IMG/VR virus record: IMGVR_UViG_3300030118_005363
Coordinates: 1 to 61,104 of that record
Length of the DNA: 61,104 nucleotides
Direction: 5' to 3' (one strand)
Source: a virus
Lineage: Duplodnaviria > Caudoviricetes
The notes below the pieces were generated by a model. It was given only the letters and a program-made list of their open reading frames with translations. It was not told where the DNA came from and did not search any database. The position numbers and the translations under genes were made by a program. Below are positions 1 to 61,104 of the stretch, in pieces; within the stretch, counting starts at the first letter, position 1, and each line of letters begins with the position of its first letter.

Positions 1-139
1 GACTCTTTATGTTCTTCTTCATGCACCGATAACAAGTAACGGGCTGACGCAGAATCAACATTAGACCATATCATTTCGGATATTTCTTGGCGCAGTGCTT
101 CTGCAAAAGAGTTAATACAAATCTGAACACCAACACCGC
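1..139. repeat. Terminal direct repeat, left copy (circular overlap)
   Basis: Identical to 60966-61104 except G78 vs A61043. Confidence 0.97.
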
Positions 140-227
140 CGTATTCTTCAAGTTTTTGCGCAAGAAGTGTTGCAAGTGTGCTTTTACCAGTGCGCATTCT
201 GCCTGCGATACCAATAAGCAAGGTCAA
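1..227 (-). CDS. Deoxynucleoside monophosphate kinase, N-terminal part (continues across the junction into 60965-60572)
   Basis: TTG at 227, overlapping the upstream stop. Translates MTLLIGIAGRMRTGKSTLA...SFAEALRQEISEMIWSN, with a P-loop, in frame with ORF 60572..61039. Joined length 621 nt (206 aa). Confidence 0.85.
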   Translation of the reverse strand, partial: MTLLIGIAGRMRTGKSTLATLLAQKLEEYGGVGVQICINSFAEALRQEISEMIWSNVDSASARYLLSVHEEEHKE

Positions 228-433
228 AGCCAACCCTCCCTTTTTTCAACAGTGGCTACAACCTTGCGACCTTTCAGTTTCAACCCATTAGGAAAACACT
301 TAGGGCATGTTTTCAACGCCATAGCCTGCGCATCAGTCATGTTAGGTCTATGCTCAACAGGTTCGCCACAAGCGTATCTTGGGTTTGAAGTATCATAATT
401 GTTAGTTCCTTTGTGAAGGTATCTTTCCGCCAT
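224..433 (-). CDS. Small Cys-containing hypothetical protein
   Basis: ATG at 433; CG...CPKC motif; coupled to the downstream kinase by a TTGA overlap and GGAGGG RBS. Confidence 0.55.
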   Translation of the reverse strand: MAERYLHKGTNNYDTSNPRYACGEPVEHRPNMTDAQAMALKTCPKCFPNGLKLKGRKVVATVEKREGWL

Positions 434-458
434 GTTTGTAAGGAATATTACTGTCCTC

Positions 459-911
459 TTAAACCCCACGCCTCTCACAAACAAGACACACCTTCATTTC
501 CGGCATGTGCCTCATCTGCTTACACTTAGGACACCTTTGCGCATTTTCCTTCAATTCATTTGTCATACAGGAAAACGGCATTGTCAATTCAATATCTTCT
601 TCTCTTTGAATTAAATTCCTATCAACATCAAAAACCATATTGCGCACAGTAAGACCATTGCTTAACTCAATCTTCGTATGACCTATCTTGATTACTTGCG
701 CATTTTTACTAATCAAGGCCGCAAGGCTGGATTCGGAGGGAACATCACGGAACATACCTAACTCATGCAACGATTCTGCTACTTGTGAACGAGTCATACC
801 GCCTTCACTATGGAACAGGATGCGAACAATTGTTCTGCGCAGTCGTGAGTTATTCTTTGCCACTACACCGTATGCACAAACATAAGGTATTTTAATCATC
901 GCCCATTGCAA
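459..911 (-). CDS. Putative winged-HTH protein with C-terminal zinc ribbon
   Basis: GMTRSQVAESL helix pattern; CPKC...CLVC at the C-terminus. Confidence 0.55.
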   Translation of the reverse strand: MQWAMIKIPYVCAYGVVAKNNSRLRRTIVRILFHSEGGMTRSQVAESLHELGMFRDVPSESSLAALISKNAQVIKIGHTKIELSNGLTVRNMVFDVDRNLIQREEDIELTMPFSCMTNELKENAQRCPKCKQMRHMPEMKVCLVCERRGV

Positions 912-1089
912 GGAACATTGACGCAGAAAAAGAGGAATCGTCGGTTGTCAGTATTGGTTGAGGGTTTTGCATTGCTTCTTTAGCCAAAGCCATGTAGTAA
1001 AACGGCGCAAATAGCGCATAGCAAAAATACCCATAAACAGGAGTTAAGAAAAATAGTAAGACTACAAATACATCTTCCATTACAACCAC
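892..1089 (-). CDS. Small membrane protein
   Basis: Hydrophobic N-terminal segment; overlaps neighbouring genes of the operon. Confidence 0.5.
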   Translation of the reverse strand: MVVMEDVFVVLLFFLTPVYGYFCYALFAPFYYMALAKEAMQNPQPILTTDDSSFSASMFLAMGDD

Positions 1090-1742
1090 CCATCTTCATT
1101 CTGCTGTTTTTTCTTGACACCTTTCGGGAGAGAATCTTTGTTGGTTTTGCGCAGTTTATTAGCAACGACTTCATCTTGTCTAACTATTGTTTCCCAATGT
1201 AAGTCATTGTTGCGCACACCAAAAGGTCTTGGGGTTTCGTCACTCTTTTTCTTCTTTGGGTATGACATTCTGCGTATTGGTTTGTGCGCATACGCAATCA
1301 TAGCATGTTGATAATCTTCGGGAACATTAGTGAAAGCCTTAGCCAGTGTGCGCCAAAGCGATATGTCTTTGTTGTTCTCTTTGAGGAAGGAAAGCATCAA
1401 CGGGATAGGCACTTTGGAACACTCGCCAAACGCTTTATTTCTATCACGCCATCTTAGTGTTGCGTCTATGTTCCGAGCATAGTCTTGTTTTTTGAATATA
1501 CCGTCATAAATAACTGCGTCGTTTTTCTTGATGTTTGGGGGATTCTCGCAAACAAAGACCATTCTGTGCGCAATGTAAGGCAACCAAGCAAGACATTCTT
1601 TTGCTTTAGGATTTCTTTCATGAACAATGACTGTCAAATCCTTTACTTGAGGGTTGCAAGAAACATAACCGCCCTCGACAAAATTGCCTTCACGGTATTT
1701 TTGCGCATCATGCGTGAAAATGAGAACGCCCATCCCAAACAC
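1080..1742 (-). CDS. Hypothetical protein (possible degenerate clamp-loader large subunit)
   Basis: 220-aa ORF; PLMLSFLKEN segment and KKQQNEDGWL tail. Function is speculative. Confidence 0.6.
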   Translation of the reverse strand: MFGMGVLIFTHDAQKYREGNFVEGGYVSCNPQVKDLTVIVHERNPKAKECLAWLPYIAHRMVFVCENPPNIKKNDAVIYDGIFKKQDYARNIDATLRWRDRNKAFGECSKVPIPLMLSFLKENNKDISLWRTLAKAFTNVPEDYQHAMIAYAHKPIRRMSYPKKKKSDETPRPFGVRNNDLHWETIVRQDEVVANKLRKTNKDSLPKGVKKKQQNEDGWL

Positions 1743-1971
1743 CTGCTCGTCTATATTCTTTCACGCCGTTTTTTTTGCGCCCTTCAAGTGCGCCTTTGCT
1801 TTCAAGAATACGCAGGGCTTTTGCAACCGCATACACATTCATGTGCATGTGTGCTTGAGGCAACGCTCTAATTGCTCTTGGCAACAAGGCATCTGCGCTA
1901 AACCATTTATCGGTCTGTTCCCAATCTCCGATTGCTCGCTCAACCGCATGCTTTCTGTATGACTTGCTCAT
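1708..1971 (-). CDS. Putative winged-helix protein
   Basis: NVYAVAKALRILESKGALEGRKKNGVKEY resembles a recognition helix plus wing. Confidence 0.5.
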   Translation of the reverse strand: MSKSYRKHAVERAIGDWEQTDKWFSADALLPRAIRALPQAHMHMNVYAVAKALRILESKGALEGRKKNGVKEYRRAGVWDGRSHFHA

Positions 1972-2108
1972 AGTATTACCCCCAGTTCATCGTCGGCATA
2001 GCATTCTTGACATAGCCTTGCCTGTGTTGGATTTTCCATTGTTGCGGTAGTCAAGTAACTATCTTCAATGTCAATTTTAACCCCACACTTTTCACACGCA
2101 ACAATCAT
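1968..2108 (-). CDS. Small zinc-finger protein (not in ORF track)
   Basis: MIVACEKCG...LCQECYADDELGVIL; ATGA overlaps at both ends. Confidence 0.55.
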   Translation of the reverse strand: MIVACEKCGVKIDIEDSYLTTATMENPTQARLCQECYADDELGVIL

Positions 2109-2332
2109 TTTTTACCCTCCTTCGCAAGAGTTTCAAGAACCCTCTCAAACTCGGCTCTTATGGCCGCATCAGAATGACACCAAAAGGAAATAGGATTATC
2201 TCTAAAGATTTCCCATTTGCGCATGTGGTAATCGTCAAATGGTTTGTTCGGGAAGAACCATTCCATAAACTCGTTAGCGTTTGTCCGACTGCTTATGAAT
2301 CGCATTGCGCCAAAGAAACTTTCTGCATTCAT
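2105..2332 (-). CDS. Hypothetical protein
   Basis: ATGA-coupled chain of ORFs. Confidence 0.6.
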   Translation of the reverse strand: MNAESFFGAMRFISSRTNANEFMEWFFPNKPFDDYHMRKWEIFRDNPISFWCHSDAAIRAEFERVLETLAKEGKK

Positions 2333-2547
2333 TGTGTCTGCCCCCAGTCACCTGCAACGACCAACAACGCTTCTTCTTGCGCCGTTCTTATGCGCAGGTA
2401 GCCGACTATGTTAGGGTCATCTTCAACATGGATGATGTTTGATATTCTTGCATGTCTTGTCACATGCTCAACATGGTTTGGAGTCCAGTCATCGTCACAA
2501 ACTACAACGCTTGTGAAATCTGTTACGCATTCAAGTCCTTTAGTCAT
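2329..2547 (-). CDS. Hypothetical protein
   Basis: ATGA-coupled chain of ORFs. Confidence 0.55.
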   Translation of the reverse strand: MTKGLECVTDFTSVVVCDDDWTPNHVEHVTRHARISNIIHVEDDPNIVGYLRIRTAQEEALLVVAGDWGQTQ

Positions 2548-2741
2548 TCAATAACCTCCAACATTTTGACTGATTGTAGCGTGTAATTGCCTGCTTTCAA
2601 ATATCCTTGCACCCATGCAAACACATATTTGATTTCGCCGGTAACAATTTCATCATGCGACCAATTACCGTTTTCATCTGCAAATTTCATTTCAAACTTC
2701 GTCATCATCTGATTCTTCCTCACACATTTTGATAAACGCAT
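2544..2741 (-). CDS. Hypothetical protein (true start probably ~2708)
   Basis: Coupled ORF with RBS-like GAGGA upstream of MMTKF. Confidence 0.5.
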   Translation of the reverse strand: MRLSKCVRKNQMMTKFEMKFADENGNWSHDEIVTGEIKYVFAWVQGYLKAGNYTLQSVKMLEVIE

Positions 2742-2988
2742 CGTTCATATAAACCCACCGGCTAAAACGCTTGAATTGATGCTCGCTTAGATTCCACATT
2801 TCCCTAACCACTGTTGCACTGACACGGTATCTGCCACTGAACCAACGCAGACCATCCGTTGTTAGCATTCCAACCAAGCCATCGTCAAACATTCTTTGCG
2901 CTATTTGAGGAAACTCCGATTCGGGAATTGGTCTTGCTATCAATTGGTTAAAGTGCGCACGCCACTTTACAGGCTCGCCTTCATTCAT
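2692..2988 (-). CDS. Hypothetical protein
   Basis: 98-aa ORF in the minus-strand operon. Confidence 0.6.
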   Translation of the reverse strand: MNEGEPVKWRAHFNQLIARPIPESEFPQIAQRMFDDGLVGMLTTDGLRWFSGRYRVSATVVREMWNLSEHQFKRFSRWVYMNDAFIKMCEEESDDDEV

Positions 2989-3156
2989 CTGTAATCACCC
3001 TCATGTAACCACAATATACACGCTTGCCATCACGATAAATTCTATGTGAGTTGTATAAGACATTTGCAGTGTAGCCGCAAGTGTTGCATCTGCGCATTTG
3101 TCTTGATTTCATAGCGTAGCCGTAACCGCCCCTGTCTTTACCGTATGAAACACCCA

Positions 3157-3792
3157 TCAGTCAATTACCTCCCATTCAGTATCTTGAACATGAGTAGGGG
3201 ATTTCATTGCGCCGATGCGCATTTCGATTTGATTCAGCAATTTAGGTTCATTGCGCAAAGTATCAACGAGAATACCCATTACTCCATTTACTTGCTGATG
3301 CGCAAGTAGCATTTGGGAATCAACCCCTATTTCTTTCTTCAATGTGCCTATGAGTTTTATGTTAGTATTAGCCTGCGCAACAAGACGGGTAGCAGTGGAT
3401 AACCATTCAGCATCTATCCCATCCCTTGACTTCTGCGCTTCCCATTCATCGAGCCAGTTTGTTATTCTTGAAAACACATCTTCCGCCATATCAAGAGTAG
3501 TAATCGCTTCACTGCGAGCCTTTTCAACAGTTTCGGCTTCTTCGGGGTCATAGTCCATGTGCGCAGTCATGTGTTCTTCAACAATGCCTGCTTCCCAGTT
3601 ATTCTTTGCTTCAAGATAAGCGGTAGTGATTGCGCCATTAAAAATTTGTATCTCCCAATCCCGCCTATCCTTATGTGCGCATAGAGGGCATTCGGGTGAT
3701 TCAAGAACCCACTTCAAAGCCTCTATAATCATCGGGTCATCTTCATGCGCAAGTCTTTGTTCAATCAACCATTTACTTTTCATCTGTTTCAC
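3157..3792 (-). CDS. Zn/HTH plus coiled-coil protein (terminase small subunit candidate)
   Basis: CPLCAH...EEHMTAH motif followed by long amphipathic helices. Confidence 0.55.
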   Translation of the reverse strand: MKQMKSKWLIEQRLAHEDDPMIIEALKWVLESPECPLCAHKDRRDWEIQIFNGAITTAYLEAKNNWEAGIVEEHMTAHMDYDPEEAETVEKARSEAITTLDMAEDVFSRITNWLDEWEAQKSRDGIDAEWLSTATRLVAQANTNIKLIGTLKKEIGVDSQMLLAHQQVNGVMGILVDTLRNEPKLLNQIEMRIGAMKSPTHVQDTEWEVID

Positions 3793-4072
3793 CTTTGTAA
3801 TTGTAATCGTAAAAGAAAAAGTGCGTCTTATATTTGTTATTGCGCAAATCTTGTGTATCTGCCATGTAAGATTTGAACCTCTTGTCCTTTTTCATTTTTT
3901 GCGCCGCACTGTTTGCGCTCGGTGGGCTGTGCCTGTTGTCGGGAAGGTTCTCAATCAGCCAGTTAGCAGTGCGTGCTTCTCCGGTATCACGCAGTAAATC
4001 AGCCGCTTTATCAAGCCACTTCGCATATCTCTTTCTGCGCATATTAGGTGGGTTAGGTTTATTGTGCCTCAA
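3773..4072 (-). CDS. Basic hypothetical protein (start uncertain)
   Basis: C-terminal part of ORF 3773..4222 that does not overlap 4069..4389. Confidence 0.45.
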   Translation of the reverse strand: MRHNKPNPPNMRRKRYAKWLDKAADLLRDTGEARTANWLIENLPDNRHSPPSANSAAQKMKKDKRFKSYMADTQDLRNNKYKTHFFFYDYNYKGETDEK

Positions 4073-4350
4073 ATTTCCACTTCCCTGTTCGCTAAATCCC
4101 AAACCCCGTCGCCTAAATGTTTGAATCTTTTTTCTGTGTCGTTTATCAGCGCAAAATACATTGCGGTGTGCATAGGTATTCCGCAACGCAGTTTTGTTCC
4201 TTTCTTTGTGGTTGCGCCACAAATCAAATCCTTCTTATGTAGTGCGCCTCTTTCTTTGAGCAAACGCTCGCAAGAATCGAGAAACGCTTTGTATTTTGTA
4301 ACATTGCCCGTTCTGCTACTTCTATAATGAACAACCTTATTCTTTTTCAT
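4069..4350 (-). CDS. Putative HARE-HTH-like winged-helix protein
   Basis: LLKERGALHKKDL...RFKHLGDGVWDL pattern. Confidence 0.5.
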   Translation of the reverse strand: MKKNKVVHYRSSRTGNVTKYKAFLDSCERLLKERGALHKKDLICGATTKKGTKLRCGIPMHTAMYFALINDTEKRFKHLGDGVWDLANREVEI

Positions 4351-5641
4351 GCGCCATAACCTCGTCAAACCCAAATCGGCACATAACACCTTTGCGCCCT
4401 CGCCCTGTTTTCTTAGGGGTATATTCTTTGAACCACGCCTGCCCCAACAAGTATTCCTCTATCCATCGCTTTGCGCTTTGGTAATCGTTGTTGGTAATCA
4501 AGCGAGCAATGTCTTTGAGCAGAACAGAACGGGGAACATCTTTGTTCCAAAATGTAGTCCGAATCAAGCGTATATCTTCATCGAGAACGGTTCTGCGCAT
4601 CTTCAAAGAAGATTCAAGAATTTCACGCAGTCTGTCGTCTAACTCGACCATAAGTAATTCTTTGTCCTCCCACTCTCCTTTCATCATTGTGTAACCGATT
4701 GCCAGTCTGCGAAATAAATCCGATTCAAAACTGCGCACTGTTTCTTGTAAGACCCACTTCTCAAAATCTTCACCAAACACAACCCCTTGTGGTTTTTTAT
4801 CCATGACCTTTTTCTGTCTTTCAATGAACCATTTGCGCAATTCTATCGAGTCTTGGATTAACTGCCTTCTTTTTGCAGGCTCAATACTTGCCTGCTTGTT
4901 CTGCGCATGCTTGTATAACATCTCCTTTTCGGGAGTCATTTCTATGTCTATGATAAAGAACCTACGGTCAAGACCGGACTCTAATTCAAACCGAGCAGGT
5001 TGTGTTCCCGCCCACATTGTCATGCGTGTGTTGTATTTCACCCAACCACTGCGCATTGATTTGTTCACCCTTCCGCTATCAAGCGATGTAAGCAATTGGT
5101 TCTTCATATCAACGCTATGGTCTTTGCGTGAAGCATCGGACATACTGCTAAATTCTTCAAAGCAAACAAATCCACCGCACATATACCGAGCAACGGGATT
5201 ACCCATGATTTCACCTTCTTCATTCACCGACCCAAACATACCTGCCTCCGTGATACTGTTTGCGCCGAACATGGTTCTGAAACCTGTTCCTTTCAAGGCA
5301 TCGTTGTTCCAAAGTAACCCAGTGTTTTCTGCGCAGAATAAATCAAGCAATACATTCTTCCCCGAACCTTTCTGTCCTCTCACTAAAATATTAATGCGTG
5401 TATCTGCAAGACGGGTAGCGGGTGTGTAAATAGGATAATCTGTGTGGCGCAAAGGACAAGGCTCAATCGTAAAAGCACCCTCCGAAGCAGTCAATGGGTC
5501 GAAATCGCACATACTGCATTTATTTACGGCATTGAATAGGTGTGCGCCTATACTGCACAAAAAGATAGGAACTTTGTCTTGCACATCAACCAAATAATTG
5601 TCATCGCAAAACTTCTGAACCCTATCAAATATATCCTTCAC
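4337..5641 (-). CDS. mcm: MCM-like replicative helicase (AAA+)
   Basis: INILVRGQKGSGK (Walker A), SITEAGMFGSV, GGFVCFEEF (Walker B), arginine finger LDRRF. Confidence 0.8.
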   Translation of the reverse strand: MKDIFDRVQKFCDDNYLVDVQDKVPIFLCSIGAHLFNAVNKCSMCDFDPLTASEGAFTIEPCPLRHTDYPIYTPATRLADTRINILVRGQKGSGKNVLLDLFCAENTGLLWNNDALKGTGFRTMFGANSITEAGMFGSVNEEGEIMGNPVARYMCGGFVCFEEFSSMSDASRKDHSVDMKNQLLTSLDSGRVNKSMRSGWVKYNTRMTMWAGTQPARFELESGLDRRFFIIDIEMTPEKEMLYKHAQNKQASIEPAKRRQLIQDSIELRKWFIERQKKVMDKKPQGVVFGEDFEKWVLQETVRSFESDLFRRLAIGYTMMKGEWEDKELLMVELDDRLREILESSLKMRRTVLDEDIRLIRTTFWNKDVPRSVLLKDIARLITNNDYQSAKRWIEEYLLGQAWFKEYTPKKTGRGRKGVMCRFGFDEVMAHEKE

Positions 5642-5820
5642 TATTCTTCCTCTCCCATCACCGACTCGTATGCTTCTACTATGTTTTCAGCCTTCCATAA
5701 ATCATCTGCATTGACGCAACCATTCTTGATAAGTTCAAGTAATACCAATTCGGCATTACGCTCGCCAATACCTTCTTTGATTTTTTGTAAGTATTCCCAC
5801 GCTTTTATCTTTAGATTCAT
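5641..5820 (-). CDS. Small hypothetical protein (not in ORF track)
   Basis: MNLKIKAWEYLQKIKEG...VMGEEE, 59 aa, overlapping both neighbours. Confidence 0.6.
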   Translation of the reverse strand: MNLKIKAWEYLQKIKEGIGERNAELVLLELIKNGCVNADDLWKAENIVEAYESVMGEEE

Positions 5821-6626
5821 TGGAACATCGCCCCCGTATCAACAATCTGATTATCTTGTGTCGCACCGACCAATTCTTTCACCCGTTCTAATGCCTCCGT
5901 AGTAAATTCTGAATATAACTTTTGCGCCCTGTTAGCCGCCCCTCTCGGTATTTTGTAGCCGTCTTTGCGTAGCAAGTCGGTCATTTCCTTGAATAGTGCA
6001 GGTTCAACCGAAATCTTATCTGATAAGTAAGAGTCTGTTTTTTCGGGAGGCATTATGTAAATAGCCGCATCAACGCCTATCAAGTGCGCAATCTGTGGAC
6101 TCAACCAAGACCATAAGGCTTGTAGTGTTTCAACACAATCCTCTTTGCCTAAATCATCACCACGCACTACCACACATTCACTTGGCAAAGGCATTGGTTC
6201 AACAAAGAGTCTGTTAAGCGCAAATGTAGTAAGCACGCCTATGCGCTCAAGACTTTTGAATCGCATAACAATATCTCTCGCCGGAGGATAATTAAACAAC
6301 CATTCATTTCTTTGCGCATTCCCGCTATTGCTTATCACTGGCGGCGAGTTAATCATAGCGATTAGGGTTTCTTTGTATTGGAACAAAGGCCACATCGGAT
6401 TCTGTTCTGCTAACAACCTGTGAGGCTTCGTCAAAACATGCTTTGAAGTTATGTAGCCCACCTTTGATAATTCCTTTTCTGCCTGCGCTAACTCCACGCC
6501 TAACAATGTTGGGATATTGCTTGAATCATTTGTGTTGATGATTAGTAAGTGAGTTGCTGACTCCACCGTATTATGTGTGTAGAAGTCTGTTTCACCGATA
6601 GTTTTGAAGTTGTATTTTCCTTCCAT
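5817..6626 (-). CDS. Hypothetical protein, possibly PAC2/Pba proteasome-chaperone-like
   Basis: Alternating alpha/beta pattern (VGYITS, IGVLTTFA, IGVDAAIYI) and C-terminal MFQ; TATA box 25 nt upstream. Confidence 0.5.
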   Translation of the reverse strand: MEGKYNFKTIGETDFYTHNTVESATHLLIINTNDSSNIPTLLGVELAQAEKELSKVGYITSKHVLTKPHRLLAEQNPMWPLFQYKETLIAMINSPPVISNSGNAQRNEWLFNYPPARDIVMRFKSLERIGVLTTFALNRLFVEPMPLPSECVVVRGDDLGKEDCVETLQALWSWLSPQIAHLIGVDAAIYIMPPEKTDSYLSDKISVEPALFKEMTDLLRKDGYKIPRGAANRAQKLYSEFTTEALERVKELVGATQDNQIVDTGAMFQ

Positions 6627-6648
6627 GATGAACCCTAAAGGGTTTGTT

Positions 6649-6660
6649 GGTATAAACCCT
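6649..6660 (-). promoter_or_regulatory. Archaeal TATA promoter (AGGGTTTATACC)
   Basis: TTTATA about 25 nt upstream of ATG 6626, consistent with a leaderless transcript. Confidence 0.7.
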
Positions 6661-6729
6661 CTTATTTATTTCAAGCCTTTTGAAAGAATTAAGAAAGAAT
6701 TAATCAAGCGACTGTTAGCAAATCGGCTT

Positions 6730-6865
6730 TATTTTTTCAATTCTTCTAAGGTGTGTAAGAATTATTCTAAAGGGGCGTTTAATTCTAAATGTCTAAGAAC
6801 AAATAAATTAATTGCGCAGGTAGCCTTGCAGTGCGCCGATTATTTTTTTCTTAATTCTTTATTGG
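6730..6865 (-). repeat. AT-rich element, inverted homologue of 22950-23095
   Basis: Shares TTTATTTGTTCTTAGAYATTTAGAAT, AGAATAATTYTTACAYACCT and AATTAAGAAAAAA blocks in the same order. Confidence 0.8.
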
Positions 6866-7690
6866 AGGAAGAAAGAATAATCTTGATGTTCTGTTATGTT
6901 CAATTTCATCAACCTCTCGGAATAACATACCTGTCCTATCATTGCGCCATAATATACTTGCGCCAATCGGGTCATATCCTTTATCGCATAACTCATAGTG
7001 TGTTTGCGCAATACTACTAATAATTTCAGCAGGTTCGGTGCGCTTTACCGTAGCGTGAGGGCGATAGTCACCACCTTCCCCCGAACCTAAAACAATGCTT
7101 GAAATCAATACATCAGTTTCCATATCAAACGCTTTGCTTTCGCTCAAAGACTGCGCAATCACTAATCGGGGATAATCACCAACAACCAGTGAAGGTAGCC
7201 ACTTTATACCTACTCCGTAAATGCGCATGGGGAGATACAAGCAAATTGATTCGCCCCATGACTTCGGCGCAGTCAAGATTGTTTTTGGTTTGGTTTGCGC
7301 TTTAACAGATACCTGCGTGTAGCCATCAAACATATCGGTAGTGTTCGGTTCGGGCATATATGCGTGTGCGCACCTAAACGCAAGAATATGAATTTTTGAT
7401 TCATGGATGAAATCTTGTAGGTCTTGCGCAAAAGTCTGTTCATACACAAACTCGCCCTTCATACCTTGATTGACAATTCTCTTTGGCATGTTAGGTTGCA
7501 CTGCGTCAATTAAATCCCAAACTGCGCTTTTACCATCAACCGCAATCCGGTATTCACCCATGCGCAAGATAGCAAAGGGCTGAAACAAACGACGCTTACC
7601 TGCCCTTCTCCAACCAATAAATCGCTCGACAATAACATCTTGGGGGCGTGCTAAAATCCACTCGGCACAGTATCTAAACGGTTGCATCAA
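6851..7690 (-). CDS. Hypothetical protein
   Basis: 279-aa ORF with GGTTCATAAG promoter-like element at about 7711-7720. Confidence 0.65.
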   Translation of the reverse strand: MMQPFRYCAEWILARPQDVIVERFIGWRRAGKRRLFQPFAILRMGEYRIAVDGKSAVWDLIDAVQPNMPKRIVNQGMKGEFVYEQTFAQDLQDFIHESKIHILAFRCAHAYMPEPNTTDMFDGYTQVSVKAQTKPKTILTAPKSWGESICLYLPMRIYGVGIKWLPSLVVGDYPRLVIAQSLSESKAFDMETDVLISSIVLGSGEGGDYRPHATVKRTEPAEIISSIAQTHYELCDKGYDPIGASILWRNDRTGMLFREVDEIEHNRTSRLFFLPPIKN

Positions 7691-7753
7691 TTTAGAACAA
7701 GTGGCTTGTCCTTATGAACCTGCGTTATTCACATGAAGAATTAACGCATCAAA

Positions 7754-8284
7754 TCAAACTGGATATTCAATTCCATAAATCCAATCTTCTTTCCACCAAT
7801 GCGGGGCAGTCCGACCCTTGCGCCATTGCGCAAAGCGTGCTTTTTCTCCTTTGTAATACGCCCGATATGCGCTTACTGCGTCACCTTCAACCTTGTATTC
7901 GTCGGGCATACACTGCGCAAACTCGGTCAATTCCCCTTCGGGGATTCTGTCAGCCATCATGTAAAGATGCTCAATACCTTCTGCGCAAGCGTGAGTTTTT
8001 CCGAATCGCTTTTCGTATTCTTCGCAAAGCATTGCGGCGTGAAAGCAAGTCCAATAATAATTTTCTCTTGTTGCGCCGACCCAACGGGTTGCGGGGTGAT
8101 TGTGATAACCGCCCAAAAGCGGCGTTCCTTTCGATGTGAGGGGCATGTCTGCGTCTTGTGCGCCATGCCTGCGTTGAGAAGAACCAAGCATCTGAAAACA
8201 CTCCACAATTAATTTTGGAACATGCTTGTCGCAATATGACATGGCCGCATAAATTGGTGATTCGTCAAGGATAAATAGATTCAT
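7754..8284 (-). CDS. Pyrimidine-dimer DNA glycosylase / endonuclease V-like protein
   Basis: MNLFILD...YCDKHVPKLIVECFQML, HNHPATRWV, EYEKRFGKTHAC, AQCMPDEYK, AYRAYY motifs. Confidence 0.8.
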   Translation of the reverse strand: MNLFILDESPIYAAMSYCDKHVPKLIVECFQMLGSSQRRHGAQDADMPLTSKGTPLLGGYHNHPATRWVGATRENYYWTCFHAAMLCEEYEKRFGKTHACAEGIEHLYMMADRIPEGELTEFAQCMPDEYKVEGDAVSAYRAYYKGEKARFAQWRKGRTAPHWWKEDWIYGIEYPV

Positions 8285-8457
8285 TCTAAAAACACTCCAT
8301 TCCATACTGCGCTGTAAAAATCGCATTCTTCATTGACACACTGATATATCCCGCCTTCCCTCTTGCGCACACACTTGGAACAATGAGGGCATCGCTTGCG
8401 TGGTTTGCGTGGCATACCCCGAACCAGTTTTGGTTCTCCTTCCCATACTTGGCGCAT

Positions 8458-8757
8458 TCAAATGTCCTCAATCATTTTCATTGCTTCTGTTGCTTCTGCT
8501 TGAAGTTTCTCAACCTCTTGCACAATCTCCCACATTTTTGCCTGCACTTCGGGGTCATCTGTGATGCGTGCCACTTCTGCGCATGTTCCGCATACACTGT
8601 GTAATGTGTTACTCAATGCCTTCAAAGCCCAGTCATGCGCTTTAGATAACTGCTCATACTTGACTATCGTTTCCTGTTGCGCATTCAATAAATTGGTTGC
8701 GCTCTTTATTGCGTTCTGCATTTTGTCTATTTCTTCACCTGTAATCATTTTGTTCAT
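8458..8757 (-). CDS. Coiled-coil hypothetical protein
   Basis: Heptad-rich; ATGA overlap with the upstream gene. Confidence 0.6.
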   Translation of the reverse strand: MNKMITGEEIDKMQNAIKSATNLLNAQQETIVKYEQLSKAHDWALKALSNTLHSVCGTCAEVARITDDPEVQAKMWEIVQEVEKLQAEATEAMKMIEDI

Positions 8758-9089
8758 ACTCCTTCTTTTGTTTGTTCAGCCAATGTTTGAATCAATTGCG
8801 TTAGGCGCATGTGCGCCATCATCATATCGCTCGCCGTCTTTGCGTCTTTGAACCAACCGATAACTTTCTGCGGCACGCTTTGCCAACCAAACGCCTGCAT
8901 AATCCGCACTTCAAGCACTAAGTCGTTGCATGAATCGCAACATCGAGCATGGTCAAGCATACTTGCGTCGCCTGTGTCATCTGCAACCAAAGGTTGCGCA
9001 TTGTGGCCTTGAGTCCAATAGACCTTGCCGTTACCATCTTTGTGTTCATCAATCTGTTTGTAGCACATTGAGCATATTTCCGCCATCAT
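8754..9089 (-). CDS. Zn-binding hypothetical protein
   Basis: CSMC...GHNAQPL...RCCDSCN; GGAG RBS and promoter upstream. Confidence 0.65.
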   Translation of the reverse strand: MMAEICSMCYKQIDEHKDGNGKVYWTQGHNAQPLVADDTGDASMLDHARCCDSCNDLVLEVRIMQAFGWQSVPQKVIGWFKDAKTASDMMMAHMRLTQLIQTLAEQTKEGV

Positions 9090-9115
9090 TACCTCTCCTG
9101 TATTCTTGCCTCTAT

Positions 9116-9134
9116 GTTCAAGGATATAAACCCT
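9116..9134 (-). promoter_or_regulatory. Early-type promoter AGGGTTTATATCCTTGAAC
   Basis: Matches the motif at 10808, 12536, 14766 and 18314. Confidence 0.75.
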
Positions 9135-9860
9135 TCACCACTCCATCCCCTTTGTCGGGTCATCATCGTAGTCGCCTAACTCTAAGAGCGTGTCGTCAAT
9201 GTTCTTGCGCACATTTTCGGGTATCTCATCAAGAGATGATTGAAATGTTTCATGGTGAAATTTTGGGTCGTTGCCGTGAGCAATGCGCATTACTTCATTA
9301 ATTCTTCCTATCCAGCCATGCGGTAATATTGATTCGCAAATGAGCAAAGCCTCCCTTGTTCCAGTCCTGTGATGTGTGGGTGCGCCTTTGAGTGCAGGGT
9401 GCTTGGCGTGAACCTTTGAAATCAAATTGAACATAATTGCGTTGCGCCTTTCTTCTCTATTTTCTTCGGATTCTTCTGCGAGCATACTTATGCTTCTGCC
9501 TCCGTAGCCGTCATCGCCCCATGTGCGCAGAACATCAACCCATTCATCTGTGAACAAATCACTTGAGCCGTTCATGTGTTTTGCAAAATCTAAGTGCGCC
9601 TTAACAATATGAAACTCCATGCAAATTTCCCATGCATCAACCTCCGCTTTTGTCAAAATTTCCTCGCATTCAATCAACCTTGCCTGCGCCAGTTGCGCAG
9701 TGTAGTCATCAAGTTTTGAAAATGCACTTGTGTTATCCGCCTTCAAAAATCCTAAATCGGGATTCAGAATTAAGTGCGCATCAAAATAAGTTTGATAGAG
9801 AAAGCCTACTGCGTCACTTGCAGTCTTGATTGGTTTCTTCATTGATTCCATCACTGCCAA
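9135..9860 (-). CDS. Hypothetical protein
   Basis: 241-aa ORF. Confidence 0.65.
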   Translation of the reverse strand: MAVMESMKKPIKTASDAVGFLYQTYFDAHLILNPDLGFLKADNTSAFSKLDDYTAQLAQARLIECEEILTKAEVDAWEICMEFHIVKAHLDFAKHMNGSSDLFTDEWVDVLRTWGDDGYGGRSISMLAEESEENREERRNAIMFNLISKVHAKHPALKGAPTHHRTGTREALLICESILPHGWIGRINEVMRIAHGNDPKFHHETFQSSLDEIPENVRKNIDDTLLELGDYDDDPTKGMEW

Positions 9861-10303
9861 CCCCCTTCATAGCATGGGTATTGATTCCATTCGGTTTCTG
9901 AATACTTCCATGTAGGCGCATAATCCGCTAAGAACGCAGACGCATAAGTTTGCATACCTCTCTCCATGTCGTTGCCTAACACATCTTCAAGCCATGACAT
10001 GCGAATATCGCAACCAAACCTCTTGTGCGCAAATACTGGAATATCTTCATCGTGAATCAAGAGCATTGCGTCAATGCGCTTGTCGCCGTTTTTTGTTGTG
10101 TGGATTGTTTCAACATTGCCTATGAATTTCAAATCATGCTTAATAGGCGCATACTCACGCACATAGGCATTGATTAAATCAATGTCCTGTTCAGTGCAGT
10201 GCGTTGCAGGTATTACAACAATTTGCGTAAAGTTTTCACTGCGCATATCGGTGTTATACCAAAGTCTATCATCATGCTCAAAAATTATTTTGTTGCTCAT
10301 CAT
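9851..10303 (-). CDS. Hypothetical protein
   Basis: 150-aa ORF with GGAGG RBS. Confidence 0.65.
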   Translation of the reverse strand: MMSNKIIFEHDDRLWYNTDMRSENFTQIVVIPATHCTEQDIDLINAYVREYAPIKHDLKFIGNVETIHTTKNGDKRIDAMLLIHDEDIPVFAHKRFGCDIRMSWLEDVLGNDMERGMQTYASAFLADYAPTWKYSETEWNQYPCYEGGWQ

Positions 10304-10779
10304 TCTTCCTCCTTCATTTCATAGTTTGCGTCATCACATGCGCCGCTTGGAAATACCATGTGTGATACTTGCTTAATACCCATGACTAACAAGAGCATTT
10401 CTTCAATGGTTGTCGGTTGAGGTTCTTCGGGTATGCGCACATGAACAAGAACATTTCCGACAATCGGATAAGGCGCATCTTTAGCAGGCACTCCGAAAGC
10501 GGCGTATGTGCCAATTAAGTTTGGTTCTTCGCCGTAAATGCGCCCTTCTTCGTGCGCAATCACATCAATAATTTCCGCCATGACTAATCCGCCGCCGTCT
10601 ATGAATCCGCCGCCGTTTATGTTCGGCACTGGAAGTTTGACATTGCGCCCAAAAGTGCAATACTCAATCAGTCCACCGACTGCGCCCTGCATATCCTTGA
10701 GGGTAAGGTTTTCTTCGCCACCTTCTGCGATGATGGTCGGTCTGCTATTTGCTTCAATTTTTATCCATAATTCGGTCAT
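10300..10779 (-). CDS. DUF3846-like protein
   Basis: LKDMQGAVGGLIE...HEEGRIYG..PN...IVGNVLV; 18-bp in-frame duplication at 10586-10621. Confidence 0.65.
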   Translation of the reverse strand: MTELWIKIEANSRPTIIAEGGEENLTLKDMQGAVGGLIEYCTFGRNVKLPVPNINGGGFIDGGGLVMAEIIDVIAHEEGRIYGEEPNLIGTYAAFGVPAKDAPYPIVGNVLVHVRIPEEPQPTTIEEMLLLVMGIKQVSHMVFPSGACDDANYEMKEEE

Positions 10780-10807
10780 TTCATTGCCTCCTTGATTCAA
10801 TGCTACT

Positions 10808-10827
10808 GGTTCGGGGATATAAACCCT
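10808..10827 (-). promoter_or_regulatory. Early-type promoter AGGGTTTATATCCCCGAACC
   Basis: Conserved motif upstream of an RBS and ATG. Confidence 0.75.
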
Positions 10828-10968
10828 GCCCCCGTTTCATAGTAATTCTCTCGTCTTTTCTGCGGTTCTTGTTAATCCACGCCACGCATGCCTTGAGTGT
10901 GCCTATGAACCTGCGCCCTTCGCCTTGTGCGCACCATTCTCGCTCTCTGTCTGCTGTGAATGCGTTGC

Positions 10969-11181
10969 TCAAATCTCCACCCCCAACTGTGCCATTCGGT
11001 CTTCGATTTCTTGAATCGCCTCTTGCACTTGCTCTTGCACTTGCGCAAGATTTTCTTGCAACTCCATGAGTGCGTGATGCGAAAACGCCATGTCCGCAGG
11101 CATTGCGAGTCTTTCGTCTGCATTGCGCAAAACTTCAATCCTGTCTTTCAACTCGTCAATACTCATGCGACCACCTGCCAT
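10969..11181 (-). CDS. Small coiled-coil protein
   Basis: Heptad-rich acidic ORF. Confidence 0.55.
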   Translation of the reverse strand: MAGGRMSIDELKDRIEVLRNADERLAMPADMAFSHHALMELQENLAQVQEQVQEAIQEIEDRMAQLGVEI

Positions 11182-11493
11182 GTGCCTTCATAGCCTATGT
11201 CGTTGATATAATGTTGAATTGATGCGCATGCGCAATCTATGCACACATTATACCCTAAGATATTCCATATTTTGATAGGGCAGTGTTTGTTTTTTGTGCA
11301 TATAACGCACTGTCTGTATTGTGTTCCATACATTATCTGTTCGCCTCCCATGTCTTTTCACCCAATCGTCTGCTCGCCACCTGTCTGCGCAATTGATACG
11401 CTCGGTTCATTGTGCGATAACATTCCACACAAACACCGAACATCTTTGAATGATAATCTCGCACATCGCAGTTTGGTTCTCCGCATCTTTCAG

Positions 11494-11715
11494 TCATCTG
11501 CGCAACCTCCTTTGAATGATTGCGTCAAATTCTTCTTGCGTATTGACAACATACATTGCGTGGCTGATTTGCTTAGGGTGCAAATACTTCTTTGCGTATT
11601 CAACCGCTTCCATTCTTGCGACTGTTGAAGGTCTGTTCACTGTGCCGAATGAAAATATAGTATAATCTTCGCCTGCGCCAACATCAATAACATAAGCGGG
11701 AAATTGTGCCATCAT
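11494..11715 (-). CDS. Hypothetical protein
   Basis: ATG after GGAGAGG RBS, coupled to the upstream gene. Confidence 0.5.
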   Translation of the reverse strand: MMAQFPAYVIDVGAGEDYTIFSFGTVNRPSTVARMEAVEYAKKYLHPKQISHAMYVVNTQEEFDAIIQRRLRR

Positions 11716-12002
11716 TCTTCCTCTCCTGTGTTTGGCTTGCGCACCCATAGCGCACCATCGCCGTTTCGCAGGCTGATGCAGTCAATTGTTGGGTGTGCAA
11801 GAATATGATAAACCCCAATGCGCCCATCGGGAAGGTGTGTTATGTATTGGTCTAAAACTGCGCACCACTCGCCGCCTAATTCTTCCGGCAGTCTGACAGT
11901 TTCGTAGTCTGTGGTTACGGCGATAGTGCCGTCGCCCATATCCACTGCGCCTGCGCCATCAGTCCAACCCGTAGGGTTTCCGAACATATCAGTGCGCATC
12001 AA
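11712..12002 (-). CDS. Hypothetical protein
   Basis: Coupled ORF with GGAGG RBS. Confidence 0.55.
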   Translation of the reverse strand: MMRTDMFGNPTGWTDGAGAVDMGDGTIAVTTDYETVRLPEELGGEWCAVLDQYITHLPDGRIGVYHILAHPTIDCISLRNGDGALWVRKPNTGEEE

Positions 12003-12505
12003 AGACCCGCCTCCTTCATTGCGTCATTGACTACTTGGGCTATGTCACTGTCCGACATAACTTTGCGCTCGGTAGCCTTTGGCTTCCTGTGCATGTATGT
12101 GCGCTTTTTAGGCTTGAGGTCTGCGTCTTTGGAGGGCATTGCGCAAAAGTTGCACTCTCCGCCATCGAAGCCTGTGCGCTTGTTGCACCCACGACAAAAC
12201 TTGATATGAAAATCTTCACGCTTGACTGCACTACGCTTTGCACTTCCGCCTAAGTGTGCGGCGGTTGCGGCGGCGTTTGTCATCACTACGGTAATGTCGC
12301 CAGTCTTGCGCACATATACGCCTTTGCTGACCTCTTTCATTTCTGCGCCGGAAATCGGGCAGATACCGTTCACGGCTTTTTTGTTCATTGTTGCGTGCCA
12401 GTCTGACACGCCTCCATCCGGTCTGCGGCACAAGATACCAACGACGGCATCACCTGCTACGCAGTTCAGTTTGTATGGCTCATAATCTTGGGGTATGTTC
12501 AACAT
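11999..12505 (-). CDS. Hypothetical protein with zinc ribbon
   Basis: CRGC...CNFC; RBS GGAGG and promoter upstream. Confidence 0.65.
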   Translation of the reverse strand: MLNIPQDYEPYKLNCVAGDAVVGILCRRPDGGVSDWHATMNKKAVNGICPISGAEMKEVSKGVYVRKTGDITVVMTNAAATAAHLGGSAKRSAVKREDFHIKFCRGCNKRTGFDGGECNFCAMPSKDADLKPKKRTYMHRKPKATERKVMSDSDIAQVVNDAMKEAGL

Positions 12506-12535
12506 TTTTTGCTTCCTCCTTGTTTAACCTCAAAT

Positions 12536-12554
12536 GGTTCGGGGTTATAACCCT
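12536..12554 (-). promoter_or_regulatory. Early-type promoter AGGGTTATAACCCCGAACC
   Basis: Variant of the conserved motif. Confidence 0.7.
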
Positions 12555-13217
12555 TTAGGCATTTCCTCCGCTTTTGACCTTCTTTATGGCCGTCTTGACT
12601 TGCTCGGCGGTCAAGGGCAACCCTTCACCCGCATACTGTGCAAGTGCGTCAATATTTACAGTCCAACGGAAGCGTGACCGTAGCGCATGAACAAGGAACG
12701 CCAATTCTTCATAGGCTCTTTGACCTTGTTCGGTCATACGGTTCACTTTCGCCATGTGCGCCCTCGCCTTATAGCCGCCGCCATACTTGAGCGTGCGCCC
12801 CATGTGCTTGACTTGGTGGCATCTCGGACACAAAACGATTATGCGCTCAAGAGTTTGAACACAGTTCACATCATCATAAGTCCAAACCTCATGCGCCTCT
12901 ACTGCATGTTTGCGCCCTTGATTCAAACCGGAATCTCCACAAATCTCGCATACATTACCCGCTTTTGCATAGCAGTGCTTGCGCAGTTTATCCCACTGGG
13001 ATTTTGTCAGCATACTGCGCAGGTTTGAACCCCATGTTCCACTCGGCACTAACTCAATTGTGAGTTTAGGTTTCAACAATTCTGCGTGCGCCGTTGCCAT
13101 AGCAACGGTTGTTTCGTATCGTTCTTCTGCCTCGCATGATGCGCACACAGGAACGCCACCGATTTCAGCACCTTTCAAATCTGCGGGTGCGCCACAAGGA
13201 CAAGTCCACGCAGTCAT
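12555..13217 (-). CDS. HNH-family endonuclease
   Basis: WDKLRKHCYAKAGNVCEICG...EAHEVW...LCPRCHQVKH. Confidence 0.75.
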   Translation of the reverse strand: MTAWTCPCGAPADLKGAEIGGVPVCASCEAEERYETTVAMATAHAELLKPKLTIELVPSGTWGSNLRSMLTKSQWDKLRKHCYAKAGNVCEICGDSGLNQGRKHAVEAHEVWTYDDVNCVQTLERIIVLCPRCHQVKHMGRTLKYGGGYKARAHMAKVNRMTEQGQRAYEELAFLVHALRSRFRWTVNIDALAQYAGEGLPLTAEQVKTAIKKVKSGGNA

Positions 13218-13489
13218 TCAATCGCCGCCTCTAAAGTGGTTATTGCGCTCTCTAAAGCAGTATGCGCCTCATCTAACTCGCTTTCTGCTTCTTCAAGTGC
13301 CTGCGCAGATTCCTCTAACGCCTCTCCCATAGGAGAGGATTCAAGCCCACGCTCGCAGATGTTGTCAAATTTTTCTGATTCATGCGCCGCATAATGACCG
13401 ACCCAATCTCTCAATTCTTCAATTTCTGAAAGCATCTCTTGCAGTCTGCCTAATTTTTGCGCAATTTGTTTTCTATCTTTTTGGTTCAT
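13214..13489 (-). CDS. Acidic helical protein
   Basis: ATGA-coupled; coiled-coil pattern. Confidence 0.6.
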   Translation of the reverse strand: MNQKDRKQIAQKLGRLQEMLSEIEELRDWVGHYAAHESEKFDNICERGLESSPMGEALEESAQALEEAESELDEAHTALESAITTLEAAIE

Positions 13490-14037
13490 TCTTCTTCGCC
13501 TCCGTTGTTCAATGCTACCATAACCTGCTCATAAAGGTCATGGTCTGAAATGGTGGTTTCGGGTTGCTTGCAATCGCATACACCCTCGCCAAATCCTTCT
13601 ATGAAGGAACGGAATTGATATTCATTGAACGGCGCAAACAATAGCATTTCACCGAACAACCTAAGCAAGCCTTGCGTTTCTGCGCTCTTGCCTAAGTCTG
13701 ACATGAAAGACGCTCTTGCCGTGTGAACATCGGGCAGTAAGTCCAACGCTCTTTGCTTAGACCATTGCATGTGCGCCATTCGGCAATCACCAGTGCAAAC
13801 CGGCTTATTTGCGCACACATGGGTATCAAAGGCTTCGCCTTGCACAGATAGCGCAGGGGCGATAGGTTGCACATAATCCAAGATTGAAGTTTGAACAGTA
13901 GTGGCAGGGGGTGCGGGATTATTTTCGGAGGGTGAGCAACCCGCCGCCCCGACTGCCTTTTTGAATGCAAATTCCATAAATGACGCATACGCCCATAGGA
14001 CTGCGCCGATGATGAATAGGCCGAGTATGATATTCAT
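13486..14037 (-). CDS. Membrane-anchored hypothetical protein
   Basis: N-terminal TM segment MNIILGLFIIGAVLWAY after GGAGG RBS. Confidence 0.6.
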   Translation of the reverse strand: MNIILGLFIIGAVLWAYASFMEFAFKKAVGAAGCSPSENNPAPPATTVQTSILDYVQPIAPALSVQGEAFDTHVCANKPVCTGDCRMAHMQWSKQRALDLLPDVHTARASFMSDLGKSAETQGLLRLFGEMLLFAPFNEYQFRSFIEGFGEGVCDCKQPETTISDHDLYEQVMVALNNGGEEE

Positions 14038-14038
14038 T

Positions 14039-14509
14039 TCAAATCGCCTCCCATGAAATTTCATCTTCCTCAACCTTCTTGAAAAGAAGCCATGTGCCTT
14101 CTAAACGCTTGACCCAATAACCGGATGCCTTTATCTCCGCTTTGCGTGTGCGCCATTGTTCCCAAAATGTTTCATTGCAATTTCCATACCATGTTGTGCG
14201 CTTTTTGCTCATCTTCATTTCAATGCCGAAGATTTCAAACTTGGTATAGACTGGGCGTGGTTCGGGGTGAACCTCTAAGGTTGCGCCGTCTAAACGGGTT
14301 AATTTTTCTTGAGCAAAAGTGACCGCTTTTTGAACGGCATCTTCTTCCTTGTGCGCAAGGTTCTGAATAAAGTGGCAGTAGTGCGACTTTGCGCCATTGG
14401 ATTTGATAGACTTTACCTCAAGGTAAAGGGTGTAAAATTGCTCTTTTTCACCTGTGCGGCACACATGCAAGATGGCTTCACGGCGAACAGTTTTGATTGT
14501 TGCGCTCAT
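14039..14509 (-). CDS. Hypothetical protein
   Basis: 156-aa coupled ORF. Confidence 0.65.
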   Translation of the reverse strand: MSATIKTVRREAILHVCRTGEKEQFYTLYLEVKSIKSNGAKSHYCHFIQNLAHKEEDAVQKAVTFAQEKLTRLDGATLEVHPEPRPVYTKFEIFGIEMKMSKKRTTWYGNCNETFWEQWRTRKAEIKASGYWVKRLEGTWLLFKKVEEDEISWEAI

Positions 14510-14751
14510 TCCTGTGCGCCCCCTGCAATGATTACTTCTTCACCGATTTTGACTTCAAAGACCATCGGCAAAAGGCCGACCTCAACGGTTTGACTTATCA
14601 ACCAGTCTTGAAACGACTCGGCGGTATTGATTTCAACGGGCATAATTGCCACCATAAAACCAATTTCATTTGTTTCGCAGTGCATCGTTTTCGCAGTGAA
14701 AACCGGCACTACATCAGCAGGCTCAATATTCGGATTTTGTGCTTCCTCCAT
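14506..14751 (-). CDS. Acidic hypothetical protein (leaderless)
   Basis: ATG 14751 lies about 25 nt downstream of the TATA motif at 14776-14781. Confidence 0.6.
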   Translation of the reverse strand: MEEAQNPNIEPADVVPVFTAKTMHCETNEIGFMVAIMPVEINTAESFQDWLISQTVEVGLLPMVFEVKIGEEVIIAGGAQE

Positions 14752-14765
14752 GCTACACCCCAACC

Positions 14766-14785
14766 ATTCAAGGGATATAAACCCC
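14766..14785 (-). promoter_or_regulatory. Early-type promoter GGGGTTTATATCCCTTGAAT
   Basis: Conserved motif. Confidence 0.75.
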
Positions 14786-14819
14786 ATACCCAAAATGCAC
14801 CACCGAACCCCCATTATGC

Positions 14820-15232
14820 GAGTAATTAATTTAATGCGTGCTGTGTGTGTGCGTGTGCCTCATGTGTGTATGTGTGTGCGTAGGCGCAGGCTCGGCGGGA
14901 GGCAAAATAAATCTTAGAGTTTCTTTGCGCATATAGGCAGGCAAAAAGGAAACTTTTGCGTAGAACATTGTTTGGAACGACGCACTGCGCTGAACCTTTC
15001 GGCTTTGTCTGCATGGCTTGCGCTGAATCCGAATCAATCAGAATTTTTGCTGATTTGCAAAAATCAAAAACTGCGCAGATTGCGCCGATTCAAAAAAATA
15101 AAAAAAATCGCACCGTTTGGCCTTTCAGTGGGCTGTTTAGACACGGTGCGCACATCTAAACTCAAGCCGTTTTTTTCTTATTTCTGCCCTCCTTTTTTCT
15201 TCCGAATTGTCTTTCAGTCTATCGTTTAGCCC
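14820..15232. other. Non-coding region with (TG)-rich tract, A-tracts and two array-type motifs
   Basis: TGTGTGTGTGCGTGTG...TGTGTGTATGTGTGTGCG at about 14835-14882; CTTTCAGTGGGCTGTTTAG (~15122) and CTTTCAGTCTATCGTTTAG (~15211). Confidence 0.7.
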
Positions 15233-16189
15233 TCAAAGGTATGGCTTCAAACAGTCCATCAATGCTTTGATTGCGTTTTGCAATTCACGGTCAAAATTGT
15301 TGCTTCGTGGCACTGCCCTTAGGATTGCAAAATCATTGACTGCGGGCAACATTGCTTGAATTATTGCGACATCTCTATCATTTGCAGTCCTTGAAGAACC
15401 TTGACCGTTCCTTGATGCGCCGTCATTTTGATAATCATTCATTGCGAAAATCGCATTACGGAAAGCCCATGATGATGTAGCGTTAAGTATTGTTGATTGA
15501 CTCATATTTTGACCGGCCTTCTTGATGCGAACCACTGAACAAGTCGCCCTTTCGCCGCTTGAATAACAGTTAGCCGACTTAGTGTAACCATACAATTCAA
15601 CGCAGTAACCCAATTTTTCAAGCACTTCAACGGCGATACCGGCAACAATTGAACGAATGCTCAATATGTCTGATTGAATATCAGCAAGCGCATTTATTTG
15701 AACTCCAATGCCTATTATTGGACTGTTTGTGGGTTCTTCTTTGAGTCTGCGCATAAATTTTCGGCGGCCTGCGAAGATTCTATCGAGGTTCAAATCTCCT
15801 TGAATTTGATTCCATTCGTAATCTTCAACAAGAATTTCTCTAATGGCTTTCGGTAATGCGTTTTGCACTGCGCTCTTGACCTTCTCGGCAGGTCTTGAGG
15901 GGTGGCTTAAAAATTGGTTGTATAAATCCGCATTTGTCTTAACCTTCTTCTGAACCTCTTTAGGAACGCCTGCCCAATTCATTGAGTATGGTTTGTGTGT
16001 TGCGTTTGGTTGGTTGGATAAGTGTTTAATTTGGGTCAATACTGAATCACAATAGGTCATTTTAGCAAAGCCCTCAATTGAGCGAGTCCAATAACCTGCA
16101 ATTGGGTTACAGTCAGTGGTTTTATGCTCATATACTCGCAATGTTTCACTGTTTCCATTTACTTCAATTTCAATTTGTTTTTTCGGCAT
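15233..16189 (-). CDS. vWA/CobT-like partner protein of a MoxR-type ATPase
   Basis: GDLNLDRIFAG, IIGIGVQINA, AVEVLEKLGYCVELYG, VRIKKAGQ; directly downstream of the AAA+ gene. Confidence 0.6.
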   Translation of the reverse strand: MPKKQIEIEVNGNSETLRVYEHKTTDCNPIAGYWTRSIEGFAKMTYCDSVLTQIKHLSNQPNATHKPYSMNWAGVPKEVQKKVKTNADLYNQFLSHPSRPAEKVKSAVQNALPKAIREILVEDYEWNQIQGDLNLDRIFAGRRKFMRRLKEEPTNSPIIGIGVQINALADIQSDILSIRSIVAGIAVEVLEKLGYCVELYGYTKSANCYSSGERATCSVVRIKKAGQNMSQSTILNATSSWAFRNAIFAMNDYQNDGASRNGQGSSRTANDRDVAIIQAMLPAVNDFAILRAVPRSNNFDRELQNAIKALMDCLKPYL

Positions 16190-16275
16190 TTTTTCTCACC
16201 TCCGTTTGTAATACTGCGCTGATATTGTCGAGATTCAAAGAGTCCGTCATTCAATACCTCAATGCGCAGTTTTAT

Positions 16276-18288
16276 TCAGACTGCACCCCACATATTTTCA
16301 TCAGTGAAGTCAAGTTCAATTTCTTCGCCGTAACCCATTTTCATTGCGTTTTCTTCGCCCCATTGAACGCACAAATTGCGCAAAGCCCAATCCTCACTTG
16401 CACCGGCGGCGACATGCTCGGCGGCTGATGCAATGGCACGGTATGAAATTACAACCCTTGAAATTTCATGCTCATTTGCAAGTCTGCGCACTTCTCTGAA
16501 TTTATCAGCAAAGGCAACAGAACCGGCGACGGCGTTTTCAATGGCCTTTGAATAATCAATCTTCACAAATTGACCGGCGAACCTGTCAAGCGTTGCAGAG
16601 TCTTGAGTATTGGCGGCGTTATACTTGGGGTCTGAACCTTGACCCATTGTATTTGCAGTGCCGACAAATACGGTTGAAGAATGGCGCAGAATTTTTTCGC
16701 CTTTCGGAGTATAGAAAAATCCGTTTGCAAGGACTGCATTCAATGCGCTCAATGTTGAAGGGTGTAGTCTGTCAATTTCATCAAGAACAATGAGGCCACC
16801 GTTCTCAAACACCGGTGCAATTGCGCCTTTGATGTAATCCCATTCGCCTGCCGGTCTGCCCGAACCATCATCAAAGAAGCGAGGCGATTCACGACCAATC
16901 AATTCTTGACTCTGCAAATCTTTGTTGCATGATAATATGAACATATTTTTCGCTTCGCTTGGCTTCTTCAATCCATGTGATTTCCAATAGCCTGCGCCGA
17001 TTAGAGCATTGAATAATTGCTCACAAATGCGAGTTTTACCCGTTCCGGCATCGCCATGTAGGTATAGATTATTCATTGCACCACTGCGCACTATTCGCCA
17101 CATCAATTCAGACATTTTCTCATGAACAATACCCTTGATTTTCAAGGCCGGTTTTGAACCGGATTTGACATGAAGAATTGTAGGTTTTCCGATTGAATTT
17201 AGTTTCTCATCTATGCCCTTCTTGATGGCTTCAAATTGCGCAGAGTGTGCAGACATTTGTTCACCGATAACTTGAGCGAGTGCCTCACTGTTCAAATTCC
17301 ACTGTTCAAGTGAAACCTTTGTAGCAATTTGGCGCACTAAATCCTCATCAACGCCGCCGCCGACAATATCTCTAATCGCTTTCAGTGCGTCTTTTTCTTG
17401 CACTTTTGGCGCAGTCGGCTCAAGGTCAATCGAGATTTTCTTTGTCATTGTTGCAACAGGTGAAACAGGCTCGACAGGTTGCGTTTTTGGTGGCGTTGGT
17501 ATCGGCTCTGAACCTATGTATTCAGTTTTCATAATTTCAGACTCGGCGCAGGATTGACAAACCGGCTTATTCTGTTTGCCATAAAGAGGCAACATAACCA
17601 TATATTCGCCTTTGTATATCTCAATATGGCATGATTTGCAGGTTTTTGGTGCAGGTTTGGAGTATTTTCGCACCGTAAAACCTGCGTCTTTGTAGGCTTG
17701 CAAGCCTGTTGGGGTTGGTTGCCTCTTAGCCATCAAACTCATTCCAAATAGGCCACTGTTCAACAATTTAGGCATGAAAATCCATGCAATCAAGGCGGAT
17801 AATCCCACAATCGCAAGTGTAAACGCTATACTGCGTGCCACTTCAACGGTTTCATTGTTGGGTTTTCCAGACATTTGAAGAAGTCCCTCATCAATGTTGC
17901 AATCGGCGCATAATCCATTACTGAAATGTGGCGCAGTGTTGCATTCAGACTCTTGACAAATCGGGCAAATGCTCAATTCATCATCAAGATATAGCGGCGC
18001 AGTGTCCTTTTTACCCTTGAATAATAGGGTTCTTAGAATTGCACCTTTGAGGTTTTTACGCCTTGAGGCTAATTCTAAACGGTGGACTGCACGCTTAAAC
18101 GCATGTCGTGAAACATGGTTCATTGATTGAGGCATGAGCCTCTTATCTTGCTCGCAGTGTGTCATTTGTTCGGTCATTGAGTCAGCGTCAGACTCCTTGC
18201 TTATGGTTTCCAAATCCATTGAGGCAGGTGCTAAAAGGCACACTGCGACAACGAACAACATTTTTGTTATGTTTGTTTGTGTTAGCAT
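16276..18288 (-). CDS. MoxR/CbbQ/CobS-like AAA+ ATPase with N-terminal TM and Zn-binding extension
   Basis: GDAGTGKT, LIVLDEIDR, GTANTMGQG, DSATLDRF. Start 18288 is supported by a GGTGA RBS and the promoter at 18314-18333. Confidence 0.8.
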   Translation of the reverse strand: MLTQTNITKMLFVVAVCLLAPASMDLETISKESDADSMTEQMTHCEQDKRLMPQSMNHVSRHAFKRAVHRLELASRRKNLKGAILRTLLFKGKKDTAPLYLDDELSICPICQESECNTAPHFSNGLCADCNIDEGLLQMSGKPNNETVEVARSIAFTLAIVGLSALIAWIFMPKLLNSGLFGMSLMAKRQPTPTGLQAYKDAGFTVRKYSKPAPKTCKSCHIEIYKGEYMVMLPLYGKQNKPVCQSCAESEIMKTEYIGSEPIPTPPKTQPVEPVSPVATMTKKISIDLEPTAPKVQEKDALKAIRDIVGGGVDEDLVRQIATKVSLEQWNLNSEALAQVIGEQMSAHSAQFEAIKKGIDEKLNSIGKPTILHVKSGSKPALKIKGIVHEKMSELMWRIVRSGAMNNLYLHGDAGTGKTRICEQLFNALIGAGYWKSHGLKKPSEAKNMFILSCNKDLQSQELIGRESPRFFDDGSGRPAGEWDYIKGAIAPVFENGGLIVLDEIDRLHPSTLSALNAVLANGFFYTPKGEKILRHSSTVFVGTANTMGQGSDPKYNAANTQDSATLDRFAGQFVKIDYSKAIENAVAGSVAFADKFREVRRLANEHEISRVVISYRAIASAAEHVAAGASEDWALRNLCVQWGEENAMKMGYGEEIELDFTDENMWGAV

Positions 18289-18313
18289 TTTGCTCACCGA
18301 TTGATTAAACATA

Positions 18314-18333
18314 GGTTCAGGATATAAACCCCC
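18314..18333 (-). promoter_or_regulatory. Early-type promoter GGGGGTTTATATCCTGAACC
   Basis: Conserved motif. Confidence 0.75.
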
Positions 18334-18339
18334 AACATC

Positions 18340-19880
18340 AGACCGAAAAACCGTTGCACTGAAAGCCAATAGGCTCGCAGTGTGCCTCGATGCAAGAAGG
18401 GGTTTGATTGATATATTATATCTTGACGCACCACGGTTTTGATTTTTGCTCGGCGCATTTTCAAAACAGGCTCGCAGTCCATCGTTTTTGATGCAGTGCA
18501 ACGATTTCAAAAGGTGTCGGCTCAAAGTCGGCGCAGACCGAAAATTAATAGCGGCGCAGTCTATCATTCAGAAATTGCGCAGGCTTTCAGTATAACGGTT
18601 TTGTCAAACAGCCTTGCAGTCTATCGTTTAGACTAAGGCGCAGATTTTGAACAGGCTTTCAGTATAGCGTTTTTCTCTTATAGATTCTGAAAATGGCCGG
18701 ACTCAAGGCCGGACAGAAAAACGGCCAAAACAGGCTTTCAGTCCATCATTTAGAGTCAAAGGCGCAGAATTATTAATCGGCTCGCAGTCTATCGTTTAGC
18801 CATTTTTGTGATTTCTGAAAATCCTAAACGGCGCACTGCAAAGGTGTAGTTTCTGCACCGATGGCAAAATAGCGGCGCAGTCTATCGTTTAGGTCTTTTC
18901 ATCCGATTTCAAGACCATTTGCCAAAGTCCGAAAACCGGAAATTTACGGCGCAGGCTTTCAGTCCATCGTTTAGAATCCGTAAAAGGGTCACTGCTCTAC
19001 ACTGCAACCATTGGTTAAGTAGCGGCGATGAGCCAAAATGAGGGCAGGCTCGCAGTATATCGTTTATGTCCGGTAAATGTCAAGCCGGTAGGGGTCATCG
19101 GTCACGCAGTCCATCGAATACGGCGCAGTGCATCGAATAGGGTTTTGAGCAAAAGGCTCGGCGGCTTCGCAGTCCATCGTTCAGAGGGCTTTTTTTCAAC
19201 CCATTTACCGGAAACCGGAAACTCAAACAGAAAACGCAGTCCATCGGTTTTGCTCGGAAATTTTCAGAACGGCGCAAATCAATGATGCAACAAGGCGAGA
19301 TATGAACACTGCGAGCCTGTTTTTCGGCGCAAAAATCCATCAGACAAAATCAAAACCGTTGCACTGAAAAAGTGAGAATTGGTTCATTTTGCTCATTTTG
19401 CTCAATTTCCATAAATGCGCAGTTTGAAACCGTATTCCGGTAAATAGGGCATTGATATTTGAAATAATATGTTCACAATCAAGAACGGTAGGCTCGCAGT
19501 CTATCGGTTTGAGGTCACTGGAAACCTGTTGCTCAATGTCTGATAATTTGAAAAATGGCTTGCAGTATAACGGTTATGGGGTCGGTAGGCTCGCAGTCAA
19601 GCGTTTAGACAATCGGCGCAAAAACTCCAACCATAACAAATATCAACAAATTTCCGTCACAAAATGATTCTATGTTAATCGGTTAAGGTTGCCCTAAATT
19701 TTTTATTTTGCGCAGAATAGTGGGGGGATAGGCTCGCAGTGCCACATTCAGAAAAAAAATATGGCCGATTTTTTAGTGCCATTATGCTCAAATTAATAGT
19801 AAATCGTTAATTGTTATTAAATGCGCATTCAGAAATCATTCGGCGCAGACCAAAACAGGCTTGCAGTGCAACGGTTTTGA
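18340..19880. repeat. Array of about 25 degenerate GGCTYKCAGTNYANCGKTT motifs in a gene-free region
   Basis: For example AGGCTCGCAGTCCATCGTTTT (18468), AGGCTTTCAGTATAACGGTTTT (18581), AGGCTTTCAGTCCATCGTTTAG (18953), AGGCTTGCAGTGCAACGGTTTT (19857); a few are inverted (~18346, ~19305, ~19353). Confidence 0.9.
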
Positions 19881-20002
19881 AAAATCAAACGGTCAAAAAA
19901 TAGTGCGCAATAATGCGCCAAAAACTGCGCATACTGGCGGCGGCACACACGCCAACCACCGCAAAAAATTATCCGTATTTTTTTCAAATTGGGCTTATAA
20001 AC

Positions 20003-21505
20003 CTAAAAAAACGGCACAAACCGTTTATTTCTTGTAATTCTTTTAGATTTTTTACCCGCAGACCACTTTGACGCATCTAATGACCCTCCAACGACTGCTA
20101 AACCAGTGTTTTGAGCCGATTTTACTTGGTCTATGGCATGTGCAAGTGCCATTACAGTGTCATTATGCTTGCCTTTGTCTGTTATGTCGCCGTTTTTCCA
20201 TACATGCGACTCTAACTCGTCAAGTAGTATGCTCATAACACGCCTTGTTTCATCGTTGCCGTATGGTATAATGACTTTTTCTTGTTCAAACCACACTCTA
20301 AGACGATTTAACAATCCTTGCTTCAAAGTTTTGTTAGATACCTTGCTCATTTGCAAATTTAGAGTAAGACCCTTTTGGTTGATTAGTGATTGATACAAAG
20401 ATTGGAAACCTGCGCTTTCAAATGCAAATACTGGGTGCTTGTATGCGTCATCAAAGTCTTTAATTACTTTAATTTGTTTAGCAGGCGGGAAATCATTGCG
20501 TCGCCACATATTTACAATATGAACATTGCCGTCTTTGTCTTGCCTAAGCACAATTGCAACAGTATAGTCTTGTCCGATACCATGTGAAGGGTCAAATCCA
20601 ACAATGTAATCGCCGTCATGTAGTTTTTGTTTTTGCAATATTCTATCCATGTCAAGATTTTTGCGAGTAAGTGTTTGTGGAAATACTGCGCTATCATCAT
20701 CAACAACCATACAAAGATACTCTTGCGCAAATGCTAACTCACCAATAGCCTCTCTTTGTTCAAGTAAAAACTCAAGAGGGCGTTCATCAGCCCAAAGACA
20801 AACAGGTTTTACATTGTCGGGGTCATTGCGCCATTCATCATAATTAACAATTGCACCTTTCTGCCATGTTTCCCATGCGTCATTACCTAACATTTCAGTA
20901 TGGTAAAGGTCATTCATACTCATAGGTGTGCCAACACAAAACAAACTGGTCTTAGGTGATAGCATAGGTGTAAGTTTTTTTCTAAACCATTGCTGATATA
21001 CTTCATAGGACATATCATTTTGGTCGTCAATAATATCATCAAGAGCAATTGCGGCGGGGTGTTCACCACGAATACCCGAACCAACCGATGTAGCCTTAAT
21101 CCATGCCCCATTTGTCAAACGCAATTCAAATCTGTTGCCTTTTGTCAAATCAACCTTTTTAGATAATTCGGGGTGTCTTTTTAAATCTTGGCGTATTTCT
21201 TCTAAACGATTCATTGCAAGGTCTTTATTTGCAGAAAATAACCAAATAGTGAAAGGTTTGCCTCGCCACTTTTCAAAAAGTAGCATGTGTAATAACTTTA
21301 CACGAAGCGTTGTGGACTTAGAGTGGTCACGAGGCGCAATAATACAAACACGGTGAACTTGTTTTCCTTCATTGTTTCCATACAAGTCAAGCCATTCTTG
21401 AATATGGTTGCCCCATTTGTAACCTAACCATTCATAAAAATGGCGTATATCATAACGACTACGCTCAAGATGAAAGGTTGTCATTAAACGAACCATCGTC
21501 ACCAC
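20003..21505 (-). CDS. terL: Terminase large subunit
   Basis: APRDHSKST (Walker A), IRGEHPAAIALDD (Walker B), VGTP, nuclease motifs GFDPSHGIGQDY and HNDTVMALA. Confidence 0.92.
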   Translation of the reverse strand: MVTMVRLMTTFHLERSRYDIRHFYEWLGYKWGNHIQEWLDLYGNNEGKQVHRVCIIAPRDHSKSTTLRVKLLHMLLFEKWRGKPFTIWLFSANKDLAMNRLEEIRQDLKRHPELSKKVDLTKGNRFELRLTNGAWIKATSVGSGIRGEHPAAIALDDIIDDQNDMSYEVYQQWFRKKLTPMLSPKTSLFCVGTPMSMNDLYHTEMLGNDAWETWQKGAIVNYDEWRNDPDNVKPVCLWADERPLEFLLEQREAIGELAFAQEYLCMVVDDDSAVFPQTLTRKNLDMDRILQKQKLHDGDYIVGFDPSHGIGQDYTVAIVLRQDKDGNVHIVNMWRRNDFPPAKQIKVIKDFDDAYKHPVFAFESAGFQSLYQSLINQKGLTLNLQMSKVSNKTLKQGLLNRLRVWFEQEKVIIPYGNDETRRVMSILLDELESHVWKNGDITDKGKHNDTVMALAHAIDQVKSAQNTGLAVVGGSLDASKWSAGKKSKRITRNKRFVPFF

Positions 21506-21698
21506 TCCTATGAAAAATCGGGAAGCCGCAATACTCGGCTAAAGCATAGGCTAATGACTCGACTTCATTTCTGTCAAGCATTATACCTACAACCATTTCT
21601 TCTGAAAATAAATTAATAGCAATATAATCTTCGCCCATGTCAGCGATACGCAATTGTCTATCGGGGCTAATCCATATAGGCATCTGCATTCCTTCCAT
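21465..21698 (-). CDS. Small hypothetical protein
   Basis: Overlaps both neighbours in the operon. Confidence 0.55.
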   Translation of the reverse strand: MEGMQMPIWISPDRQLRIADMGEDYIAINLFSEEMVVGIMLDRNEVESLAYALAEYCGFPIFHRSGDDGSFNDNLSS

Positions 21699-22890
21699 TT
21701 AACGAGTTAAGTAGTCTTAGTCCATGTCGTAAGTCTGTAAATGCCTGTATATCTCTTGTTTCTGAATCAAGAATAACCATAGGTGATGTTGGGCGTTCTC
21801 TTGGGAATCCACACATTTCACCAAAACTGTCAATAGTTTTATATGCGCCGGGTCTAATAGACCAACGCTCAACCGCATGACGAGTAAATGGAACAACAGA
21901 TGGTGTATGATGATGGCCTATTACCCCAATATCAAAATCACACTCTCCATCATCCCACATTTTCTTAATTACACGGCTTGGGTCAAGATTTGAGTTACCC
22001 CTTCGCTTATGTCTAATTGACAAATGATAAGGAATATTACCATGAATAACTTTGAGGTTTAACTCATACGGATGATACAAAACTCCCCTGTCTTGAGCAA
22101 GACGCTTTAGTGGGTCATAATCTGTTGCGCCCGCAGTCCAAAGGTCATGATTCCCCGCAACAATAGCCATAAGTGAAGTAGGAGTCATGTTAATGTAATG
22201 TTCACATAACTGCCACTGGATAGAAGGCGGAATTGGTGCTTTCATTGCAGGTCGGGGCTTGTCAATCATAAAGTTATCAATATAGTCACCTGCATGTATA
22301 ACATAGCAATCGGGGTGTGCTTCTATTTGTTCTGTGTCACGGCGTAACCTTTCATGGTCACAAAAGGGATTACCTATGTGTTGGTCACTTTGAAATGCAA
22401 TACCAATATAGCGAGCAGGGTTTTTCATGTGGAAAACCGCCCAACGAGCATCTTCGTTAGCAAGAATAGCGGCTTTTGACCGTTCTTCAATAGCACCCCA
22501 AAGACTTTCACCTGTTGATGCAGACTTTTTTAGATGCTCAACAATAAAATGTGGTGTTTCTGTTTGTTTAACTGCTTCACGCTCATACGCACGCCTAACT
22601 CTATTTTCCCAACCAACCTTTGATATTTCGGGAAATCGTTTTGCCATAATCATTGCTAACTGATTCATGTTACCATCAAACTCTAAAGGTATTTGTGCAT
22701 TATAGTCAATAATTTCAATTGTTGGAAATATATCGGGTTCATGTTGCTTTAGCATACGCAAACGCCAACGGTGTGCTTCTGCATCTATTTCAGACATAAC
22801 AGTAGCCATGTGTCTTGCAAATTTAGCCATATTACCATCATAGTGAGAAATTTCTGCTCGGACTGTATCTATGTAGTCATCATTGCTCAT
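21667..22890 (-). CDS. Calcineurin-like metallophosphoesterase with N-terminal tandem helical repeats
   Basis: SDQHIG, AGDYIDN, GNHD, GHHH motifs. Confidence 0.85.
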   Translation of the reverse strand: MSNDDYIDTVRAEISHYDGNMAKFARHMATVMSEIDAEAHRWRLRMLKQHEPDIFPTIEIIDYNAQIPLEFDGNMNQLAMIMAKRFPEISKVGWENRVRRAYEREAVKQTETPHFIVEHLKKSASTGESLWGAIEERSKAAILANEDARWAVFHMKNPARYIGIAFQSDQHIGNPFCDHERLRRDTEQIEAHPDCYVIHAGDYIDNFMIDKPRPAMKAPIPPSIQWQLCEHYINMTPTSLMAIVAGNHDLWTAGATDYDPLKRLAQDRGVLYHPYELNLKVIHGNIPYHLSIRHKRRGNSNLDPSRVIKKMWDDGECDFDIGVIGHHHTPSVVPFTRHAVERWSIRPGAYKTIDSFGEMCGFPRERPTSPMVILDSETRDIQAFTDLRHGLRLLNSLNGRNADAYMD

Positions 22891-22949
22891 GGTTTGTGCT
22901 TGTGTATATTAACACTTAAATGCTTGGTATAATTAATTCTTTTTTACTT

Positions 22950-23095
22950 ATAGAAAAAATTAAGAAAAAATAAACCGTGTTACTGAAAGCCTGTTGTTGT
23001 TATTATTTTATTTGTTCTTAGATATTTAGAATAAAAGGCGCATTATTCTGTAAGAATAATTTTTACATACCTAAAGAATAAAAAAAAGAATAAAC
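22950..23095 (+). repeat. AT-rich element, inverted homologue of 6730-6865, in the divergent packaging/portal intergenic region
   Basis: Same blocks as 6730-6865; contains the array motif on the minus strand (GGCTTTCAGTAACACGGTTT). Confidence 0.8.
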
Positions 23096-23318
23096 AGAAA
23101 TCGTAATACTCAAGCCCATTTATTTTTTCTCAATTTTTTCTTTCGCCTTGAAAGAATAAATAATGCGACTAAAATCCACCAAATTATTTCAATAACTACT
23201 AAAACAACGCCGCCTTTTGTTACAGCCGCCGGAATATCCATAAATCACACAGTCTTTGTCTGACTTTTTATTCTTTTTCGGGCATACCTTGATAAAGCAA
23301 ACCTTCATAACACACAAC

Positions 23319-24731
23319 ATGGCTCGGATTCCTTTCTTTGGTGAAATCGGAAAAAAGAAAAAAACCGATGAACCAAAAGCAGTTACATTCACAAATGATG
23401 AAATGCGATACAATGTCGGACACCGTTCACCATTTCAAATGATTGCAGGTTTGAGCGACATAGTAAATGAAACAAACAAACTGCGTGATGACTCAAATTT
23501 TAACAATGATTTTTACTTATTTGATGAAATGCTAAAACTTGACCCCGAATTGAACGGCGCAGTGCGTGCAGTATCTTTAACTGCTAATAATTATACAATA
23601 AATTGGCGTTCTGCAAAAAATGCTCGCATACGCAACGCCCTGCAAGGCTTGATTAATAATATTGACTTTGACGACATACTAATCAATTCTATGCGCAACC
23701 TTATGGTTTATGGAAATGATGTAAATAAATTGGTTGGAACAAGCCGTGAAGGTATAACTGATGTGCAAAACTTGCCTGTTGCGCAAATAACAATACTTGA
23801 TGACAGAAATAGAACTGCAACCGCAGATGAAAATACACCTGTTATAGCGGCACAAAGATATTTTTTGCGTGAAGGCGAAACAACCATGCAAGAGTTTCCC
23901 GCAGATGAAATTCTTCATGTGCGCATGGATTATAGAAGCAATTGGTTCACCGACAATGAAAACCGTGTAACCTATGGTCTTTGGGGTTCTTCTCGATTTA
24001 CTGCTTTGAAACAGGCTATCAGAGCAAAGTATAACAGTATGAATAACAGAATTGCACTTGAAGATGCAATGACAAAGCAATATATTACAATTGATATGGA
24101 AGCGGTCAAGCACATACAAAATCCCGATGAGCAAAGAGAGCGTTTGCTTTTCATAATGAATCAAGTAATTAGCACAATGGAGTCCTTGAGAGGCGACCAA
24201 GTGCCTATTTTTCCCGACTATGTAAAAATACAACACATAGACCAAAGAACTGCGTTGCCCGACAGTGGCGCATTCCTTGATAATGTAAATGCAGACATTG
24301 CCGCAGTATTACAAGTGCCACGAACTGCCGCAGGTCAAGAGAAGGGTAGCACTTTTGCGGCATCATATACTGCAAACCTTTGGGCGAGCAATGCAATAAG
24401 ACGCATACAAAGCATTCTAAAACAATCAGTAATGGAGTTATTTTCTGCGCACTTGAATTTGTTAAAGATAAATCATGTAAAGTCAGACTTGCCGGACTTA
24501 ATCTTTGAGCCTGTTGATGAAGAAACACGACTTGACAAAATGCGCAGGGCATCTTTAGGTTACTCTAACGGAGTTTTGTCATTGAATCAAGCCCTTGAGA
24601 TTGTAGCATTACCTATTGAAGAAGGTGGCGATGTGCGCAAAGACGCACCAGTAAGCACTGAAACGCCCGAAGAAGAACCTGTTGAGGAAAGAGATGAAGA
24701 TGAGGACATGCCAAGAGAAGGTGAAATGTAG
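23319..24731 (+). CDS. Portal protein
   Basis: First gene of the structural operon; DPELNGAV, LMVYGND, DEILHVR, IAAVLQVP patterns; about 470 aa. Confidence 0.8.
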   Translation: MARIPFFGEIGKKKKTDEPKAVTFTNDEMRYNVGHRSPFQMIAGLSDIVNETNKLRDDSNFNNDFYLFDEMLKLDPELNGAVRAVSLTANNYTINWRSAKNARIRNALQGLINNIDFDDILINSMRNLMVYGNDVNKLVGTSREGITDVQNLPVAQITILDDRNRTATADENTPVIAAQRYFLREGETTMQEFPADEILHVRMDYRSNWFTDNENRVTYGLWGSSRFTALKQAIRAKYNSMNNRIALEDAMTKQYITIDMEAVKHIQNPDEQRERLLFIMNQVISTMESLRGDQVPIFPDYVKIQHIDQRTALPDSGAFLDNVNADIAAVLQVPRTAAGQEKGSTFAASYTANLWASNAIRRIQSILKQSVMELFSAHLNLLKINHVKSDLPDLIFEPVDEETRLDKMRRASLGYSNGVLSLNQALEIVALPIEEGGDVRKDAPVSTETPEEEPVEERDEDEDMPREGEM

Positions 24732-24976
24732 TGTCGGATGATGTTTTAGAATTTAGAGTTGAAAGTCTTGAAGAAGATGTAAAAGACTTGAAAGCCCTTT
24801 CTGCGCAGATAGTAAAGGCGCAAACTAAAACAGACCAAAGACTTGCCGGACTTGAAGGTGAACTGCGCATACAAAATGAAGTTTTACAACAAGGCTTTGA
24901 TTTATTGAAAAAAGTCATAATGGCAGGCATTGGAGTAATTAGTATTGTTATAACTGGTTCTTCTGTAATGATTTAA
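24731..24976 (+). CDS. Coiled-coil protein with C-terminal TM segment
   Basis: Heptads followed by VIMAGIGVISIVITG. Confidence 0.65.
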   Translation: MSDDVLEFRVESLEEDVKDLKALSAQIVKAQTKTDQRLAGLEGELRIQNEVLQQGFDLLKKVIMAGIGVISIVITGSSVMI

Positions 24977-25014
24977 CAATATCATTAAAAAACACAACAT
25001 TACTCGTTTTACAC

Positions 25015-25425
25015 ATGGGTAGCGGTAAAGCAACATCATTCAATGACCGCATGATAAAGCGCACAGTAATACCTGCTATTTATCTTTGGCTTCTTGCTTG
25101 CGGCGCAGTAGTTGGTATGGGTATATGGAAACCCGATGTAGTTTTGATGAATCTTGATGGTTTTATTGCTTTGATTGCAATTATTGGTGGAACTGCCGCA
25201 CCTGCACTACAAACTGTTTTGCGTATGTGGGAATCAGAACAAACTCAAGAAGTTGATAATATTCCTACTGAACTAAAACACAAAAGAGAATTAGCATCAG
25301 AAATGGAAAAGCATAAAATGGAGTTAGAAAAACTTGCTCAAGAGCATGAACAAAAAATACAAACACTTGAACAAGCACACCAACATGCAATATGCAGTAA
25401 GCCAAAATCAAAGAAAGGGGCATGA
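25015..25425 (+). CDS. Two-TM membrane protein (holin-like candidate)
   Basis: Two hydrophobic helices and a charged C-terminal tail. Confidence 0.6.
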   Translation: MGSGKATSFNDRMIKRTVIPAIYLWLLACGAVVGMGIWKPDVVLMNLDGFIALIAIIGGTAAPALQTVLRMWESEQTQEVDNIPTELKHKRELASEMEKHKMELEKLAQEHEQKIQTLEQAHQHAICSKPKSKKGA

Positions 25426-25429
25426 TTAA

Positions 25430-27829
25430 ATGCCCGACCCTCAACCAAATGAAAATCGTAATGATTTTATGGATAGGTGCATGGGTGATGATAAAATGAG
25501 AAATGAATTTGAAAATCCAGCACAAAGAGCCGCAGTATGCAATTCATACTTTGAAGGTAAAAAAGCCGATACTGTTGAGGCTTTACAATATGGAAGGCCG
25601 GGAAAAAATGACCCACGAAAGACACCTGCTAAACCAAGTGAGCGCAGAAAGGGTTCAAAGAAAAATAAACCGGGTTCTGCTAAAAAACCTAACAAATCAA
25701 TTAGCATGAGCAAATCAACAGAAGCACGCATTCGCAAATTGATGACAGAACATAACAAAAAGGTTGCAAAAAAAGGCAAAGGGTCAAAAGCAAGCATGGG
25801 AAGGCTAAAGTCAGTGTTTAGAAGGGGTGCAGGTGCATTTTCTCGTTCACACGCACCTAACATGAGCAGAACTGGTTGGGGAATAGCAAGAGTCAAAGCA
25901 TTTTTGTATCTTTTGCGCAATGGCCGACCAAGTAACCCAAATTACAAACAAGATAATGATTTACTTCCTAAATCTCATCCAAGAGCAAAAAAAGCAGATG
26001 AAGATTATGAGGACTGGGATGGGGTTGAGTTTGAAGGCGCAGAATATCAAGGGCGCAAAGTTACACTTAACAAACCGTTCAGAACTCCAAAAGAAAAGAA
26101 AAAGTTTGCAGTATATGTTCAAAATCCCGCAGGTAAAGTAGTTATTGTTAGATTTGGCGACCCTAACATGGAAATTAAGCGTGACGACCCAAAACGACGC
26201 AAAGCATTCCGTGATAGGCATAGTTGTGATGAGAAGAAAGATAAGACTACTCCGGGTTACTGGTCTTGTAAAATGTGGGAAAAAGGAAAATCTGTAACAG
26301 ATTATACCAGTAGCGAGTTTAATAAAACAGACGAAAGTGTAACAGAAGTCATGGGCGGTTGTGGTTGCGGTTGTAGCGGTGATTCCGTTGAAGCCAAGAT
26401 GATTAGAAAAGATGTATTTGATAATCCAGCAGAAGCCATGAGAAGGGCTAAAGAAATGGGATGCGATGAAATTCACTCACATGAAGAAGATGGTCAAACA
26501 GTCTTTATGCCATGCAAAACTCATAATGAATATATGCAAAAAAATGAAGGAAAGGATATTCCTAAGAAAGAACAAGAAGTCGAAGGTTATGGTAGTGGCG
26601 GCGGAAGCGGCGGCAGTTATGGTCGTTCTTCTTGCAGAACAGGTTATAAAATGCAAAATGGAAAATGTGTAAAGGCTACATTCCAAATAGATATTGACAT
26701 AAATGTTGATGATATGGTTTTGCAAGCAACAACAGGTGAATATATTGTTGCAATATCGGGTGTTGCATTCCATGATGGCATTAACAGAAATGGTTGGGAA
26801 ATAACAAGAGCAGGCGCAGACCTTGCAGTATCACAAATGATAGGTGCAGACTTAACCTTAAATCATCCTACTTCTGAAAATGGTCGCTTTAAGAGAAATA
26901 TGAATGGCGGTGTTGATGAAGCAGTAGTTGGATTTGTCACAGAAGCATCCGTTGTTGATAAATTCAATGGCGATTGGGAAGTTAGATTCAAAGCAGAAGT
27001 TCACAGAAAAGAGTTGTTTGAGGCTCTTGAATCCGGTCTTTGGCTAAGACAAGGCTATGGAGTATCTATTGGTGGTAGTGGCATTCCCGATAAAATGGCA
27101 GAAGCAGAAGATGGCAAAATGATTATGACATTTGAAAGCGATTTCCAATTCGACCATCTTGCAATTGTGCATAGACCTGCATACAACGGCGCAAAAATTG
27201 AAAGCGTTGAAAGAGTAAAATTAGCAGAATCCGCAGAATCCTTTAATAATCATATAGATTCTGTTCCAACCATCGCAACGGAGAGAAACCCAATGTCAGA
27301 AGAAATTGTAGCATCCGAAGAAATCAGCGAAGAAGTTATTGAAACTCCTATCGCAGAAGAATCCACTATTGACTATTCCGCAGAAATTGAGGCTCTAAAG
27401 GCTTCACTTGCAGAAAAAGAAAAAGAACTAAACTCAATCAAGGCCGCAGAAGAAGCAAAAGCCGAAGAAGCACGCCTTGCACTTGTTAAGAAAGCAAGTG
27501 ATATGGGAATTGCAGGTATTGATGCACTTCCTTCTGAAACTCTTGAGTCAATCATTGCTTCCTTTGAGGCAAAGACTGCAACAGAAGAAGTTGTTGAAAT
27601 GACACCTGTTGCAAGCAGTGTTGAGGCATCCGAAACACCTGCAACCCCTGCATCAACAGAAGTTGTTGCAAACTATCTTAACAGAAAGAAACTTGAAACT
27701 CCTGTCGGTATTTATGCAAAGGCATACAACGCATGGGCTAAGGCTTGGAATCAAACCTTGTCTGCCGCAGAAAAAGACCGTATGGGTGCTAAAACTTTTG
27801 AAGAATTAAAAGAACAAAACATGATTTAA
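25430..27829 (+). CDS. Multidomain prohead protease/scaffold protein
   Basis: Located before the capsid genes; GVAFHDGINRNG, LNH, GVSIG, DHLAIVHRPAY protease-like core; acidic coiled-coil C-terminus. Confidence 0.75.
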   Translation: MPDPQPNENRNDFMDRCMGDDKMRNEFENPAQRAAVCNSYFEGKKADTVEALQYGRPGKNDPRKTPAKPSERRKGSKKNKPGSAKKPNKSISMSKSTEARIRKLMTEHNKKVAKKGKGSKASMGRLKSVFRRGAGAFSRSHAPNMSRTGWGIARVKAFLYLLRNGRPSNPNYKQDNDLLPKSHPRAKKADEDYEDWDGVEFEGAEYQGRKVTLNKPFRTPKEKKKFAVYVQNPAGKVVIVRFGDPNMEIKRDDPKRRKAFRDRHSCDEKKDKTTPGYWSCKMWEKGKSVTDYTSSEFNKTDESVTEVMGGCGCGCSGDSVEAKMIRKDVFDNPAEAMRRAKEMGCDEIHSHEEDGQTVFMPCKTHNEYMQKNEGKDIPKKEQEVEGYGSGGGSGGSYGRSSCRTGYKMQNGKCVKATFQIDIDINVDDMVLQATTGEYIVAISGVAFHDGINRNGWEITRAGADLAVSQMIGADLTLNHPTSENGRFKRNMNGGVDEAVVGFVTEASVVDKFNGDWEVRFKAEVHRKELFEALESGLWLRQGYGVSIGGSGIPDKMAEAEDGKMIMTFESDFQFDHLAIVHRPAYNGAKIESVERVKLAESAESFNNHIDSVPTIATERNPMSEEIVASEEISEEVIETPIAEESTIDYSAEIEALKASLAEKEKELNSIKAAEEAKAEEARLALVKKASDMGIAGIDALPSETLESIIASFEAKTATEEVVEMTPVASSVEASETPATPASTEVVANYLNRKKLETPVGIYAKAYNAWAKAWNQTLSAAEKDRMGAKTFEELKEQNMI

Positions 27830-27840
27830 GGTGATTAAAA

Positions 27841-28272
27841 ATGGTAGTATTGAATAACCCACGAACAGGAACAATGAAAAGCGGTGTAACTTCTGCTGAT
27901 AAAGCAGGGCTATGCCTACACTTAGACGGCACAGGAACTTGGGAAGTCTGCACAGAAGATGATGTAGTCTTGGCAGTTACCGCAGACGAGCAAGAGAGAG
28001 ATATAAACGGCTTGGTAGCAGGCGGCAGTGTATCTTACTACACAATGAACGGAGTCTTGATGATTGCTTCAAAGGCTTCTCAAGAATACACTACTGGACT
28101 TGCAGTTTTCGCAACCGCAGGTGGGCTTGTAACAGATTCAGACGACAAAGGCGGCCATGAGGCAGGCGGCGGTGCAAAGAAAGTTGGTATTTATGTAGGA
28201 ACAGGAGTCACAACCGGCTCGGCTGATGGTGACTTAATTCCAGTTGATACATCATTTGCGGCAAAGGCTTGA
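27841..28272 (+). CDS. Head decoration/cement protein (putative)
   Basis: Small Gly-rich beta protein directly upstream of the major capsid gene. Confidence 0.55.
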   Translation: MVVLNNPRTGTMKSGVTSADKAGLCLHLDGTGTWEVCTEDDVVLAVTADEQERDINGLVAGGSVSYYTMNGVLMIASKASQEYTTGLAVFATAGGLVTDSDDKGGHEAGGGAKKVGIYVGTGVTTGSADGDLIPVDTSFAAKA

Positions 28273-28291
28273 GATTAAAAAAATATAGGAG

Positions 28292-29209
28292 ATGAATAAG
28301 ATGAACAATACATTAGAAGAAATACTAACAGTTGAAGCGGCGACAGGACAATTCGGACAGGCTGATGCAGTCCTTGAACAAACGCTAAGAGATTTTATTG
28401 AATTACAATCAACCACAATCGCAGTCGGAACACAAGTTGTTGGTGTCCGTTCAGTGCCATACCTTGAATTTACATGGTATTCCGGTGCAGAAGGAACATT
28501 TACCTATCCTCTTGCTGACAATGCAGTTACAGACCCAACAAAGGTTGGAACTGCATCTTACTCGGTTCACTTGAAGAAAGGACAAGGCCGATGTATCTTC
28601 CTTGACTCCACACTACTTCGTGGTGAAACCTTTGAGAACATGGATAGACAACAAATGGCTATTGTCCGAAACAGGGCATCAGTTATAGACAACCTAATTA
28701 TATCTGCTCTTATTGATGGTGCAGGTCAAACCGTAACAGTAAGCGGTGGTGCAGAATGGGATAGCGGAAGCGGCGATGCAGAAGCAAACATTCTTGATGC
28801 TATGGATAAAATCTTTACCAATGGCCGTGTGTCCGGTGACGAAGCAGTTGCTATTATCTTGCCAACCACTGCAAGAAAGACTTTGATGGCTACTACCCTT
28901 TACGGAAATGTCGTTGAATCACTTGCTGATAACTTGTCAAGAAAGATGAACATTACCTTCTATTACAGTCGTGATGCACTTCTTGAGGACACTGCTCTTG
29001 TCCTAATTCCGGGCGCAGAAACCGCCGAGTTTTTGCAATACAACGGTGATGGATTCCAAGAAACTGAATTGACTCGTATTCCGGGCGTTGGTTTTGACTG
29101 GATGCTAACTGGCTACATGGCTTGTGTTGTTCACGAACACCAAGATACCCAAGCGGCAGGCAGTGGAAAGAACGATAGAATCTGTAAGATTACAAACATT
29201 ACCGCTTGA
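28292..29209 (+). CDS. Major capsid protein (probably HK97 fold)
   Basis: Position after the protease/scaffold, 305 aa, strong GGAGA RBS, IDNLIISAL backbone-helix pattern. Confidence 0.75.
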   Translation: MNKMNNTLEEILTVEAATGQFGQADAVLEQTLRDFIELQSTTIAVGTQVVGVRSVPYLEFTWYSGAEGTFTYPLADNAVTDPTKVGTASYSVHLKKGQGRCIFLDSTLLRGETFENMDRQQMAIVRNRASVIDNLIISALIDGAGQTVTVSGGAEWDSGSGDAEANILDAMDKIFTNGRVSGDEAVAIILPTTARKTLMATTLYGNVVESLADNLSRKMNITFYYSRDALLEDTALVLIPGAETAEFLQYNGDGFQETELTRIPGVGFDWMLTGYMACVVHEHQDTQAAGSGKNDRICKITNITA

Positions 29210-29227
29210 GGTTAGGCGGTGATTTAG

Positions 29228-29461
29228 TTGTCTAACAGAAGCGAGTTTTTGTGCGCATACGCCTCTCGTTGGTTAGGTCGTGCTTTGACAGAAGAAGAAG
29301 CCGAATTAGTTTCTGCTGAAACAAGCAGAAGAAAGGTTCAAACTCTTTGCGAAGGCTTTAATGCCAAACCAAAGAAAAAATCTTCTAAACCTAAAAAGTC
29401 TGTATCGAAAGATAAAGACATTGAGGCAGTTGTAAAGGAGGAATCTAAGAATGAAGAATAA
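29228..29461 (+). CDS. Small Lys-rich protein
   Basis: TTG start after GGTGA RBS. Confidence 0.55.
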   Translation: MSNRSEFLCAYASRWLGRALTEEEAELVSAETSRRKVQTLCEGFNAKPKKKSSKPKKSVSKDKDIEAVVKEESKNEE

Positions 29462-29882
29462 AGCCGCAGTCGCTAAGGCTTTAAAAGAAAAGGGCTTACC
29501 ACTTCCCGAAGAAGATTCTTTCGATGCAATGATGCACCGATTAAATACATGGGAAACTTCAAGAGGTTTTTTATTTAGAAGAATTAAGTCACGATTTTAT
29601 GCTTCTCAAAAATTACCTGTTGATATTCCTTTTGGAACAGTAGTATTTGTGCCTGCAAGTGAATTTGCCCGTAAAATTATGAAAACTGGCGCAATGTTCC
29701 CATTAGGTCGTGCAGAATATAATCCTAAAGTTCACACACTTATTGATGTTCCTAAAACCGAAGTTTATTCAGAACCAAAAGTTGAAAAGCCAAAGGCTAA
29801 AAAGGCTACACCAAAGAAGAAAAGCAGTGCAAAGGTGAAAAAGAGTGGCAATAACAAATCCAACAGTAAGTCAAATTCGTGA
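29451..29882 (+). CDS. Hypothetical protein with Lys-rich tail
   Basis: GGAGG RBS; overlaps neighbours. Confidence 0.6.
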   Translation: MKNKAAVAKALKEKGLPLPEEDSFDAMMHRLNTWETSRGFLFRRIKSRFYASQKLPVDIPFGTVVFVPASEFARKIMKTGAMFPLGRAEYNPKVHTLIDVPKTEVYSEPKVEKPKAKKATPKKKSSAKVKKSGNNKSNSKSNS

Positions 29883-30234
29883 TTTGCTCAACAGACCGAG
29901 AGGACTGAATGACGCAACAATAAGCGAATATATTACTATGCGCAGTGCGCAAGTAAGTCGTATGCGCAGAACTACACTTTATGGTGTTTCAAGTGCAGTC
30001 ACAGACACAGAATGCGAATCAGCAATCAAAATGCTTGTTTGTGTTGATTGTTTAAGAGTAATGATTGATACTATCCCTATGTATTTTCCCGAAGCCGAGC
30101 AAAGAAGAACAGACATACGGCTTTCTCAACAAATGAAATCATTTGAAAAACATGCTGATGAATTGCTCAAGGCTATAAGCGAAGCAGAATCTTCTGCGTT
30201 TGTAATTAATAGTAGCAATAGTCGGCAGGTGTGA
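29845..30234 (+). CDS. Head-tail connector-like protein
   Basis: PTVSQIRDLL...LNDATISEYI helical pattern; position after the capsid genes. Confidence 0.5.
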   Translation: MAITNPTVSQIRDLLNRPRGLNDATISEYITMRSAQVSRMRRTTLYGVSSAVTDTECESAIKMLVCVDCLRVMIDTIPMYFPEAEQRRTDIRLSQQMKSFEKHADELLKAISEAESSAFVINSSNSRQV

Positions 30235-32459
30235 TAATGCCTTCATACACATGGGTTGGGAGTGTAAGCGGAGATGCAAGCAATGCTAATAATTGGAATC
30301 CAGTAGGTGTGCCTGCAAGTGGCGATACTGCAATTTTTGATGCTACAAGCACACAAAACTGCGTATGGAATATATCTGTTGTTGGTGATATTGAAATAGA
30401 TTCAGCATTTCCAAACTTGCTTGATATGTCGGTAAATGCGGAAATAGAAACTGGTTTATCTTGCGCAAAAGAAAATTGTATTGCTTCAACAAATAATAAT
30501 ACCGTAATTCAATTTACTGGAACACCTTTATTTACAAATAATTACATTGGATATAAATGCGCAAATATGTTCGCTGATATAACGGCAAGAAATAATATTT
30601 TATTTCAATTCAGCCACCCTCTTATCCCTATGCAACTAACAGGTGGTGTTTATCCACATTGTCATTTTGTTAAAGGTTTTAGAACACAATACTTTGCGCC
30701 GCCAACAGGCGGAACACAATATAGATTAAATTTTATGAGTATAGTTATTGCAGGAGGTTCAGTAAGTCCAATGTCATCAACACCGTCTGCTGATGATAGA
30801 TTGATGGAATTTATTATTGATTCATCAACCAACCATAATACTTCTACTGGAAGTAGTCAATTAACTATTACAAGTTCGACATTAGGCACTTTTAATGGTG
30901 GTTTTGGAACATGGACTTTTCAAGGAAGTTCAAGTGGTTTTCAAATGCCTGTTACTGGAAATAATTTTTATAATGGATTTATTTTTAAATTTGAAAATAT
31001 GATTCTTGACTCAAGCGCAGTAGGAACACCTGCGTTAGCAAAAATGCCTTATGGCTGTATTCTTGCTTTGACAAACTTAACCATTAACATAGGCGTAATA
31101 TTGATGGGTGCTTCTCAAGGTTCAATAATACATCTTGTAAATAGACCAACAATACAAGGGACATGGGCGTTTTTTGCTATTGCAGATGGTATTTATTTTA
31201 CAAATAAAACTTATACATTAGCAGTTCCACACGGAGGAACAGGATTACAAACTGTTGCCACAGGTGCTATTTTATTTGGTCAAGATTTTCAAAAATTAGG
31301 GACAGACGGTGCTTTTACATATACTGGGAATACACTTACTTTAGGTAGTGGTGGTATTCAATTTTCAGATGGAACAACACAAACTACTGCCGCAACAGGC
31401 GGAGGCGGAGGCGGAGGAATAGGTGTAAATATTCAAGATGAAGGCGTAGCATTGACTACTACGGCTACTACTCTTAACTTTGTTGATGATGTAATTCCTG
31501 TTCAAACTGTTCCAACCACACAAGGATTATGTGTTCAAGCAACAGGCACAGGTGCAGTTAAAACAATTACTATTGATGGCTCAAAAGTTAGAGCAAGTGC
31601 AACAGATACATTGCCAACCTATCTTGATGCAAAATTGCAAGCAGGCGCAAACATAAGTATTACTCCCGATACTTCTGCCGCCGCAACAACAGGACACGCA
31701 TTTACATTTGCGGCAGACAATAATAAAGTAAAAATATCTTCGGCAGACACAACAGAAAATTTCTTAGAAAGTAAATTAGTTGCAGGTTCTAACATTACTC
31801 TTACTAAACAAAATGCAGGTGCAAATGAAACAATTCAAATTTCATCAACAGGTGGGGGCGGTGGCGGTGGCGGTGGTTATCCATTGTTTAAACATGACCA
31901 ATTGCCTTCAACACATGGTTTTTCACCGTTTAGATTGTTAGTTGATGGAGATACAATAGAGTTAGGAGTGTCAAGTGGTGGCGTTGATAATACAGATGTG
32001 TCAGTATTTACTCCTACTAACGATGAAAACGCAGATGCTTTTATTGAAGTTAGTGCGATAGGCGATGTATCACAAAATACAGGTCGTGAGTATATTTTTT
32101 ATGGTCAAGGTCGTAGAGGTCTTGAAACTGTTTATTCAACAAATAATATTAGTGCTTCGGGTTATCCTATTGTTTTTGTTCAAAGTATGTCGCAAGTAAT
32201 TTTGCCACCTAACCCATTTGGTTTTACTTTGACTAATTTACAAATATTTCCCGGTGACGGATTAAACAATGTTAGAGTTCTTGATGCAGGCGAGCATACT
32301 GTTTTACTTGGTGGCGAGCCTATTTTTGACCCCGAAAATCCCGACCCTCCTGACCCCGGAGAACCACAGACTGTAAGGGTATTGCTTATTGTTGATTATC
32401 AATTGCTTGATGATGGAAGGGGAAGATTTTTCCCAAATTATAGATTAAAGAGAGGATAA
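30231..32459 (+). CDS. Virion fibre/adhesin-like protein
   Basis: Thr/Gly-rich; VPHGGTG motif, poly-Gly linkers, duplicated module. Confidence 0.7.
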   Translation: MIMPSYTWVGSVSGDASNANNWNPVGVPASGDTAIFDATSTQNCVWNISVVGDIEIDSAFPNLLDMSVNAEIETGLSCAKENCIASTNNNTVIQFTGTPLFTNNYIGYKCANMFADITARNNILFQFSHPLIPMQLTGGVYPHCHFVKGFRTQYFAPPTGGTQYRLNFMSIVIAGGSVSPMSSTPSADDRLMEFIIDSSTNHNTSTGSSQLTITSSTLGTFNGGFGTWTFQGSSSGFQMPVTGNNFYNGFIFKFENMILDSSAVGTPALAKMPYGCILALTNLTINIGVILMGASQGSIIHLVNRPTIQGTWAFFAIADGIYFTNKTYTLAVPHGGTGLQTVATGAILFGQDFQKLGTDGAFTYTGNTLTLGSGGIQFSDGTTQTTAATGGGGGGGIGVNIQDEGVALTTTATTLNFVDDVIPVQTVPTTQGLCVQATGTGAVKTITIDGSKVRASATDTLPTYLDAKLQAGANISITPDTSAAATTGHAFTFAADNNKVKISSADTTENFLESKLVAGSNITLTKQNAGANETIQISSTGGGGGGGGGYPLFKHDQLPSTHGFSPFRLLVDGDTIELGVSSGGVDNTDVSVFTPTNDENADAFIEVSAIGDVSQNTGREYIFYGQGRRGLETVYSTNNISASGYPIVFVQSMSQVILPPNPFGFTLTNLQIFPGDGLNNVRVLDAGEHTVLLGGEPIFDPENPDPPDPGEPQTVRVLLIVDYQLLDDGRGRFFPNYRLKRG

Positions 32460-32461
32460 TA

Positions 32462-32629
32462 ATGCGAAAAGGAAAAATTGTATATGTGCCACCGGAAAAG
32501 TGTTACACTAACATAAACATTGAAGAAACACCACACGGCTACCGTCTATATAGGGAGGGCGAAGCCCGTCACTTTGCAATAGTGCCATTATCAAAAGCAG
32601 TAGTTGTAGAATACAAAGAAAATAGGTGA
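32462..32629 (+). CDS. Small hypothetical protein (not in ORF track)
   Basis: MRKGKIVYVPPEKCY...EYKENR, 55 aa, GAGG RBS. Confidence 0.55.
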   Translation: MRKGKIVYVPPEKCYTNINIEETPHGYRLYREGEARHFAIVPLSKAVVVEYKENR

Positions 32630-32946
32630 ATAAAATGGATATAGAAACATTAGGAATTATAGGCGCAATAGGATTGTTCGGTGCAGGTCTTGCATTTAAG
32701 TATTGGAATAAAATAAAACCAAAACTTGATGCCGCACTTGCAGATGGTCAATTGACACTTGAAGAAGCAATGTCATTAGCAGAAGATGCAAAAGAAATTG
32801 TTGAAGAAGTAAAATCATTGCCTTCATACAGTAAAATGAAGCGTATGCGCAAATCAGAAATTATGAACTTGTGCGCAGAATATAATATTGATACCGAAGG
32901 AACAAAAGACCAGTTAATAGAAAAACTTAAAGAAGCGGTGAAGTAA
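32626..32946 (+). CDS. Membrane protein with C-terminal SAP-like motif
   Basis: N-terminal TM; MRKSEIMNLCAEYNIDTEGTKDQLIEKL. Confidence 0.6.
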   Translation: MNKMDIETLGIIGAIGLFGAGLAFKYWNKIKPKLDAALADGQLTLEEAMSLAEDAKEIVEEVKSLPSYSKMKRMRKSEIMNLCAEYNIDTEGTKDQLIEKLKEAVK

Positions 32947-32947
32947 A

Positions 32948-33478
32948 ATGGTATATTATTGTAGTGTTGCTGATGTTGGTTCAAGATTAGGTCTTGATTC
33001 TGCGCAAAGAGATAGAGCGCAGTCAAGAATAATAAGACACATTAGACAAACCACAATTTACATAGACCAAACATTTTTGCAATATGGTCGTGATGAACCA
33101 AGTCGTGAAACTGCGCAAACTACTTTGAACGGCGCAGTATCAGCAGGTGCTACAACAATTACACTAACAAGTGTAACAGGCTTTGCAAGCGCAGGTTCGG
33201 GAAATATTGATGGAGATTCTTTTACATGGACTGGTATATCCACTAATGACTTAACAGGCGTTACTGGAATTAGTGCAGACCATTTAAGCGGTGTTGTTGT
33301 TGAACAAGGTGAATTTGCGCATATTGTGCGTGAAATTTGCGCAGATTTAGCGGCGGCTTCATATCTTGAAGATGAAGGCACACATCAAACTGGCGCAGAT
33401 GGTGGTTTAAGAGGCCAAACTTTGCGTGATAGAGGAAACCATTGTTTAACAGTCCTGTGTCATTTAGGCAGGGCGTGA
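32948..33478 (+). CDS. Head-tail adaptor-like protein
   Basis: YCSVADV N-terminus and REICADLAA helix. Confidence 0.55.
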   Translation: MVYYCSVADVGSRLGLDSAQRDRAQSRIIRHIRQTTIYIDQTFLQYGRDEPSRETAQTTLNGAVSAGATTITLTSVTGFASAGSGNIDGDSFTWTGISTNDLTGVTGISADHLSGVVVEQGEFAHIVREICADLAAASYLEDEGTHQTGADGGLRGQTLRDRGNHCLTVLCHLGRA

Positions 33479-33484
33479 TTATGA

Positions 33485-34204
33485 ATGAGTTTTACTGCTA
33501 ACGCAAGAGGCACTTATTCCGACATTAAAGTTGTAATGAATGATGTAGGATTGCGACGAGCATTAAGAATGTTAGGTAAAACAGGAGAAGATAACTTAGA
33601 TGGTTTTCTAAAGTTAATAACACAAGAACAAGTTGCTATAATGCAAAAAGAATTAAAGTCAAAAGCAGGTGCTTTGGCAAATGTTCGTGTGCCTTCGCCT
33701 AAAGGTTTGCCTTTTGCTAAATCAAAAAATATTTATGTAAAAGTTGCTGATGCTTTGAAAATTCATAAAATGAAAAAAATGGAATACAAAGTGCATACTG
33801 GTGAATCTATACAACAAGCAGAACGGGGTGTTTTAGGACAAAGAGGCGGAAAAATTGCGCACATTGTAGCAAAAGGTATGAACCCTTTTAGATATGGTAA
33901 TTTACCACCACTTGTTATGTCAAGCACACGATGGTATAAGAAAACTGGTGTTGCAGGTTGGATTACCACAGGTATGAAAATGAAGCGCACGCATCCGGGT
34001 TTTAAAGATACACTTGATTTTATTGGACTAATAGAAAAAAGAGTAGCAAAAGAGTTTGAATCAAAAGTTGATAGCGCAATAGTAGCGGCAGGTATAGCCG
34101 CAGGTTTTAGCACAACAGAATCATTAGGTATGGGTAGAAGTGCTGTTGGTGGAAAAGTAGCAACATCAACAGGTGGAACAGGAATAATGAGCGCAAGGAA
34201 GTGA
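33485..34204 (+). CDS. Neck/tail-completion-like basic protein
   Basis: Position and composition; HPG motif near the C-terminus. Confidence 0.45.
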   Translation: MSFTANARGTYSDIKVVMNDVGLRRALRMLGKTGEDNLDGFLKLITQEQVAIMQKELKSKAGALANVRVPSPKGLPFAKSKNIYVKVADALKIHKMKKMEYKVHTGESIQQAERGVLGQRGGKIAHIVAKGMNPFRYGNLPPLVMSSTRWYKKTGVAGWITTGMKMKRTHPGFKDTLDFIGLIEKRVAKEFESKVDSAIVAAGIAAGFSTTESLGMGRSAVGGKVATSTGGTGIMSARK

Positions 34205-34209
34205 AATAA

Positions 34210-35307
34210 ATGGGAATATCAAAGCAATCAGATTATTGGACTGCAAGATTAAATGGTAATGACCCAACAAGCCCTGTTGGTGATATGAATGTAGCATGGA
34301 CTTTAAATGCAGGCGTAAATGGTGATGGTGTTTCACAAGATGGGTATTGGCGTATATCATCAAGTGGTGGCGGTCAGTTTTGGAAACAAACCGTTGCTGA
34401 TAATGATAATGATTTGACTTTGATGTGTGCTATCCATATTGAATCTGTTCCTAATAATGGTGAAGTCATCATGGCTTTGGATAACGGAAGTCATAGAGTT
34501 GAAGTTCATAGTAATGGTGGTTTCGACAAGTTGAAACTCGTTGGTGCTACTACAACAACCAGTAATGACCTTGACCTCGCTATGAATGAACAAGAACCTG
34601 TTCCCTGCATCTTGCGTTTGACTTTGAGTAGTAGTGGCGTTGCTCGTTTGTATATGAGAGAGATAATAGAAGATGATGATGCACAACAACATTATCTTGA
34701 AGTTTCTGCGCAAAGCAGTAGTGCGCAAGGTGCTTTTTTTGGAACAACAAGCGGCACTGTTGATTTTTATTCTGTTTATTTTACCCCTCATGGTGCATAC
34801 TCTCCCGATGAAATGGATATGTCAGATTTTATTTCGCACAGTCTTTTGCGCACAGGAATGAAAGTTGTAGAAGTTTTGAAAAATTCAAACAGGTTGTTTT
34901 TAAAAACTCATGTCAAGGCAAGTGGTGTTAGGTATGGTTATGATTTATCAAGTAATAGTATGATTAATAGATTCCCGACTCCAAGCGTGCATGTAATGGT
35001 TCAAAAGTCCGAGTCACCGGAGTTTTTAACTTTAGCCGGAACACGCACAGACCAAAGATATGATGTTGTTATTTTTGTTACTACTAAAGGAACAAATTAT
35101 GAAAATTCTTATCGTTTAGGAACAAGCATTCTTGGTGAAGTATTTGATGAGTTATACACAAAAACAGGTTTAGAATCGGGTGTTGATAGTTTAATTTCAT
35201 ACGATGCAAGATTTGATACAAAAGTTGATGATGACGAAGTAGTTTGCATACATTCTTTGACATTAACATACATGAAAAAGATACGCATGTTTTTACGAGA
35301 AGCATAG
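34210..35307 (+). CDS. Tail terminator-like protein with N-terminal beta domain
   Basis: Directly precedes the tail tube gene. Confidence 0.45.
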   Translation: MGISKQSDYWTARLNGNDPTSPVGDMNVAWTLNAGVNGDGVSQDGYWRISSSGGGQFWKQTVADNDNDLTLMCAIHIESVPNNGEVIMALDNGSHRVEVHSNGGFDKLKLVGATTTTSNDLDLAMNEQEPVPCILRLTLSSSGVARLYMREIIEDDDAQQHYLEVSAQSSSAQGAFFGTTSGTVDFYSVYFTPHGAYSPDEMDMSDFISHSLLRTGMKVVEVLKNSNRLFLKTHVKASGVRYGYDLSSNSMINRFPTPSVHVMVQKSESPEFLTLAGTRTDQRYDVVIFVTTKGTNYENSYRLGTSILGEVFDELYTKTGLESGVDSLISYDARFDTKVDDDEVVCIHSLTLTYMKKIRMFLREA

Positions 35308-35363
35308 GGTTATAATCCTTTTAAGGACAATCTTCATAAACCATACATCGCCTCATTTTGAAC

Positions 35364-36431
35364 ATGGCAAGTAATCATTCCGCAAGATATGTAGCGGCAG
35401 GTAAAGAATCAACATACAATTCACCAGTGGCATACAGTGCTTATGGTGAAGTTGAATCTGAATCATTCCAACAATCTTATGATGTATTAAAAAGAAATGA
35501 TATGAATTATTATGGTGCGGCAAAAGCAATTGTTAGCAAAAAAATTGCAGAAGGTTCAATTAGCATGGCTTTGCAACCCGATAAATTTACACTTATGATG
35601 CTTCATGGTATTATGGGTCAAGATGCCCCTTCAAGTGATGGAGGTTCTTCACCAACCACAGACGAAAGAACATTTACTGAACACTCCATTTCCAGTAATG
35701 TTGATTTACCTTCTTACACTTTTAGAGTTGGTCGTGACAACCATGAGCATATATTTGCAGGTCAAGTTATTGAATCAATTAGCGTTTCTGCAAGTATTGG
35801 AGAATATGCTATGATGACAGTTAATACTGTTGGCGCAAGTCAAAATTCTTCAACAGCCGCACTAAACAGTGGACACCCAACATACACTAAAGATGCGGCG
35901 CACTTTTCTAAAATCTTTGTTGATTTTGAAGGAACGGCATCAAATTCAGACCACTCTTTACTTGTTCAAAGTGTTGATTTTGAAGTAAAAACAAATCGTG
36001 ATATGGATAACTCATACTCATTAGGTGATGAAACTTGTGTGCGTGCGCCTCCAAGAACTTTAAGAGAAATTAGTGGTTCTTTGACTTTCCATAAGTCTGT
36101 TTTATCAACCGATACAAGTTCTAACAATGAACCGCACTTTGATGAATTGATGGGGGCAACAAGCGCAAATGGTCAAGCACTTTTCCATCCTGCGGCGACC
36201 ACACCTGCACTTTCAGTATTATTTGAAGTTGATGGTGATAATTTCATTAGATTTGACTTTGCAAAAATACACTTTGAAATGCCCGAAACTTCTGTATCGG
36301 GTCGTGATACTCAAACAATGACTGTAAATTTCCATGCACTGTATGATTTAGACAATTCGCTTGGAAATTCAAAAGAAATGATGAGAATTGTTTGCAAAAG
36401 CGAAGATGGTTTAGCAGATTATGATGCGTGA
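35364..36431 (+). CDS. Major tail tube protein
   Basis: AAGKESTY, LPSYTFRVG, REISGSLTF, TMTVNFHALYD patterns; precedes the chaperones and tape measure. Confidence 0.8.
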   Translation: MASNHSARYVAAGKESTYNSPVAYSAYGEVESESFQQSYDVLKRNDMNYYGAAKAIVSKKIAEGSISMALQPDKFTLMMLHGIMGQDAPSSDGGSSPTTDERTFTEHSISSNVDLPSYTFRVGRDNHEHIFAGQVIESISVSASIGEYAMMTVNTVGASQNSSTAALNSGHPTYTKDAAHFSKIFVDFEGTASNSDHSLLVQSVDFEVKTNRDMDNSYSLGDETCVRAPPRTLREISGSLTFHKSVLSTDTSSNNEPHFDELMGATSANGQALFHPAATTPALSVLFEVDGDNFIRFDFAKIHFEMPETSVSGRDTQTMTVNFHALYDLDNSLGNSKEMMRIVCKSEDGLADYDA

Positions 36432-36445
36432 TAGGTGGTGCTTAG

Positions 36446-36637
36446 ATGAGCCACGAAATCACTGATAAAACTAAACTACGAACAGCAGTAGTTTATGGAA
36501 ATCAATTAACAATTCATGCTTCAATACAAACTGGTTTGCAGGCACTTGCAAACGGTGACAAAGTTATTGATATTAGCGTAGTAAGAAAAAGCGTTGGTAA
36601 TCAATTTGTAGCAATAATTAGTTATGAGTTAGCATGA
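36446..36637 (+). CDS. Small hypothetical protein
   Basis: AGGTGG RBS-like sequence upstream; in the tail operon. Confidence 0.5.
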   Translation: MSHEITDKTKLRTAVVYGNQLTIHASIQTGLQALANGDKVIDISVVRKSVGNQFVAIISYELA

Positions 36638-36674
36638 TAGTAAAGTATAGTATAGAAAAGAGAAGTGACAAAAT

Positions 36675-37025
36675 ATGCCAGTATTGAAAAAAGAAATAGA
36701 ATTAGCAGACGGACAAAAAATATGGGTTAGACAAGCCTCCGGTATGGAAAAACTACCCATTGAAAATAAACAAGCATCGGTATTTAGAAAGTGCAAGCAC
36801 TTTGGTAATGACCCTACTAAATGGACTGATGACCAAAGCGAAGAATTTGCGCAGTTACTTGATGATGCAGGCGCAGGTATTGCAGACCAAATACAAGCGT
36901 GGATTCCAAACTGTGTTATTGAACCAGTTGGATTTGACATTAATATCTTGACTTCGGAAGAAATACGCACACTTCTAAACTTTGTGCGTGGAGATACTTT
37001 GGAGGGCGCAATCCCTTTGGGATAA
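36675..37025 (+). CDS. Tail assembly chaperone (gpG-like)
   Basis: Between tail tube and tape measure; ends just after the slippery site C CCT TTG. Confidence 0.75.
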   Translation: MPVLKKEIELADGQKIWVRQASGMEKLPIENKQASVFRKCKHFGNDPTKWTDDQSEEFAQLLDDAGAGIADQIQAWIPNCVIEPVGFDINILTSEEIRTLLNFVRGDTLEGAIPLG

Positions 37026-37309
37026 TCCATAAAGTTTTGCCTTCATTATGTAGCACATTTAAAGGACAATTACCACATGAATTATACCTAAAATACAATG
37101 AGGAAAATGGCTACGAAAGAATGCAATTCGATATGGAGGTCGCAAGAGAAATAAGTGAAAGAATCACTGAACAACACGAAGCGGCTAAGTCGGGTAGAAA
37201 AAGTTCGGCGGATGCTCGCAGTGCAGTAGCACGCCGAAACCAAAGGCGAGCAGAAAGAATCGAGGGGAAAGAGTTAAGCGACATGATAGGAAAATGGGCG
37301 AGTGAGTAA
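37013..37309 (+). CDS. Tail assembly chaperone, -1 frameshift extension (gpT-like)
   Basis: The -1 frame is open from CCC 37013 through TTG 37037 to the stop at 37309. Confidence 0.7.
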   Translation, partial: PFGIIHKVLPSLCSTFKGQLPHELYLKYNEENGYERMQFDMEVAREISERITEQHEAAKSGRKSSADARSAVARRNQRRAERIEGKELSDMIGKWASE

Positions 37310-40300
37310 AATGGCAAGAGCAGGTGCGGCAAGAGTCTTTTTTGATGTTGTCGGAACATTTCAAGCCACAAAACTAATTGCTGATTCTAAGTCTGCCGCA
37401 ACAGTTCAAACTGCAATTTTTATGGATGCCGCCGCTAATATTGCGGATTCATTTGATGAAATGGCTACTGCTGTTCTTGAGTCTGTTGGAGAAATAATGG
37501 ACTCGTTTTTTGAGTTTGAAAAACAATTAACAAGAGTTGAAAAGTTTTATGGTGATTCCGGCGGTGTTGATAGATTCGCAGAAGCCTCTATCAGACTTGG
37601 TGAAGGATTTGCGTTTAGTGGTGAGCAAGCACTACAAGCAAGCGCAAAAACTGCGCAGTTGAAACAGGTTCTTGAATCTCAAGAAGCAATTATTGAAGCC
37701 ACAAGAGGCGGTCTTTTGATGGCCGCAGTTGGTGAAATGGAAACTGAAATGGGTATGAATCGTCTTATCCAGTTAGCGCAACAGACTGGGTTTATGATGG
37801 GTAATTTAACAAAGGCGCAGTATGATGCGCTCGGCGCAGAAGAACAAGCAAATGTTGTGCGTGCAAATACAATGCGTGTATTAGACCAGTTAAACACCGT
37901 TGAAAACACATCGGTTGCTACAATGGAAGATATTACTTTTGTTCTTAACCAGTTTTCTGCGCAGGCAAATATTGCAGGTGAGTCTATTGGTGAAATGGCC
38001 GCTATGTCGGCATTATTGCTTGAAACTGGTGAAGAAGTAAGCAGGGCGGGAACAGGTCTGCGTATGATTTATCAGCGTATTGGTAATGCAAATACAGAAG
38101 CAGTAAAAACACTTCAAGAATTAATGGGTGGTGTTGATGCTTCCGTAATTACGCAAATGAAATTTTCTGATATTCTTAAAGAAATTGCGCCTGCGTATGA
38201 AAATATGACTGCTGAACAAAAGCGTAATCTTGCAGTAGCAATTGCGGGTTCAAGACATTATGTAAAATTCTTAAAAATAATGGAAAACCAAGACCGTTTA
38301 TTAGAATTACAAACAAGCGCATATCACGGTGCATACGGTGCTATTGATGAATTTAATATAAGAACTAATAAGGCATTTTTTGAAATGGAACAATTGCAAG
38401 CAATGACTACAAACTTGCGTGTTGAAATAGGAGATAATCTTTCAGACGCATATTTCCAAGCAGAAGCCGCTACATTTCATTTTTTAAATGCAGTATTAAA
38501 AGTAAATGAAACCACAATTGGCGGCAACATAATGGATAGCGTCATAATTATGTCGGGTCTATATCAAAATCTTATTGCGCCGTTTGCAAATGTTGGTTTT
38601 CAATTAATGAATATGGTTATTGCATTTAGGACTTTATCAGCAGTGCAAGCACAATTAAATCCCGATGCTATTCTACAAAGAAATAATCATATTGCATTGG
38701 CTAATTCCGCAAAGGTTGCAAGTAGTGCATATAATGAATTTTCATCAACATATCAAGTAAATATAGATAGGAATAGAGCAAAAACGACTGCCTTTGGTCA
38801 AATTCTTGTTGATTCAAGAGTTAAATTAAGTATGATGGGTGAACAATTGCGTTTAGCATCTGCCGCACATCAAAATGCCGCAGGTCATCTTGAAGGACAT
38901 GCCCGACTAAATGAAAGATTAGCAAGAGGTGAAAAAGCACGCTTTGTATTACACAAACAAACAAGAGAAAGAATAGTCGCAGATAGCGATGCTATGAAAT
39001 TTCAACAAGTAAGGTTAGACGCAACTGCAAAAACAATAGAAAATTTAAATATGAAAATAAGAGAGCAAGTAGGGCTTCAAATTCAATTTGGCGCACTAAA
39101 TGCTCAAGCAGGTCGTGCCGCAAATTTTTACAATGCTATAATGGCTAAAGGTTTGCCAACCGTTGTTGCAAATGCGCAAGCACATAGAGATTTAGTTAAT
39201 GCAAGAAATCAAGAAGCGTCGGCACTAAGAGAGTCGCACATGGTTTTGATTCCTTTAACTGCCGCAGAACAAAAGCAAGCAACAATAGCAATTCAAAGAA
39301 AAAATGATATGATACAAGAATTGCAATTAGAAAATGGTCTTATACGCAGTAAGCAATTGCGCAATCAAATTGAAAAAGGAGAAACAGACCCTATTTTAGC
39401 AAATCAACTTGTGAATAATGAAAAGAAAATTCAACAAATGCAAAGAGAAAATGTTGAATTAGAAAGAGGCATAATGTCATCAAAGCAAGCCAATGCCGCC
39501 GCAAAAGCAGAAATTGCTACAAATTCAATGGCTACAATGAGCCTTAGACAAAAAACAATCGCATACGCTCAAGCGGCAGGTGCAGGTTTTAAATTAGGTG
39601 TTACTACAAAAAATGTAAATAGAGCATTAATGCCTATGACTATGATACTGCCGTTTGTAACAGATGGTGCAGAAAGTATGAAATTTATGATGGCTGGAAT
39701 GGCGGCAATCATGGCAGTTAAGGTTGTCAATTCACTTAGAGCAACAAACTTTCAGTTAAGCAAAACAGTAATGCTTCAAGCCGCAGTTAGCGGTGGAACA
39801 AGCCTTGTTGTTGCAGGTCTTGCTTTATTTGCTTCAAAAATGTTATTAGACCAATTTATAGGTGATGATTTCTTAGGTAGTCCACTTGAAAATTTAAATG
39901 AATTTAATGATGGTCTTATGACCGCAGAAGGTCAATTATCTGCTTTAGTCGGTTCATCAGAAGCAATACTTGCAGGTGTTGTTGATAAATCAATGGCTGA
40001 ATTAAAAAATTCACCCGCAGAAATGGCTCAAGCAATCAGAGATATTAATGGTGAAATAATAAGATTAGAAACTGCGCAAACAGGATTAGAAGAAGATAGC
40101 GCACTATATAATCAAATAGAAGCACAGAAAAATGCCGCAGAAGCCGCCGCAGAAAATTTACAATTAGTAGCAGATGAAAGAGAAAGACTTGCATTAATTG
40201 ATGCAAAATTAGCAGGTCAAAGTGCTAACAAAGCAGGTCAAGTTTATGGTATCGAAACTGAAATTGAATACTATCTTGACAATAGCGGCAATGAATTATC

Positions 40301-40796
40301 ACAAGCAATTATGGGTCGTGTTAAGTTGTTTGAAAAAGATAGAGAATACTTCCTTGAGTATAGAGATTTAGAAGGTAAATTTATTAGTGAATCATTTGAT
40401 AAAAAAGCAGATGCTTTAGATAGAGAACAAGAATTGCGCATAGCGTTTAGCGAAGAAGGTTTGAAATCACAAAAACATTATCTTGATTTGATGTTTGCGC
40501 AAGAAGAAGAAGCGGCAGAAGCAAGTCTTGATTTATTTACAGAAACAAATGAACAAGCAATGGGTGAAATGTTTAAGTTTGCAAATGCAAGAGAAGAATT
40601 ATTCTTCGGCCAACGCCAAAACTTTACAGGCGCACTATACAAACAAGTATCGCAGGGTGGTATTGAAAACCTATTGCACAAAACAGAAATTATTCAAACA
40701 AATGTCTTTAACGGCATGACACTTCCCGAAATGGTTAGTCAAGTAGCAGATGGAGTAGTAGCGGAGTTAAACAATAGGGGAGTAATGAGCAGATGA
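37302..40796 (+). CDS. Tape measure protein
   Basis: 1164 aa, Ala/Gln-rich helical; TP901-like core (FEKQLTRV...RAGTGLRMIYQRI). Confidence 0.9.
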   Translation: MSKMARAGAARVFFDVVGTFQATKLIADSKSAATVQTAIFMDAAANIADSFDEMATAVLESVGEIMDSFFEFEKQLTRVEKFYGDSGGVDRFAEASIRLGEGFAFSGEQALQASAKTAQLKQVLESQEAIIEATRGGLLMAAVGEMETEMGMNRLIQLAQQTGFMMGNLTKAQYDALGAEEQANVVRANTMRVLDQLNTVENTSVATMEDITFVLNQFSAQANIAGESIGEMAAMSALLLETGEEVSRAGTGLRMIYQRIGNANTEAVKTLQELMGGVDASVITQMKFSDILKEIAPAYENMTAEQKRNLAVAIAGSRHYVKFLKIMENQDRLLELQTSAYHGAYGAIDEFNIRTNKAFFEMEQLQAMTTNLRVEIGDNLSDAYFQAEAATFHFLNAVLKVNETTIGGNIMDSVIIMSGLYQNLIAPFANVGFQLMNMVIAFRTLSAVQAQLNPDAILQRNNHIALANSAKVASSAYNEFSSTYQVNIDRNRAKTTAFGQILVDSRVKLSMMGEQLRLASAAHQNAAGHLEGHARLNERLARGEKARFVLHKQTRERIVADSDAMKFQQVRLDATAKTIENLNMKIREQVGLQIQFGALNAQAGRAANFYNAIMAKGLPTVVANAQAHRDLVNARNQEASALRESHMVLIPLTAAEQKQATIAIQRKNDMIQELQLENGLIRSKQLRNQIEKGETDPILANQLVNNEKKIQQMQRENVELERGIMSSKQANAAAKAEIATNSMATMSLRQKTIAYAQAAGAGFKLGVTTKNVNRALMPMTMILPFVTDGAESMKFMMAGMAAIMAVKVVNSLRATNFQLSKTVMLQAAVSGGTSLVVAGLALFASKMLLDQFIGDDFLGSPLENLNEFNDGLMTAEGQLSALVGSSEAILAGVVDKSMAELKNSPAEMAQAIRDINGEIIRLETAQTGLEEDSALYNQIEAQKNAAEAAAENLQLVADERERLALIDAKLAGQSANKAGQVYGIETEIEYYLDNSGNELSQAIMGRVKLFEKDREYFLEYRDLEGKFISESFDKKADALDREQELRIAFSEEGLKSQKHYLDLMFAQEEEAAEASLDLFTETNEQAMGEMFKFANAREELFFGQRQNFTGALYKQVSQGGIENLLHKTEIIQTNVFNGMTLPEMVSQVADGVVAELNNRGVMSR

Positions 40797-43700
40797 AAAC
40801 AGTTAATTTTAACAATACTTTTTGGCTTAGTGGTTATTTTGATGACTTTCATAAGCCAGTTGGCGTTGCTGATGATAAAAATAGTGGCGCAACAAGAACG
40901 CATGACCACACTATAACGCACTTTGGTAGTATTTTAGGAGGCAACAATCCTTTTAATCCACGATTCAAACATTCATACTATGACCGTTTGCGCAGTGGTA
41001 GTTATCATGATGGAATGACGGGAGGATTCGGAACTGGCATTAGTGATAAGGCAATGATTTTTACTACTACTCTTGATAATAGATTAACTATGAATCGTGG
41101 TATTCATGAATGGATTACTGTTGATAATCAAAATTCAGATGGTCAATTTACAGAAAATCAAACATATTTATTTGCGCCTAATTCATTGTGCGCAAATAGA
41201 CAAAGATGGAACGGCGTAGGCAATGAAGGTTATTTAAGATTTAATAATGCGCATGATACTCAAGGACATTATTATGCGCCAACAGGAACAATAGACCCTT
41301 ATTATGGAGGAAGCAATGTATTTACGCCAAGAACTAATTTAGGTTTTAGTGGCGCAAATAGAAACCATCAAGGCGGCATGACAAGAATAATACAGGAAGT
41401 TCCAAATGCAACACAAATTCATACTCATTTTGCAGGTATCTATACCGGAGAACAGGCTCAAGCGGCATTAGACCACAGTTTAACAAGACCACAAAAATAT
41501 CTTCATAATATTACTTCTCCTTCCGGTCAAAATTTTATGATTAATTCGTTATATGATGATAGAACCGCTACTGGAACAAAGCGTTTGCTTAGTTATGACG
41601 GCGCACTAAGATTGCGTGGTTTAGGTGAAATGTTTCATCTGCGCATTGCTACACATAAAATTGGAGATTGGGATTTTTCACATTACATACTTAAAATTGG
41701 TTACAAAGATTCAACAACATACGATACTACGGCTGATGATTTTGCCGATAATTCTTGCATTGCAACACTTCTTCTTACAGGTGCAACATTAGGTATTGGT
41801 AATCTTGATAAATGGGATGGTAATACAGAATCAGCATATAATGCAGACGAAATATGGACTGATATATTTCTTCAATTTGATTTTAATGCTGGTGTTTGGG
41901 CGGCATACGCAAATGATGACACAACAGCATTTCAAAATGGTTTGATAAACCCAAGTGTAGATATGGCTACCGCAAAGGGTTGGAGTCTTGATGCAGAATG
42001 GCTTACCAATGGCTCGGAATCTTGTGTTGTTCTCGATACTTTGATTGATAGAGCAGGTGTAATTTTACCTCTCAATTGGCGAAATGGCGGTGTTTCATTT
42101 CCACCTCCTATTGAAGCACTAAATTTTACTTCGGGAATTGACAAAGTATCAACGCTTAGTGTTTGTATTCTTGATGATATGAACGAATATTCTTTGTCTG
42201 CTTTAACAACAGGTAGTAGTGCAAGTGAATGGCGATTACTTATGATGAATAGTGATGAGTCAAGAGTTCTTTGGTCGGGTTTTATAGATGGTGTGCAACA
42301 TTCACAAGATAAGCATGGTAATCTTTTAAAAACTACTATTGATGCAAGAGATTCATTAGGAACACTTGATAGAATACTTCCAGTATGGGAAACAGGTCAA
42401 AATGCACATACTTCTCTTAATCAACATATATCAATGGATGCCATAAATACAAAACGAAACTTTGAAACTGCGCAGATTTTAAGCACAATGTTATTTGGCG
42501 CAAATCAATTAATAGTATCAGAAAATACATTAGGTTTCAATGCCTTTAATGTTGGAGTAGGCGGAACAGTAGATGACACATTTATTGCAGACCCTAATTC
42601 AAGAACACGCAAATTTTCTGGTCAATCAATTCAAATGTATATTGGCGAGGATGAATACGGTGCAAATGAAATAGAAAAAGAATGGGAAGGAGGAAATAAT
42701 AATTTTTTTGGACTTCTTGATGTTATAGGTTTGCAAAAAGTAGGTTCTAACTGGGCTATATTTGTTGAGTATGACCCCGATATTGACGGACAACCTACTT
42801 TTGCTAATCTTTACGATAGTTCGGCTACAATAACAAGTCATAGAGGAATTGGTGTAGGAGATTCAATTGAATTAAAAGGAACAAACGGTAGTGGTGCAGG
42901 TTATGATGGCTCATATACTGTTAGCGCACTAACTGTTTTGCGCAGGGTTCAAAGAAATCAAGGCGGTTCGACTGCATATAGAAATGTTAATACTAAAAAA
43001 TATGTTGTTAGAATAGATACAACCACTACTTACAATGGTTCTGCTGATGAAAATTTAGAAATTTCTGCTGTAAGCAGACATTATACTAACGGCAATACAT
43101 CATATAGCACAGTTTTAACTTCAACAGGCAAACAAGAAATAGATTATGCGAATAATTTTAACGATAATAAAACAGAATTTCCAATATCACTAACTATTGA
43201 AACTTCTTCTGCGCATAATTTAGAAGTAGGAGATTGGATTATGATACCTAATGGTGTTTCATCAAATGTATATTTTTGTGAACCTTTTCAAGTTATAGGT
43301 GTAATTAGTTCAACAAAAATTCATACAGTAGCACCCTATGACGCTATCGGTGCTTCGACAGTAGGTTTTGCCTCTTTGTCTATTCCTCTTGTTAAAATGT
43401 CAGTTTATGACGCAAACCCTAACGCTATTGAAAATAGACCTGCAAAAGTAAAGCCAGTTATTTACAAATCCAGTATATTGACTAATTCGCTTTTGCGCAG
43501 ATATATGCACAGAACAATTCATGCTCGTTGGCTAAGAGATTTGCCTCTATCCCCTTATTTCCGAGCGCAGTTTGGTGTTATTGATGCTATTCCTCATTGG
43601 CGCACAGGACATAAAACTGCATTACAATATATGTTTAGTCCAAATCAAATGGATGCAGGCATAGGTTCAGTTAGTGCAGGGTTTAATGAAATCAATCCCG

Positions 43701-46700
43701 ATGGTTCAGTTATGAATTGGAGAGGTTTAGATGCAACATATCATGCTTCTAATCCTATAACTCCTACAACAACAGAATTGCACTTTGATGACCCCGCAAT
43801 GTGGTATTATATCAAAGTAAATAATATGGAAGATGACGGAATTATTCTTGAATTGCTCGACAAAGATACTCTTGATTCTCAATATGTTATTGGAAATGTT
43901 GTTAGTAATCCTCTTGGCGAAGCAGATTTAAGTTGGGATTCAGCAACAGATACATTTACTGTTACTGGTCTTGCAGGTAATATAAATAAAGGAGATATTG
44001 TAATACATGAAGGATTCCGTGATTTTGACCTTAATGGCGTGTTTAGAATACATCAAATGCAAGGTAGCACTGCTTACAGGGCTGAAAGAGTTACTTTTGA
44101 ACCAATGATTGATGAATTTGCTTATGTGCGCAGTAAATTTCAAGGTGGTTCTCAATGGTCTGCCGGTTCTGCGCATTATTTTGATGACCCCGATGCAATA
44201 AAAATTAACACAAAAGAAATAGAATTTACTCCGTTTTATCAGTTATTTAGCCCGAATCAAATACCTATAAGCCAAACAACGGGAACGCCTACCGTTGGAG
44301 GAAAAATAAGATATAATAAAATTATTATTAGCGGTATAAAAGGTATTAAAAAGACTTATGACCCCGATAGAACAATTGTTAGTCTGCGCAAAATTGATGA
44401 AAGCAATGGCTATAAGCATTGTTATGTTCTTTGGGCTGATATGCGCAATGACGGAACGGCAAATGCAGACGGCGGTTTGCGCAAACAAGATTTTGGAATG
44501 ATTTTACCGACAACGGAAAATTATAAAATTAATGTTTGTATTGCAGACCAGTTTGACGAAAACGGAAATCCCGATGTTTTTACTTCTTTAAAAATAGGCG
44601 AAGAAGTTGATTTGTGGCAATTCGATGCAACCGCAGAACCATATTACGGTGTTGCATGGTCTGCTTTGAATGGCGGTAGCGATTATGAACCTCTTGATGA
44701 TAGATACCATAACTGGAAAGATAAGGGAGGGTCGTTTATTATTATTGATGCTTCACGATTTTACAATCTAAATACTATGGCTACTGGTGGCAGAAGTGGC
44801 TACTCAAGCGGTGGTCTTGTGGACTTTGGGGATTATGTGCTTGCTACTAAAGGATTTCCCTATCTTACTGATGCTTATTACAAAGCAGGTATTGCTTCAT
44901 ACAGAAATACACAAACTATCAATTATACTACCCCACCAACGGCTTTTGTAGGGATTAGTGCGCACAAAAACTCTCTTTATATGCTAAATGATAAAACAAT
45001 ATTAGTTTCTGATATTGCTTTAGGCGCACAGAATATTGACATAGACGACCACACTTTGTTTAACACAAGTGGCACAGGCGCAATAATTTGTCAAACGGGA
45101 GAAAACCGTTCACAGGAGGATTTAATTTATTACTTTTCATGGACTGGTAAAACAACCACTGCAACAGGAGATAGATTAACAGGCGTGTATATTACTTCTA
45201 TTCCGGCTGAACAGATAACAGATATTGAAACAATTAATACAATTCTTGAATCAGAAAAAGAAAATCTAATTGCTACATCTTCAACGGTTGGTTCAAGGGC
45301 AAATATTACCTTAAAAGACCCCGATGATGAAACTTCAACAGGTGTTTTTAAGAAAGTATTAGTTTTCAATACACCGTCTGCGGTATTCCCACTGCGCCTT
45401 TCTGTAAATATTGAAGGAATAATTAAGTCAAAAAACACAGGAACATATTATGTGCATGATAAAATGCGCAGTATGTTTTCTCTTTCTTGCGCAGACACAT
45501 GGGCTACAAACACATCGCTTCCTTGTGTGTATCATATTCCTAAGACAAGACAAATGCCTAAAGAAATTGGTAGCGCAGATACAGATTCATTCGGTTCAAC
45601 ATTTGATGCTAAAAACACTACTATTCTTAATATGGCAAATGAAATAGTTGCAAAAGACGGCAATGGCGACACACACCAAACTACTTTTAATTATTTGATG
45701 GATAGAGATAACATAATGACAATAAGGCAAAAAATACCAAGCGGTATTGCTTTGAATAGAAATAATATGCTAAATTCAAAAATGTCATCAAGACTTGGTT
45801 CACAAATAACAAATGTGCGTGTTTATTACAATGGAAACTCAAACTTTGTTGATTTCCCCGAACCAGTATCGGGAACACCGACCCGTTGGCGCACATTGAA
45901 TTATGAAAATGTGTTTAGTCGTGATGAAGCAATGGCACTTGCAAAACAAGAGTTTTTGCGTGAAAGAGATGCGCAGGTTTCAATCAGCGCAGAAATACTA
46001 CTTACGGGAACACAAAAAAGCAAAATGCTTGACGGTGGTAGGTATGGTTATGTTCAAGATGCTTTTATCAGAAACTATCACTATGATAGATTTTCAAATG
46101 CGTCATGGACTAATATTTTTGGTGGCTTCCGGTATAGTGGTATTCAAGATTATAGGCACAGCAACAATGTTAGATTTAAACACAATACAAACCCTGCCGA
46201 AATTCTATTACAAGCAAAGGATAACTACCCATCAGACCCAACAGGAATTTTAGGAAAAACAGTTATCACCGACCCTTCTGCTTTTGATTTCTCCGCAAAC
46301 GGAATACATATTAGAAAAAGTAAATTTGGTTTTGAGTCCACATTTGATATTGGTTCTGCGGGTCAAGTTAGATATGGTAGTGGGTTATTAGGCACTTTAC
46401 AGGCAGGTTTTAATTCAATACCAAACGCAGGCGACACTGATAGATTAACAATTTTTTGCGATGCCGGATTCACGCCGCCGCCAACAAATCAAAACGGAGT
46501 ATCAATAATTCATGTTGATACTTTTGGTAGGTCAAGGGGTTATCCAACATACGCAACAAAGAGCCTAAGTCAATGCGTAAAAGTCATGTATGTCGAAAAA
46601 GATATGCCTTATGTTAGTGAAACTACTGGCAATGAATTGCGTTTGGGAATCACTATTGATGGTGGAAAAACTTCTCCCACTTCGGGCTTTGCGCAACAAC

Positions 46701-48157
46701 CTCCCGATGAAAGCACCACATTTAGACTGCATGTAATTGACCCAGTATTTGATGAATTACCAAGCGGTTCTTTACCGCCGGAATATGACGCTACAACAGG
46801 ATATGCTTCAAGTGTGCAGATAATCGGCAACGGTATGTATCGTGTGCAAGTGCCGACGCAATACTCATCGGAAGCAAGACACATAACTTTTGATGTGGAT
46901 TATGATTATTTGATGGGAATAGTGCGCAGAATGAATAGCGACATTGAGCCACTTCTACTGCAACAGTCTGAAATAGGAAACAACGGAAACTTATTTGGAA
47001 CAACATATCCCGACATAAACAAAAATGAGCATAGCGCATTTCCATTGGGTATATCCGTTGATGGGTTTGCAGGTGTTCAAGCAGAAGAAATTGTGCGCAG
47101 ATATTATTATGCGCCAAGAATAAAAATCGTTGATGATTTGATTTATCAGCCTGCTACAACACTAACTTTTACTGATACACACATTGATTTGACTTCTGAA
47201 ACGCTACACATCAGCGATATTACTTGGAAAAAGAACCACCAAGAGATTGATACCGTGTCTTTGAATCTTGAGCGCATTGCAAAACATTACAGTTATGGCT
47301 TCGCAGGTCTATTCAAGAGTATTACGGAAGGAGGCGGTAGTCCTAACAAACCACCAAGACCTACACCGCCTCCCCCAACGATACCGCCTGTGCCTGTTGT
47401 GCCTCCTTTAGGCGGCGGTGGTTTCATTAGACCTATTGGTGATTTATTTAGTAAAGCAAGGGGCGCAGACTCAAGCACGCACGGGTTTGCCGGTCTATCA
47501 GCAAACTTACTCGGCTCAAGTGATTATAGGGGATTGAAAGGAAAAGCAAACTTCGCAAACGATGTTGGTTTAGCGACGGGTAGTTTTGGAGTGATAGGTC
47601 AAAATAGACCGTCTGCTTCATTATCTAACGATAGAGATATTGATGGAATCGAATCTTCTATGATGGCGAGCGAAGGAACAAGCACACAAACTGCTGACGG
47701 TTTCATACTCGGCGGTATCATTGACGCAGACGCAGGCGCACAAGGAGAAACGCATAGCAACAGTATCAATGTGCGTGTGCCTAATGATATAAGCGAAGGC
47801 GGGTTTGTTAGCGTTGATGCAGTAGTTACATTCGGTGGCGATACTTCAAGCATTGCAGAATTAGCAACGACAATACTTTGCGCAGAAACAAGCGACCAAT
47901 TCACACAGACTACGAGAATACAAGGAAATACACTCGATGGCGAAACCCTAAGACGCACAGTAAATCTTGTCAATCCAGTCGCTATCAACGGTTCAAATGT
48001 GGCGGGGAATACAATAAAGGTAACAATATCAAGAAGCCCTGCGCAGGGTCAAGATAATGCAGGGTTTTCTTCTGTTGTTATCCATTCAATATCGGTAAAA
48101 ATGCGAAGATACAGTAATAGCGGAAATGCTCAAAGTAATAACTTCAAGCCTTATTGA
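40793..48157 (+). CDS. Giant tail-tip/hub/receptor-binding protein
   Basis: 2454 aa directly after the tape measure; beta-rich, TIDARDSLGTL and ITNVRVYY hub-like segments, Pro-rich linker. Confidence 0.7.
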   Translation: MKTVNFNNTFWLSGYFDDFHKPVGVADDKNSGATRTHDHTITHFGSILGGNNPFNPRFKHSYYDRLRSGSYHDGMTGGFGTGISDKAMIFTTTLDNRLTMNRGIHEWITVDNQNSDGQFTENQTYLFAPNSLCANRQRWNGVGNEGYLRFNNAHDTQGHYYAPTGTIDPYYGGSNVFTPRTNLGFSGANRNHQGGMTRIIQEVPNATQIHTHFAGIYTGEQAQAALDHSLTRPQKYLHNITSPSGQNFMINSLYDDRTATGTKRLLSYDGALRLRGLGEMFHLRIATHKIGDWDFSHYILKIGYKDSTTYDTTADDFADNSCIATLLLTGATLGIGNLDKWDGNTESAYNADEIWTDIFLQFDFNAGVWAAYANDDTTAFQNGLINPSVDMATAKGWSLDAEWLTNGSESCVVLDTLIDRAGVILPLNWRNGGVSFPPPIEALNFTSGIDKVSTLSVCILDDMNEYSLSALTTGSSASEWRLLMMNSDESRVLWSGFIDGVQHSQDKHGNLLKTTIDARDSLGTLDRILPVWETGQNAHTSLNQHISMDAINTKRNFETAQILSTMLFGANQLIVSENTLGFNAFNVGVGGTVDDTFIADPNSRTRKFSGQSIQMYIGEDEYGANEIEKEWEGGNNNFFGLLDVIGLQKVGSNWAIFVEYDPDIDGQPTFANLYDSSATITSHRGIGVGDSIELKGTNGSGAGYDGSYTVSALTVLRRVQRNQGGSTAYRNVNTKKYVVRIDTTTTYNGSADENLEISAVSRHYTNGNTSYSTVLTSTGKQEIDYANNFNDNKTEFPISLTIETSSAHNLEVGDWIMIPNGVSSNVYFCEPFQVIGVISSTKIHTVAPYDAIGASTVGFASLSIPLVKMSVYDANPNAIENRPAKVKPVIYKSSILTNSLLRRYMHRTIHARWLRDLPLSPYFRAQFGVIDAIPHWRTGHKTALQYMFSPNQMDAGIGSVSAGFNEINPDGSVMNWRGLDATYHASNPITPTTTELHFDDPAMWYYIKVNNMEDDGIILELLDKDTLDSQYVIGNVVSNPLGEADLSWDSATDTFTVTGLAGNINKGDIVIHEGFRDFDLNGVFRIHQMQGSTAYRAERVTFEPMIDEFAYVRSKFQGGSQWSAGSAHYFDDPDAIKINTKEIEFTPFYQLFSPNQIPISQTTGTPTVGGKIRYNKIIISGIKGIKKTYDPDRTIVSLRKIDESNGYKHCYVLWADMRNDGTANADGGLRKQDFGMILPTTENYKINVCIADQFDENGNPDVFTSLKIGEEVDLWQFDATAEPYYGVAWSALNGGSDYEPLDDRYHNWKDKGGSFIIIDASRFYNLNTMATGGRSGYSSGGLVDFGDYVLATKGFPYLTDAYYKAGIASYRNTQTINYTTPPTAFVGISAHKNSLYMLNDKTILVSDIALGAQNIDIDDHTLFNTSGTGAIICQTGENRSQEDLIYYFSWTGKTTTATGDRLTGVYITSIPAEQITDIETINTILESEKENLIATSSTVGSRANITLKDPDDETSTGVFKKVLVFNTPSAVFPLRLSVNIEGIIKSKNTGTYYVHDKMRSMFSLSCADTWATNTSLPCVYHIPKTRQMPKEIGSADTDSFGSTFDAKNTTILNMANEIVAKDGNGDTHQTTFNYLMDRDNIMTIRQKIPSGIALNRNNMLNSKMSSRLGSQITNVRVYYNGNSNFVDFPEPVSGTPTRWRTLNYENVFSRDEAMALAKQEFLRERDAQVSISAEILLTGTQKSKMLDGGRYGYVQDAFIRNYHYDRFSNASWTNIFGGFRYSGIQDYRHSNNVRFKHNTNPAEILLQAKDNYPSDPTGILGKTVITDPSAFDFSANGIHIRKSKFGFESTFDIGSAGQVRYGSGLLGTLQAGFNSIPNAGDTDRLTIFCDAGFTPPPTNQNGVSIIHVDTFGRSRGYPTYATKSLSQCVKVMYVEKDMPYVSETTGNELRLGITIDGGKTSPTSGFAQQPPDESTTFRLHVIDPVFDELPSGSLPPEYDATTGYASSVQIIGNGMYRVQVPTQYSSEARHITFDVDYDYLMGIVRRMNSDIEPLLLQQSEIGNNGNLFGTTYPDINKNEHSAFPLGISVDGFAGVQAEEIVRRYYYAPRIKIVDDLIYQPATTLTFTDTHIDLTSETLHISDITWKKNHQEIDTVSLNLERIAKHYSYGFAGLFKSITEGGGSPNKPPRPTPPPPTIPPVPVVPPLGGGGFIRPIGDLFSKARGADSSTHGFAGLSANLLGSSDYRGLKGKANFANDVGLATGSFGVIGQNRPSASLSNDRDIDGIESSMMASEGTSTQTADGFILGGIIDADAGAQGETHSNSINVRVPNDISEGGFVSVDAVVTFGGDTSSIAELATTILCAETSDQFTQTTRIQGNTLDGETLRRTVNLVNPVAINGSNVAGNTIKVTISRSPAQGQDNAGFSSVVIHSISVKMRRYSNSGNAQSNNFKPY

Positions 48158-48161
48158 AGTG

Positions 48162-48234
48162 GTGCGGGAGAGCAGATGAGGAAAAGAAGCAAAAGAACCA
48201 AAACACATTTAGAATTGAGGTTGCTCTCCCGCAC
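48162..48234. other. 13-bp perfect inverted repeat at the convergence of the late and replication operons
   Basis: GTGCGGGAGAGCA (48162-48174) / TGCTCTCCCGCAC (48222-48234), 47-nt loop. Confidence 0.75.
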
Positions 48235-48258
48235 GCAATCTATCCTTGCTTAAACTCT

Positions 48259-48963
48259 CTAATAAACCCACTGCTTGCGTAAGTCTTTCAATCGTCGTGC
48301 TATTGTTCTACCCACACCCTTAATCTTCATCAAATCCTTCTGTGTAGTCTTTGCCTTGAGCAATTCCGGTAGCGAACCATACTGCTTCATTATATCAATT
48401 GCAATCGGTTCTGTAATTCCTTGAATAGAACAAAGCGCACGCAGTCGTGGGTCATCGGGAGGTTGATTTTTAGGCACTGGTCTAAATTTACCACGCATTG
48501 CGCTGTTCATATTGAGAATAGCAAGCCATTCAACAAACTCATCCATGTCACTAAACTCGATTAGGCGAACCTTTGGGAATTGAGAGTATAGTGTCATCTT
48601 AAATGACTTGATGACTCTTTGTTGGCGCAATACTTCTCTTGCCACTTCCTGTCTTTTCGGTTTGCGCCCTTTGAAATAAGGTTTGAGTGTAGTGTTATAC
48701 ACTGCAAGTATGGGGTATTCAACCGCTTCGCATAATTCTGCTAACTGATGTTTGATTGTGCGCCCATTACGCCCGATGCCGAGAATGCTACGGTATAAAT
48801 CGTTGATTTCTTTAGCCTCTATTCCGTAATCGCCTATGATGTAATCACCTGTGCGCAGTCTTTTGACTACACACTGCCCCTTCGGGTCTGTTTTGCGATT
48901 TCCTACTTTGACAAACAAACGATGAAGAAGTTTTTCGTTCTCCCTGTCGTCTGCCGTTATCAT
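48259..48963 (-). CDS. ERCC4/XPF-family nuclease with helix-hairpin-helix domain
   Basis: ADDRE, TGDYII, IEAKEINDL, IQGIT and IKGVGRTIA HhH motifs. Confidence 0.85.
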   Translation of the reverse strand: MITADDRENEKLLHRLFVKVGNRKTDPKGQCVVKRLRTGDYIIGDYGIEAKEINDLYRSILGIGRNGRTIKHQLAELCEAVEYPILAVYNTTLKPYFKGRKPKRQEVAREVLRQQRVIKSFKMTLYSQFPKVRLIEFSDMDEFVEWLAILNMNSAMRGKFRPVPKNQPPDDPRLRALCSIQGITEPIAIDIMKQYGSLPELLKAKTTQKDLMKIKGVGRTIARRLKDLRKQWVY

Positions 48964-49003
48964 CGGCTACCTTGTGCGCAGAACGGGTATTTAAGCAGGG
49001 GTT

Positions 49004-49207
49004 TCAGTAAAGTGGACTTTCTGCTAAAGGTTCGTTCAAAACCCAACGCAAACTTTTGATTACACCACGCAAAGCGTTATAGTTTCTTATCGCCCTGCGC
49101 ATTTCTGTTTGGTCTGCGTAACTTCTATCAGTCAAAATTTGAAGCCATCTATCTCTTAACTTAGATGCTTCTTTCAGCATATCTCGTATTTCGTTATCAT
49201 CTTTCAC
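49004..49207 (-). CDS. Small helical protein
   Basis: GTG-started KDDNEIRDML...LRWVL, overlapping the primase stop. Confidence 0.5.
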   Translation of the reverse strand: MKDDNEIRDMLKEASKLRDRWLQILTDRSYADQTEMRRAIRNYNALRGVIKSLRWVLNEPLAESPLY

Positions 49208-50198
49208 AGAACCAACACCCTTTACCGTTGCACAAGTTATGTTTTTTATACCATAGTGGGGAAGGCGCATGTTCGTATTTGCGCACTGCACCCGCTACAT
49301 ACTTTCTTGTTATCGCCTCGTTGTAGTCTTGCCAATCAAGACCTTCTATGAACAAGCATATTTGGTCTGTTATTTCATGGTTTTCTTCGTCTGACAATGC
49401 AGAAGGTGATGCGTAAAACGCTAACTGTCTGCGCATTTCTTGAACAAGTGCTACTCGGACATGATGTGGTGGGTTGCTAACTTGTATCGCTCTTTCAAGA
49501 CAAGTCGGTAGTGCGCAGACACCATCAACAACACCCATTGATTTGCCTTCACCAACAAACGCAGTCTGTTTGCGCACAGGCATTGGATTGTCTTTAGCCC
49601 ACTTTACCAAATCAAAGCAATCATTTTCCGCAAAAGTGCCTTGAAACGGACACAAATGTTTGTATTCCGGTAATGGTTTTACAGGAATAGGAAAATCGAA
49701 AGGGTTGTCTGCAAACTCTTGCGCAGGGATTGAAACCGCCCACCTACCACGCTTGGGGTTGTATGTTCCCGATACTCTTGTTAGTTTTTCGGGATAACCG
49801 ACTCCATCAAGACTACTCAATCCTTCTGCCATCTTCCTTTGGTAACGGTCAAGATGTAAAGCCCATTCTCGGCCTCTTACGGGGCGTTTGAAGCATTGGT
49901 GGATATGAAACCCCCTGCCAGTCGCTACAAGCCTCACAACGCCGCTTAAACGATGAATTAGAGCAGAAACATCGGCCTTTACTTCTTCCATAGTGAAATC
50001 GTCGTTCATATCGAAATCCCACCATGCTCTATCCATGACGGCAGAATCGTAATTTCCTGCTTCATCAAAAGAAAATAGCGAAGTGTAAATCGAAGTCTTG
50101 CCGTTTAGTCTGCGCACATACTCAACAAAGTCTTGCATGTTATAACAAAAGGTTCTTTTCAAACCCACTTGTCGAGGGAAGTGTAGCATACAAATCAA
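49197..50198 (-). CDS. Archaeo-eukaryotic primase (PriS with fused PriL-CTD-like domain)
   Basis: WWDFD, TGRGFHIH, RVSGTYN; C-terminal LPTC...HHVR...WQDYNEAITR...CNGKGC. Confidence 0.8.
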   Translation of the reverse strand: MICMLHFPRQVGLKRTFCYNMQDFVEYVRRLNGKTSIYTSLFSFDEAGNYDSAVMDRAWWDFDMNDDFTMEEVKADVSALIHRLSGVVRLVATGRGFHIHQCFKRPVRGREWALHLDRYQRKMAEGLSSLDGVGYPEKLTRVSGTYNPKRGRWAVSIPAQEFADNPFDFPIPVKPLPEYKHLCPFQGTFAENDCFDLVKWAKDNPMPVRKQTAFVGEGKSMGVVDGVCALPTCLERAIQVSNPPHHVRVALVQEMRRQLAFYASPSALSDEENHEITDQICLFIEGLDWQDYNEAITRKYVAGAVRKYEHAPSPLWYKKHNLCNGKGCWFCER

Positions 50199-50204
50199 CC
50201 GAAA

Positions 50205-50363
50205 TTAACTGTCCTTAATAACCTCACGGTGGCCGCAAAACTTGCATATAGCGATTCTCTCATTTCCAGTTTCAATGTCACCAGTCAATAGAATCATAGG
50301 TTTGCCTTGCTCGTTACTAACTGTCATTTCACCATCACATTCTGCGCAAATAATCATAACCAT
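50205..50363 (-). CDS. Small zinc-ribbon protein (not in ORF track)
   Basis: MVMIICAEC...ICKFCGHREV. Confidence 0.55.
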   Translation of the reverse strand: MVMIICAECDGEMTVSNEQGKPMILLTGDIETGNERIAICKFCGHREVIKDS

Positions 50364-51205
50364 TCAGCCTCCGAATCAATACCATACTCTTTTTTTACTT
50401 CAAGTATTCTTTTCTGCGCAATAGATATGTATTTCTCGTTTAACTCGCAGATAATACTCTTTCTCCCGTTCATCATAGCAACAACGGCAGTCGTTCCAGA
50501 ACCACCAAAGGGGTCTATCACAGTGCCTCCAAACGGACAACCTGCAAGGACACAAGGCTCAATCAATTCGGGAGGGAATACTGCGAAGTGTGCTTCGGGG
50601 TATGCTTTAGTGGCGACAGACCAAACACTGCGCTTTCTGCGCAAATCAAAAGAAAAATTCTTACTTCTTTTGAACAAATCATTGTCGTTTCTATCACCGT
50701 TAATACCGTTTGACCTTGAGCCATTTTGATAATTTTTCCGATTAGGGTTAGCAACGGGTTCTTGAATCGCCTCCCAATCAAAATAATACTTTGTCTTTTT
50801 GCTCAAAAGGAAAATATGCTCATGGGATTGAACGCACCTATCCTTTACGGGTTCGGGCATACATGCGGTTTTGTTCCAAATTATATCTTGTCTTACCAAC
50901 CAACCGTCTTTTTGTAGCGCAATAGCAAGTTTGTGAGGTATCATAAGAAGTTTTTTGTTTTTGTATGTATCGCCTATGTTCAGCCAAACAGTGCCGTTGT
51001 CTTTGAGTATTCTGCGCACTTCTCTAAATATCTCAACCATCTTTTCAATATATTCTTCGGGGGTTTCTTCTGCGCCGATTTGACCCTCAATGCCGTAATC
51101 TCTCAAAGAATAATAAGGCGGCGATGTTATGCAACACTGAACATGCTTATCGGGCATCTTCTTCATCAAATCTAAACAATCACCTTCAAGAATTTGATTC
51201 ACCAT
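50354..51205 (-). CDS. DNA methyltransferase, N4-cytosine/N6-adenine beta class
   Basis: TSPPY catalytic motif, HFAVFPPEL, DPFGGSGTT SAM-binding motif. Confidence 0.92.
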   Translation of the reverse strand: MVNQILEGDCLDLMKKMPDKHVQCCITSPPYYSLRDYGIEGQIGAEETPEEYIEKMVEIFREVRRILKDNGTVWLNIGDTYKNKKLLMIPHKLAIALQKDGWLVRQDIIWNKTACMPEPVKDRCVQSHEHIFLLSKKTKYYFDWEAIQEPVANPNRKNYQNGSRSNGINGDRNDNDLFKRSKNFSFDLRRKRSVWSVATKAYPEAHFAVFPPELIEPCVLAGCPFGGTVIDPFGGSGTTAVVAMMNGRKSIICELNEKYISIAQKRILEVKKEYGIDSEAEWL

Positions 51206-52050
51206 TCAACCCCCGTCAATTCTGCTTCACACTGCGCCGCAAAGTCGCACCATTGAGGGCAAAAATAATCAGACCATGACATAGGACTTTGATGCGCCTT
51301 CAACCCCTCGACTGCTTTATCAAGTGCCTTTAGAAATGCGTTATGACTGCGCTGATTAACCTTTTCCACAATAAGTATTCCCTTTTCTTTACCAAGCATA
51401 ACTTGCCTCTTGGAGTCATTGACCATTTTCATTACAAAATCTAAGTTATCACAGTCCGGCGCAAGATAAGCGAAGTGCGTGATTGGTCGAGTTTCACCCA
51501 TCAATCTAAGCATGTGCGCATAATAGCATAACTCCCTGCGTGTGCGAGATAATTTACCATCATTCATGTTTCCTGTTTTTAACTCATAAATACAAAGACC
51601 GCCTTCGGGGTGTTCAAGCACTGCATCAATCAAACCAACAAGAACAACATCACGCTCGGCATCATACACCGCACGATATTCTTCATACTCTATCGGTTTA
51701 AAGTTTTCAAGACCCCATAAATCAATCCGTTGTTGCTCAAGATTTACTAACTCATCTATCCCTTCTTCGTGGACTTCAACGGGAATCAACGGCGCAAGTG
51801 TGCTTTGTCCTTCCCAGTTATCATAAAGAACTTCAAGCCCAGTATGTATTCTTGAACCTCTTTCCATTTCGGGAGTAGCAGGCATTCTCATATCTTTGAG
51901 GATAACCTTCTGATACCAAAACTGTCTTGCGCACTTTGAATATGTCATAAAAGACGACTTACTCAATTTGAGTATCTTGCCTTCTTCTGTCGGGTCATAA
52001 CTTGAATTGGCTTTCAATTCTTCAATTGACATTTCGGAAGGGTCTTTCAT
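51199..52050 (-). CDS. Cas4-like PD-(D/E)XK nuclease
   Basis: SKSSFMTYSKC, GSRIH, GLID, ELKTG, CPQWCDFAAQC (four Cys, Fe-S type). Confidence 0.8.
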   Translation of the reverse strand: MKDPSEMSIEELKANSSYDPTEEGKILKLSKSSFMTYSKCARQFWYQKVILKDMRMPATPEMERGSRIHTGLEVLYDNWEGQSTLAPLIPVEVHEEGIDELVNLEQQRIDLWGLENFKPIEYEEYRAVYDAERDVVLVGLIDAVLEHPEGGLCIYELKTGNMNDGKLSRTRRELCYYAHMLRLMGETRPITHFAYLAPDCDNLDFVMKMVNDSKRQVMLGKEKGILIVEKVNQRSHNAFLKALDKAVEGLKAHQSPMSWSDYFCPQWCDFAAQCEAELTGVEW

Positions 52051-52331
52051 TCTTCTTCGCCACCTGCTATGTCTTTTTGACAAGCGGGGCAAATAGTTGG
52101 TATTTCAATCCCTTCAAGCAAAGGAGTATTCACTGTAAATTCACAATGCACGCATGTTTTAGAGTCAAGCATACCTTGCTTGTCAAGCATACGGATAACT
52201 ACCATATTGAGTTTATCTATTTCGTGAAAACATACCCTAAGCATTTGATTCTGTTGCTCAATCATTTCATTTTGAGCATCAACCAAATTTTTGATTTGCT
52301 TCGTTGTCGGCTTCTTAGCATCTCTCGCCAT
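52047..52331 (-). CDS. Coiled-coil plus zinc-ribbon protein
   Basis: CVHC...CPAC; TATA at 52356-52361, 25 nt upstream of ATG 52331. Confidence 0.6.
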   Translation of the reverse strand: MARDAKKPTTKQIKNLVDAQNEMIEQQNQMLRVCFHEIDKLNMVVIRMLDKQGMLDSKTCVHCEFTVNTPLLEGIEIPTICPACQKDIAGGEEE

Positions 52332-52369
52332 AAATATACCACGCATACTTCTTCCTATAAACCCATTGC

Positions 52370-54601
52370 TCACAGCCATTGCATAGTGTCTGCGCCGTTG
52401 AGGGCATTTTCAAGAGTAATGACATTCCAACCCATGACCTCATAGTAAGGTAAAACTTTATTGTAAATGAACCGTTCAGCGATATGACGATAGCCGATTT
52501 GCGCAATGCCTTCGATTTCCGAAGGGTCATCAAATGCAATATATGCGCCGTTATCATCAAGTGTCGTCAAGAAGTAGTCGTCTTTGCGGTAGCCTTTTCC
52601 TAAGTGGGTGTTAGCCCAATGCGCACCTGCTCTCGCTTCTCCGAGAGTAGTGTATTGGTTTAGATTTTTACTTAACTTTGCCTTGATGCACAAATCTGCA
52701 ATCGGAATTTGTTTGCGCACAACACTGCGCAGTAAATCTTCAATTGAAGAAGTGATTTCGCTTTCAGTTTTATGTTGCAAAATTCCTGTAATCACGGAAG
52801 ATAGCGCAGTCTTACAAGCCTTCGGTAATCTGCCCTGCTTCATTTCAATGCCCTTGACATAGATTTGCGCAGGATGGAAAACACCATCAGTCCATGACAC
52901 ACTGCCTGCGTAGCGGTTCTTAGCCATGATTAGGAAAGTATCACACCACTTTTCAAACTCGGTTTCGATAGGACTCATGCGCTGATTAACTACGCCTAAT
53001 AATTGAAGTCCTTTTTCGGGAGAATCAACATCGCACATGATAGAATCGGTGTGTCCGTAGCGCACTGTGCAACCTAACTCATTTGCAATATCACGCAGTC
53101 TGAAAAGTGTTTGGCGGGAAGTGTATGTTATTGCCGCCGCAATATCGGGATGATAGAAGCCACACTTTGAGTCACCTGCTACCCCATACATAGATGCGAC
53201 AAGGGATTTTGTTGCGTATTGTAATGCGTCATACCTCTTGCGCTCTTTTTCTGTCGGCGCAGATTTCATCTGTTCCTTGTATTTGTTGCGCAGAACAGTC
53301 ATGTTATCCATCTGTCTGCCAAGCAAACCAGTTTTGTGTTTATGGAACATGACACCGTTGCCGCAATCAAAGCCTCCGCCGAGAGTAGTCCAACAAATGT
53401 TATGCAGTTTCACATTACTGTGATACATCGCTTTAATATCCATGATTCCTATGTTTCTATACACACCAACAACGGGGTCTTGAATATCTGCGCCTGTGTA
53501 GTCCACCTTCTCAAACTGTGGCTTGCTTGGTATTTGTTGGTGAAACTCTCTATCACGCAATGCGAGAATCGGAAAAATCTTGCTAACATAAGGCGTAGTG
53601 CGTATGTCACACTGAACAATGTGCTGAATCGCAGTGAAATAGTCAAGTGCGCCAACCAAGTCATCTAATTTAGGCAAAAGGCGCACATCTTGCATTGCGT
53701 AGTCAAGATATGTTCCGAAGTCGTTGTAATAAGTGTCGTGTCCGTCTTTTAACTCAACCTTTGTTTCACCCAAACAATATTCTGAAACTGCGCCTAATCC
53801 CATCGAAGGCAATTGTCCGTTCTTCAAAGTCCATAACTTCTTGAAAGCAATCATCAAATCTATTGTGTTGTAGCCTGCAATCGGTTGCGCCCATTCCCCG
53901 AAGTCATAGCGCACTTTGCGCATAGGGGATAAAGAGCGAATATCAAGTTTATTTGCTTTGAAACGCTTGAACAATTGTTGGCAGTCTGCATTGACTACAT
54001 TCCAACCTGTCAGTATGTCGGGGTCTTTTCTGCGCATAAACTGGGCGAAGTATTGTAGCAATGACTTTTCATCTTTGAACATTTTAATTGGTCTTTCGCC
54101 TTTGCATATCTGCAACCCTTCGGGGTGTTCTTTACATTCAACATGGTCGTAAAGACCACTTTCATATTCGGGGTGATGCGCCAATACAAACTCGCCTTCA
54201 AAGGAATCATGTATGACGATGATTGTTATTTCGCCACTTTCGGTTTTCCATTCCATGTCAAAGAACCATGTCCTGTGTTCATACATCGGGATATTGACAT
54301 TGTGTTCAACAAGAACCCTGTTAGTATGCGCAATGTTAGCCTCCCATGTGCGCATCTTTTTTGCGGTGGCTGAAAGGTCGTCGGTAGTTTGGAAAACAAC
54401 CCTGCGTAGTTTCTCTCCGTAAAGTCCTTCATAACCCTCATCGGGCAACACTGCGAAGGGAGGGGTCAATTTACCTATGTCACTTTCCTCAACATAACAA
54501 AAAGGACTGCAAGAGTATTTGCTTTCGGCACGCTTGCCATCTGCGGTTCGCCATCGAACCACTATGTCATTCTTCTTCGCTCTTTCCACTATCAAAGTCA
54601 A
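52370..54601 (-). CDS. polB: Family B DNA polymerase
   Basis: Exonuclease motifs FDME, GWNVVNAD, YAMQD; polymerase motifs DIKAMYHS, KSLVASMYG, YGHTDS, KNRY, KGIE. Confidence 0.93.
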   Translation of the reverse strand: MTLIVERAKKNDIVVRWRTADGKRAESKYSCSPFCYVEESDIGKLTPPFAVLPDEGYEGLYGEKLRRVVFQTTDDLSATAKKMRTWEANIAHTNRVLVEHNVNIPMYEHRTWFFDMEWKTESGEITIIVIHDSFEGEFVLAHHPEYESGLYDHVECKEHPEGLQICKGERPIKMFKDEKSLLQYFAQFMRRKDPDILTGWNVVNADCQQLFKRFKANKLDIRSLSPMRKVRYDFGEWAQPIAGYNTIDLMIAFKKLWTLKNGQLPSMGLGAVSEYCLGETKVELKDGHDTYYNDFGTYLDYAMQDVRLLPKLDDLVGALDYFTAIQHIVQCDIRTTPYVSKIFPILALRDREFHQQIPSKPQFEKVDYTGADIQDPVVGVYRNIGIMDIKAMYHSNVKLHNICWTTLGGGFDCGNGVMFHKHKTGLLGRQMDNMTVLRNKYKEQMKSAPTEKERKRYDALQYATKSLVASMYGVAGDSKCGFYHPDIAAAITYTSRQTLFRLRDIANELGCTVRYGHTDSIMCDVDSPEKGLQLLGVVNQRMSPIETEFEKWCDTFLIMAKNRYAGSVSWTDGVFHPAQIYVKGIEMKQGRLPKACKTALSSVITGILQHKTESEITSSIEDLLRSVVRKQIPIADLCIKAKLSKNLNQYTTLGEARAGAHWANTHLGKGYRKDDYFLTTLDDNGAYIAFDDPSEIEGIAQIGYRHIAERFIYNKVLPYYEVMGWNVITLENALNGADTMQWL

Positions 54602-55097
54602 GCCTCCAAATATTATGATGTGCTATGTCGTTATAAACCCATTTATGCAGACAGTCTTTTACATCATCAAAGGACTTGACTTTCTTGTAGCCAAGAGAGG
54701 CAACAACGCTTTCAAGGCGAGTCATCTTGATATTTTCCAAAGGGTTTAGAATTGCTATTTTTGGAATAGGTAGTAAAGATTGATTTCTTTCACGCAACAA
54801 GTGCTTGTGTAGTCCTTTACTGCGCCATTCTTTGCGCACATAGGTATTACCAACAAACACGCAGTCGCCAATCACCAATGAGCCTGTGTATGCTATGGCT
54901 TGATTATCCTTCGATGTATCAATCAGAACCCAAAACTCCATGTCGTCATAGAAAGCGGGGTAGCCTTTTTCCGATGCTCTTTGCAACGGTGAACCCCATA
55001 GAACCTCAAGCGATTCGTGCTTATCTACAACAACAGTGTTAATCATCTTTTGCGCCCACCAGTATTTCTTGTTTCTATACCGTGAGTCTTTAGCCAT
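54567..55097 (-). CDS. GNAT-family acetyltransferase
   Basis: YVRKEWRSKGLHKHLL acetyl-CoA motif A; SLGY motif B. Confidence 0.65.
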   Translation of the reverse strand: MAKDSRYRNKKYWWAQKMINTVVVDKHESLEVLWGSPLQRASEKGYPAFYDDMEFWVLIDTSKDNQAIAYTGSLVIGDCVFVGNTYVRKEWRSKGLHKHLLRERNQSLLPIPKIAILNPLENIKMTRLESVVASLGYKKVKSFDDVKDCLHKWVYNDIAHHNIWRLDFDSGKSEEE

Positions 55098-55351
55098 TTG
55101 AAGATAGTCATTGGTGAAACTGCGCATTGTTTTGCAATGTCAGCCATGCTTCTATCCTTCTTGACATATTCTTCAATGAGCCACGATTCATTGCGGTATG
55201 TCTTTTTAGAATCTAATTCGTGCGTTATGTGCGCCATGACATAATGCGGCTCTCCGCAATCAAGACACACGGACTTCTGCCCTTCGCCGTTCTCTATTTC
55301 TATATTCAGTATCGTTTCACATTCTGCGCATTTGTAATTTATCGTTATCAT
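55043..55351 (-). CDS. Zinc-ribbon plus HTH DNA-binding protein
   Basis: CAEC...CLDC; SMADIAKQCAVSPMTIFKWLKTHGI. Confidence 0.75.
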   Translation of the reverse strand: MITINYKCAECETILNIEIENGEGQKSVCLDCGEPHYVMAHITHELDSKKTYRNESWLIEEYVKKDRSMADIAKQCAVSPMTIFKWLKTHGIETRNTGGRKR

Positions 55352-55352
55352 T

Positions 55353-55724
55353 TTACTTCATCCTTATGTATTCATACGGCGCACTATTATTTCGCTTATA
55401 CCGTTTGATAAACCCCCATCGTTCCATAACAATCATCAAACCTCCTATGTGGTTTGCGGTTACGGCATTTTGGGGAATCATAATTTTATTCATTCTATGT
55501 GCGACCACTGTTGAGTTAAGACTCTCGCCTATCTTCATCTGATACTGTATTGTAGCCAGTAGCGCAATCTTCCTGTTGAATTTGCGCATAGACATTACTT
55601 CGCCGCATATAGCAAGGAGTTCATCAACCTCGTCTTGCGACAGTTTTTCAAATGAACGACTGCGCAAAGTCCGAGCAAAGTTAGGCTCGTTTTTTATCTT
55701 CTCTTGAATATTAATTGGTGGCAT
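55353..55724 (-). CDS. Winged-helix protein
   Basis: LNSTVVAHRM...IGGLMIVMERWGFIKR. Confidence 0.5.
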   Translation of the reverse strand: MPPINIQEKIKNEPNFARTLRSRSFEKLSQDEVDELLAICGEVMSMRKFNRKIALLATIQYQMKIGESLNSTVVAHRMNKIMIPQNAVTANHIGGLMIVMERWGFIKRYKRNNSAPYEYIRMK

Positions 55725-56550
55725 GAACAGACTCCCTTTGGAAAACACAACCGCCCTCAAAGGATAGTCGCAAAGACATGCCTCCGCCATGTGGTGTTAA
55801 GTCAAAGAAGGATAGTATGACCTCTCCCTCGACTGTGCGCAGAACATTATCTAAACCCCCTGCAATCGGATATAACTTGGATTCATGGCTTGGGGAGGAA
55901 GGAGTCATCACCAAAACAGTTTCGGTCTTGCCCTTGCCTTCTGCGCCAACAACCAAATGAAGATATTTATTGCGCAAAAAGAAAGAATAATTCTCAACCT
56001 TCTGTCCGTTCATAGAACCACTTTCGATAGCAGAACAAAGAAGGTCTGCGCCGATATGGGATTTGAAAGATTCGGGAACAACATCGCCGTTCTTCAAAGT
56101 GTAGCCGTTAGGATTCTGTTCTATTGTGTGTTCATAACGCATCTTGCTATCTTCACACCATTCAGTAATTGTCTTTTTGGTATGCGAAAACGCTTGTGCT
56201 TGACTACTACTTTGTAGCGTAGTTTGCTTTGTCGCAGAATTAATTTTTAGTTTGTCGTCTTTGTGGTTTAGAGCAATCAAACCGGAGTGTTTTGATAGTG
56301 CGCCGAGCAACAATGAAATGTCGGCTACTGGCACTGTTCCTTCGTCGTCTTTGTTCATAATGTCTGCGCTGAAACAAGATATGCTTGAAGTGCCGTCACG
56401 CACTATGTTAAATGTGCGCACTTCACCGTTGCCGATGTAAAGGATTGTTCCTTTGACTTGCGGAATCATTTTTCCGTTTATGTTAGCCATTCTTTGTGTC
56501 CTTTTTAGAAGGGTCACTAAATCTTGTTTCTGTATCTCGACTCTCGCCAT
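55711..56550 (-). CDS. Probable PCNA-like sliding clamp
   Basis: About 280 aa, clamp-like repeating beta-alpha-beta pattern; in the replication cluster with RFC and PolB; TATA at 56574-56579. Confidence 0.55.
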   Translation of the reverse strand: MARVEIQKQDLVTLLKRTQRMANINGKMIPQVKGTILYIGNGEVRTFNIVRDGTSSISCFSADIMNKDDEGTVPVADISLLLGALSKHSGLIALNHKDDKLKINSATKQTTLQSSSQAQAFSHTKKTITEWCEDSKMRYEHTIEQNPNGYTLKNGDVVPESFKSHIGADLLCSAIESGSMNGQKVENYSFFLRNKYLHLVVGAEGKGKTETVLVMTPSSPSHESKLYPIAGGLDNVLRTVEGEVILSFFDLTPHGGGMSLRLSFEGGCVFQRESVHATN

Positions 56551-56581
56551 GATAAACCATACTCCTATGCAGTTATAAACC

Positions 56582-56833
56582 TCACGACTCAATAATTTCA
56601 ATCACTTGTCCTTTTTGATTTTTCATTTTGTTTAGTATTCTTTCACACTGCGCACAATGCGGGTATTTGTCTTTAGCATTCAAAGGAACATTTTCATGTT
56701 TCCCTACTGACGGGAAGCCACGACAAAGAAGGTATGAATATTTGCCATCGGGCGTGCATTCAACCGCATAGTGCAGTCTTGCTGAACGCCCTTGCATCTG
56801 AACAAGTTTAATCTTCTTAGGCTTCTGCGCCAA
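56582..56833 (-). CDS. Small Cys/His protein
   Basis: H...LC...CAQC. Confidence 0.5.
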   Translation of the reverse strand: MAQKPKKIKLVQMQGRSARLHYAVECTPDGKYSYLLCRGFPSVGKHENVPLNAKDKYPHCAQCERILNKMKNQKGQVIEIIES

Positions 56834-56837
56834 TCAA

Positions 56838-57806
56838 TCAGCCCCAAGTCAAGAAGGGCAGGCCGTTCCAAACGACTTCGCCATCCTTGACTGACAGGAC
56901 TGTGTGCGTAGTGCCTAAATGTTCTTGGTTAAACCCTTTCATTTCTTCAATTGAGCATCGGATTTCCCATGCGCCGTCATCGAGGCTTGCGTCGGGCTTT
57001 ACACCTGCCGCAAGGTCGCCTTTCTTAGTGTAGCGAGTAAGCCATAACTGCTGACTGAAAAGGCGCATTGTTCCCTTTTCCCATTCCGGTTCTTCACCAA
57101 TCTTCATAAGACCCTTTTGACCGTTGCCAATATCTGCAAACTGCTTCTTGTCCTTCAAGTGGAAGGTGAAAAACACTGCATCAACAGGCAATTGGTGGCC
57201 TCTATTGGCAATATCACGGAACAATTGATTGCGAATACGCCATTCCGCTTGATTGAATTTGTCACCATCTTCGACATTTACAGGGTTTTTTGAACGGTTC
57301 ATTAGAACATCAGTCATAGCATGTTCACACCACTTCAAGAAACTGCTCATACCGTCAAAGATTACTGCGCCTACTTCGCCGTCACGACACTTCTGCGCAA
57401 CAATATTGATGAAATGCCCCATCTTGTCAATAAGCGCAGTATAGTTTGTTGAATTATCTTCGTTGAAGATTGTGTCATCTAACTCATCATAAAGAGGAAT
57501 GACAACAACATTCTCATCATCGGGATAGTTTGCCGCAACAGTTTGGGTTGCGCTGTTATCAACATCGAAGATGATTATTTGCTTGTCTGCGCCGACATGA
57601 TTTCTTGCAAGGTCAATCGCAAGACCAGTTTTTGCAGTATTCTCTTTACCGACCATAGCCATGCGGATAACTTGTGTGCGCTCACGCTTTCTGTTAAACA
57701 ATTCTGCGTAGTGCGCCCTCATATCACGCTTTTCGACTTTAGGTTCTTCTGCCTTATCTGCCTTCTTCTTTGCGTTAGCCCATGCGTTTGCCATCTGTTT
57801 CACCAT
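56838..57806 (-). CDS. RecA-superfamily (Sak4/AAA_24-like) ATPase
   Basis: VGKENTAKTG Walker A variant, IFDVD, VIFDG Walker B, FTFH. Confidence 0.7.
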   Translation of the reverse strand: MVKQMANAWANAKKKADKAEEPKVEKRDMRAHYAELFNRKRERTQVIRMAMVGKENTAKTGLAIDLARNHVGADKQIIIFDVDNSATQTVAANYPDDENVVVIPLYDELDDTIFNEDNSTNYTALIDKMGHFINIVAQKCRDGEVGAVIFDGMSSFLKWCEHAMTDVLMNRSKNPVNVEDGDKFNQAEWRIRNQLFRDIANRGHQLPVDAVFFTFHLKDKKQFADIGNGQKGLMKIGEEPEWEKGTMRLFSQQLWLTRYTKKGDLAAGVKPDASLDDGAWEIRCSIEEMKGFNQEHLGTTHTVLSVKDGEVVWNGLPFLTWG

Positions 57807-59038
57807 CCTAAGTCTGCGCCTTCTTCTGCGCCGTTTTCATCTTCTGATACTTCAACGCCTTCAACGGAATCCATGACCCACCAACCGCTTACGCTCATAC
57901 GAGGCATGCCAGTCGTTTTGTCAATCCAACCGCCACCGACTGCGACAACCAATGAGCCGACTGCGAAATCAACCTTTGATTCTTCTTCTTTTGAAACCCA
58001 TAGGTCAATAGGCGCAATAGGAGAAGTAATGTCAAGGTCTGCAAGTGTTATGATGTAACCGCCTTGTTCTCTTGGGTCAATGTGCGCTACTTCAAGAGGT
58101 AGTGCGCAAAGAGCATCCCACTTTTCCTTGTCTGTCAGTGTTGAAAGCCAACCTTCAATGTCTGCAAGACCAGTCAAAGGTGTAGCACCGACTAAATCTT
58201 TGAGCAATCCGTCGCCGCCGTTGTCAAATGGCGCACTATCATACATACTGATTAGCGAATCATCTTGGCTGAATACGGAAACGCCGGACTTAGTGTAACC
58301 AACATCGCCAGTTTTACCGAGTTTGACCGGAAGGCGACCAGTGATAAATGTCGGGTGAATAGTCTTTGCATCTTCACCGTTGAAGCGAACCTTAATCGGT
58401 CTGATAGTCTTGTTGTCTGCACTGTTACCTAAGAATACGCAATCACGCATTGGTTCACTTTGCGCACGATAACGGCCATATCTGTAATTAGGGCTACCGG
58501 AAGGCCATGTCGGGGATGATTTGTCAGCAATCATAACGAATAAGCCTGTTCCATCTTCCAAATCCATCGCCGCTTTAGGCAGGGAATCAACATGCTTTTC
58601 TGCGCAAGCCACTTCAAAGGGTTGTTTAGCCTCAAGGGTTGGGTTGTGCGTATATGTGTAGCCGCCATTGACGGAATCGTGAACAAATAATGCGCAAACA
58701 CCTTGAGAAACCAGTGCTTTGCGAGCATCTTCGTCAAGCCCTCTTAACTGAACCTTCATGTTTTCATATTGGCGTGCCGCAATGTCTTTTGTGCGTGGAA
58801 CGCTAACAAACATGCCTTCAATGTTTTCGCAACCACTGCGAGCAAGTCTTGCAGTAATAACTCTCATTTCAGCCGCCGCCATTCTTAGGCACTTCATGTC
58901 AATATCCTCTTGGGATAGACCATTTGCTGATAGGTTTGCACTGTTAGCCGCAAGCACGCTTTCATGCTTTGCAAGCAGTGTTTCAACAGGGCATCCAACA
59001 TTCTTTGCTACTCTTTCGATAATCTTTTCATCAACCAT
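57800..59038 (-). CDS. Probable RPA-like single-stranded DNA-binding protein
   Basis: OB-fold-like C-terminal strands, acidic tail EDENGAEEGADLGW; adjacent to the recombinase-like ATPase. Confidence 0.55.
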   Translation of the reverse strand: MVDEKIIERVAKNVGCPVETLLAKHESVLAANSANLSANGLSQEDIDMKCLRMAAAEMRVITARLARSGCENIEGMFVSVPRTKDIAARQYENMKVQLRGLDEDARKALVSQGVCALFVHDSVNGGYTYTHNPTLEAKQPFEVACAEKHVDSLPKAAMDLEDGTGLFVMIADKSSPTWPSGSPNYRYGRYRAQSEPMRDCVFLGNSADNKTIRPIKVRFNGEDAKTIHPTFITGRLPVKLGKTGDVGYTKSGVSVFSQDDSLISMYDSAPFDNGGDGLLKDLVGATPLTGLADIEGWLSTLTDKEKWDALCALPLEVAHIDPREQGGYIITLADLDITSPIAPIDLWVSKEEESKVDFAVGSLVVAVGGGWIDKTTGMPRMSVSGWWVMDSVEGVEVSEDENGAEEGADLGW

Positions 59039-59094
59039 TTTTTCATTCTCCGGTGTATTTTGTCCTTAGTGTGCTATCCATATAAACCCAGTGG

Positions 59095-59982
59095 TTAGAG
59101 CGTTAGCATTCGGGTGAAATCCCATCTAACGATGTTCTCATCAACGCCATTTACTAAATCACGCTCACTAACTATGGCCGCCTCGACCACTTTAGCAACC
59201 GCATTTGGGTTTGTTGGATTATTTACTGCGTAGTCAAATACTGTGCGCACTACGCTACGCATATTCGTATTACCGAGCATTTTTACTGCTTGTTCCAAAG
59301 ACTTCTCGGTTGAAGCAAGGCGCAAAAATCTGCGTGCATCGAAATCTCCACCAATAGATTCTAAGTAACGCCATGCGTTATCATTATCCATCCCGCATAC
59401 TGCTTGTAATGCGCCTATCGCATTGCGCAAATCGCCAGTGTGAATATTGCAAATGAAATCAATCTCTTTTTCAACGGCATACCCTTCATGGCATGCAATC
59501 GAATGTAGGTAGTCTTTCATGTCTTGTTTTGCATGGGGTGCAAATGTGCGCACTTGGCAACGGGATTGTAGCCACTGCGACACTTTGCTCAAATCATTAC
59601 AAGTTAAGATAAAATATGCGTCTGATGTTTCGATGACACCTTTTAGTGCGCTTTGCGCCGCAGGGGTCAATTGGTCTGCCTCATCAAGAAGAATAATTGT
59701 TTGCTTGTAGCCGTTCTGCGCAAGAGGAATCAAATCATCTTCGACAAACTCAATACCTCTCGTTCTTTTAGATGAAGCATTGAAGGTGTGCAAAGTGTAG
59801 CCCAAACTATGCGCAAGAATAGTCGCCAGTGTAGTTTTACCTGTGCCTGCGCCGATTGAATAAAATAGAAAGTGTTGCATAGGCGCATCTCCTTCAATTA
59901 TTCTGCATATTTCTTGCACAATGGTTCTTTGACCGACAAAATTATCTATGGTCTTTGGTCTATACTTTTCCCACCAAATCAT
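59095..59982 (-). CDS. rfcS: Replication factor C small subunit (clamp loader)
   Basis: WWEKYRP, GTGKTT, NASS, LDEAD, SRC motif, GDLRNAI. Confidence 0.92.
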   Translation of the reverse strand: MIWWEKYRPKTIDNFVGQRTIVQEICRIIEGDAPMQHFLFYSIGAGTGKTTLATILAHSLGYTLHTFNASSKRTRGIEFVEDDLIPLAQNGYKQTIILLDEADQLTPAAQSALKGVIETSDAYFILTCNDLSKVSQWLQSRCQVRTFAPHAKQDMKDYLHSIACHEGYAVEKEIDFICNIHTGDLRNAIGALQAVCGMDNDNAWRYLESIGGDFDARRFLRLASTEKSLEQAVKMLGNTNMRSVVRTVFDYAVNNPTNPNAVAKVVEAAIVSERDLVNGVDENIVRWDFTRMLTL

Positions 59983-60146
59983 CTCATCATCTCCAATTCA
60001 TCTCTATAATAATCTGCCATTTCGATTAGAAATAATTCATTTGCGCAGTCCTTGCATAACTGCTTTGGTTCTGATGCAAACGCATCTGCGCACATCATGC
60101 AAAGCAATCCTTTCTTTTTCAAGATGTATTTGACAATGCGCATCAT
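59979..60146 (-). CDS. Small zinc-finger protein (not in ORF track)
   Basis: LCMMC...LCKDC; ATGA overlap with rfcS. Confidence 0.55.
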   Translation of the reverse strand: MMRIVKYILKKKGLLCMMCADAFASEPKQLCKDCANELFLIEMADYYRDELEMMR

Positions 60147-60451
60147 CAGCAACCCACCATGTCATCATTCTTCTCCTGTGCTTCGTAGTAAGATTCTAAT
60201 TGCGCATCCTTGTATGATTGATACGCCGCATCTTCCGCATCAGCCCTTGCTTCTTCTTCGTCATACCACTCATATTTGTCGTAGGCTAATTCTCTCACCC
60301 AGTCCAATAAAATTTCTGAACCCTTTTGCGTATCATCATGCAACAATTCGCATAGCAAATCAAGTAATTCTTCTGTATCAACATGGAATTTTATCATATC
60401 CCAAGCACTATCGAAACTGCATTCAGCCGCTATCTCATCTGCGTAGGTCAT
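60146..60451 (-). CDS. Very acidic hypothetical protein
   Basis: GGAG RBS; D/E-rich. Confidence 0.6.
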   Translation of the reverse strand: MTYADEIAAECSFDSAWDMIKFHVDTEELLDLLCELLHDDTQKGSEILLDWVRELAYDKYEWYDEEEARADAEDAAYQSYKDAQLESYYEAQEKNDDMVGC

Positions 60452-60571
60452 TCTTTTACTCTCCTATAAACTCACCATAGTAAGGCATTTGCGCAATTTT
60501 TTCATACGCTTCTTTTGGACTTAGATGTGGAAAATGCAATTTCCAAATCTGATTTAGAGTCATTCTTTTTC

Positions 60572-61104
60572 TCATTCTTCTTCGCCCCCTACCATTTCCT
60601 CAACAAACGGCCAAATCGCTTTTATCATTCCTAAAGGCGACATGCCGCTTGTATCAAGAGTTAAAACTCGGTATGGTTTGCGCATTTCTTCTTGCGACGG
60701 TCTGCTCATTGCATTTTCCGAGTAATGCTCAAGTCTATCCGGCTTTGCGCCTCTATCATACAGAACATTTGTGTTAGCCCTTAGTCGGATAAGAATACCT
60801 CCGTTACGCAAAATGTAATCTGCTTCGTTTGAATGGCGCACATCATCAATTATAGTAAAATCACAACCCCTGCGCTTGACTGCTTTAGAAAGAGCATCCA
60901 CCCAATAATCCATGTGTATTATGTCACGCTTTGCTTGCCCCCACGCCTGCAACAAGGGTCTTATGGACTCTTTATGTTCTTCTTCATGCACCGATAACAA
61001 GTAACGGGCTGACGCAGAATCAACATTAGACCATATCATTTCAGATATTTCTTGGCGCAGTGCTTCTGCAAAAGAGTTAATACAAATCTGAACACCAACA
61101 CCGC
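60572..61104 (-). CDS. Deoxynucleoside monophosphate kinase, C-terminal part
   Basis: RPLLQAWG, DYWV, IIDDVRHSNEADYI, HYSE; joins the P-loop encoded at 1-227. Confidence 0.85.
   Translation of the reverse strand, partial: GVGVQICINSFAEALRQEISEMIWSNVDSASARYLLSVHEEEHKESIRPLLQAWGQAKRDIIHMDYWVDALSKAVKRRGCDFTIIDDVRHSNEADYILRNGGILIRLRANTNVLYDRGAKPDRLEHYSENAMSRPSQEEMRKPYRVLTLDTSGMSPLGMIKAIWPFVEEMVGGEEE
60966..61104. repeat. Terminal direct repeat, right copy
   Basis: Matches 1-139 with one mismatch. Confidence 0.97.

What the first reader, a model, noticed from the sequence alone, without database searches (positions are those of the whole stretch)
1..61104. Highly iterated palindrome TGCGCA across the genome
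Seen: TGCGCA occurs 10 times in the first 1.3 kb (157, 191, 327, 538, 641, 697, 836, 1148, 1211, 1285), against about 0.2 expected at roughly 41% GC. It stays frequent, with GGCGCA variants, through most genes in different reading frames, and looks sparser in the major capsid gene. Inference: a HIP1-like iterated site, which in cyanobacteria is associated with a methyltransferase. It could be a methylation/self mark, a recombination or repair signal, or a binding site for a DNA-compacting protein. I know of no description of this in archaeal viruses.
Basis: partly seen in the sequence, partly recalled or inferred. Interest (0 to 1): 0.85.

Follow-up and report, generated by a model that had tools for sequence, protein, structure and literature searches.

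The report
Hyper-abundant TGCGCA word in virus
A marine tailed virus that has purged almost every other palindrome from its DNA keeps one, TGCGCA, as its commonest six-letter word under apparent selection, and no methylase of its own explains it.

Summary
TGCGCA occurs 196 times in 61,104 bp against about 27 expected and is the commonest hexamer. It stays 3.4-4.4-fold enriched after synonymous-codon shuffles, including one that keeps all avoided palindromes forbidden. It lies in all three codon phases and in non-coding DNA. The background is extreme: 49 of 64 hexamer palindromes and six tetramer palindromes are absent. The trait marks one clade of an uncultured PolB-encoding virus family (17 of 80 related loci; one change on the PolB tree), and the sister clade has none. 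Sites are the best-conserved hexamer between relatives, and synonymous positions inside them are protected. The methylase link fails: the window's methylase is a private insertion, and three near-complete relatives encode no recognisable DNA methylase. Related lineages carry other hyper-abundant words with a shared TGC/GCA core, some not palindromic. My leading reading, at about 0.3, is an oriented pentamer TGCGC read by a virus-encoded factor, perhaps its own AEP primase. A host methylase target remains possible. The host is unknown.

The parts
1..61104 (.). 196 copies of TGCGCA spread over the whole genome (the window is the whole 61,104-bp record). The underlying pentamers TGCGC and GCGCA occur 333 and 308 times.
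   Evidence: Module densities are 3.97, 2.21 and 3.86 per kb, each 6-9 times the local dinucleotide expectation.
1..1300 (.).
29939..29968 (.). Tightest cluster: three TGCGCA within 30 bp.
25430..29209 (+). Site-poor block of head-region genes with 1 TGCGCA in 3.8 kb. ORF 28292-29209 is the likely major capsid protein by position, size (305 aa) and conservation only.
   Evidence: 0-1.4 per kb in G000-G003. No capsid profile hit.
20003..21505 (-). Terminase large subunit gene, site-poor (1 site).
   Evidence: Pfam Terminase_6C, E 5e-4, below the curated cut-off. Density 0.7-1.3 per kb in all four genomes.
49197..50198 (-). Archaeo-eukaryotic primase (Prim-Pol fold) with a C-terminal helical bundle. 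Candidate reader of the word.
   Evidence: Alignment A3 has invariant D61-F-D63, G94-R-G-F-H98, H100 and D131. AF2 model pLDDT 82.3. Foldseek best hits are Prim-Pol, LigD polymerase and PriS domains, best E 5e-5. No sequence-level hit in Pfam, PHROGs, NCBIfam or PDB.
50354..51205 (-). N6/N4 type II DNA methyltransferase, a private insertion of this genome. Not linked to the motif.
   Evidence: PF01555 E 2.8e-53; PADLOC MTase_II. Absent at the syntenic place in L001-L003, L005-L007, L022 and L023.
52370..54601 (-). Family B DNA polymerase, used as the phylogenetic marker.
57800..59038 (-). Multi-OB-fold single-stranded-DNA-binding protein of the replication module.
   Evidence: AF2 model pLDDT 84.9. 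Foldseek hits to SSB, POT1 and RPA OB folds, E about 4e-4 with low TM-scores.
56838..57806 (-). Conserved protein with a P-loop-like motif, probably a RecA/DnaB-like ATPase.
   Evidence: Alignment A2. Only weak, non-significant PDB sequence hits. Inference.

Best explanation
Supported by the tests here: TGCGCA is a DNA-level word kept under apparent purifying selection. It was gained once at the base of one clade of an uncultured tailed PolB virus family. It persists across 41-53% GC and across changes in which restriction-type words are purged. Inferred: the working unit is the oriented pentamer TGCGC, read on either strand, and the palindrome is two such words overlapped on opposite strands. 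My most likely concrete mechanism is that the word is the preferred template recognition site of the virus's own archaeo-eukaryotic primase (49197-50198), whose C-terminal helical bundle would read it. Selection would then keep a priming word about every 190 nt on each strand. This is needed because a 5-nt word would otherwise be rare, and rarer still in a genome that must avoid dozens of restriction words. Related lineages would have drifted to other words with the same TGC/GCA core (TGCGA, GTTGC, TTGCA).
For: Real and not compositional: 196 against 27.35; 175 against 40.0 and against 51.4 in the two codon shuffles; all three phases and non-coding DNA. Maintained: TGCGCA is the most conserved hexamer against G001 (135 of 173 = 78%, all hexamers 40%, rank 1 of 381) and against G003 (rank 1 of 119), and rank 5 of 137 against G002. 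Synonymous codons inside sites are kept more often than outside: CGC 52/57 against 75/110, p = 1e-3; GCG 48/50 against 108/163, p = 7e-6; this replicates against G002 and G003. One origin: 13 of 13 rich rows form one clade (SH-aLRT 89, quick tree) and the sister clade has zero. Pentamer unit: the order-4 Markov expectation is 230 against 196 observed. The flanks behave independently: T precedes GCGC in 333 of 445 cases and A follows in 308 of 445. Half-sites are enriched 2.2-2.9-fold and the palindrome 4.3-fold over codon shuffles. Palindromy not required: sister lineages carry TCGCAA/TTGCGA (60 and 41 against 14.4 and 10.6) and GTTGCT/AGCAAC (53 and 39 against 10.9 and 7.3) on both strands. 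Reader travels with the virus: the word is constant while close kin differ in purged words (CTAG 0 against 36, GTAC 0 against 61, TTGCAA 56 against 0). A primase exists: AEP fold plus catalytic motifs plus helical bundle, with homologues in 16 of 17 rich and 41 of 63 other loci. Precedent: AEP Prim-Pols of mobile elements can be strictly word-specific through a helix-bundle domain (pRN1 GTG; NrS-1 TTTGGTTA and GTG), and the SP6 primase uses GCA (passages).
Against: No result ties the primase to the word; the link is inference. Many family lineages have the same primase and no hyper-abundant word. Blocks of 2-3.3 kb are nearly free of sites, and the same genes are poor in all four genomes, which is odd for a signal needed along the whole lagging strand. 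I know of no case where primase sites are enriched genome-wide (recalled; not found). The pentamer reading is not unique: decaying copies of a hexamer would give similar Markov numbers. A conserved host factor cannot be excluded because the host is unknown. Conservation of sites would also follow from a strong repair drive.
Confidence: 0.3

Rival explanations
1. HIP1-like target of a host-encoded orphan methyltransferase (GCGC or TGCGCA). Sites are methylated during replication in the host and are kept because methylation is useful, or because a methyl-directed repair ratchet creates them, as Elhai proposed for cyanobacterial HIPs.
For: It is a hyper-abundant palindrome whose one-off variants are enriched only at the outer positions (GGCGCA 5.6x and TGCGCC 6.9x, against inner variants at 0-2x), as Elhai describes for HIP1 (abstract). 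Alternate HIPs such as GGCGCC replace HIP1 in single lineages (passages). GCGC m4C methylation exists in marine microbes (a Planctomycetes MAG; passage).
Against: None of G001-G003 encodes a recognisable DNA methylase, and the window's methylase is a private insertion. This family otherwise purges every word that host systems appear to mark. Sister lineages have non-palindromic words on both strands. The word is stable while the purged set, a proxy for the host's restriction repertoire, changes between close kin. Changes at lost sites hit all six positions rather than one deamination position (small numbers).
Confidence: 0.25
2. Binding site of a virus-encoded (or host) double-strand DNA-binding protein, for example for compaction, protection or timing of expression.
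For: Sites are selected and clade-specific. Flanks show a weak palindromic preference (T at -2 in 102 of 196, A at the mirror position in 83 of 196). Per-gene density is strongly gene-specific and conserved, high in small early-region genes and low in head, terminase and tube genes. Site pairs closer than 50 bp are depleted 0.73-fold (the genomes are not independent).
Against: No candidate protein was found. Genes present in G000-G003 but missing in G004 have no known function, and G004 is only 84% complete. The two flanks show no synergy, which a dimeric binder would predict. No helical phasing at 10 or 10.5 bp; a nominal signal at 11 bp was not tested against a shuffle null.
Confidence: 0.15
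3. Chi-like self mark that attenuates a host (or viral) exonuclease acting on linear DNA. A palindrome would work from both ends.
For: Short GC-rich words, lineage-specific, strongly over-represented and selected. The virus encodes a Cas4/RecB-family nuclease (51199-52092) and an XPF nuclease.
Against: Known Chi words are oriented and skewed with replication (recalled). Here there is no strand bias beyond the codon null (observed 2.8:1, null 2.2:1). No RecBCD/AddAB-type reader is known in archaea (recalled). The nucleases are shared by lineages without any such word.
Confidence: 0.1
4. Neutral drive: biased mismatch repair or gene conversion (VSP-like) keeps converting near-misses into TGCGCA, with no function for the word.
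For: TGTGCA and TGCACA are about half of expectation (17 against 31 and 15 against 32). Elhai's model allows HIP abundance as a by-product (section 3.4).
Against: Differences between close genomes occur at all six positions. The enrichment is absent from a stable set of genes in all four genomes, which a genome-wide repair bias would not spare. Xu et al. argue that positional conservation favours selection over replenishment for HIP1 (abstract only), and the same pattern is seen here.
Confidence: 0.1
5. By-product of codon use, dipeptide use or of the massive palindrome avoidance, or an assembly artefact.
For: Codon use (CGC, GCG) and the ban on CGCG and RGCGCY fully explain why every GCGC sits in TGCGC or GCGCA. 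The avoidance raises the shuffle expectation from 40 to 51.
Against: 175 observed against 51.4 +/- 6.5 under the strictest shuffle. Sister-clade genomes with equally strong avoidance have 0 TGCGCA. The pattern recurs in 17 contigs bearing 15 different metagenome identifiers.
Confidence: 0.02

Closest known systems
HIP1 (GCGATCGC) and 'alternate HIPs' (GGCGCC, RCCGGY, GCSGC) of cyanobacteria (Elhai 2015, PMC4390886; Xu et al. 2018, PMC5861425)
   Same: A short GC-rich palindrome is the most over-represented word. It occurs in all reading frames. Sites are conserved between genomes beyond background. One-off variants are concentrated at the outer positions. Different lineages carry different words. 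Density is of the order of one per few hundred to one thousand bases.
   Different: This is a 61-kb virus, not a cellular chromosome. Three near-complete members have no cognate methylase in the genome. The word stands alone against an almost complete purge of other palindromes. Sister lineages carry non-palindromic equivalents. The enrichment is 7-12-fold for a hexamer, against the 15-300-fold reported for the HIP1 octamer (abstract).
Word-specific primases of mobile elements: pRN1 ORF904 (GTG), phage NrS-1 PrimPol (TTTGGTTA, GTG), SP6 (GCA), T7 (GTC)
   Same: The virus encodes an AEP prim/pol domain followed by a helical bundle, the layout in which the bundle reads the template word. The enriched words are short, oriented, and share a three-base core with variable flanks.
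   Different: No biochemical specificity is known for this primase. Genome-wide enrichment of a primase word has not been described, to my knowledge. The site-poor gene blocks are unexplained.
Restriction-site (palindrome) avoidance in phage genomes
   Same: The genomic background: 49 of 64 hexamer palindromes, six tetramers and many asymmetric words are absent, with sets that differ between close relatives.
   Different: TGCGCA goes the opposite way. It is avoided in the sister clade (0 against 8 expected in G004) and is the top hexamer here.
Chi sites and other oriented genomic signals (KOPS, uptake sequences)
   Same: An over-represented short word, specific to a lineage, maintained by selection.
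   Different: Those are asymmetric and skewed with replication direction (recalled). Here the word is palindromic or present equally on both strands.

Membership tests
Highly iterated palindromes (HIP1 class) | A palindromic word is by far the most over-represented oligomer of the genome, independent of reading frame | tested here: met
   Top hexamer, 196 against 27 expected; phases 26/78/71; 21 of 196 outside called genes.
Highly iterated palindromes (HIP1 class) | Sites conserved between related genomes more than background (Xu et al. 2018, abstract) | tested here: met
   78% against 40% (rank 1 of 381) versus G001. Synonymous-site tests give p = 1e-3 and 7e-6.
Highly iterated palindromes (HIP1 class) | A methyltransferase specific for the word or its core is encoded in the same genome (Elhai 2015, abstract) | tested here: not met
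   G001-G003 give no hit to PF01555, PF00145, PF02086 or PF02384. The window's methylase is a private insertion. A host-encoded enzyme is not testable here.
Highly iterated palindromes (HIP1 class) | One-nucleotide deviants concentrated at the first and last positions | tested here: met
   Outer variants are 1.8-6.9x expectation; inner variants are 0-2x.
Highly iterated palindromes (HIP1 class) | Periodic distribution at 10-90 kb (Xu et al. 2018, abstract) | not testable with these tools
   The genome is 61 kb. At short range no convincing period was found.
Primase recognition word | The replicon encodes a primase with a template-reading domain | tested here: met
   AEP fold, DxD and GxGxH-type motifs, and a C-terminal helical bundle at residues 232-319. 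The fold match is by predicted structure only (TM 0.34-0.57).
Primase recognition word | The primase initiates preferentially at that word | not testable with these tools
   Needs a biochemical assay.
Primase recognition word | The word is available on both strands along the whole replicon | tested here: inconclusive
   TGCGC occurs once per 183-198 nt per strand overall, but 25430-29209 holds only 7 GCGC in 3.8 kb.
Chi-like oriented signal | Asymmetric word with strand skew tied to replication direction | tested here: not met
   The word is a palindrome, and half-site orientation follows gene orientation about as the codon null predicts.
Dispersed repeat element (REP/MITE-like) | Conserved sequence beyond the core | tested here: not met
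   No information beyond weak W at +/-2.

The most novel reading that the evidence does not exclude
Viruses of this family carry a heritable, lineage-specific 'priming code'. Each lineage's own AEP primase reads a 5-nt word (TGCGC, TGCGA, GTTGC, TTGCA). Selection for enough priming sites, in a genome that must also avoid dozens of restriction words, makes that word the commonest oligomer, in its most compact form as a palindrome that serves both strands. Word and primase reading domain would co-evolve, so k-mer signatures of such viruses would report the specificity of their replication enzymes.
Probability: 0.25. Interest if true: 0.85.

Novelty: new variant of a known kind. Interest (0 to 1): 0.72.

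Why it matters
Highly iterated palindromes have been an open problem in cyanobacteria for three decades, and every proposed explanation there involves a resident methylase. Here the same kind of signature appears in small, complete viral genomes that lack any recognisable methylase. It has a clean on/off contrast between sister clades and variant words in neighbouring lineages. It also shows how far restriction pressure can reshape a viral genome. Here 49 of 64 hexamer palindromes are gone, and the purged sets turn over between genomes that are 82% identical. This bears on host prediction and on reading k-mer signatures of uncultured viruses.

Tried and rejected
Compositional and codon explanations: rejected by dinucleotide shuffles, Markov models, a synonymous shuffle and an avoidance-preserving synonymous shuffle.

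'Every GCGC lies in TGCGC or GCGCA' looked like a special context. It is fully explained by the absence of CGCG and of RGCGCY, so I dropped it as evidence.

Virus methylase co-occurrence: rejected. I also tried to guess the target of the window's methylase by comparing word counts in G000 with the methylase-free G001-G003. No word stood out, and GANTC is equally common in all.

McrBC-like reading of the AAA_5 protein at 16276-18567 with its DUF7192 neighbour: rejected. PHROGs places it with CobS-like 'porphyrin biosynthesis' ATPases and PADLOC gives no hit.

Z-DNA-type alternating purine-pyrimidine tract: the flanks do not continue the alternation.

Periodicity and phasing: no helical phasing at 10 or 10.5 bp. 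There is a nominal signal at 11 bp that I did not test against a shuffle null and do not trust. A bumpy pair-correlation is inflated by shared ancestry of the pooled genomes. Only the depletion below 50 bp (0.73x) is worth noting.

Density against protein conservation: no relation (rho -0.005, n 36).

Replication-linked strand switch of half-sites: not seen beyond gene orientation. One 5-kb bin (15-20 kb) runs against the trend and is unexplained.

Clade-specific gene as reader: nine ORFs are present in G000-G003 and not found in G004, but G004 is 84% complete and none has a known function.

Host identification: the genome-contig scan gave only three contigs, in a Rhodobiaceae, an Opitutales and a Nanohalarchaeota MAG, which I take to be mis-binned or distant. 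The protein atlas gave only viral clusters.

Of the 80 viral loci examined (of at least 118 stretches), only L196 is a family member with the signature. Four unrelated records fetched whole (G006-G009) have 1.2-4.1x only. Of the 80 metagenome loci examined (of at least 120 stretches), none shows genome-scale density. These scans neither support nor exclude a host-driven origin.

Sequence-level annotation of the primase, SSB and two other conserved proteins failed in Pfam, PHROGs, NCBIfam and the PDB sequence search. Two were resolved by predicted fold.

Supplementary files of the papers were not opened. Tables of motifs per MAG in Hiraoka et al. 2022 might list TGCGCA or GCGC for marine archaea.

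Full report
**1. The observation**

The window is the whole record: one contig of 61,104 bp. One hundred dinucleotide-preserving shuffles give 27.35 +/- 4.88 (largest 41), and none reaches 196. It is the most abundant hexamer of the genome; the next is TTGCGC with 115.

In my crude gene calls (70 ORFs, 92% coding), 175 sites lie in genes, in codon phases 0, 1 and 2 (26, 78, 71). Another 21 of 196 are not wholly within a called gene, although only 8% of the DNA is non-coding. Shuffling synonymous codons within each gene gives 40.0 +/- 5.1 (max 55 of 300) against 175. The enrichment is therefore real and acts on DNA, not on protein or codon choice.

**2. The background is more striking than the finding**

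- 49 of the 64 hexamer palindromes have a count of zero.
- Six tetramer palindromes (ACGT, AGCT, CGCG, CTAG, GATC, GTAC) are absent against 115-231 expected each, and they are the only tetramers with five or fewer copies.
- Many asymmetric words are purged too: CCWGG, GGWCC, GCAGC, GAGAC, CTCAG, CTGAAG, GGATGT, GTCAAC.
- Every one of the 445 GCGC lies in TGCGC or GCGCA, but this needs no special explanation. The forbidden contexts are exactly those containing CGCG or matching RGCGCY.
- A synonymous shuffle that also keeps 6 tetramers and 26 hexamers forbidden expects 51.4 +/- 6.5 TGCGCA (max 63 of 25 shuffles) against 175. The enrichment is not a by-product of the avoidance.

**3. What the virus is**

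Pfam, PHROGs and PADLOC identify these genes:

| Gene product | Coordinates |
|---|---|
| Terminase | 20003-21505 |
| Portal | 23256-24731 |
| Tail tube | 35358-36431 |
| Tape measure | 37302-40796 |
| Family B polymerase | 52370-54601 |
| RFC-like ATPase | 59095-59982 |
| Short XPF/ERCC4-HhH nuclease | 48259-48963 |
| Cas4-like PD-(D/E)XK nuclease | 51199-52092 |
| N6/N4 methyltransferase | 50354-51205 |
| CobS-like AAA_5 ATPase | 16276-18567 |
| HNH endonuclease | 12555-13217 |

The nearest named polymerases in the GenBank phage collection are those of haloarchaeal tailed viruses, at about 22% identity. An archaeal host is therefore plausible but not shown.

Passages of Hiraoka et al. 2022 (PMC8919816) report methylation of GATC across marine archaeal MAGs, of AGCT in Thaumarchaeota and weakly in Poseidoniia, and of CGCG and GTAC in Euryarchaeota. 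These are the tetramers that this family purges. I could not identify the host.

**4. Distribution among relatives**

A polymerase-based scan of IMG/VR gave 80 loci with 46-91% identity.

- All of them avoid palindromes strongly: 32-60 of 64 hexamer palindromes are absent in 4-22 kb.
- Only 17 of the 80 (L001-L013, L022, L023, L025, L079) have TGCGCA as their top hexamer, at 8.0-11.7 times expectation.
- The other 63 have 0-2 copies.
- On a quick maximum-likelihood tree of 62 distinct polymerases, the rich rows form a single clade (13 of 13, one change, SH-aLRT 89). Its sister (L014, L016, L017, L020, L021) has none.
- The clade spans 41-53% GC.

Whole genomes confirm this: 168, 155 and 227 copies in G001, G002 and G003 against 24, 19 and 31 expected, and 0 against 8 expected in the sister G004.

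The set of purged words changes quickly. G001 is 82% identical to the window in DNA but has 36 CTAG and 61 GTAC where the window has none. G002 has no TTGCAA where the others have 51-61.

**5. The methylase link fails**

The window's methylase sits between two genes that are adjacent in L001-L003, L005-L007, L022 and L023, so it is a private insertion. The records G001-G003 (98-100% complete by CheckV) give no hit to PF01555, PF00145, PF02086 or PF02384, each of which rings in 9-13 of 14 control genomes. The TGCGCA-free G004 does have a PF01555 methylase.

**6. Sites are maintained**

Conservation of TGCGCA sites between the window and its relatives:

| Comparison | TGCGCA sites conserved | All hexamers conserved | Rank of TGCGCA |
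|---|---|---|---|
| Window vs G001 | 135 of 173 (78%) | 40% | 1 of 381 |
| Window vs G003 | 60% | 22% | 1 of 119 |
| Window vs G002 | 51% | 24% | 5 of 137 |

Where the amino acid is unchanged, the codon CGC is kept in 52 of 57 cases inside a site against 75 of 110 outside (p = 1e-3). GCG is kept in 48 of 50 cases against 108 of 163 (p = 7e-6). The same direction holds against G002 and G003. Where a site is lost, the change can be at any of the six positions. This argues, on small numbers, against a single deamination-repair path.

**7. Anatomy of the enrichment**

A fourth-order Markov model expects 230 copies. T precedes GCGC in 333 of 445 cases and A follows in 308 of 445, and the product predicts 230 against 196 observed. 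The two flanks therefore act independently, and the palindrome has no bonus of its own.

Against codon shuffles the half-sites are enriched 2.2- and 2.9-fold and the palindrome 4.3-fold. The simplest reading is an oriented pentamer, TGCGC, favoured on either strand. The palindrome is two copies overlapped.

There is no conserved sequence beyond a weak A/T preference two bases out. Half-site orientation follows gene orientation about as the codon null predicts (2.8:1 against 2.2:1).

**8. Other lineages have other words**

Screening all loci for the most over-represented hexamer shows:

| Lineage | Word | Observed vs expected |
|---|---|---|
| Sister clade (L018/L019; similar in L014, L020) | TCGCAA | 53 vs 8.6 |
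| Sister clade (L018/L019; similar in L014, L020) | TGCGAA | 46 vs 8.6 |
| L105, L106 | AGCAAC/GTTGCT | about 100 vs 9.2 |
| L024 (their relative) | TTGCAA | 77 vs 8 |
| L032 group | ACCTGC | about 31 vs 6 |

Many other lineages have no such word. The asymmetric words are enriched on both strands relative to gene sense and in several phases. All these words contain TGC/GCA. TGCGCA and TTGCAA are each a four-base core (TGCG, TTGC) overlapped with its own complement, while the sister lineage of each carries the core in an asymmetric word. Palindromy thus looks incidental. L024's nearest relatives have zero TTGCAA.

**9. A candidate reader**

Four conserved replication-module proteins had no family.

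- An alignment of the 333-aa protein of 49197-50198 shows invariant DFD, GRGFH.H and a later D.
- Its AlphaFold model (pLDDT 82.3) matches Prim-Pol, LigD-polymerase and PriS domains (best E 5e-5, probability 1.0, TM 0.34-0.57). It carries a C-terminal helical bundle at residues 232-319.
- The 412-aa protein of 57800-59038 is a multi-OB SSB-like protein.

Passages of Beck and Lipps 2007 (PMC2034472) and of PMC8718748 show that such primases of mobile elements can require a specific template word. pRN1 requires GTG, NrS-1 uses TTTGGTTA and GTG, SP6 is quoted as using GCA, and the word is read by the helix-bundle domain.

This makes a primase word a concrete, testable hypothesis. TGCGC occurs once per 183-198 nt on each strand, which is the scale of archaeal Okazaki fragments as I recall them.

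**10. What does not fit**

- Per-gene density is strongly gene-specific and conserved in four genomes. It is 0-1.4 per kb in terminase, the 25430-29209 block and the tube gene, and 7.5-11 per kb in 459-911, 3157-3792 and 32948-33478. It is unrelated to protein conservation (rho -0.005).
- Lineages without any hyper-abundant word have the same primase.

**11. Verdict**

'HIP1-like' is a fair description of what it looks like. Membership in the methylase-linked HIP class fails on the one feature that could be tested in the virus.

I rank the explanations as follows:

| Explanation | Confidence |
|---|---|
| Virus-encoded reader of an oriented pentamer, most likely the primase | 0.30 |
| Host methylase target | 0.25 |
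| Double-strand DNA-binding protein | 0.15 |
| Chi-like mark | 0.10 |
| Neutral repair drive | 0.10 |
| Compositional by-product or artefact | 0.02 |

My literature searches found no description of an iterated palindrome, or of this degree of palindrome avoidance, in archaeal or marine viruses. The library does not hold most subscription journals.

Noticed in passing
window 1-61104; G001-G004 (L090-L104): Extreme purge of restriction-type words. 49 of 64 hexamer palindromes and six tetramer palindromes are absent, as are CCWGG, GGWCC and asymmetric words such as GCAGC, GAGAC, CTCAG, CTGAAG, GGATGT and GTCAAC. The purged set differs between genomes only 18% apart in DNA (CTAG 0 vs 36, GTAC 0 vs 61, GAGAC 0/0/51/59/94, GTCAAC 0/43/52/0/0).
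   Followed up: partly
window 50354-51205 (-): The N6/N4 type II methyltransferase is a private insertion between the primase gene and the Cas4-like nuclease gene. Comparing word counts with methylase-free relatives suggested no target.
   Followed up: partly
L024 (whole locus); L105, L106: L024 has TTGCAA as its top hexamer (77 vs 8 expected), while its nearest relatives L105 and L106 have zero TTGCAA and instead carry about 100 GTTGCT/AGCAAC vs 9 expected, on both strands.
   Followed up: partly
G004 (L102-L104), L014, L018-L020: The TGCGCA-free sister clade is enriched for the asymmetric pentamer TGCGA/TCGCA: in G004, TCGCAA 60 vs 14.4 and TTGCGA 41 vs 10.6 under codon shuffle.
   Followed up: partly
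window 49197-50198 (-) and 57800-59038 (-): Two conserved proteins with no family in Pfam, PHROGs or NCBIfam fold as an AEP Prim-Pol primase with a helical bundle and as a multi-OB ssDNA-binding protein.
   Followed up: yes
window 12555-13217 (-): HNH endonuclease (phrog_5200, E 8e-47), present in G001, G003 and G004 but not found in G002. It looks like a mobile homing-type gene.
   Followed up: no
window 15233-18567 (-): A CobS-like AAA_5 ATPase (763 aa, ATPase in the C-terminal third) with a DUF7192 neighbour. These are only 28-48% identical among otherwise close genomes. In this 15-20 kb bin, half-site orientation runs against the trend of the other minus-strand genes.
   Followed up: no
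window, whole: TGGGCA and TGCCCA are almost absent (0 and 1 vs about 17 expected each), although they contain none of the purged words I listed. GCSGC is common (134) while GCWGC is absent. Unexplained.
   Followed up: no
G006 (L255-L256), G008 (L258-L259): Unrelated marine viral records also have very over-represented GC-rich words (CTGCGC 37 vs 3.8 with strand bias in G006; GGCGG-type words in G008), so hyper-abundant short words may be more widespread in marine viruses.
   Followed up: no
L086: A 61,226-bp contig binned in an Opitutales MAG carries a polymerase 46% identical to the window's. It looks like a complete genome of this virus family placed in a bacterial bin.
   Followed up: no

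Follow-up and report, generated by a model that had tools for sequence, protein, structure and literature searches.

A conserved, gene-free array of a degenerate ~25-bp motif behind the terminase gene of a tailed virus and its probable recognition by a DNA-binding protein

The window, that is, the whole stretch of DNA analysed here, is a complete IMG/VR record of 61,104 nt from a tailed virus (CheckV completeness 100). In addition to the large terminase and the portal, it encodes a tail tube protein, a minor tail (tape-measure-like) protein of 1164 aa, nucleases of the ERCC4/HhH and PD-(D/E)XK types and an N6/N4 DNA methylase. All cultured phages are distant, with TerL at most 25% and PolB at most 24% identical. 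For two core proteins there are 183 and 333 clusters of homologues, on contigs of 55-78 kb with Tara Oceans contigs among them, and the viruses concerned form a large, abundant marine group. The locus of interest lies between the terminase gene and the gene of an ATPase, and is laid out as follows:

16276..18288, minus strand: AAA_5 (MoxR/CobS/midasin-like) ATPase gene, adjoining the array (AAA_5 1.8e-13, PHROG 249 3e-37)
18320..18330, minus strand: promoter-like GGTTTATATCC, bordering the array on its left; the ATPase start follows 32 nt downstream
18340..19880, both strands: main array, 24 motif copies with unique spacers
19282..19331: best-conserved piece of the array, with the atypical inverted copy 19296(-) and the element GATGATGCAAnAAGGCGAGATATGAACACTGCGAGCC
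19893..20026, minus strand: conserved segment just past the terL stop, carrying three hairpins that resemble terminators and have T runs, as well as the promoter-like GGTTTATAAGC at 20003-19993
20003..21505, minus strand: large terminase gene terL; the array begins ~120 nt past its stop
21667-22890, minus strand: Mre11-like phosphoesterase gene
23256-24731, plus strand: portal gene

The array is built from an asymmetric motif of ~25 bp with the consensus AACAGGCTYKCAGTnnAnCGtTTAG. We found 21 matches to the plain pattern GCAGTNNANCG in the window where 1.39 are expected, a count reached by 0 of 100 shuffles, and 14 of the 21 fall within 18474-19873, all on the plus strand. A 24-nt weight matrix was trained on the window's own sites, and because such training is circular the plain pattern count and the relatives serve as independent checks. 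By this matrix 42 sites in the window score at least 12 (mean 1.5, maximum 5 in 30 Markov-1 shuffles), and 24 sites within 18340-19880 score at least 13, 20 of them on the plus strand and four on the minus strand (starting at 18346, 18823, 19296 and 19351). The array described in the first-pass annotation, with about 25 copies, mostly on the plus strand and about five inverted, is therefore real and far above chance, and its irregular spacing, given as about 20-180 bp, is measured here as 19-143 bp from start to start of adjacent sites. CAGT, described as invariant, is found in 24/24 array sites, and the CG that follows five bases later, described as nearly so, in 20/24, with CA in the other 4/24.

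A logo of 119 sites from four genomes resolves a single ~25-bp unit, AA-CA-GGCTYKCAGT-(G/C)YA-n-CG-t-TT-A/T-G, outside of which no position is conserved, and the motif is thus not a two-part promoter. The GGCGCA(G) words that had been noted among the copies are enriched in the array (CGGCGCA occurs 11 times in it and 17 times in the rest of the window), but these words, and GCGCA words in general, stand at no fixed distance from the motif. Helical phasing, which had been proposed as a check, is absent (R 0.12 at 10.5 bp) and an uncorrected 11-bp signal did not hold; the best period, 16, gave a jitter-test P of 0.018 for adjacent same-strand sites and of 0.40 for all pairs. AT-rich stretches are present inside the array at 19370-19480 and 19740-19840, and the inverted copies 19296- and 19351- face 19489+ across ~115 bp. 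The array's best 60-bp window for duplex instability ranks behind 844 other positions of the window.

The earlier observation that 18340-19880 holds no credible ORF stands. The 81-aa ORF at 19095-19340(-) owes its resemblance to relatives to motif copies that it translates, and it has a stop codon in the closest relative, G001. The 763-aa frame that reaches 18300-18567 shows protein-level conservation only from around M94 (18288) onwards. No tRNA and no Rfam family was found in the array region. The array shares with CRISPR the arrangement of repeats parted by unique spacers, but it is not a CRISPR array: the spacing is irregular, the repeats are degenerate, 4/24 copies are inverted and no cas genes were seen, and Tandem Repeats Finder reported no regular CRISPR-like array. 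Nor is the array a hairpin-rich RNA, its fold z values being -2.4 and -4.4 against -13.3 for the corresponding region of a sister clade.

On the terL side, the segment 19893..20026 is conserved in all close relatives and, judging from its hairpins and T runs, seems to close off minus-strand transcription ahead of the array. The promoter-like GGTTTATATCC on the other side is also present upstream of several other minus-strand genes. With terminator-like hairpins at one side and GGTTTATATCC at the other, the array looks insulated from minus-strand transcription, and this position between the terL hairpins and the next promoter-like motif favours a role at the level of DNA. The N-terminal part of the neighbouring ATPase carries CxxC motifs and a hydrophobic helix. 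The protein was rejected as an Orc1/Cdc6 (TIGR02928 gives 15.1 bits against a cut-off of 181.3 and covers the P-loop only), and no Rep initiator family matched this neighbour in Pfam, PHROG, NCBIfam and PDB searches.

The motif is not confined to the array, and the copies found elsewhere include those reported earlier at 15.1-15.2, 6.8 and 23.0 kb:

17375..18253, 5' third of the ATPase gene: spill-over copies 17375+, 17818-, 17926+, 17992+, 18074-, 18147+ and 18230-
22970..22993, minus strand: single copy where the Mre11-like/terL operon and the portal operon diverge, in an AT-rich intergenic region
15118..15230, plus strand: two copies (15118 and 15207) in the 420-bp intergenic region that follows the DUF7192 gene, just past its stop
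6821..6844, plus strand: single copy, 7 nt past the stop of gene 6851-7690

The dispersed intergenic copies are thus four in number, three of them antisense to transcription, while 24 others are clustered. The 5' zone of the ATPase gene holds 2-9 motif copies in relatives. Among the closest relatives (clade A, below) the outlying copies hold corresponding positions, one ~3 kb upstream of the terL stop, within the divergent intergenic region, and the other 4.3-5.5 kb downstream of that stop, after the DUF7192 gene; the 22970 copy is kept at the equivalent place in G001, G003 and G004, and the copies at 15118 and 15207 have equivalents in relatives as well. The 22970 copy sits in the least stable duplex of the genome (22.9-23.1 kb) and near the minimum of cumulative GC skew, a minimum that coincides with a switch in gene strand and so cannot be read as an origin.

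TerL searches yielded 18 and then 80 loci, and those with at least 1200 nt after terL fall into three states:

Clade A, TerL at least 78% identical, 12 loci: 12-23 motif sites and 0-1 perfect 8-bp-stem hairpins after terL
Clade B, the sister clade, TerL 62-75% identical, 20 loci: 0-2 motif sites and 7-21 unique perfect 8-bp-stem hairpins in 1.5 kb
Clade C, TerL 54-61% identical, the remaining loci: portal gene after terL, directly in most, and no comparable gene-free region

The state of clade C reflects a different gene order. In clades A and B the filled region after terL is of similar length, 1.3-1.7 kb, and it holds motif sites in 12/12 clade A loci and hairpins in 20/20 clade B loci. The five complete clade A genomes have 25, 23, 22, 22 and 20 sites in the 1750 nt after terL, with 14-20 antisense to terL and 4-8 sense. 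The site positions and spacers turn over among relatives while the number of sites stays: only G001 is collinear across the array, and the others can be aligned in patches and by the motif only. The piece at 19282..19331 is present in G000, G001, G002, L017 and L029, and over 51 nt it matches that of L017 (TerL 82% identical) at 96%. Between G000 and G001, 420/478 site columns (87.9%) are identical compared with 763/1063 spacer columns (71.8%; Fisher p 7e-13), and CAGT and C17, the C of the CG, are 100% conserved.

Genomes that lack the array nevertheless contain the motif. L074 has an inverted pair (4946-/5078+), 110 bp apart, in an AT-rich divergent intergenic control region, L018 has a weak inverted pair (8364-/8502+) around AT-rich DNA upstream of its Mre11-like gene, and L087 has one copy ~190 nt after terL. 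The strict pattern matched 2, 0, 0, 3 and 1 times in five genomes that lack the array, and its reversed control 0 times. These 0-3 copies, the inverted pair of L074 and the window's single copy in the equivalent region together indicate that an older site was amplified into the array in this one clade, the amplified unit being a probable protein recognition site that already existed.

It is very probable that the array consists of recognition sites for a DNA-binding protein, since the ~25-bp unit is asymmetric, its two invariant blocks are under purifying selection, the spacers are free to vary and the copy number is conserved. Between roughly half a helical turn and a full turn separates the CAGT block from the CG-TT block, the arrangement expected of a monomer that reads two adjacent grooves. 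The protein is probably encoded by the virus, and the array most likely provides docking sites for a protein that controls replication or gene timing. The proposal of a cis-acting protein-binding array is in this respect supported, by the two-block motif, by conservation of sites above spacers, by the 12/12 close relatives and by the single copies in intergenic places, but its variant of a partition-like centromere is not: partition families are absent among the 45 of 83 ORFs scanned, the motif is non-palindromic, and the copies are irregularly spaced rather than regular tandem repeats.

The following genes provide candidate binders and the predicted replication proteins of the virus:

1708..1971, minus strand: 87-aa ORF with sub-threshold winged-helix matches, a weak lead as candidate binder
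3157..3792, minus strand: 211-aa conserved protein with an invariant CxxC...HxxxH and long helices, a weak lead as candidate DNA-binding protein
4337..5641, minus strand: predicted MCM-like replicative helicase with C-terminal winged-helix-like domains, a candidate binder or initiator
52370-54601, minus strand: family B DNA polymerase (PolB)
59095-59982, minus strand: RFC-like clamp-loader ATPase

The ORF at 4337-5641 has no Pfam or PHROG match. Its AlphaFold model, built with 36 homologues (pTM 0.80), has MCM2-7 and archaeal MCM chains as its top Foldseek matches (E 1e-10, probability 1.00), and in its predicted fold the protein matches an MCM-like helicase. The fold predicted for the 211-aa protein is of low confidence and found no structural match. 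The 87-aa ORF occurs in all four array-bearing genomes compared and was not found in G005. A further ORF, at 55043-55351, gave a weak HTH match only. The giant ORF of 2454 aa matched no Pfam family and so lends no weight to the idea that a virion RNA polymerase uses the sites as promoters.

We lean, somewhat short of even confidence, towards an iteron/ORB-like array for the control of replication, either an origin or a titration cluster. The ~24 sites of the array and the ~7 in the neighbouring gene would be recognised by one sequence-specific DNA-binding protein, and would be iteron/ORB-like elements of an archaeal-type replicon with an MCM-like helicase, PolB and an RFC-like clamp loader. 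The array would either load the initiator or helicase, or titrate the initiator in the manner of the auxiliary iteron clusters of plasmids, and as a result the timing or copy number of replication would be set beside the packaging gene. This role is favoured by the archaeal-type replisome, by the extra C-terminal winged-helix-like domains of the MCM-like helicase, by the inverted pairs around AT-rich DNA in the distant relatives L074 and L018, by the position of the 22970 copy in the least stable duplex near the GC-skew minimum, and by analogy to the auxiliary iteron clusters of plasmids and satellites. Counting against it, no initiator gene stands beside the array, no outstanding AT-rich unwinding element is found in it (the least stable DNA is 3 kb off), and the array has neither helical phasing nor DnaA boxes: TTWTNCACA has 10 matches in the window where 12 are expected, 0/10 of them in the array. 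Moreover, single copies after stop codons or upstream of promoter-like motifs would suit a transcription factor equally well, and the sister clade has hairpins and at most two motif copies at the same place, a hint that the function may not depend on this motif.

The predicted replication genes of the window match the module of PolB, clamp, RFC, primase and MCM that the main text of PMC5434244 reports in all 26 magrovirus genomes. In the main texts examined on magroviruses and viruses of Poseidoniales, PMC5434244 among them, nothing is said of non-coding repeats, of intergenic elements or of origins. The MGII archaeal host presumed in the first-pass annotation is plausible because the replisome is magrovirus-like, yet the sole relative within a prokaryote genome bin, a 61-kb contig with a TerL 56% identical, belongs to an Opitutales MAG. 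Mimicry of host sites was rejected for this MAG, which outside the viral contig has 7 motif matches against 6 for controls in 1.7 Mb and hence no enrichment.

The alternative that keeps most of its force, although we regard it as doubtful, is that a viral transcription regulator uses the array as a set of operators or roadblocks, or is titrated by it as by a sink. The motif would then be a repressor or activator site that serves a small number of promoters and gene ends (22970, 15118/15207, 6821, 18346), and the array would separate the late terL operon from its neighbour as an insulator or buffer a regulator that times the early-to-late switch. Of the eight strong sites that lie in neither the array nor the ATPase gene, four are in the few intergenic gaps, directly past stop codons or upstream of GGTTTATATCC, and a sense copy precedes the first start codon of an operon by 58-108 nt at 22970 and 18346 in the window, at 5078 in L074 and at 8502 in L018. 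Site orientation is biased relative to transcription. Stoperators, according to PMC9283540, are likewise asymmetric; their repressor binds as a monomer, and they also halt elongation. On the other hand, terminator-like hairpins already stand downstream of terL, the promoter-like motifs at 9122, 10815 and 12542 have no site nearby, and Pfam scans covering 45 of the 83 ORFs turned up weak HTH matches but no repressor-like gene. To our knowledge, ~24 operators in 1.5 kb of gene-free DNA match no known system.

The oriented sites of clade A, amplified from one ancestral control site, and the hairpins of clade B might be two interchangeable builds of one 1.3-1.7-kb control locus behind terL in a widespread family of marine viruses, a programmed barrier or sponge that couples the end of replication to packaging by stalling forks or polymerases or by soaking up initiator. 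We think this unlikely; if true, it would represent a type of viral cis-element not yet described.

A packaging function, as a pac-type terminase-loading array or a genome-end region, is improbable. It would account for the start of the array ~120 nt after terL, and the end overlaps of two related records are classed as direct terminal repeats; the overlap of G001, of 124 nt, fits a circular or permuted assembly, and the records begin at different places. However, the array is downstream of terL rather than at a terS gene, no small terminase was recognised (the 77-aa ORF ahead of terL matched no family), and motif copies elsewhere and in array-less relatives are unlike a unique pac site. Known pac and cos sites are also much smaller. 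A 217-nt unitig at 19751-19967, of ~2x flank depth, was considered as a terminal repeat, but is best read, from assembled contigs of four DNA runs, as a segment common to co-occurring strains.

We would give a similarly small chance to a structural barrier or fragile zone that stalls forks or RNA polymerase or seeds recombination-dependent replication, by means of protein-bound sites here and DNA hairpins in the sister clade. The same place is filled, at similar length, in all loci of clades A and B, the orientation bias of the sites is strong, and the virus encodes nucleases that are structure-specific (ERCC4/HhH, PD-(D/E)XK, Mre11-like). The argument is purely positional, however, and it may be that accessory DNA of unrelated kinds was inserted in the two clades at a rearrangement junction.

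The chances are slimmer still for a role at the RNA level, in which the repeats of a non-coding RNA would sequester an RNA-binding protein or a defence component. Repeat-bearing decoy RNAs such as CsrB and pseudo-ToxI are known in bacteria and phages, and the promoter-like motif at 19993-20003(-) points into the array region, but the terminator-like hairpins with T runs follow that motif within ~100 nt, the copies occur in both orientations, and apart from pairing of inverted copies there is no stable fold and no Rfam family. That the motif is a selfish short repeat, spread in dispensable DNA and functionless for the virus, is very unlikely: its positions do turn over between relatives and its copies do collect in non-coding DNA, but the cores are conserved well above the spacers, copy number and place are kept over TerL identities from 97% down to 78%, and neither terminal inverted repeats nor a transposase-like gene came to light, the weak HTH of ORF 55043-55351 being the only match.

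For the reading that we prefer, recognition sites of a protein controlling replication or gene timing, the 24-bp site under clear selection provides a direct handle, in that a single oligonucleotide could fish out the binding protein. Identification of this binder would make replication or gene-timing control testable in an uncultured virus-host system. The contrast between the motif array and the hairpins of the sister clade, moreover, constitutes a natural experiment on how such a locus can be built.

Among known systems, auxiliary iteron clusters exist in plasmids, P1 incA being an example. For a satellite, the Vibrio PLE, part of the text of PMC7145576 describes a 2.7-kb non-coding region with repeats and RepA iterons. 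Like iteron clusters, the array comprises many asymmetric sites of ~20 bp in a gene-free stretch, in both orientations, kept by selection and reaching into the neighbouring gene. Iterons are several direct repeats of about 17-22 bp, and in the array the ~25-bp motif is repeated 24 times, with 20 of the copies pointing the same way. Unlike iteron clusters, it has at least 24 irregular, unphased copies, no adjoining Rep-type gene and no marked AT-rich element inside.

Archaeal ORB and mini-ORB arrays stand beside orc1/cdc6. The array resembles them in its asymmetric boxes and in the archaeal-type replisome with a predicted MCM-like helicase, and perhaps also in inverted pairs that flank AT-rich DNA (in L074, weakly in L018, and at the array centre), the window's divergent region having a single copy. 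It differs in that no Orc1/Cdc6 gene was found and the adjoining AAA+ protein is MoxR/CobS-like, and the likeness is one of layout, not of ORB consensus.

Stoperators are sites of 13 bp that are dispersed over the genome. With those of cluster A mycobacteriophages, as described in part of the text of PMC9283540, the array shares one asymmetric site at a promoter region and at gene ends, an orientation bias and a plausible monomeric, two-domain reader; it differs in the crowding of most copies into a single gene-free block of 1.5 kb and in that no homologue of a repressor was recognised in the 45 scanned ORFs of 83. The injection stop signal region of phage T5, according to part of the account in bioRxiv 10.1101/866236, is large, untranslated, crowded with repeats and conserved among relatives. 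The likeness lies in conserved, repeat-rich, gene-free DNA, to which our sister clade adds inverted repeats and palindromes, whereas the T5 region as described there has 8 DnaA boxes and a location in the terminal repeat, and the window's array has no DnaA boxes. None of these families has all of its defining features in the array, which is set apart by its copy number, by spacing that is irregular, by a neighbouring gene that is not the cognate one and by its alternation with the hairpins of the sister clade.

Six palindromic 4-mers (CGCG, ACGT, AGCT, CTAG, GATC and GTAC) do not occur once in the whole 61-kb window. TCGA, whose base composition matches that of five of these six, is found 132 times counting both strands, or 0.29 of expectation, and GCGC and TGCGCA exceed expectation by 4-fold and 20-fold, respectively. 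When the window was compared with five related virus genomes (G001-G005), we found that the set of absent palindromes varies by strain. CTAG and GTAC, both absent from the window, occur 36 and 61 times in its closest relative, G001, with which it shares ~84% DNA identity over terL and the array; G004 has 47 copies of CGCG and G005 124 copies of CTAG, again words that the window lacks. That strains differ in this way points to restriction sites being purged very fast, strain by strain. The window also encodes a DNA methylase:

50354-51205 (-), N6/N4 DNA methylase gene

Among the five relatives, no counterpart of this gene is found in G001, G002, G003 or G005, and G004 provides a weak partial match (28% identity across 0.4 of the length). 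The methylase gene is accessory and specific to the strain, and the genome that carries it strongly avoids restriction sites.

In clade B, the relatives whose TerL is 62-75% identical to that of the window, the position of the array is occupied by 1.3-1.5 kb of gene-free DNA containing 7-21 different perfect GC-rich hairpins (20 loci), many with TTTA or TAAA loops. The region has a fold z-score of -13.3 and zero matches in Rfam. Examples from three relatives' loci are:

L018 11515-12750, clade B hairpin region
L020 8821-10100, clade B hairpin region
L087 11480-12640, clade B hairpin region

Seven copies of the array motif overlap the coding sequence for the N-terminal part of the ATPase (16276-18288, -), and the translated motif accounts for some of the peptides found there. 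The N-terminal 300 residues are poorly conserved, with 27-43% identity between relatives, and the array may be the source from which part of this coding sequence grew.

The word AAGAATWA occurs 37 times in the window, where 8 occurrences would be expected, and is concentrated in two intergenic regions (6680-6880 and 22930-23275), and its clusters adjoin single copies of the array motif. Two further copies of the array motif lie in a 420-bp intergenic region that also contains a Z-DNA-prone, TG/TGTG-rich tract (14842-14878).

The 434-residue protein encoded at 4337-5641 (-), with zero Pfam and zero PHROG hits, is a predicted MCM-like helicase. The protein possesses an invariant Walker A motif, a Cys/His zinc site and winged-helix-like domains at its C-terminal end, and its 333 homologue clusters, none of them named, come from marine metagenomes.

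A promoter-like motif, GG(G)TTTATA(T/A)CC, is found ~15-45 nt 5' of many genes in the window, oriented with the gene (8 matches, 1.1 expected):

9122 (-), promoter-like motif
10815 (-), promoter-like motif
12542 (-), promoter-like motif
14773 (-), promoter-like motif
18320 (-), promoter-like motif
19993 (-), promoter-like motif
35307 (+), promoter-like motif

The ~100 nt past the terL stop (19893-20003, -) are near-identical throughout clade A, the array-bearing relatives with TerL at least 78% identical to that of the window. Since two or three hairpins come after the promoter-like motif there, along with T runs, this segment may represent a compound terminator or a gene for a small RNA. The motif itself resembles a TATA box, which would fit an archaeal host.
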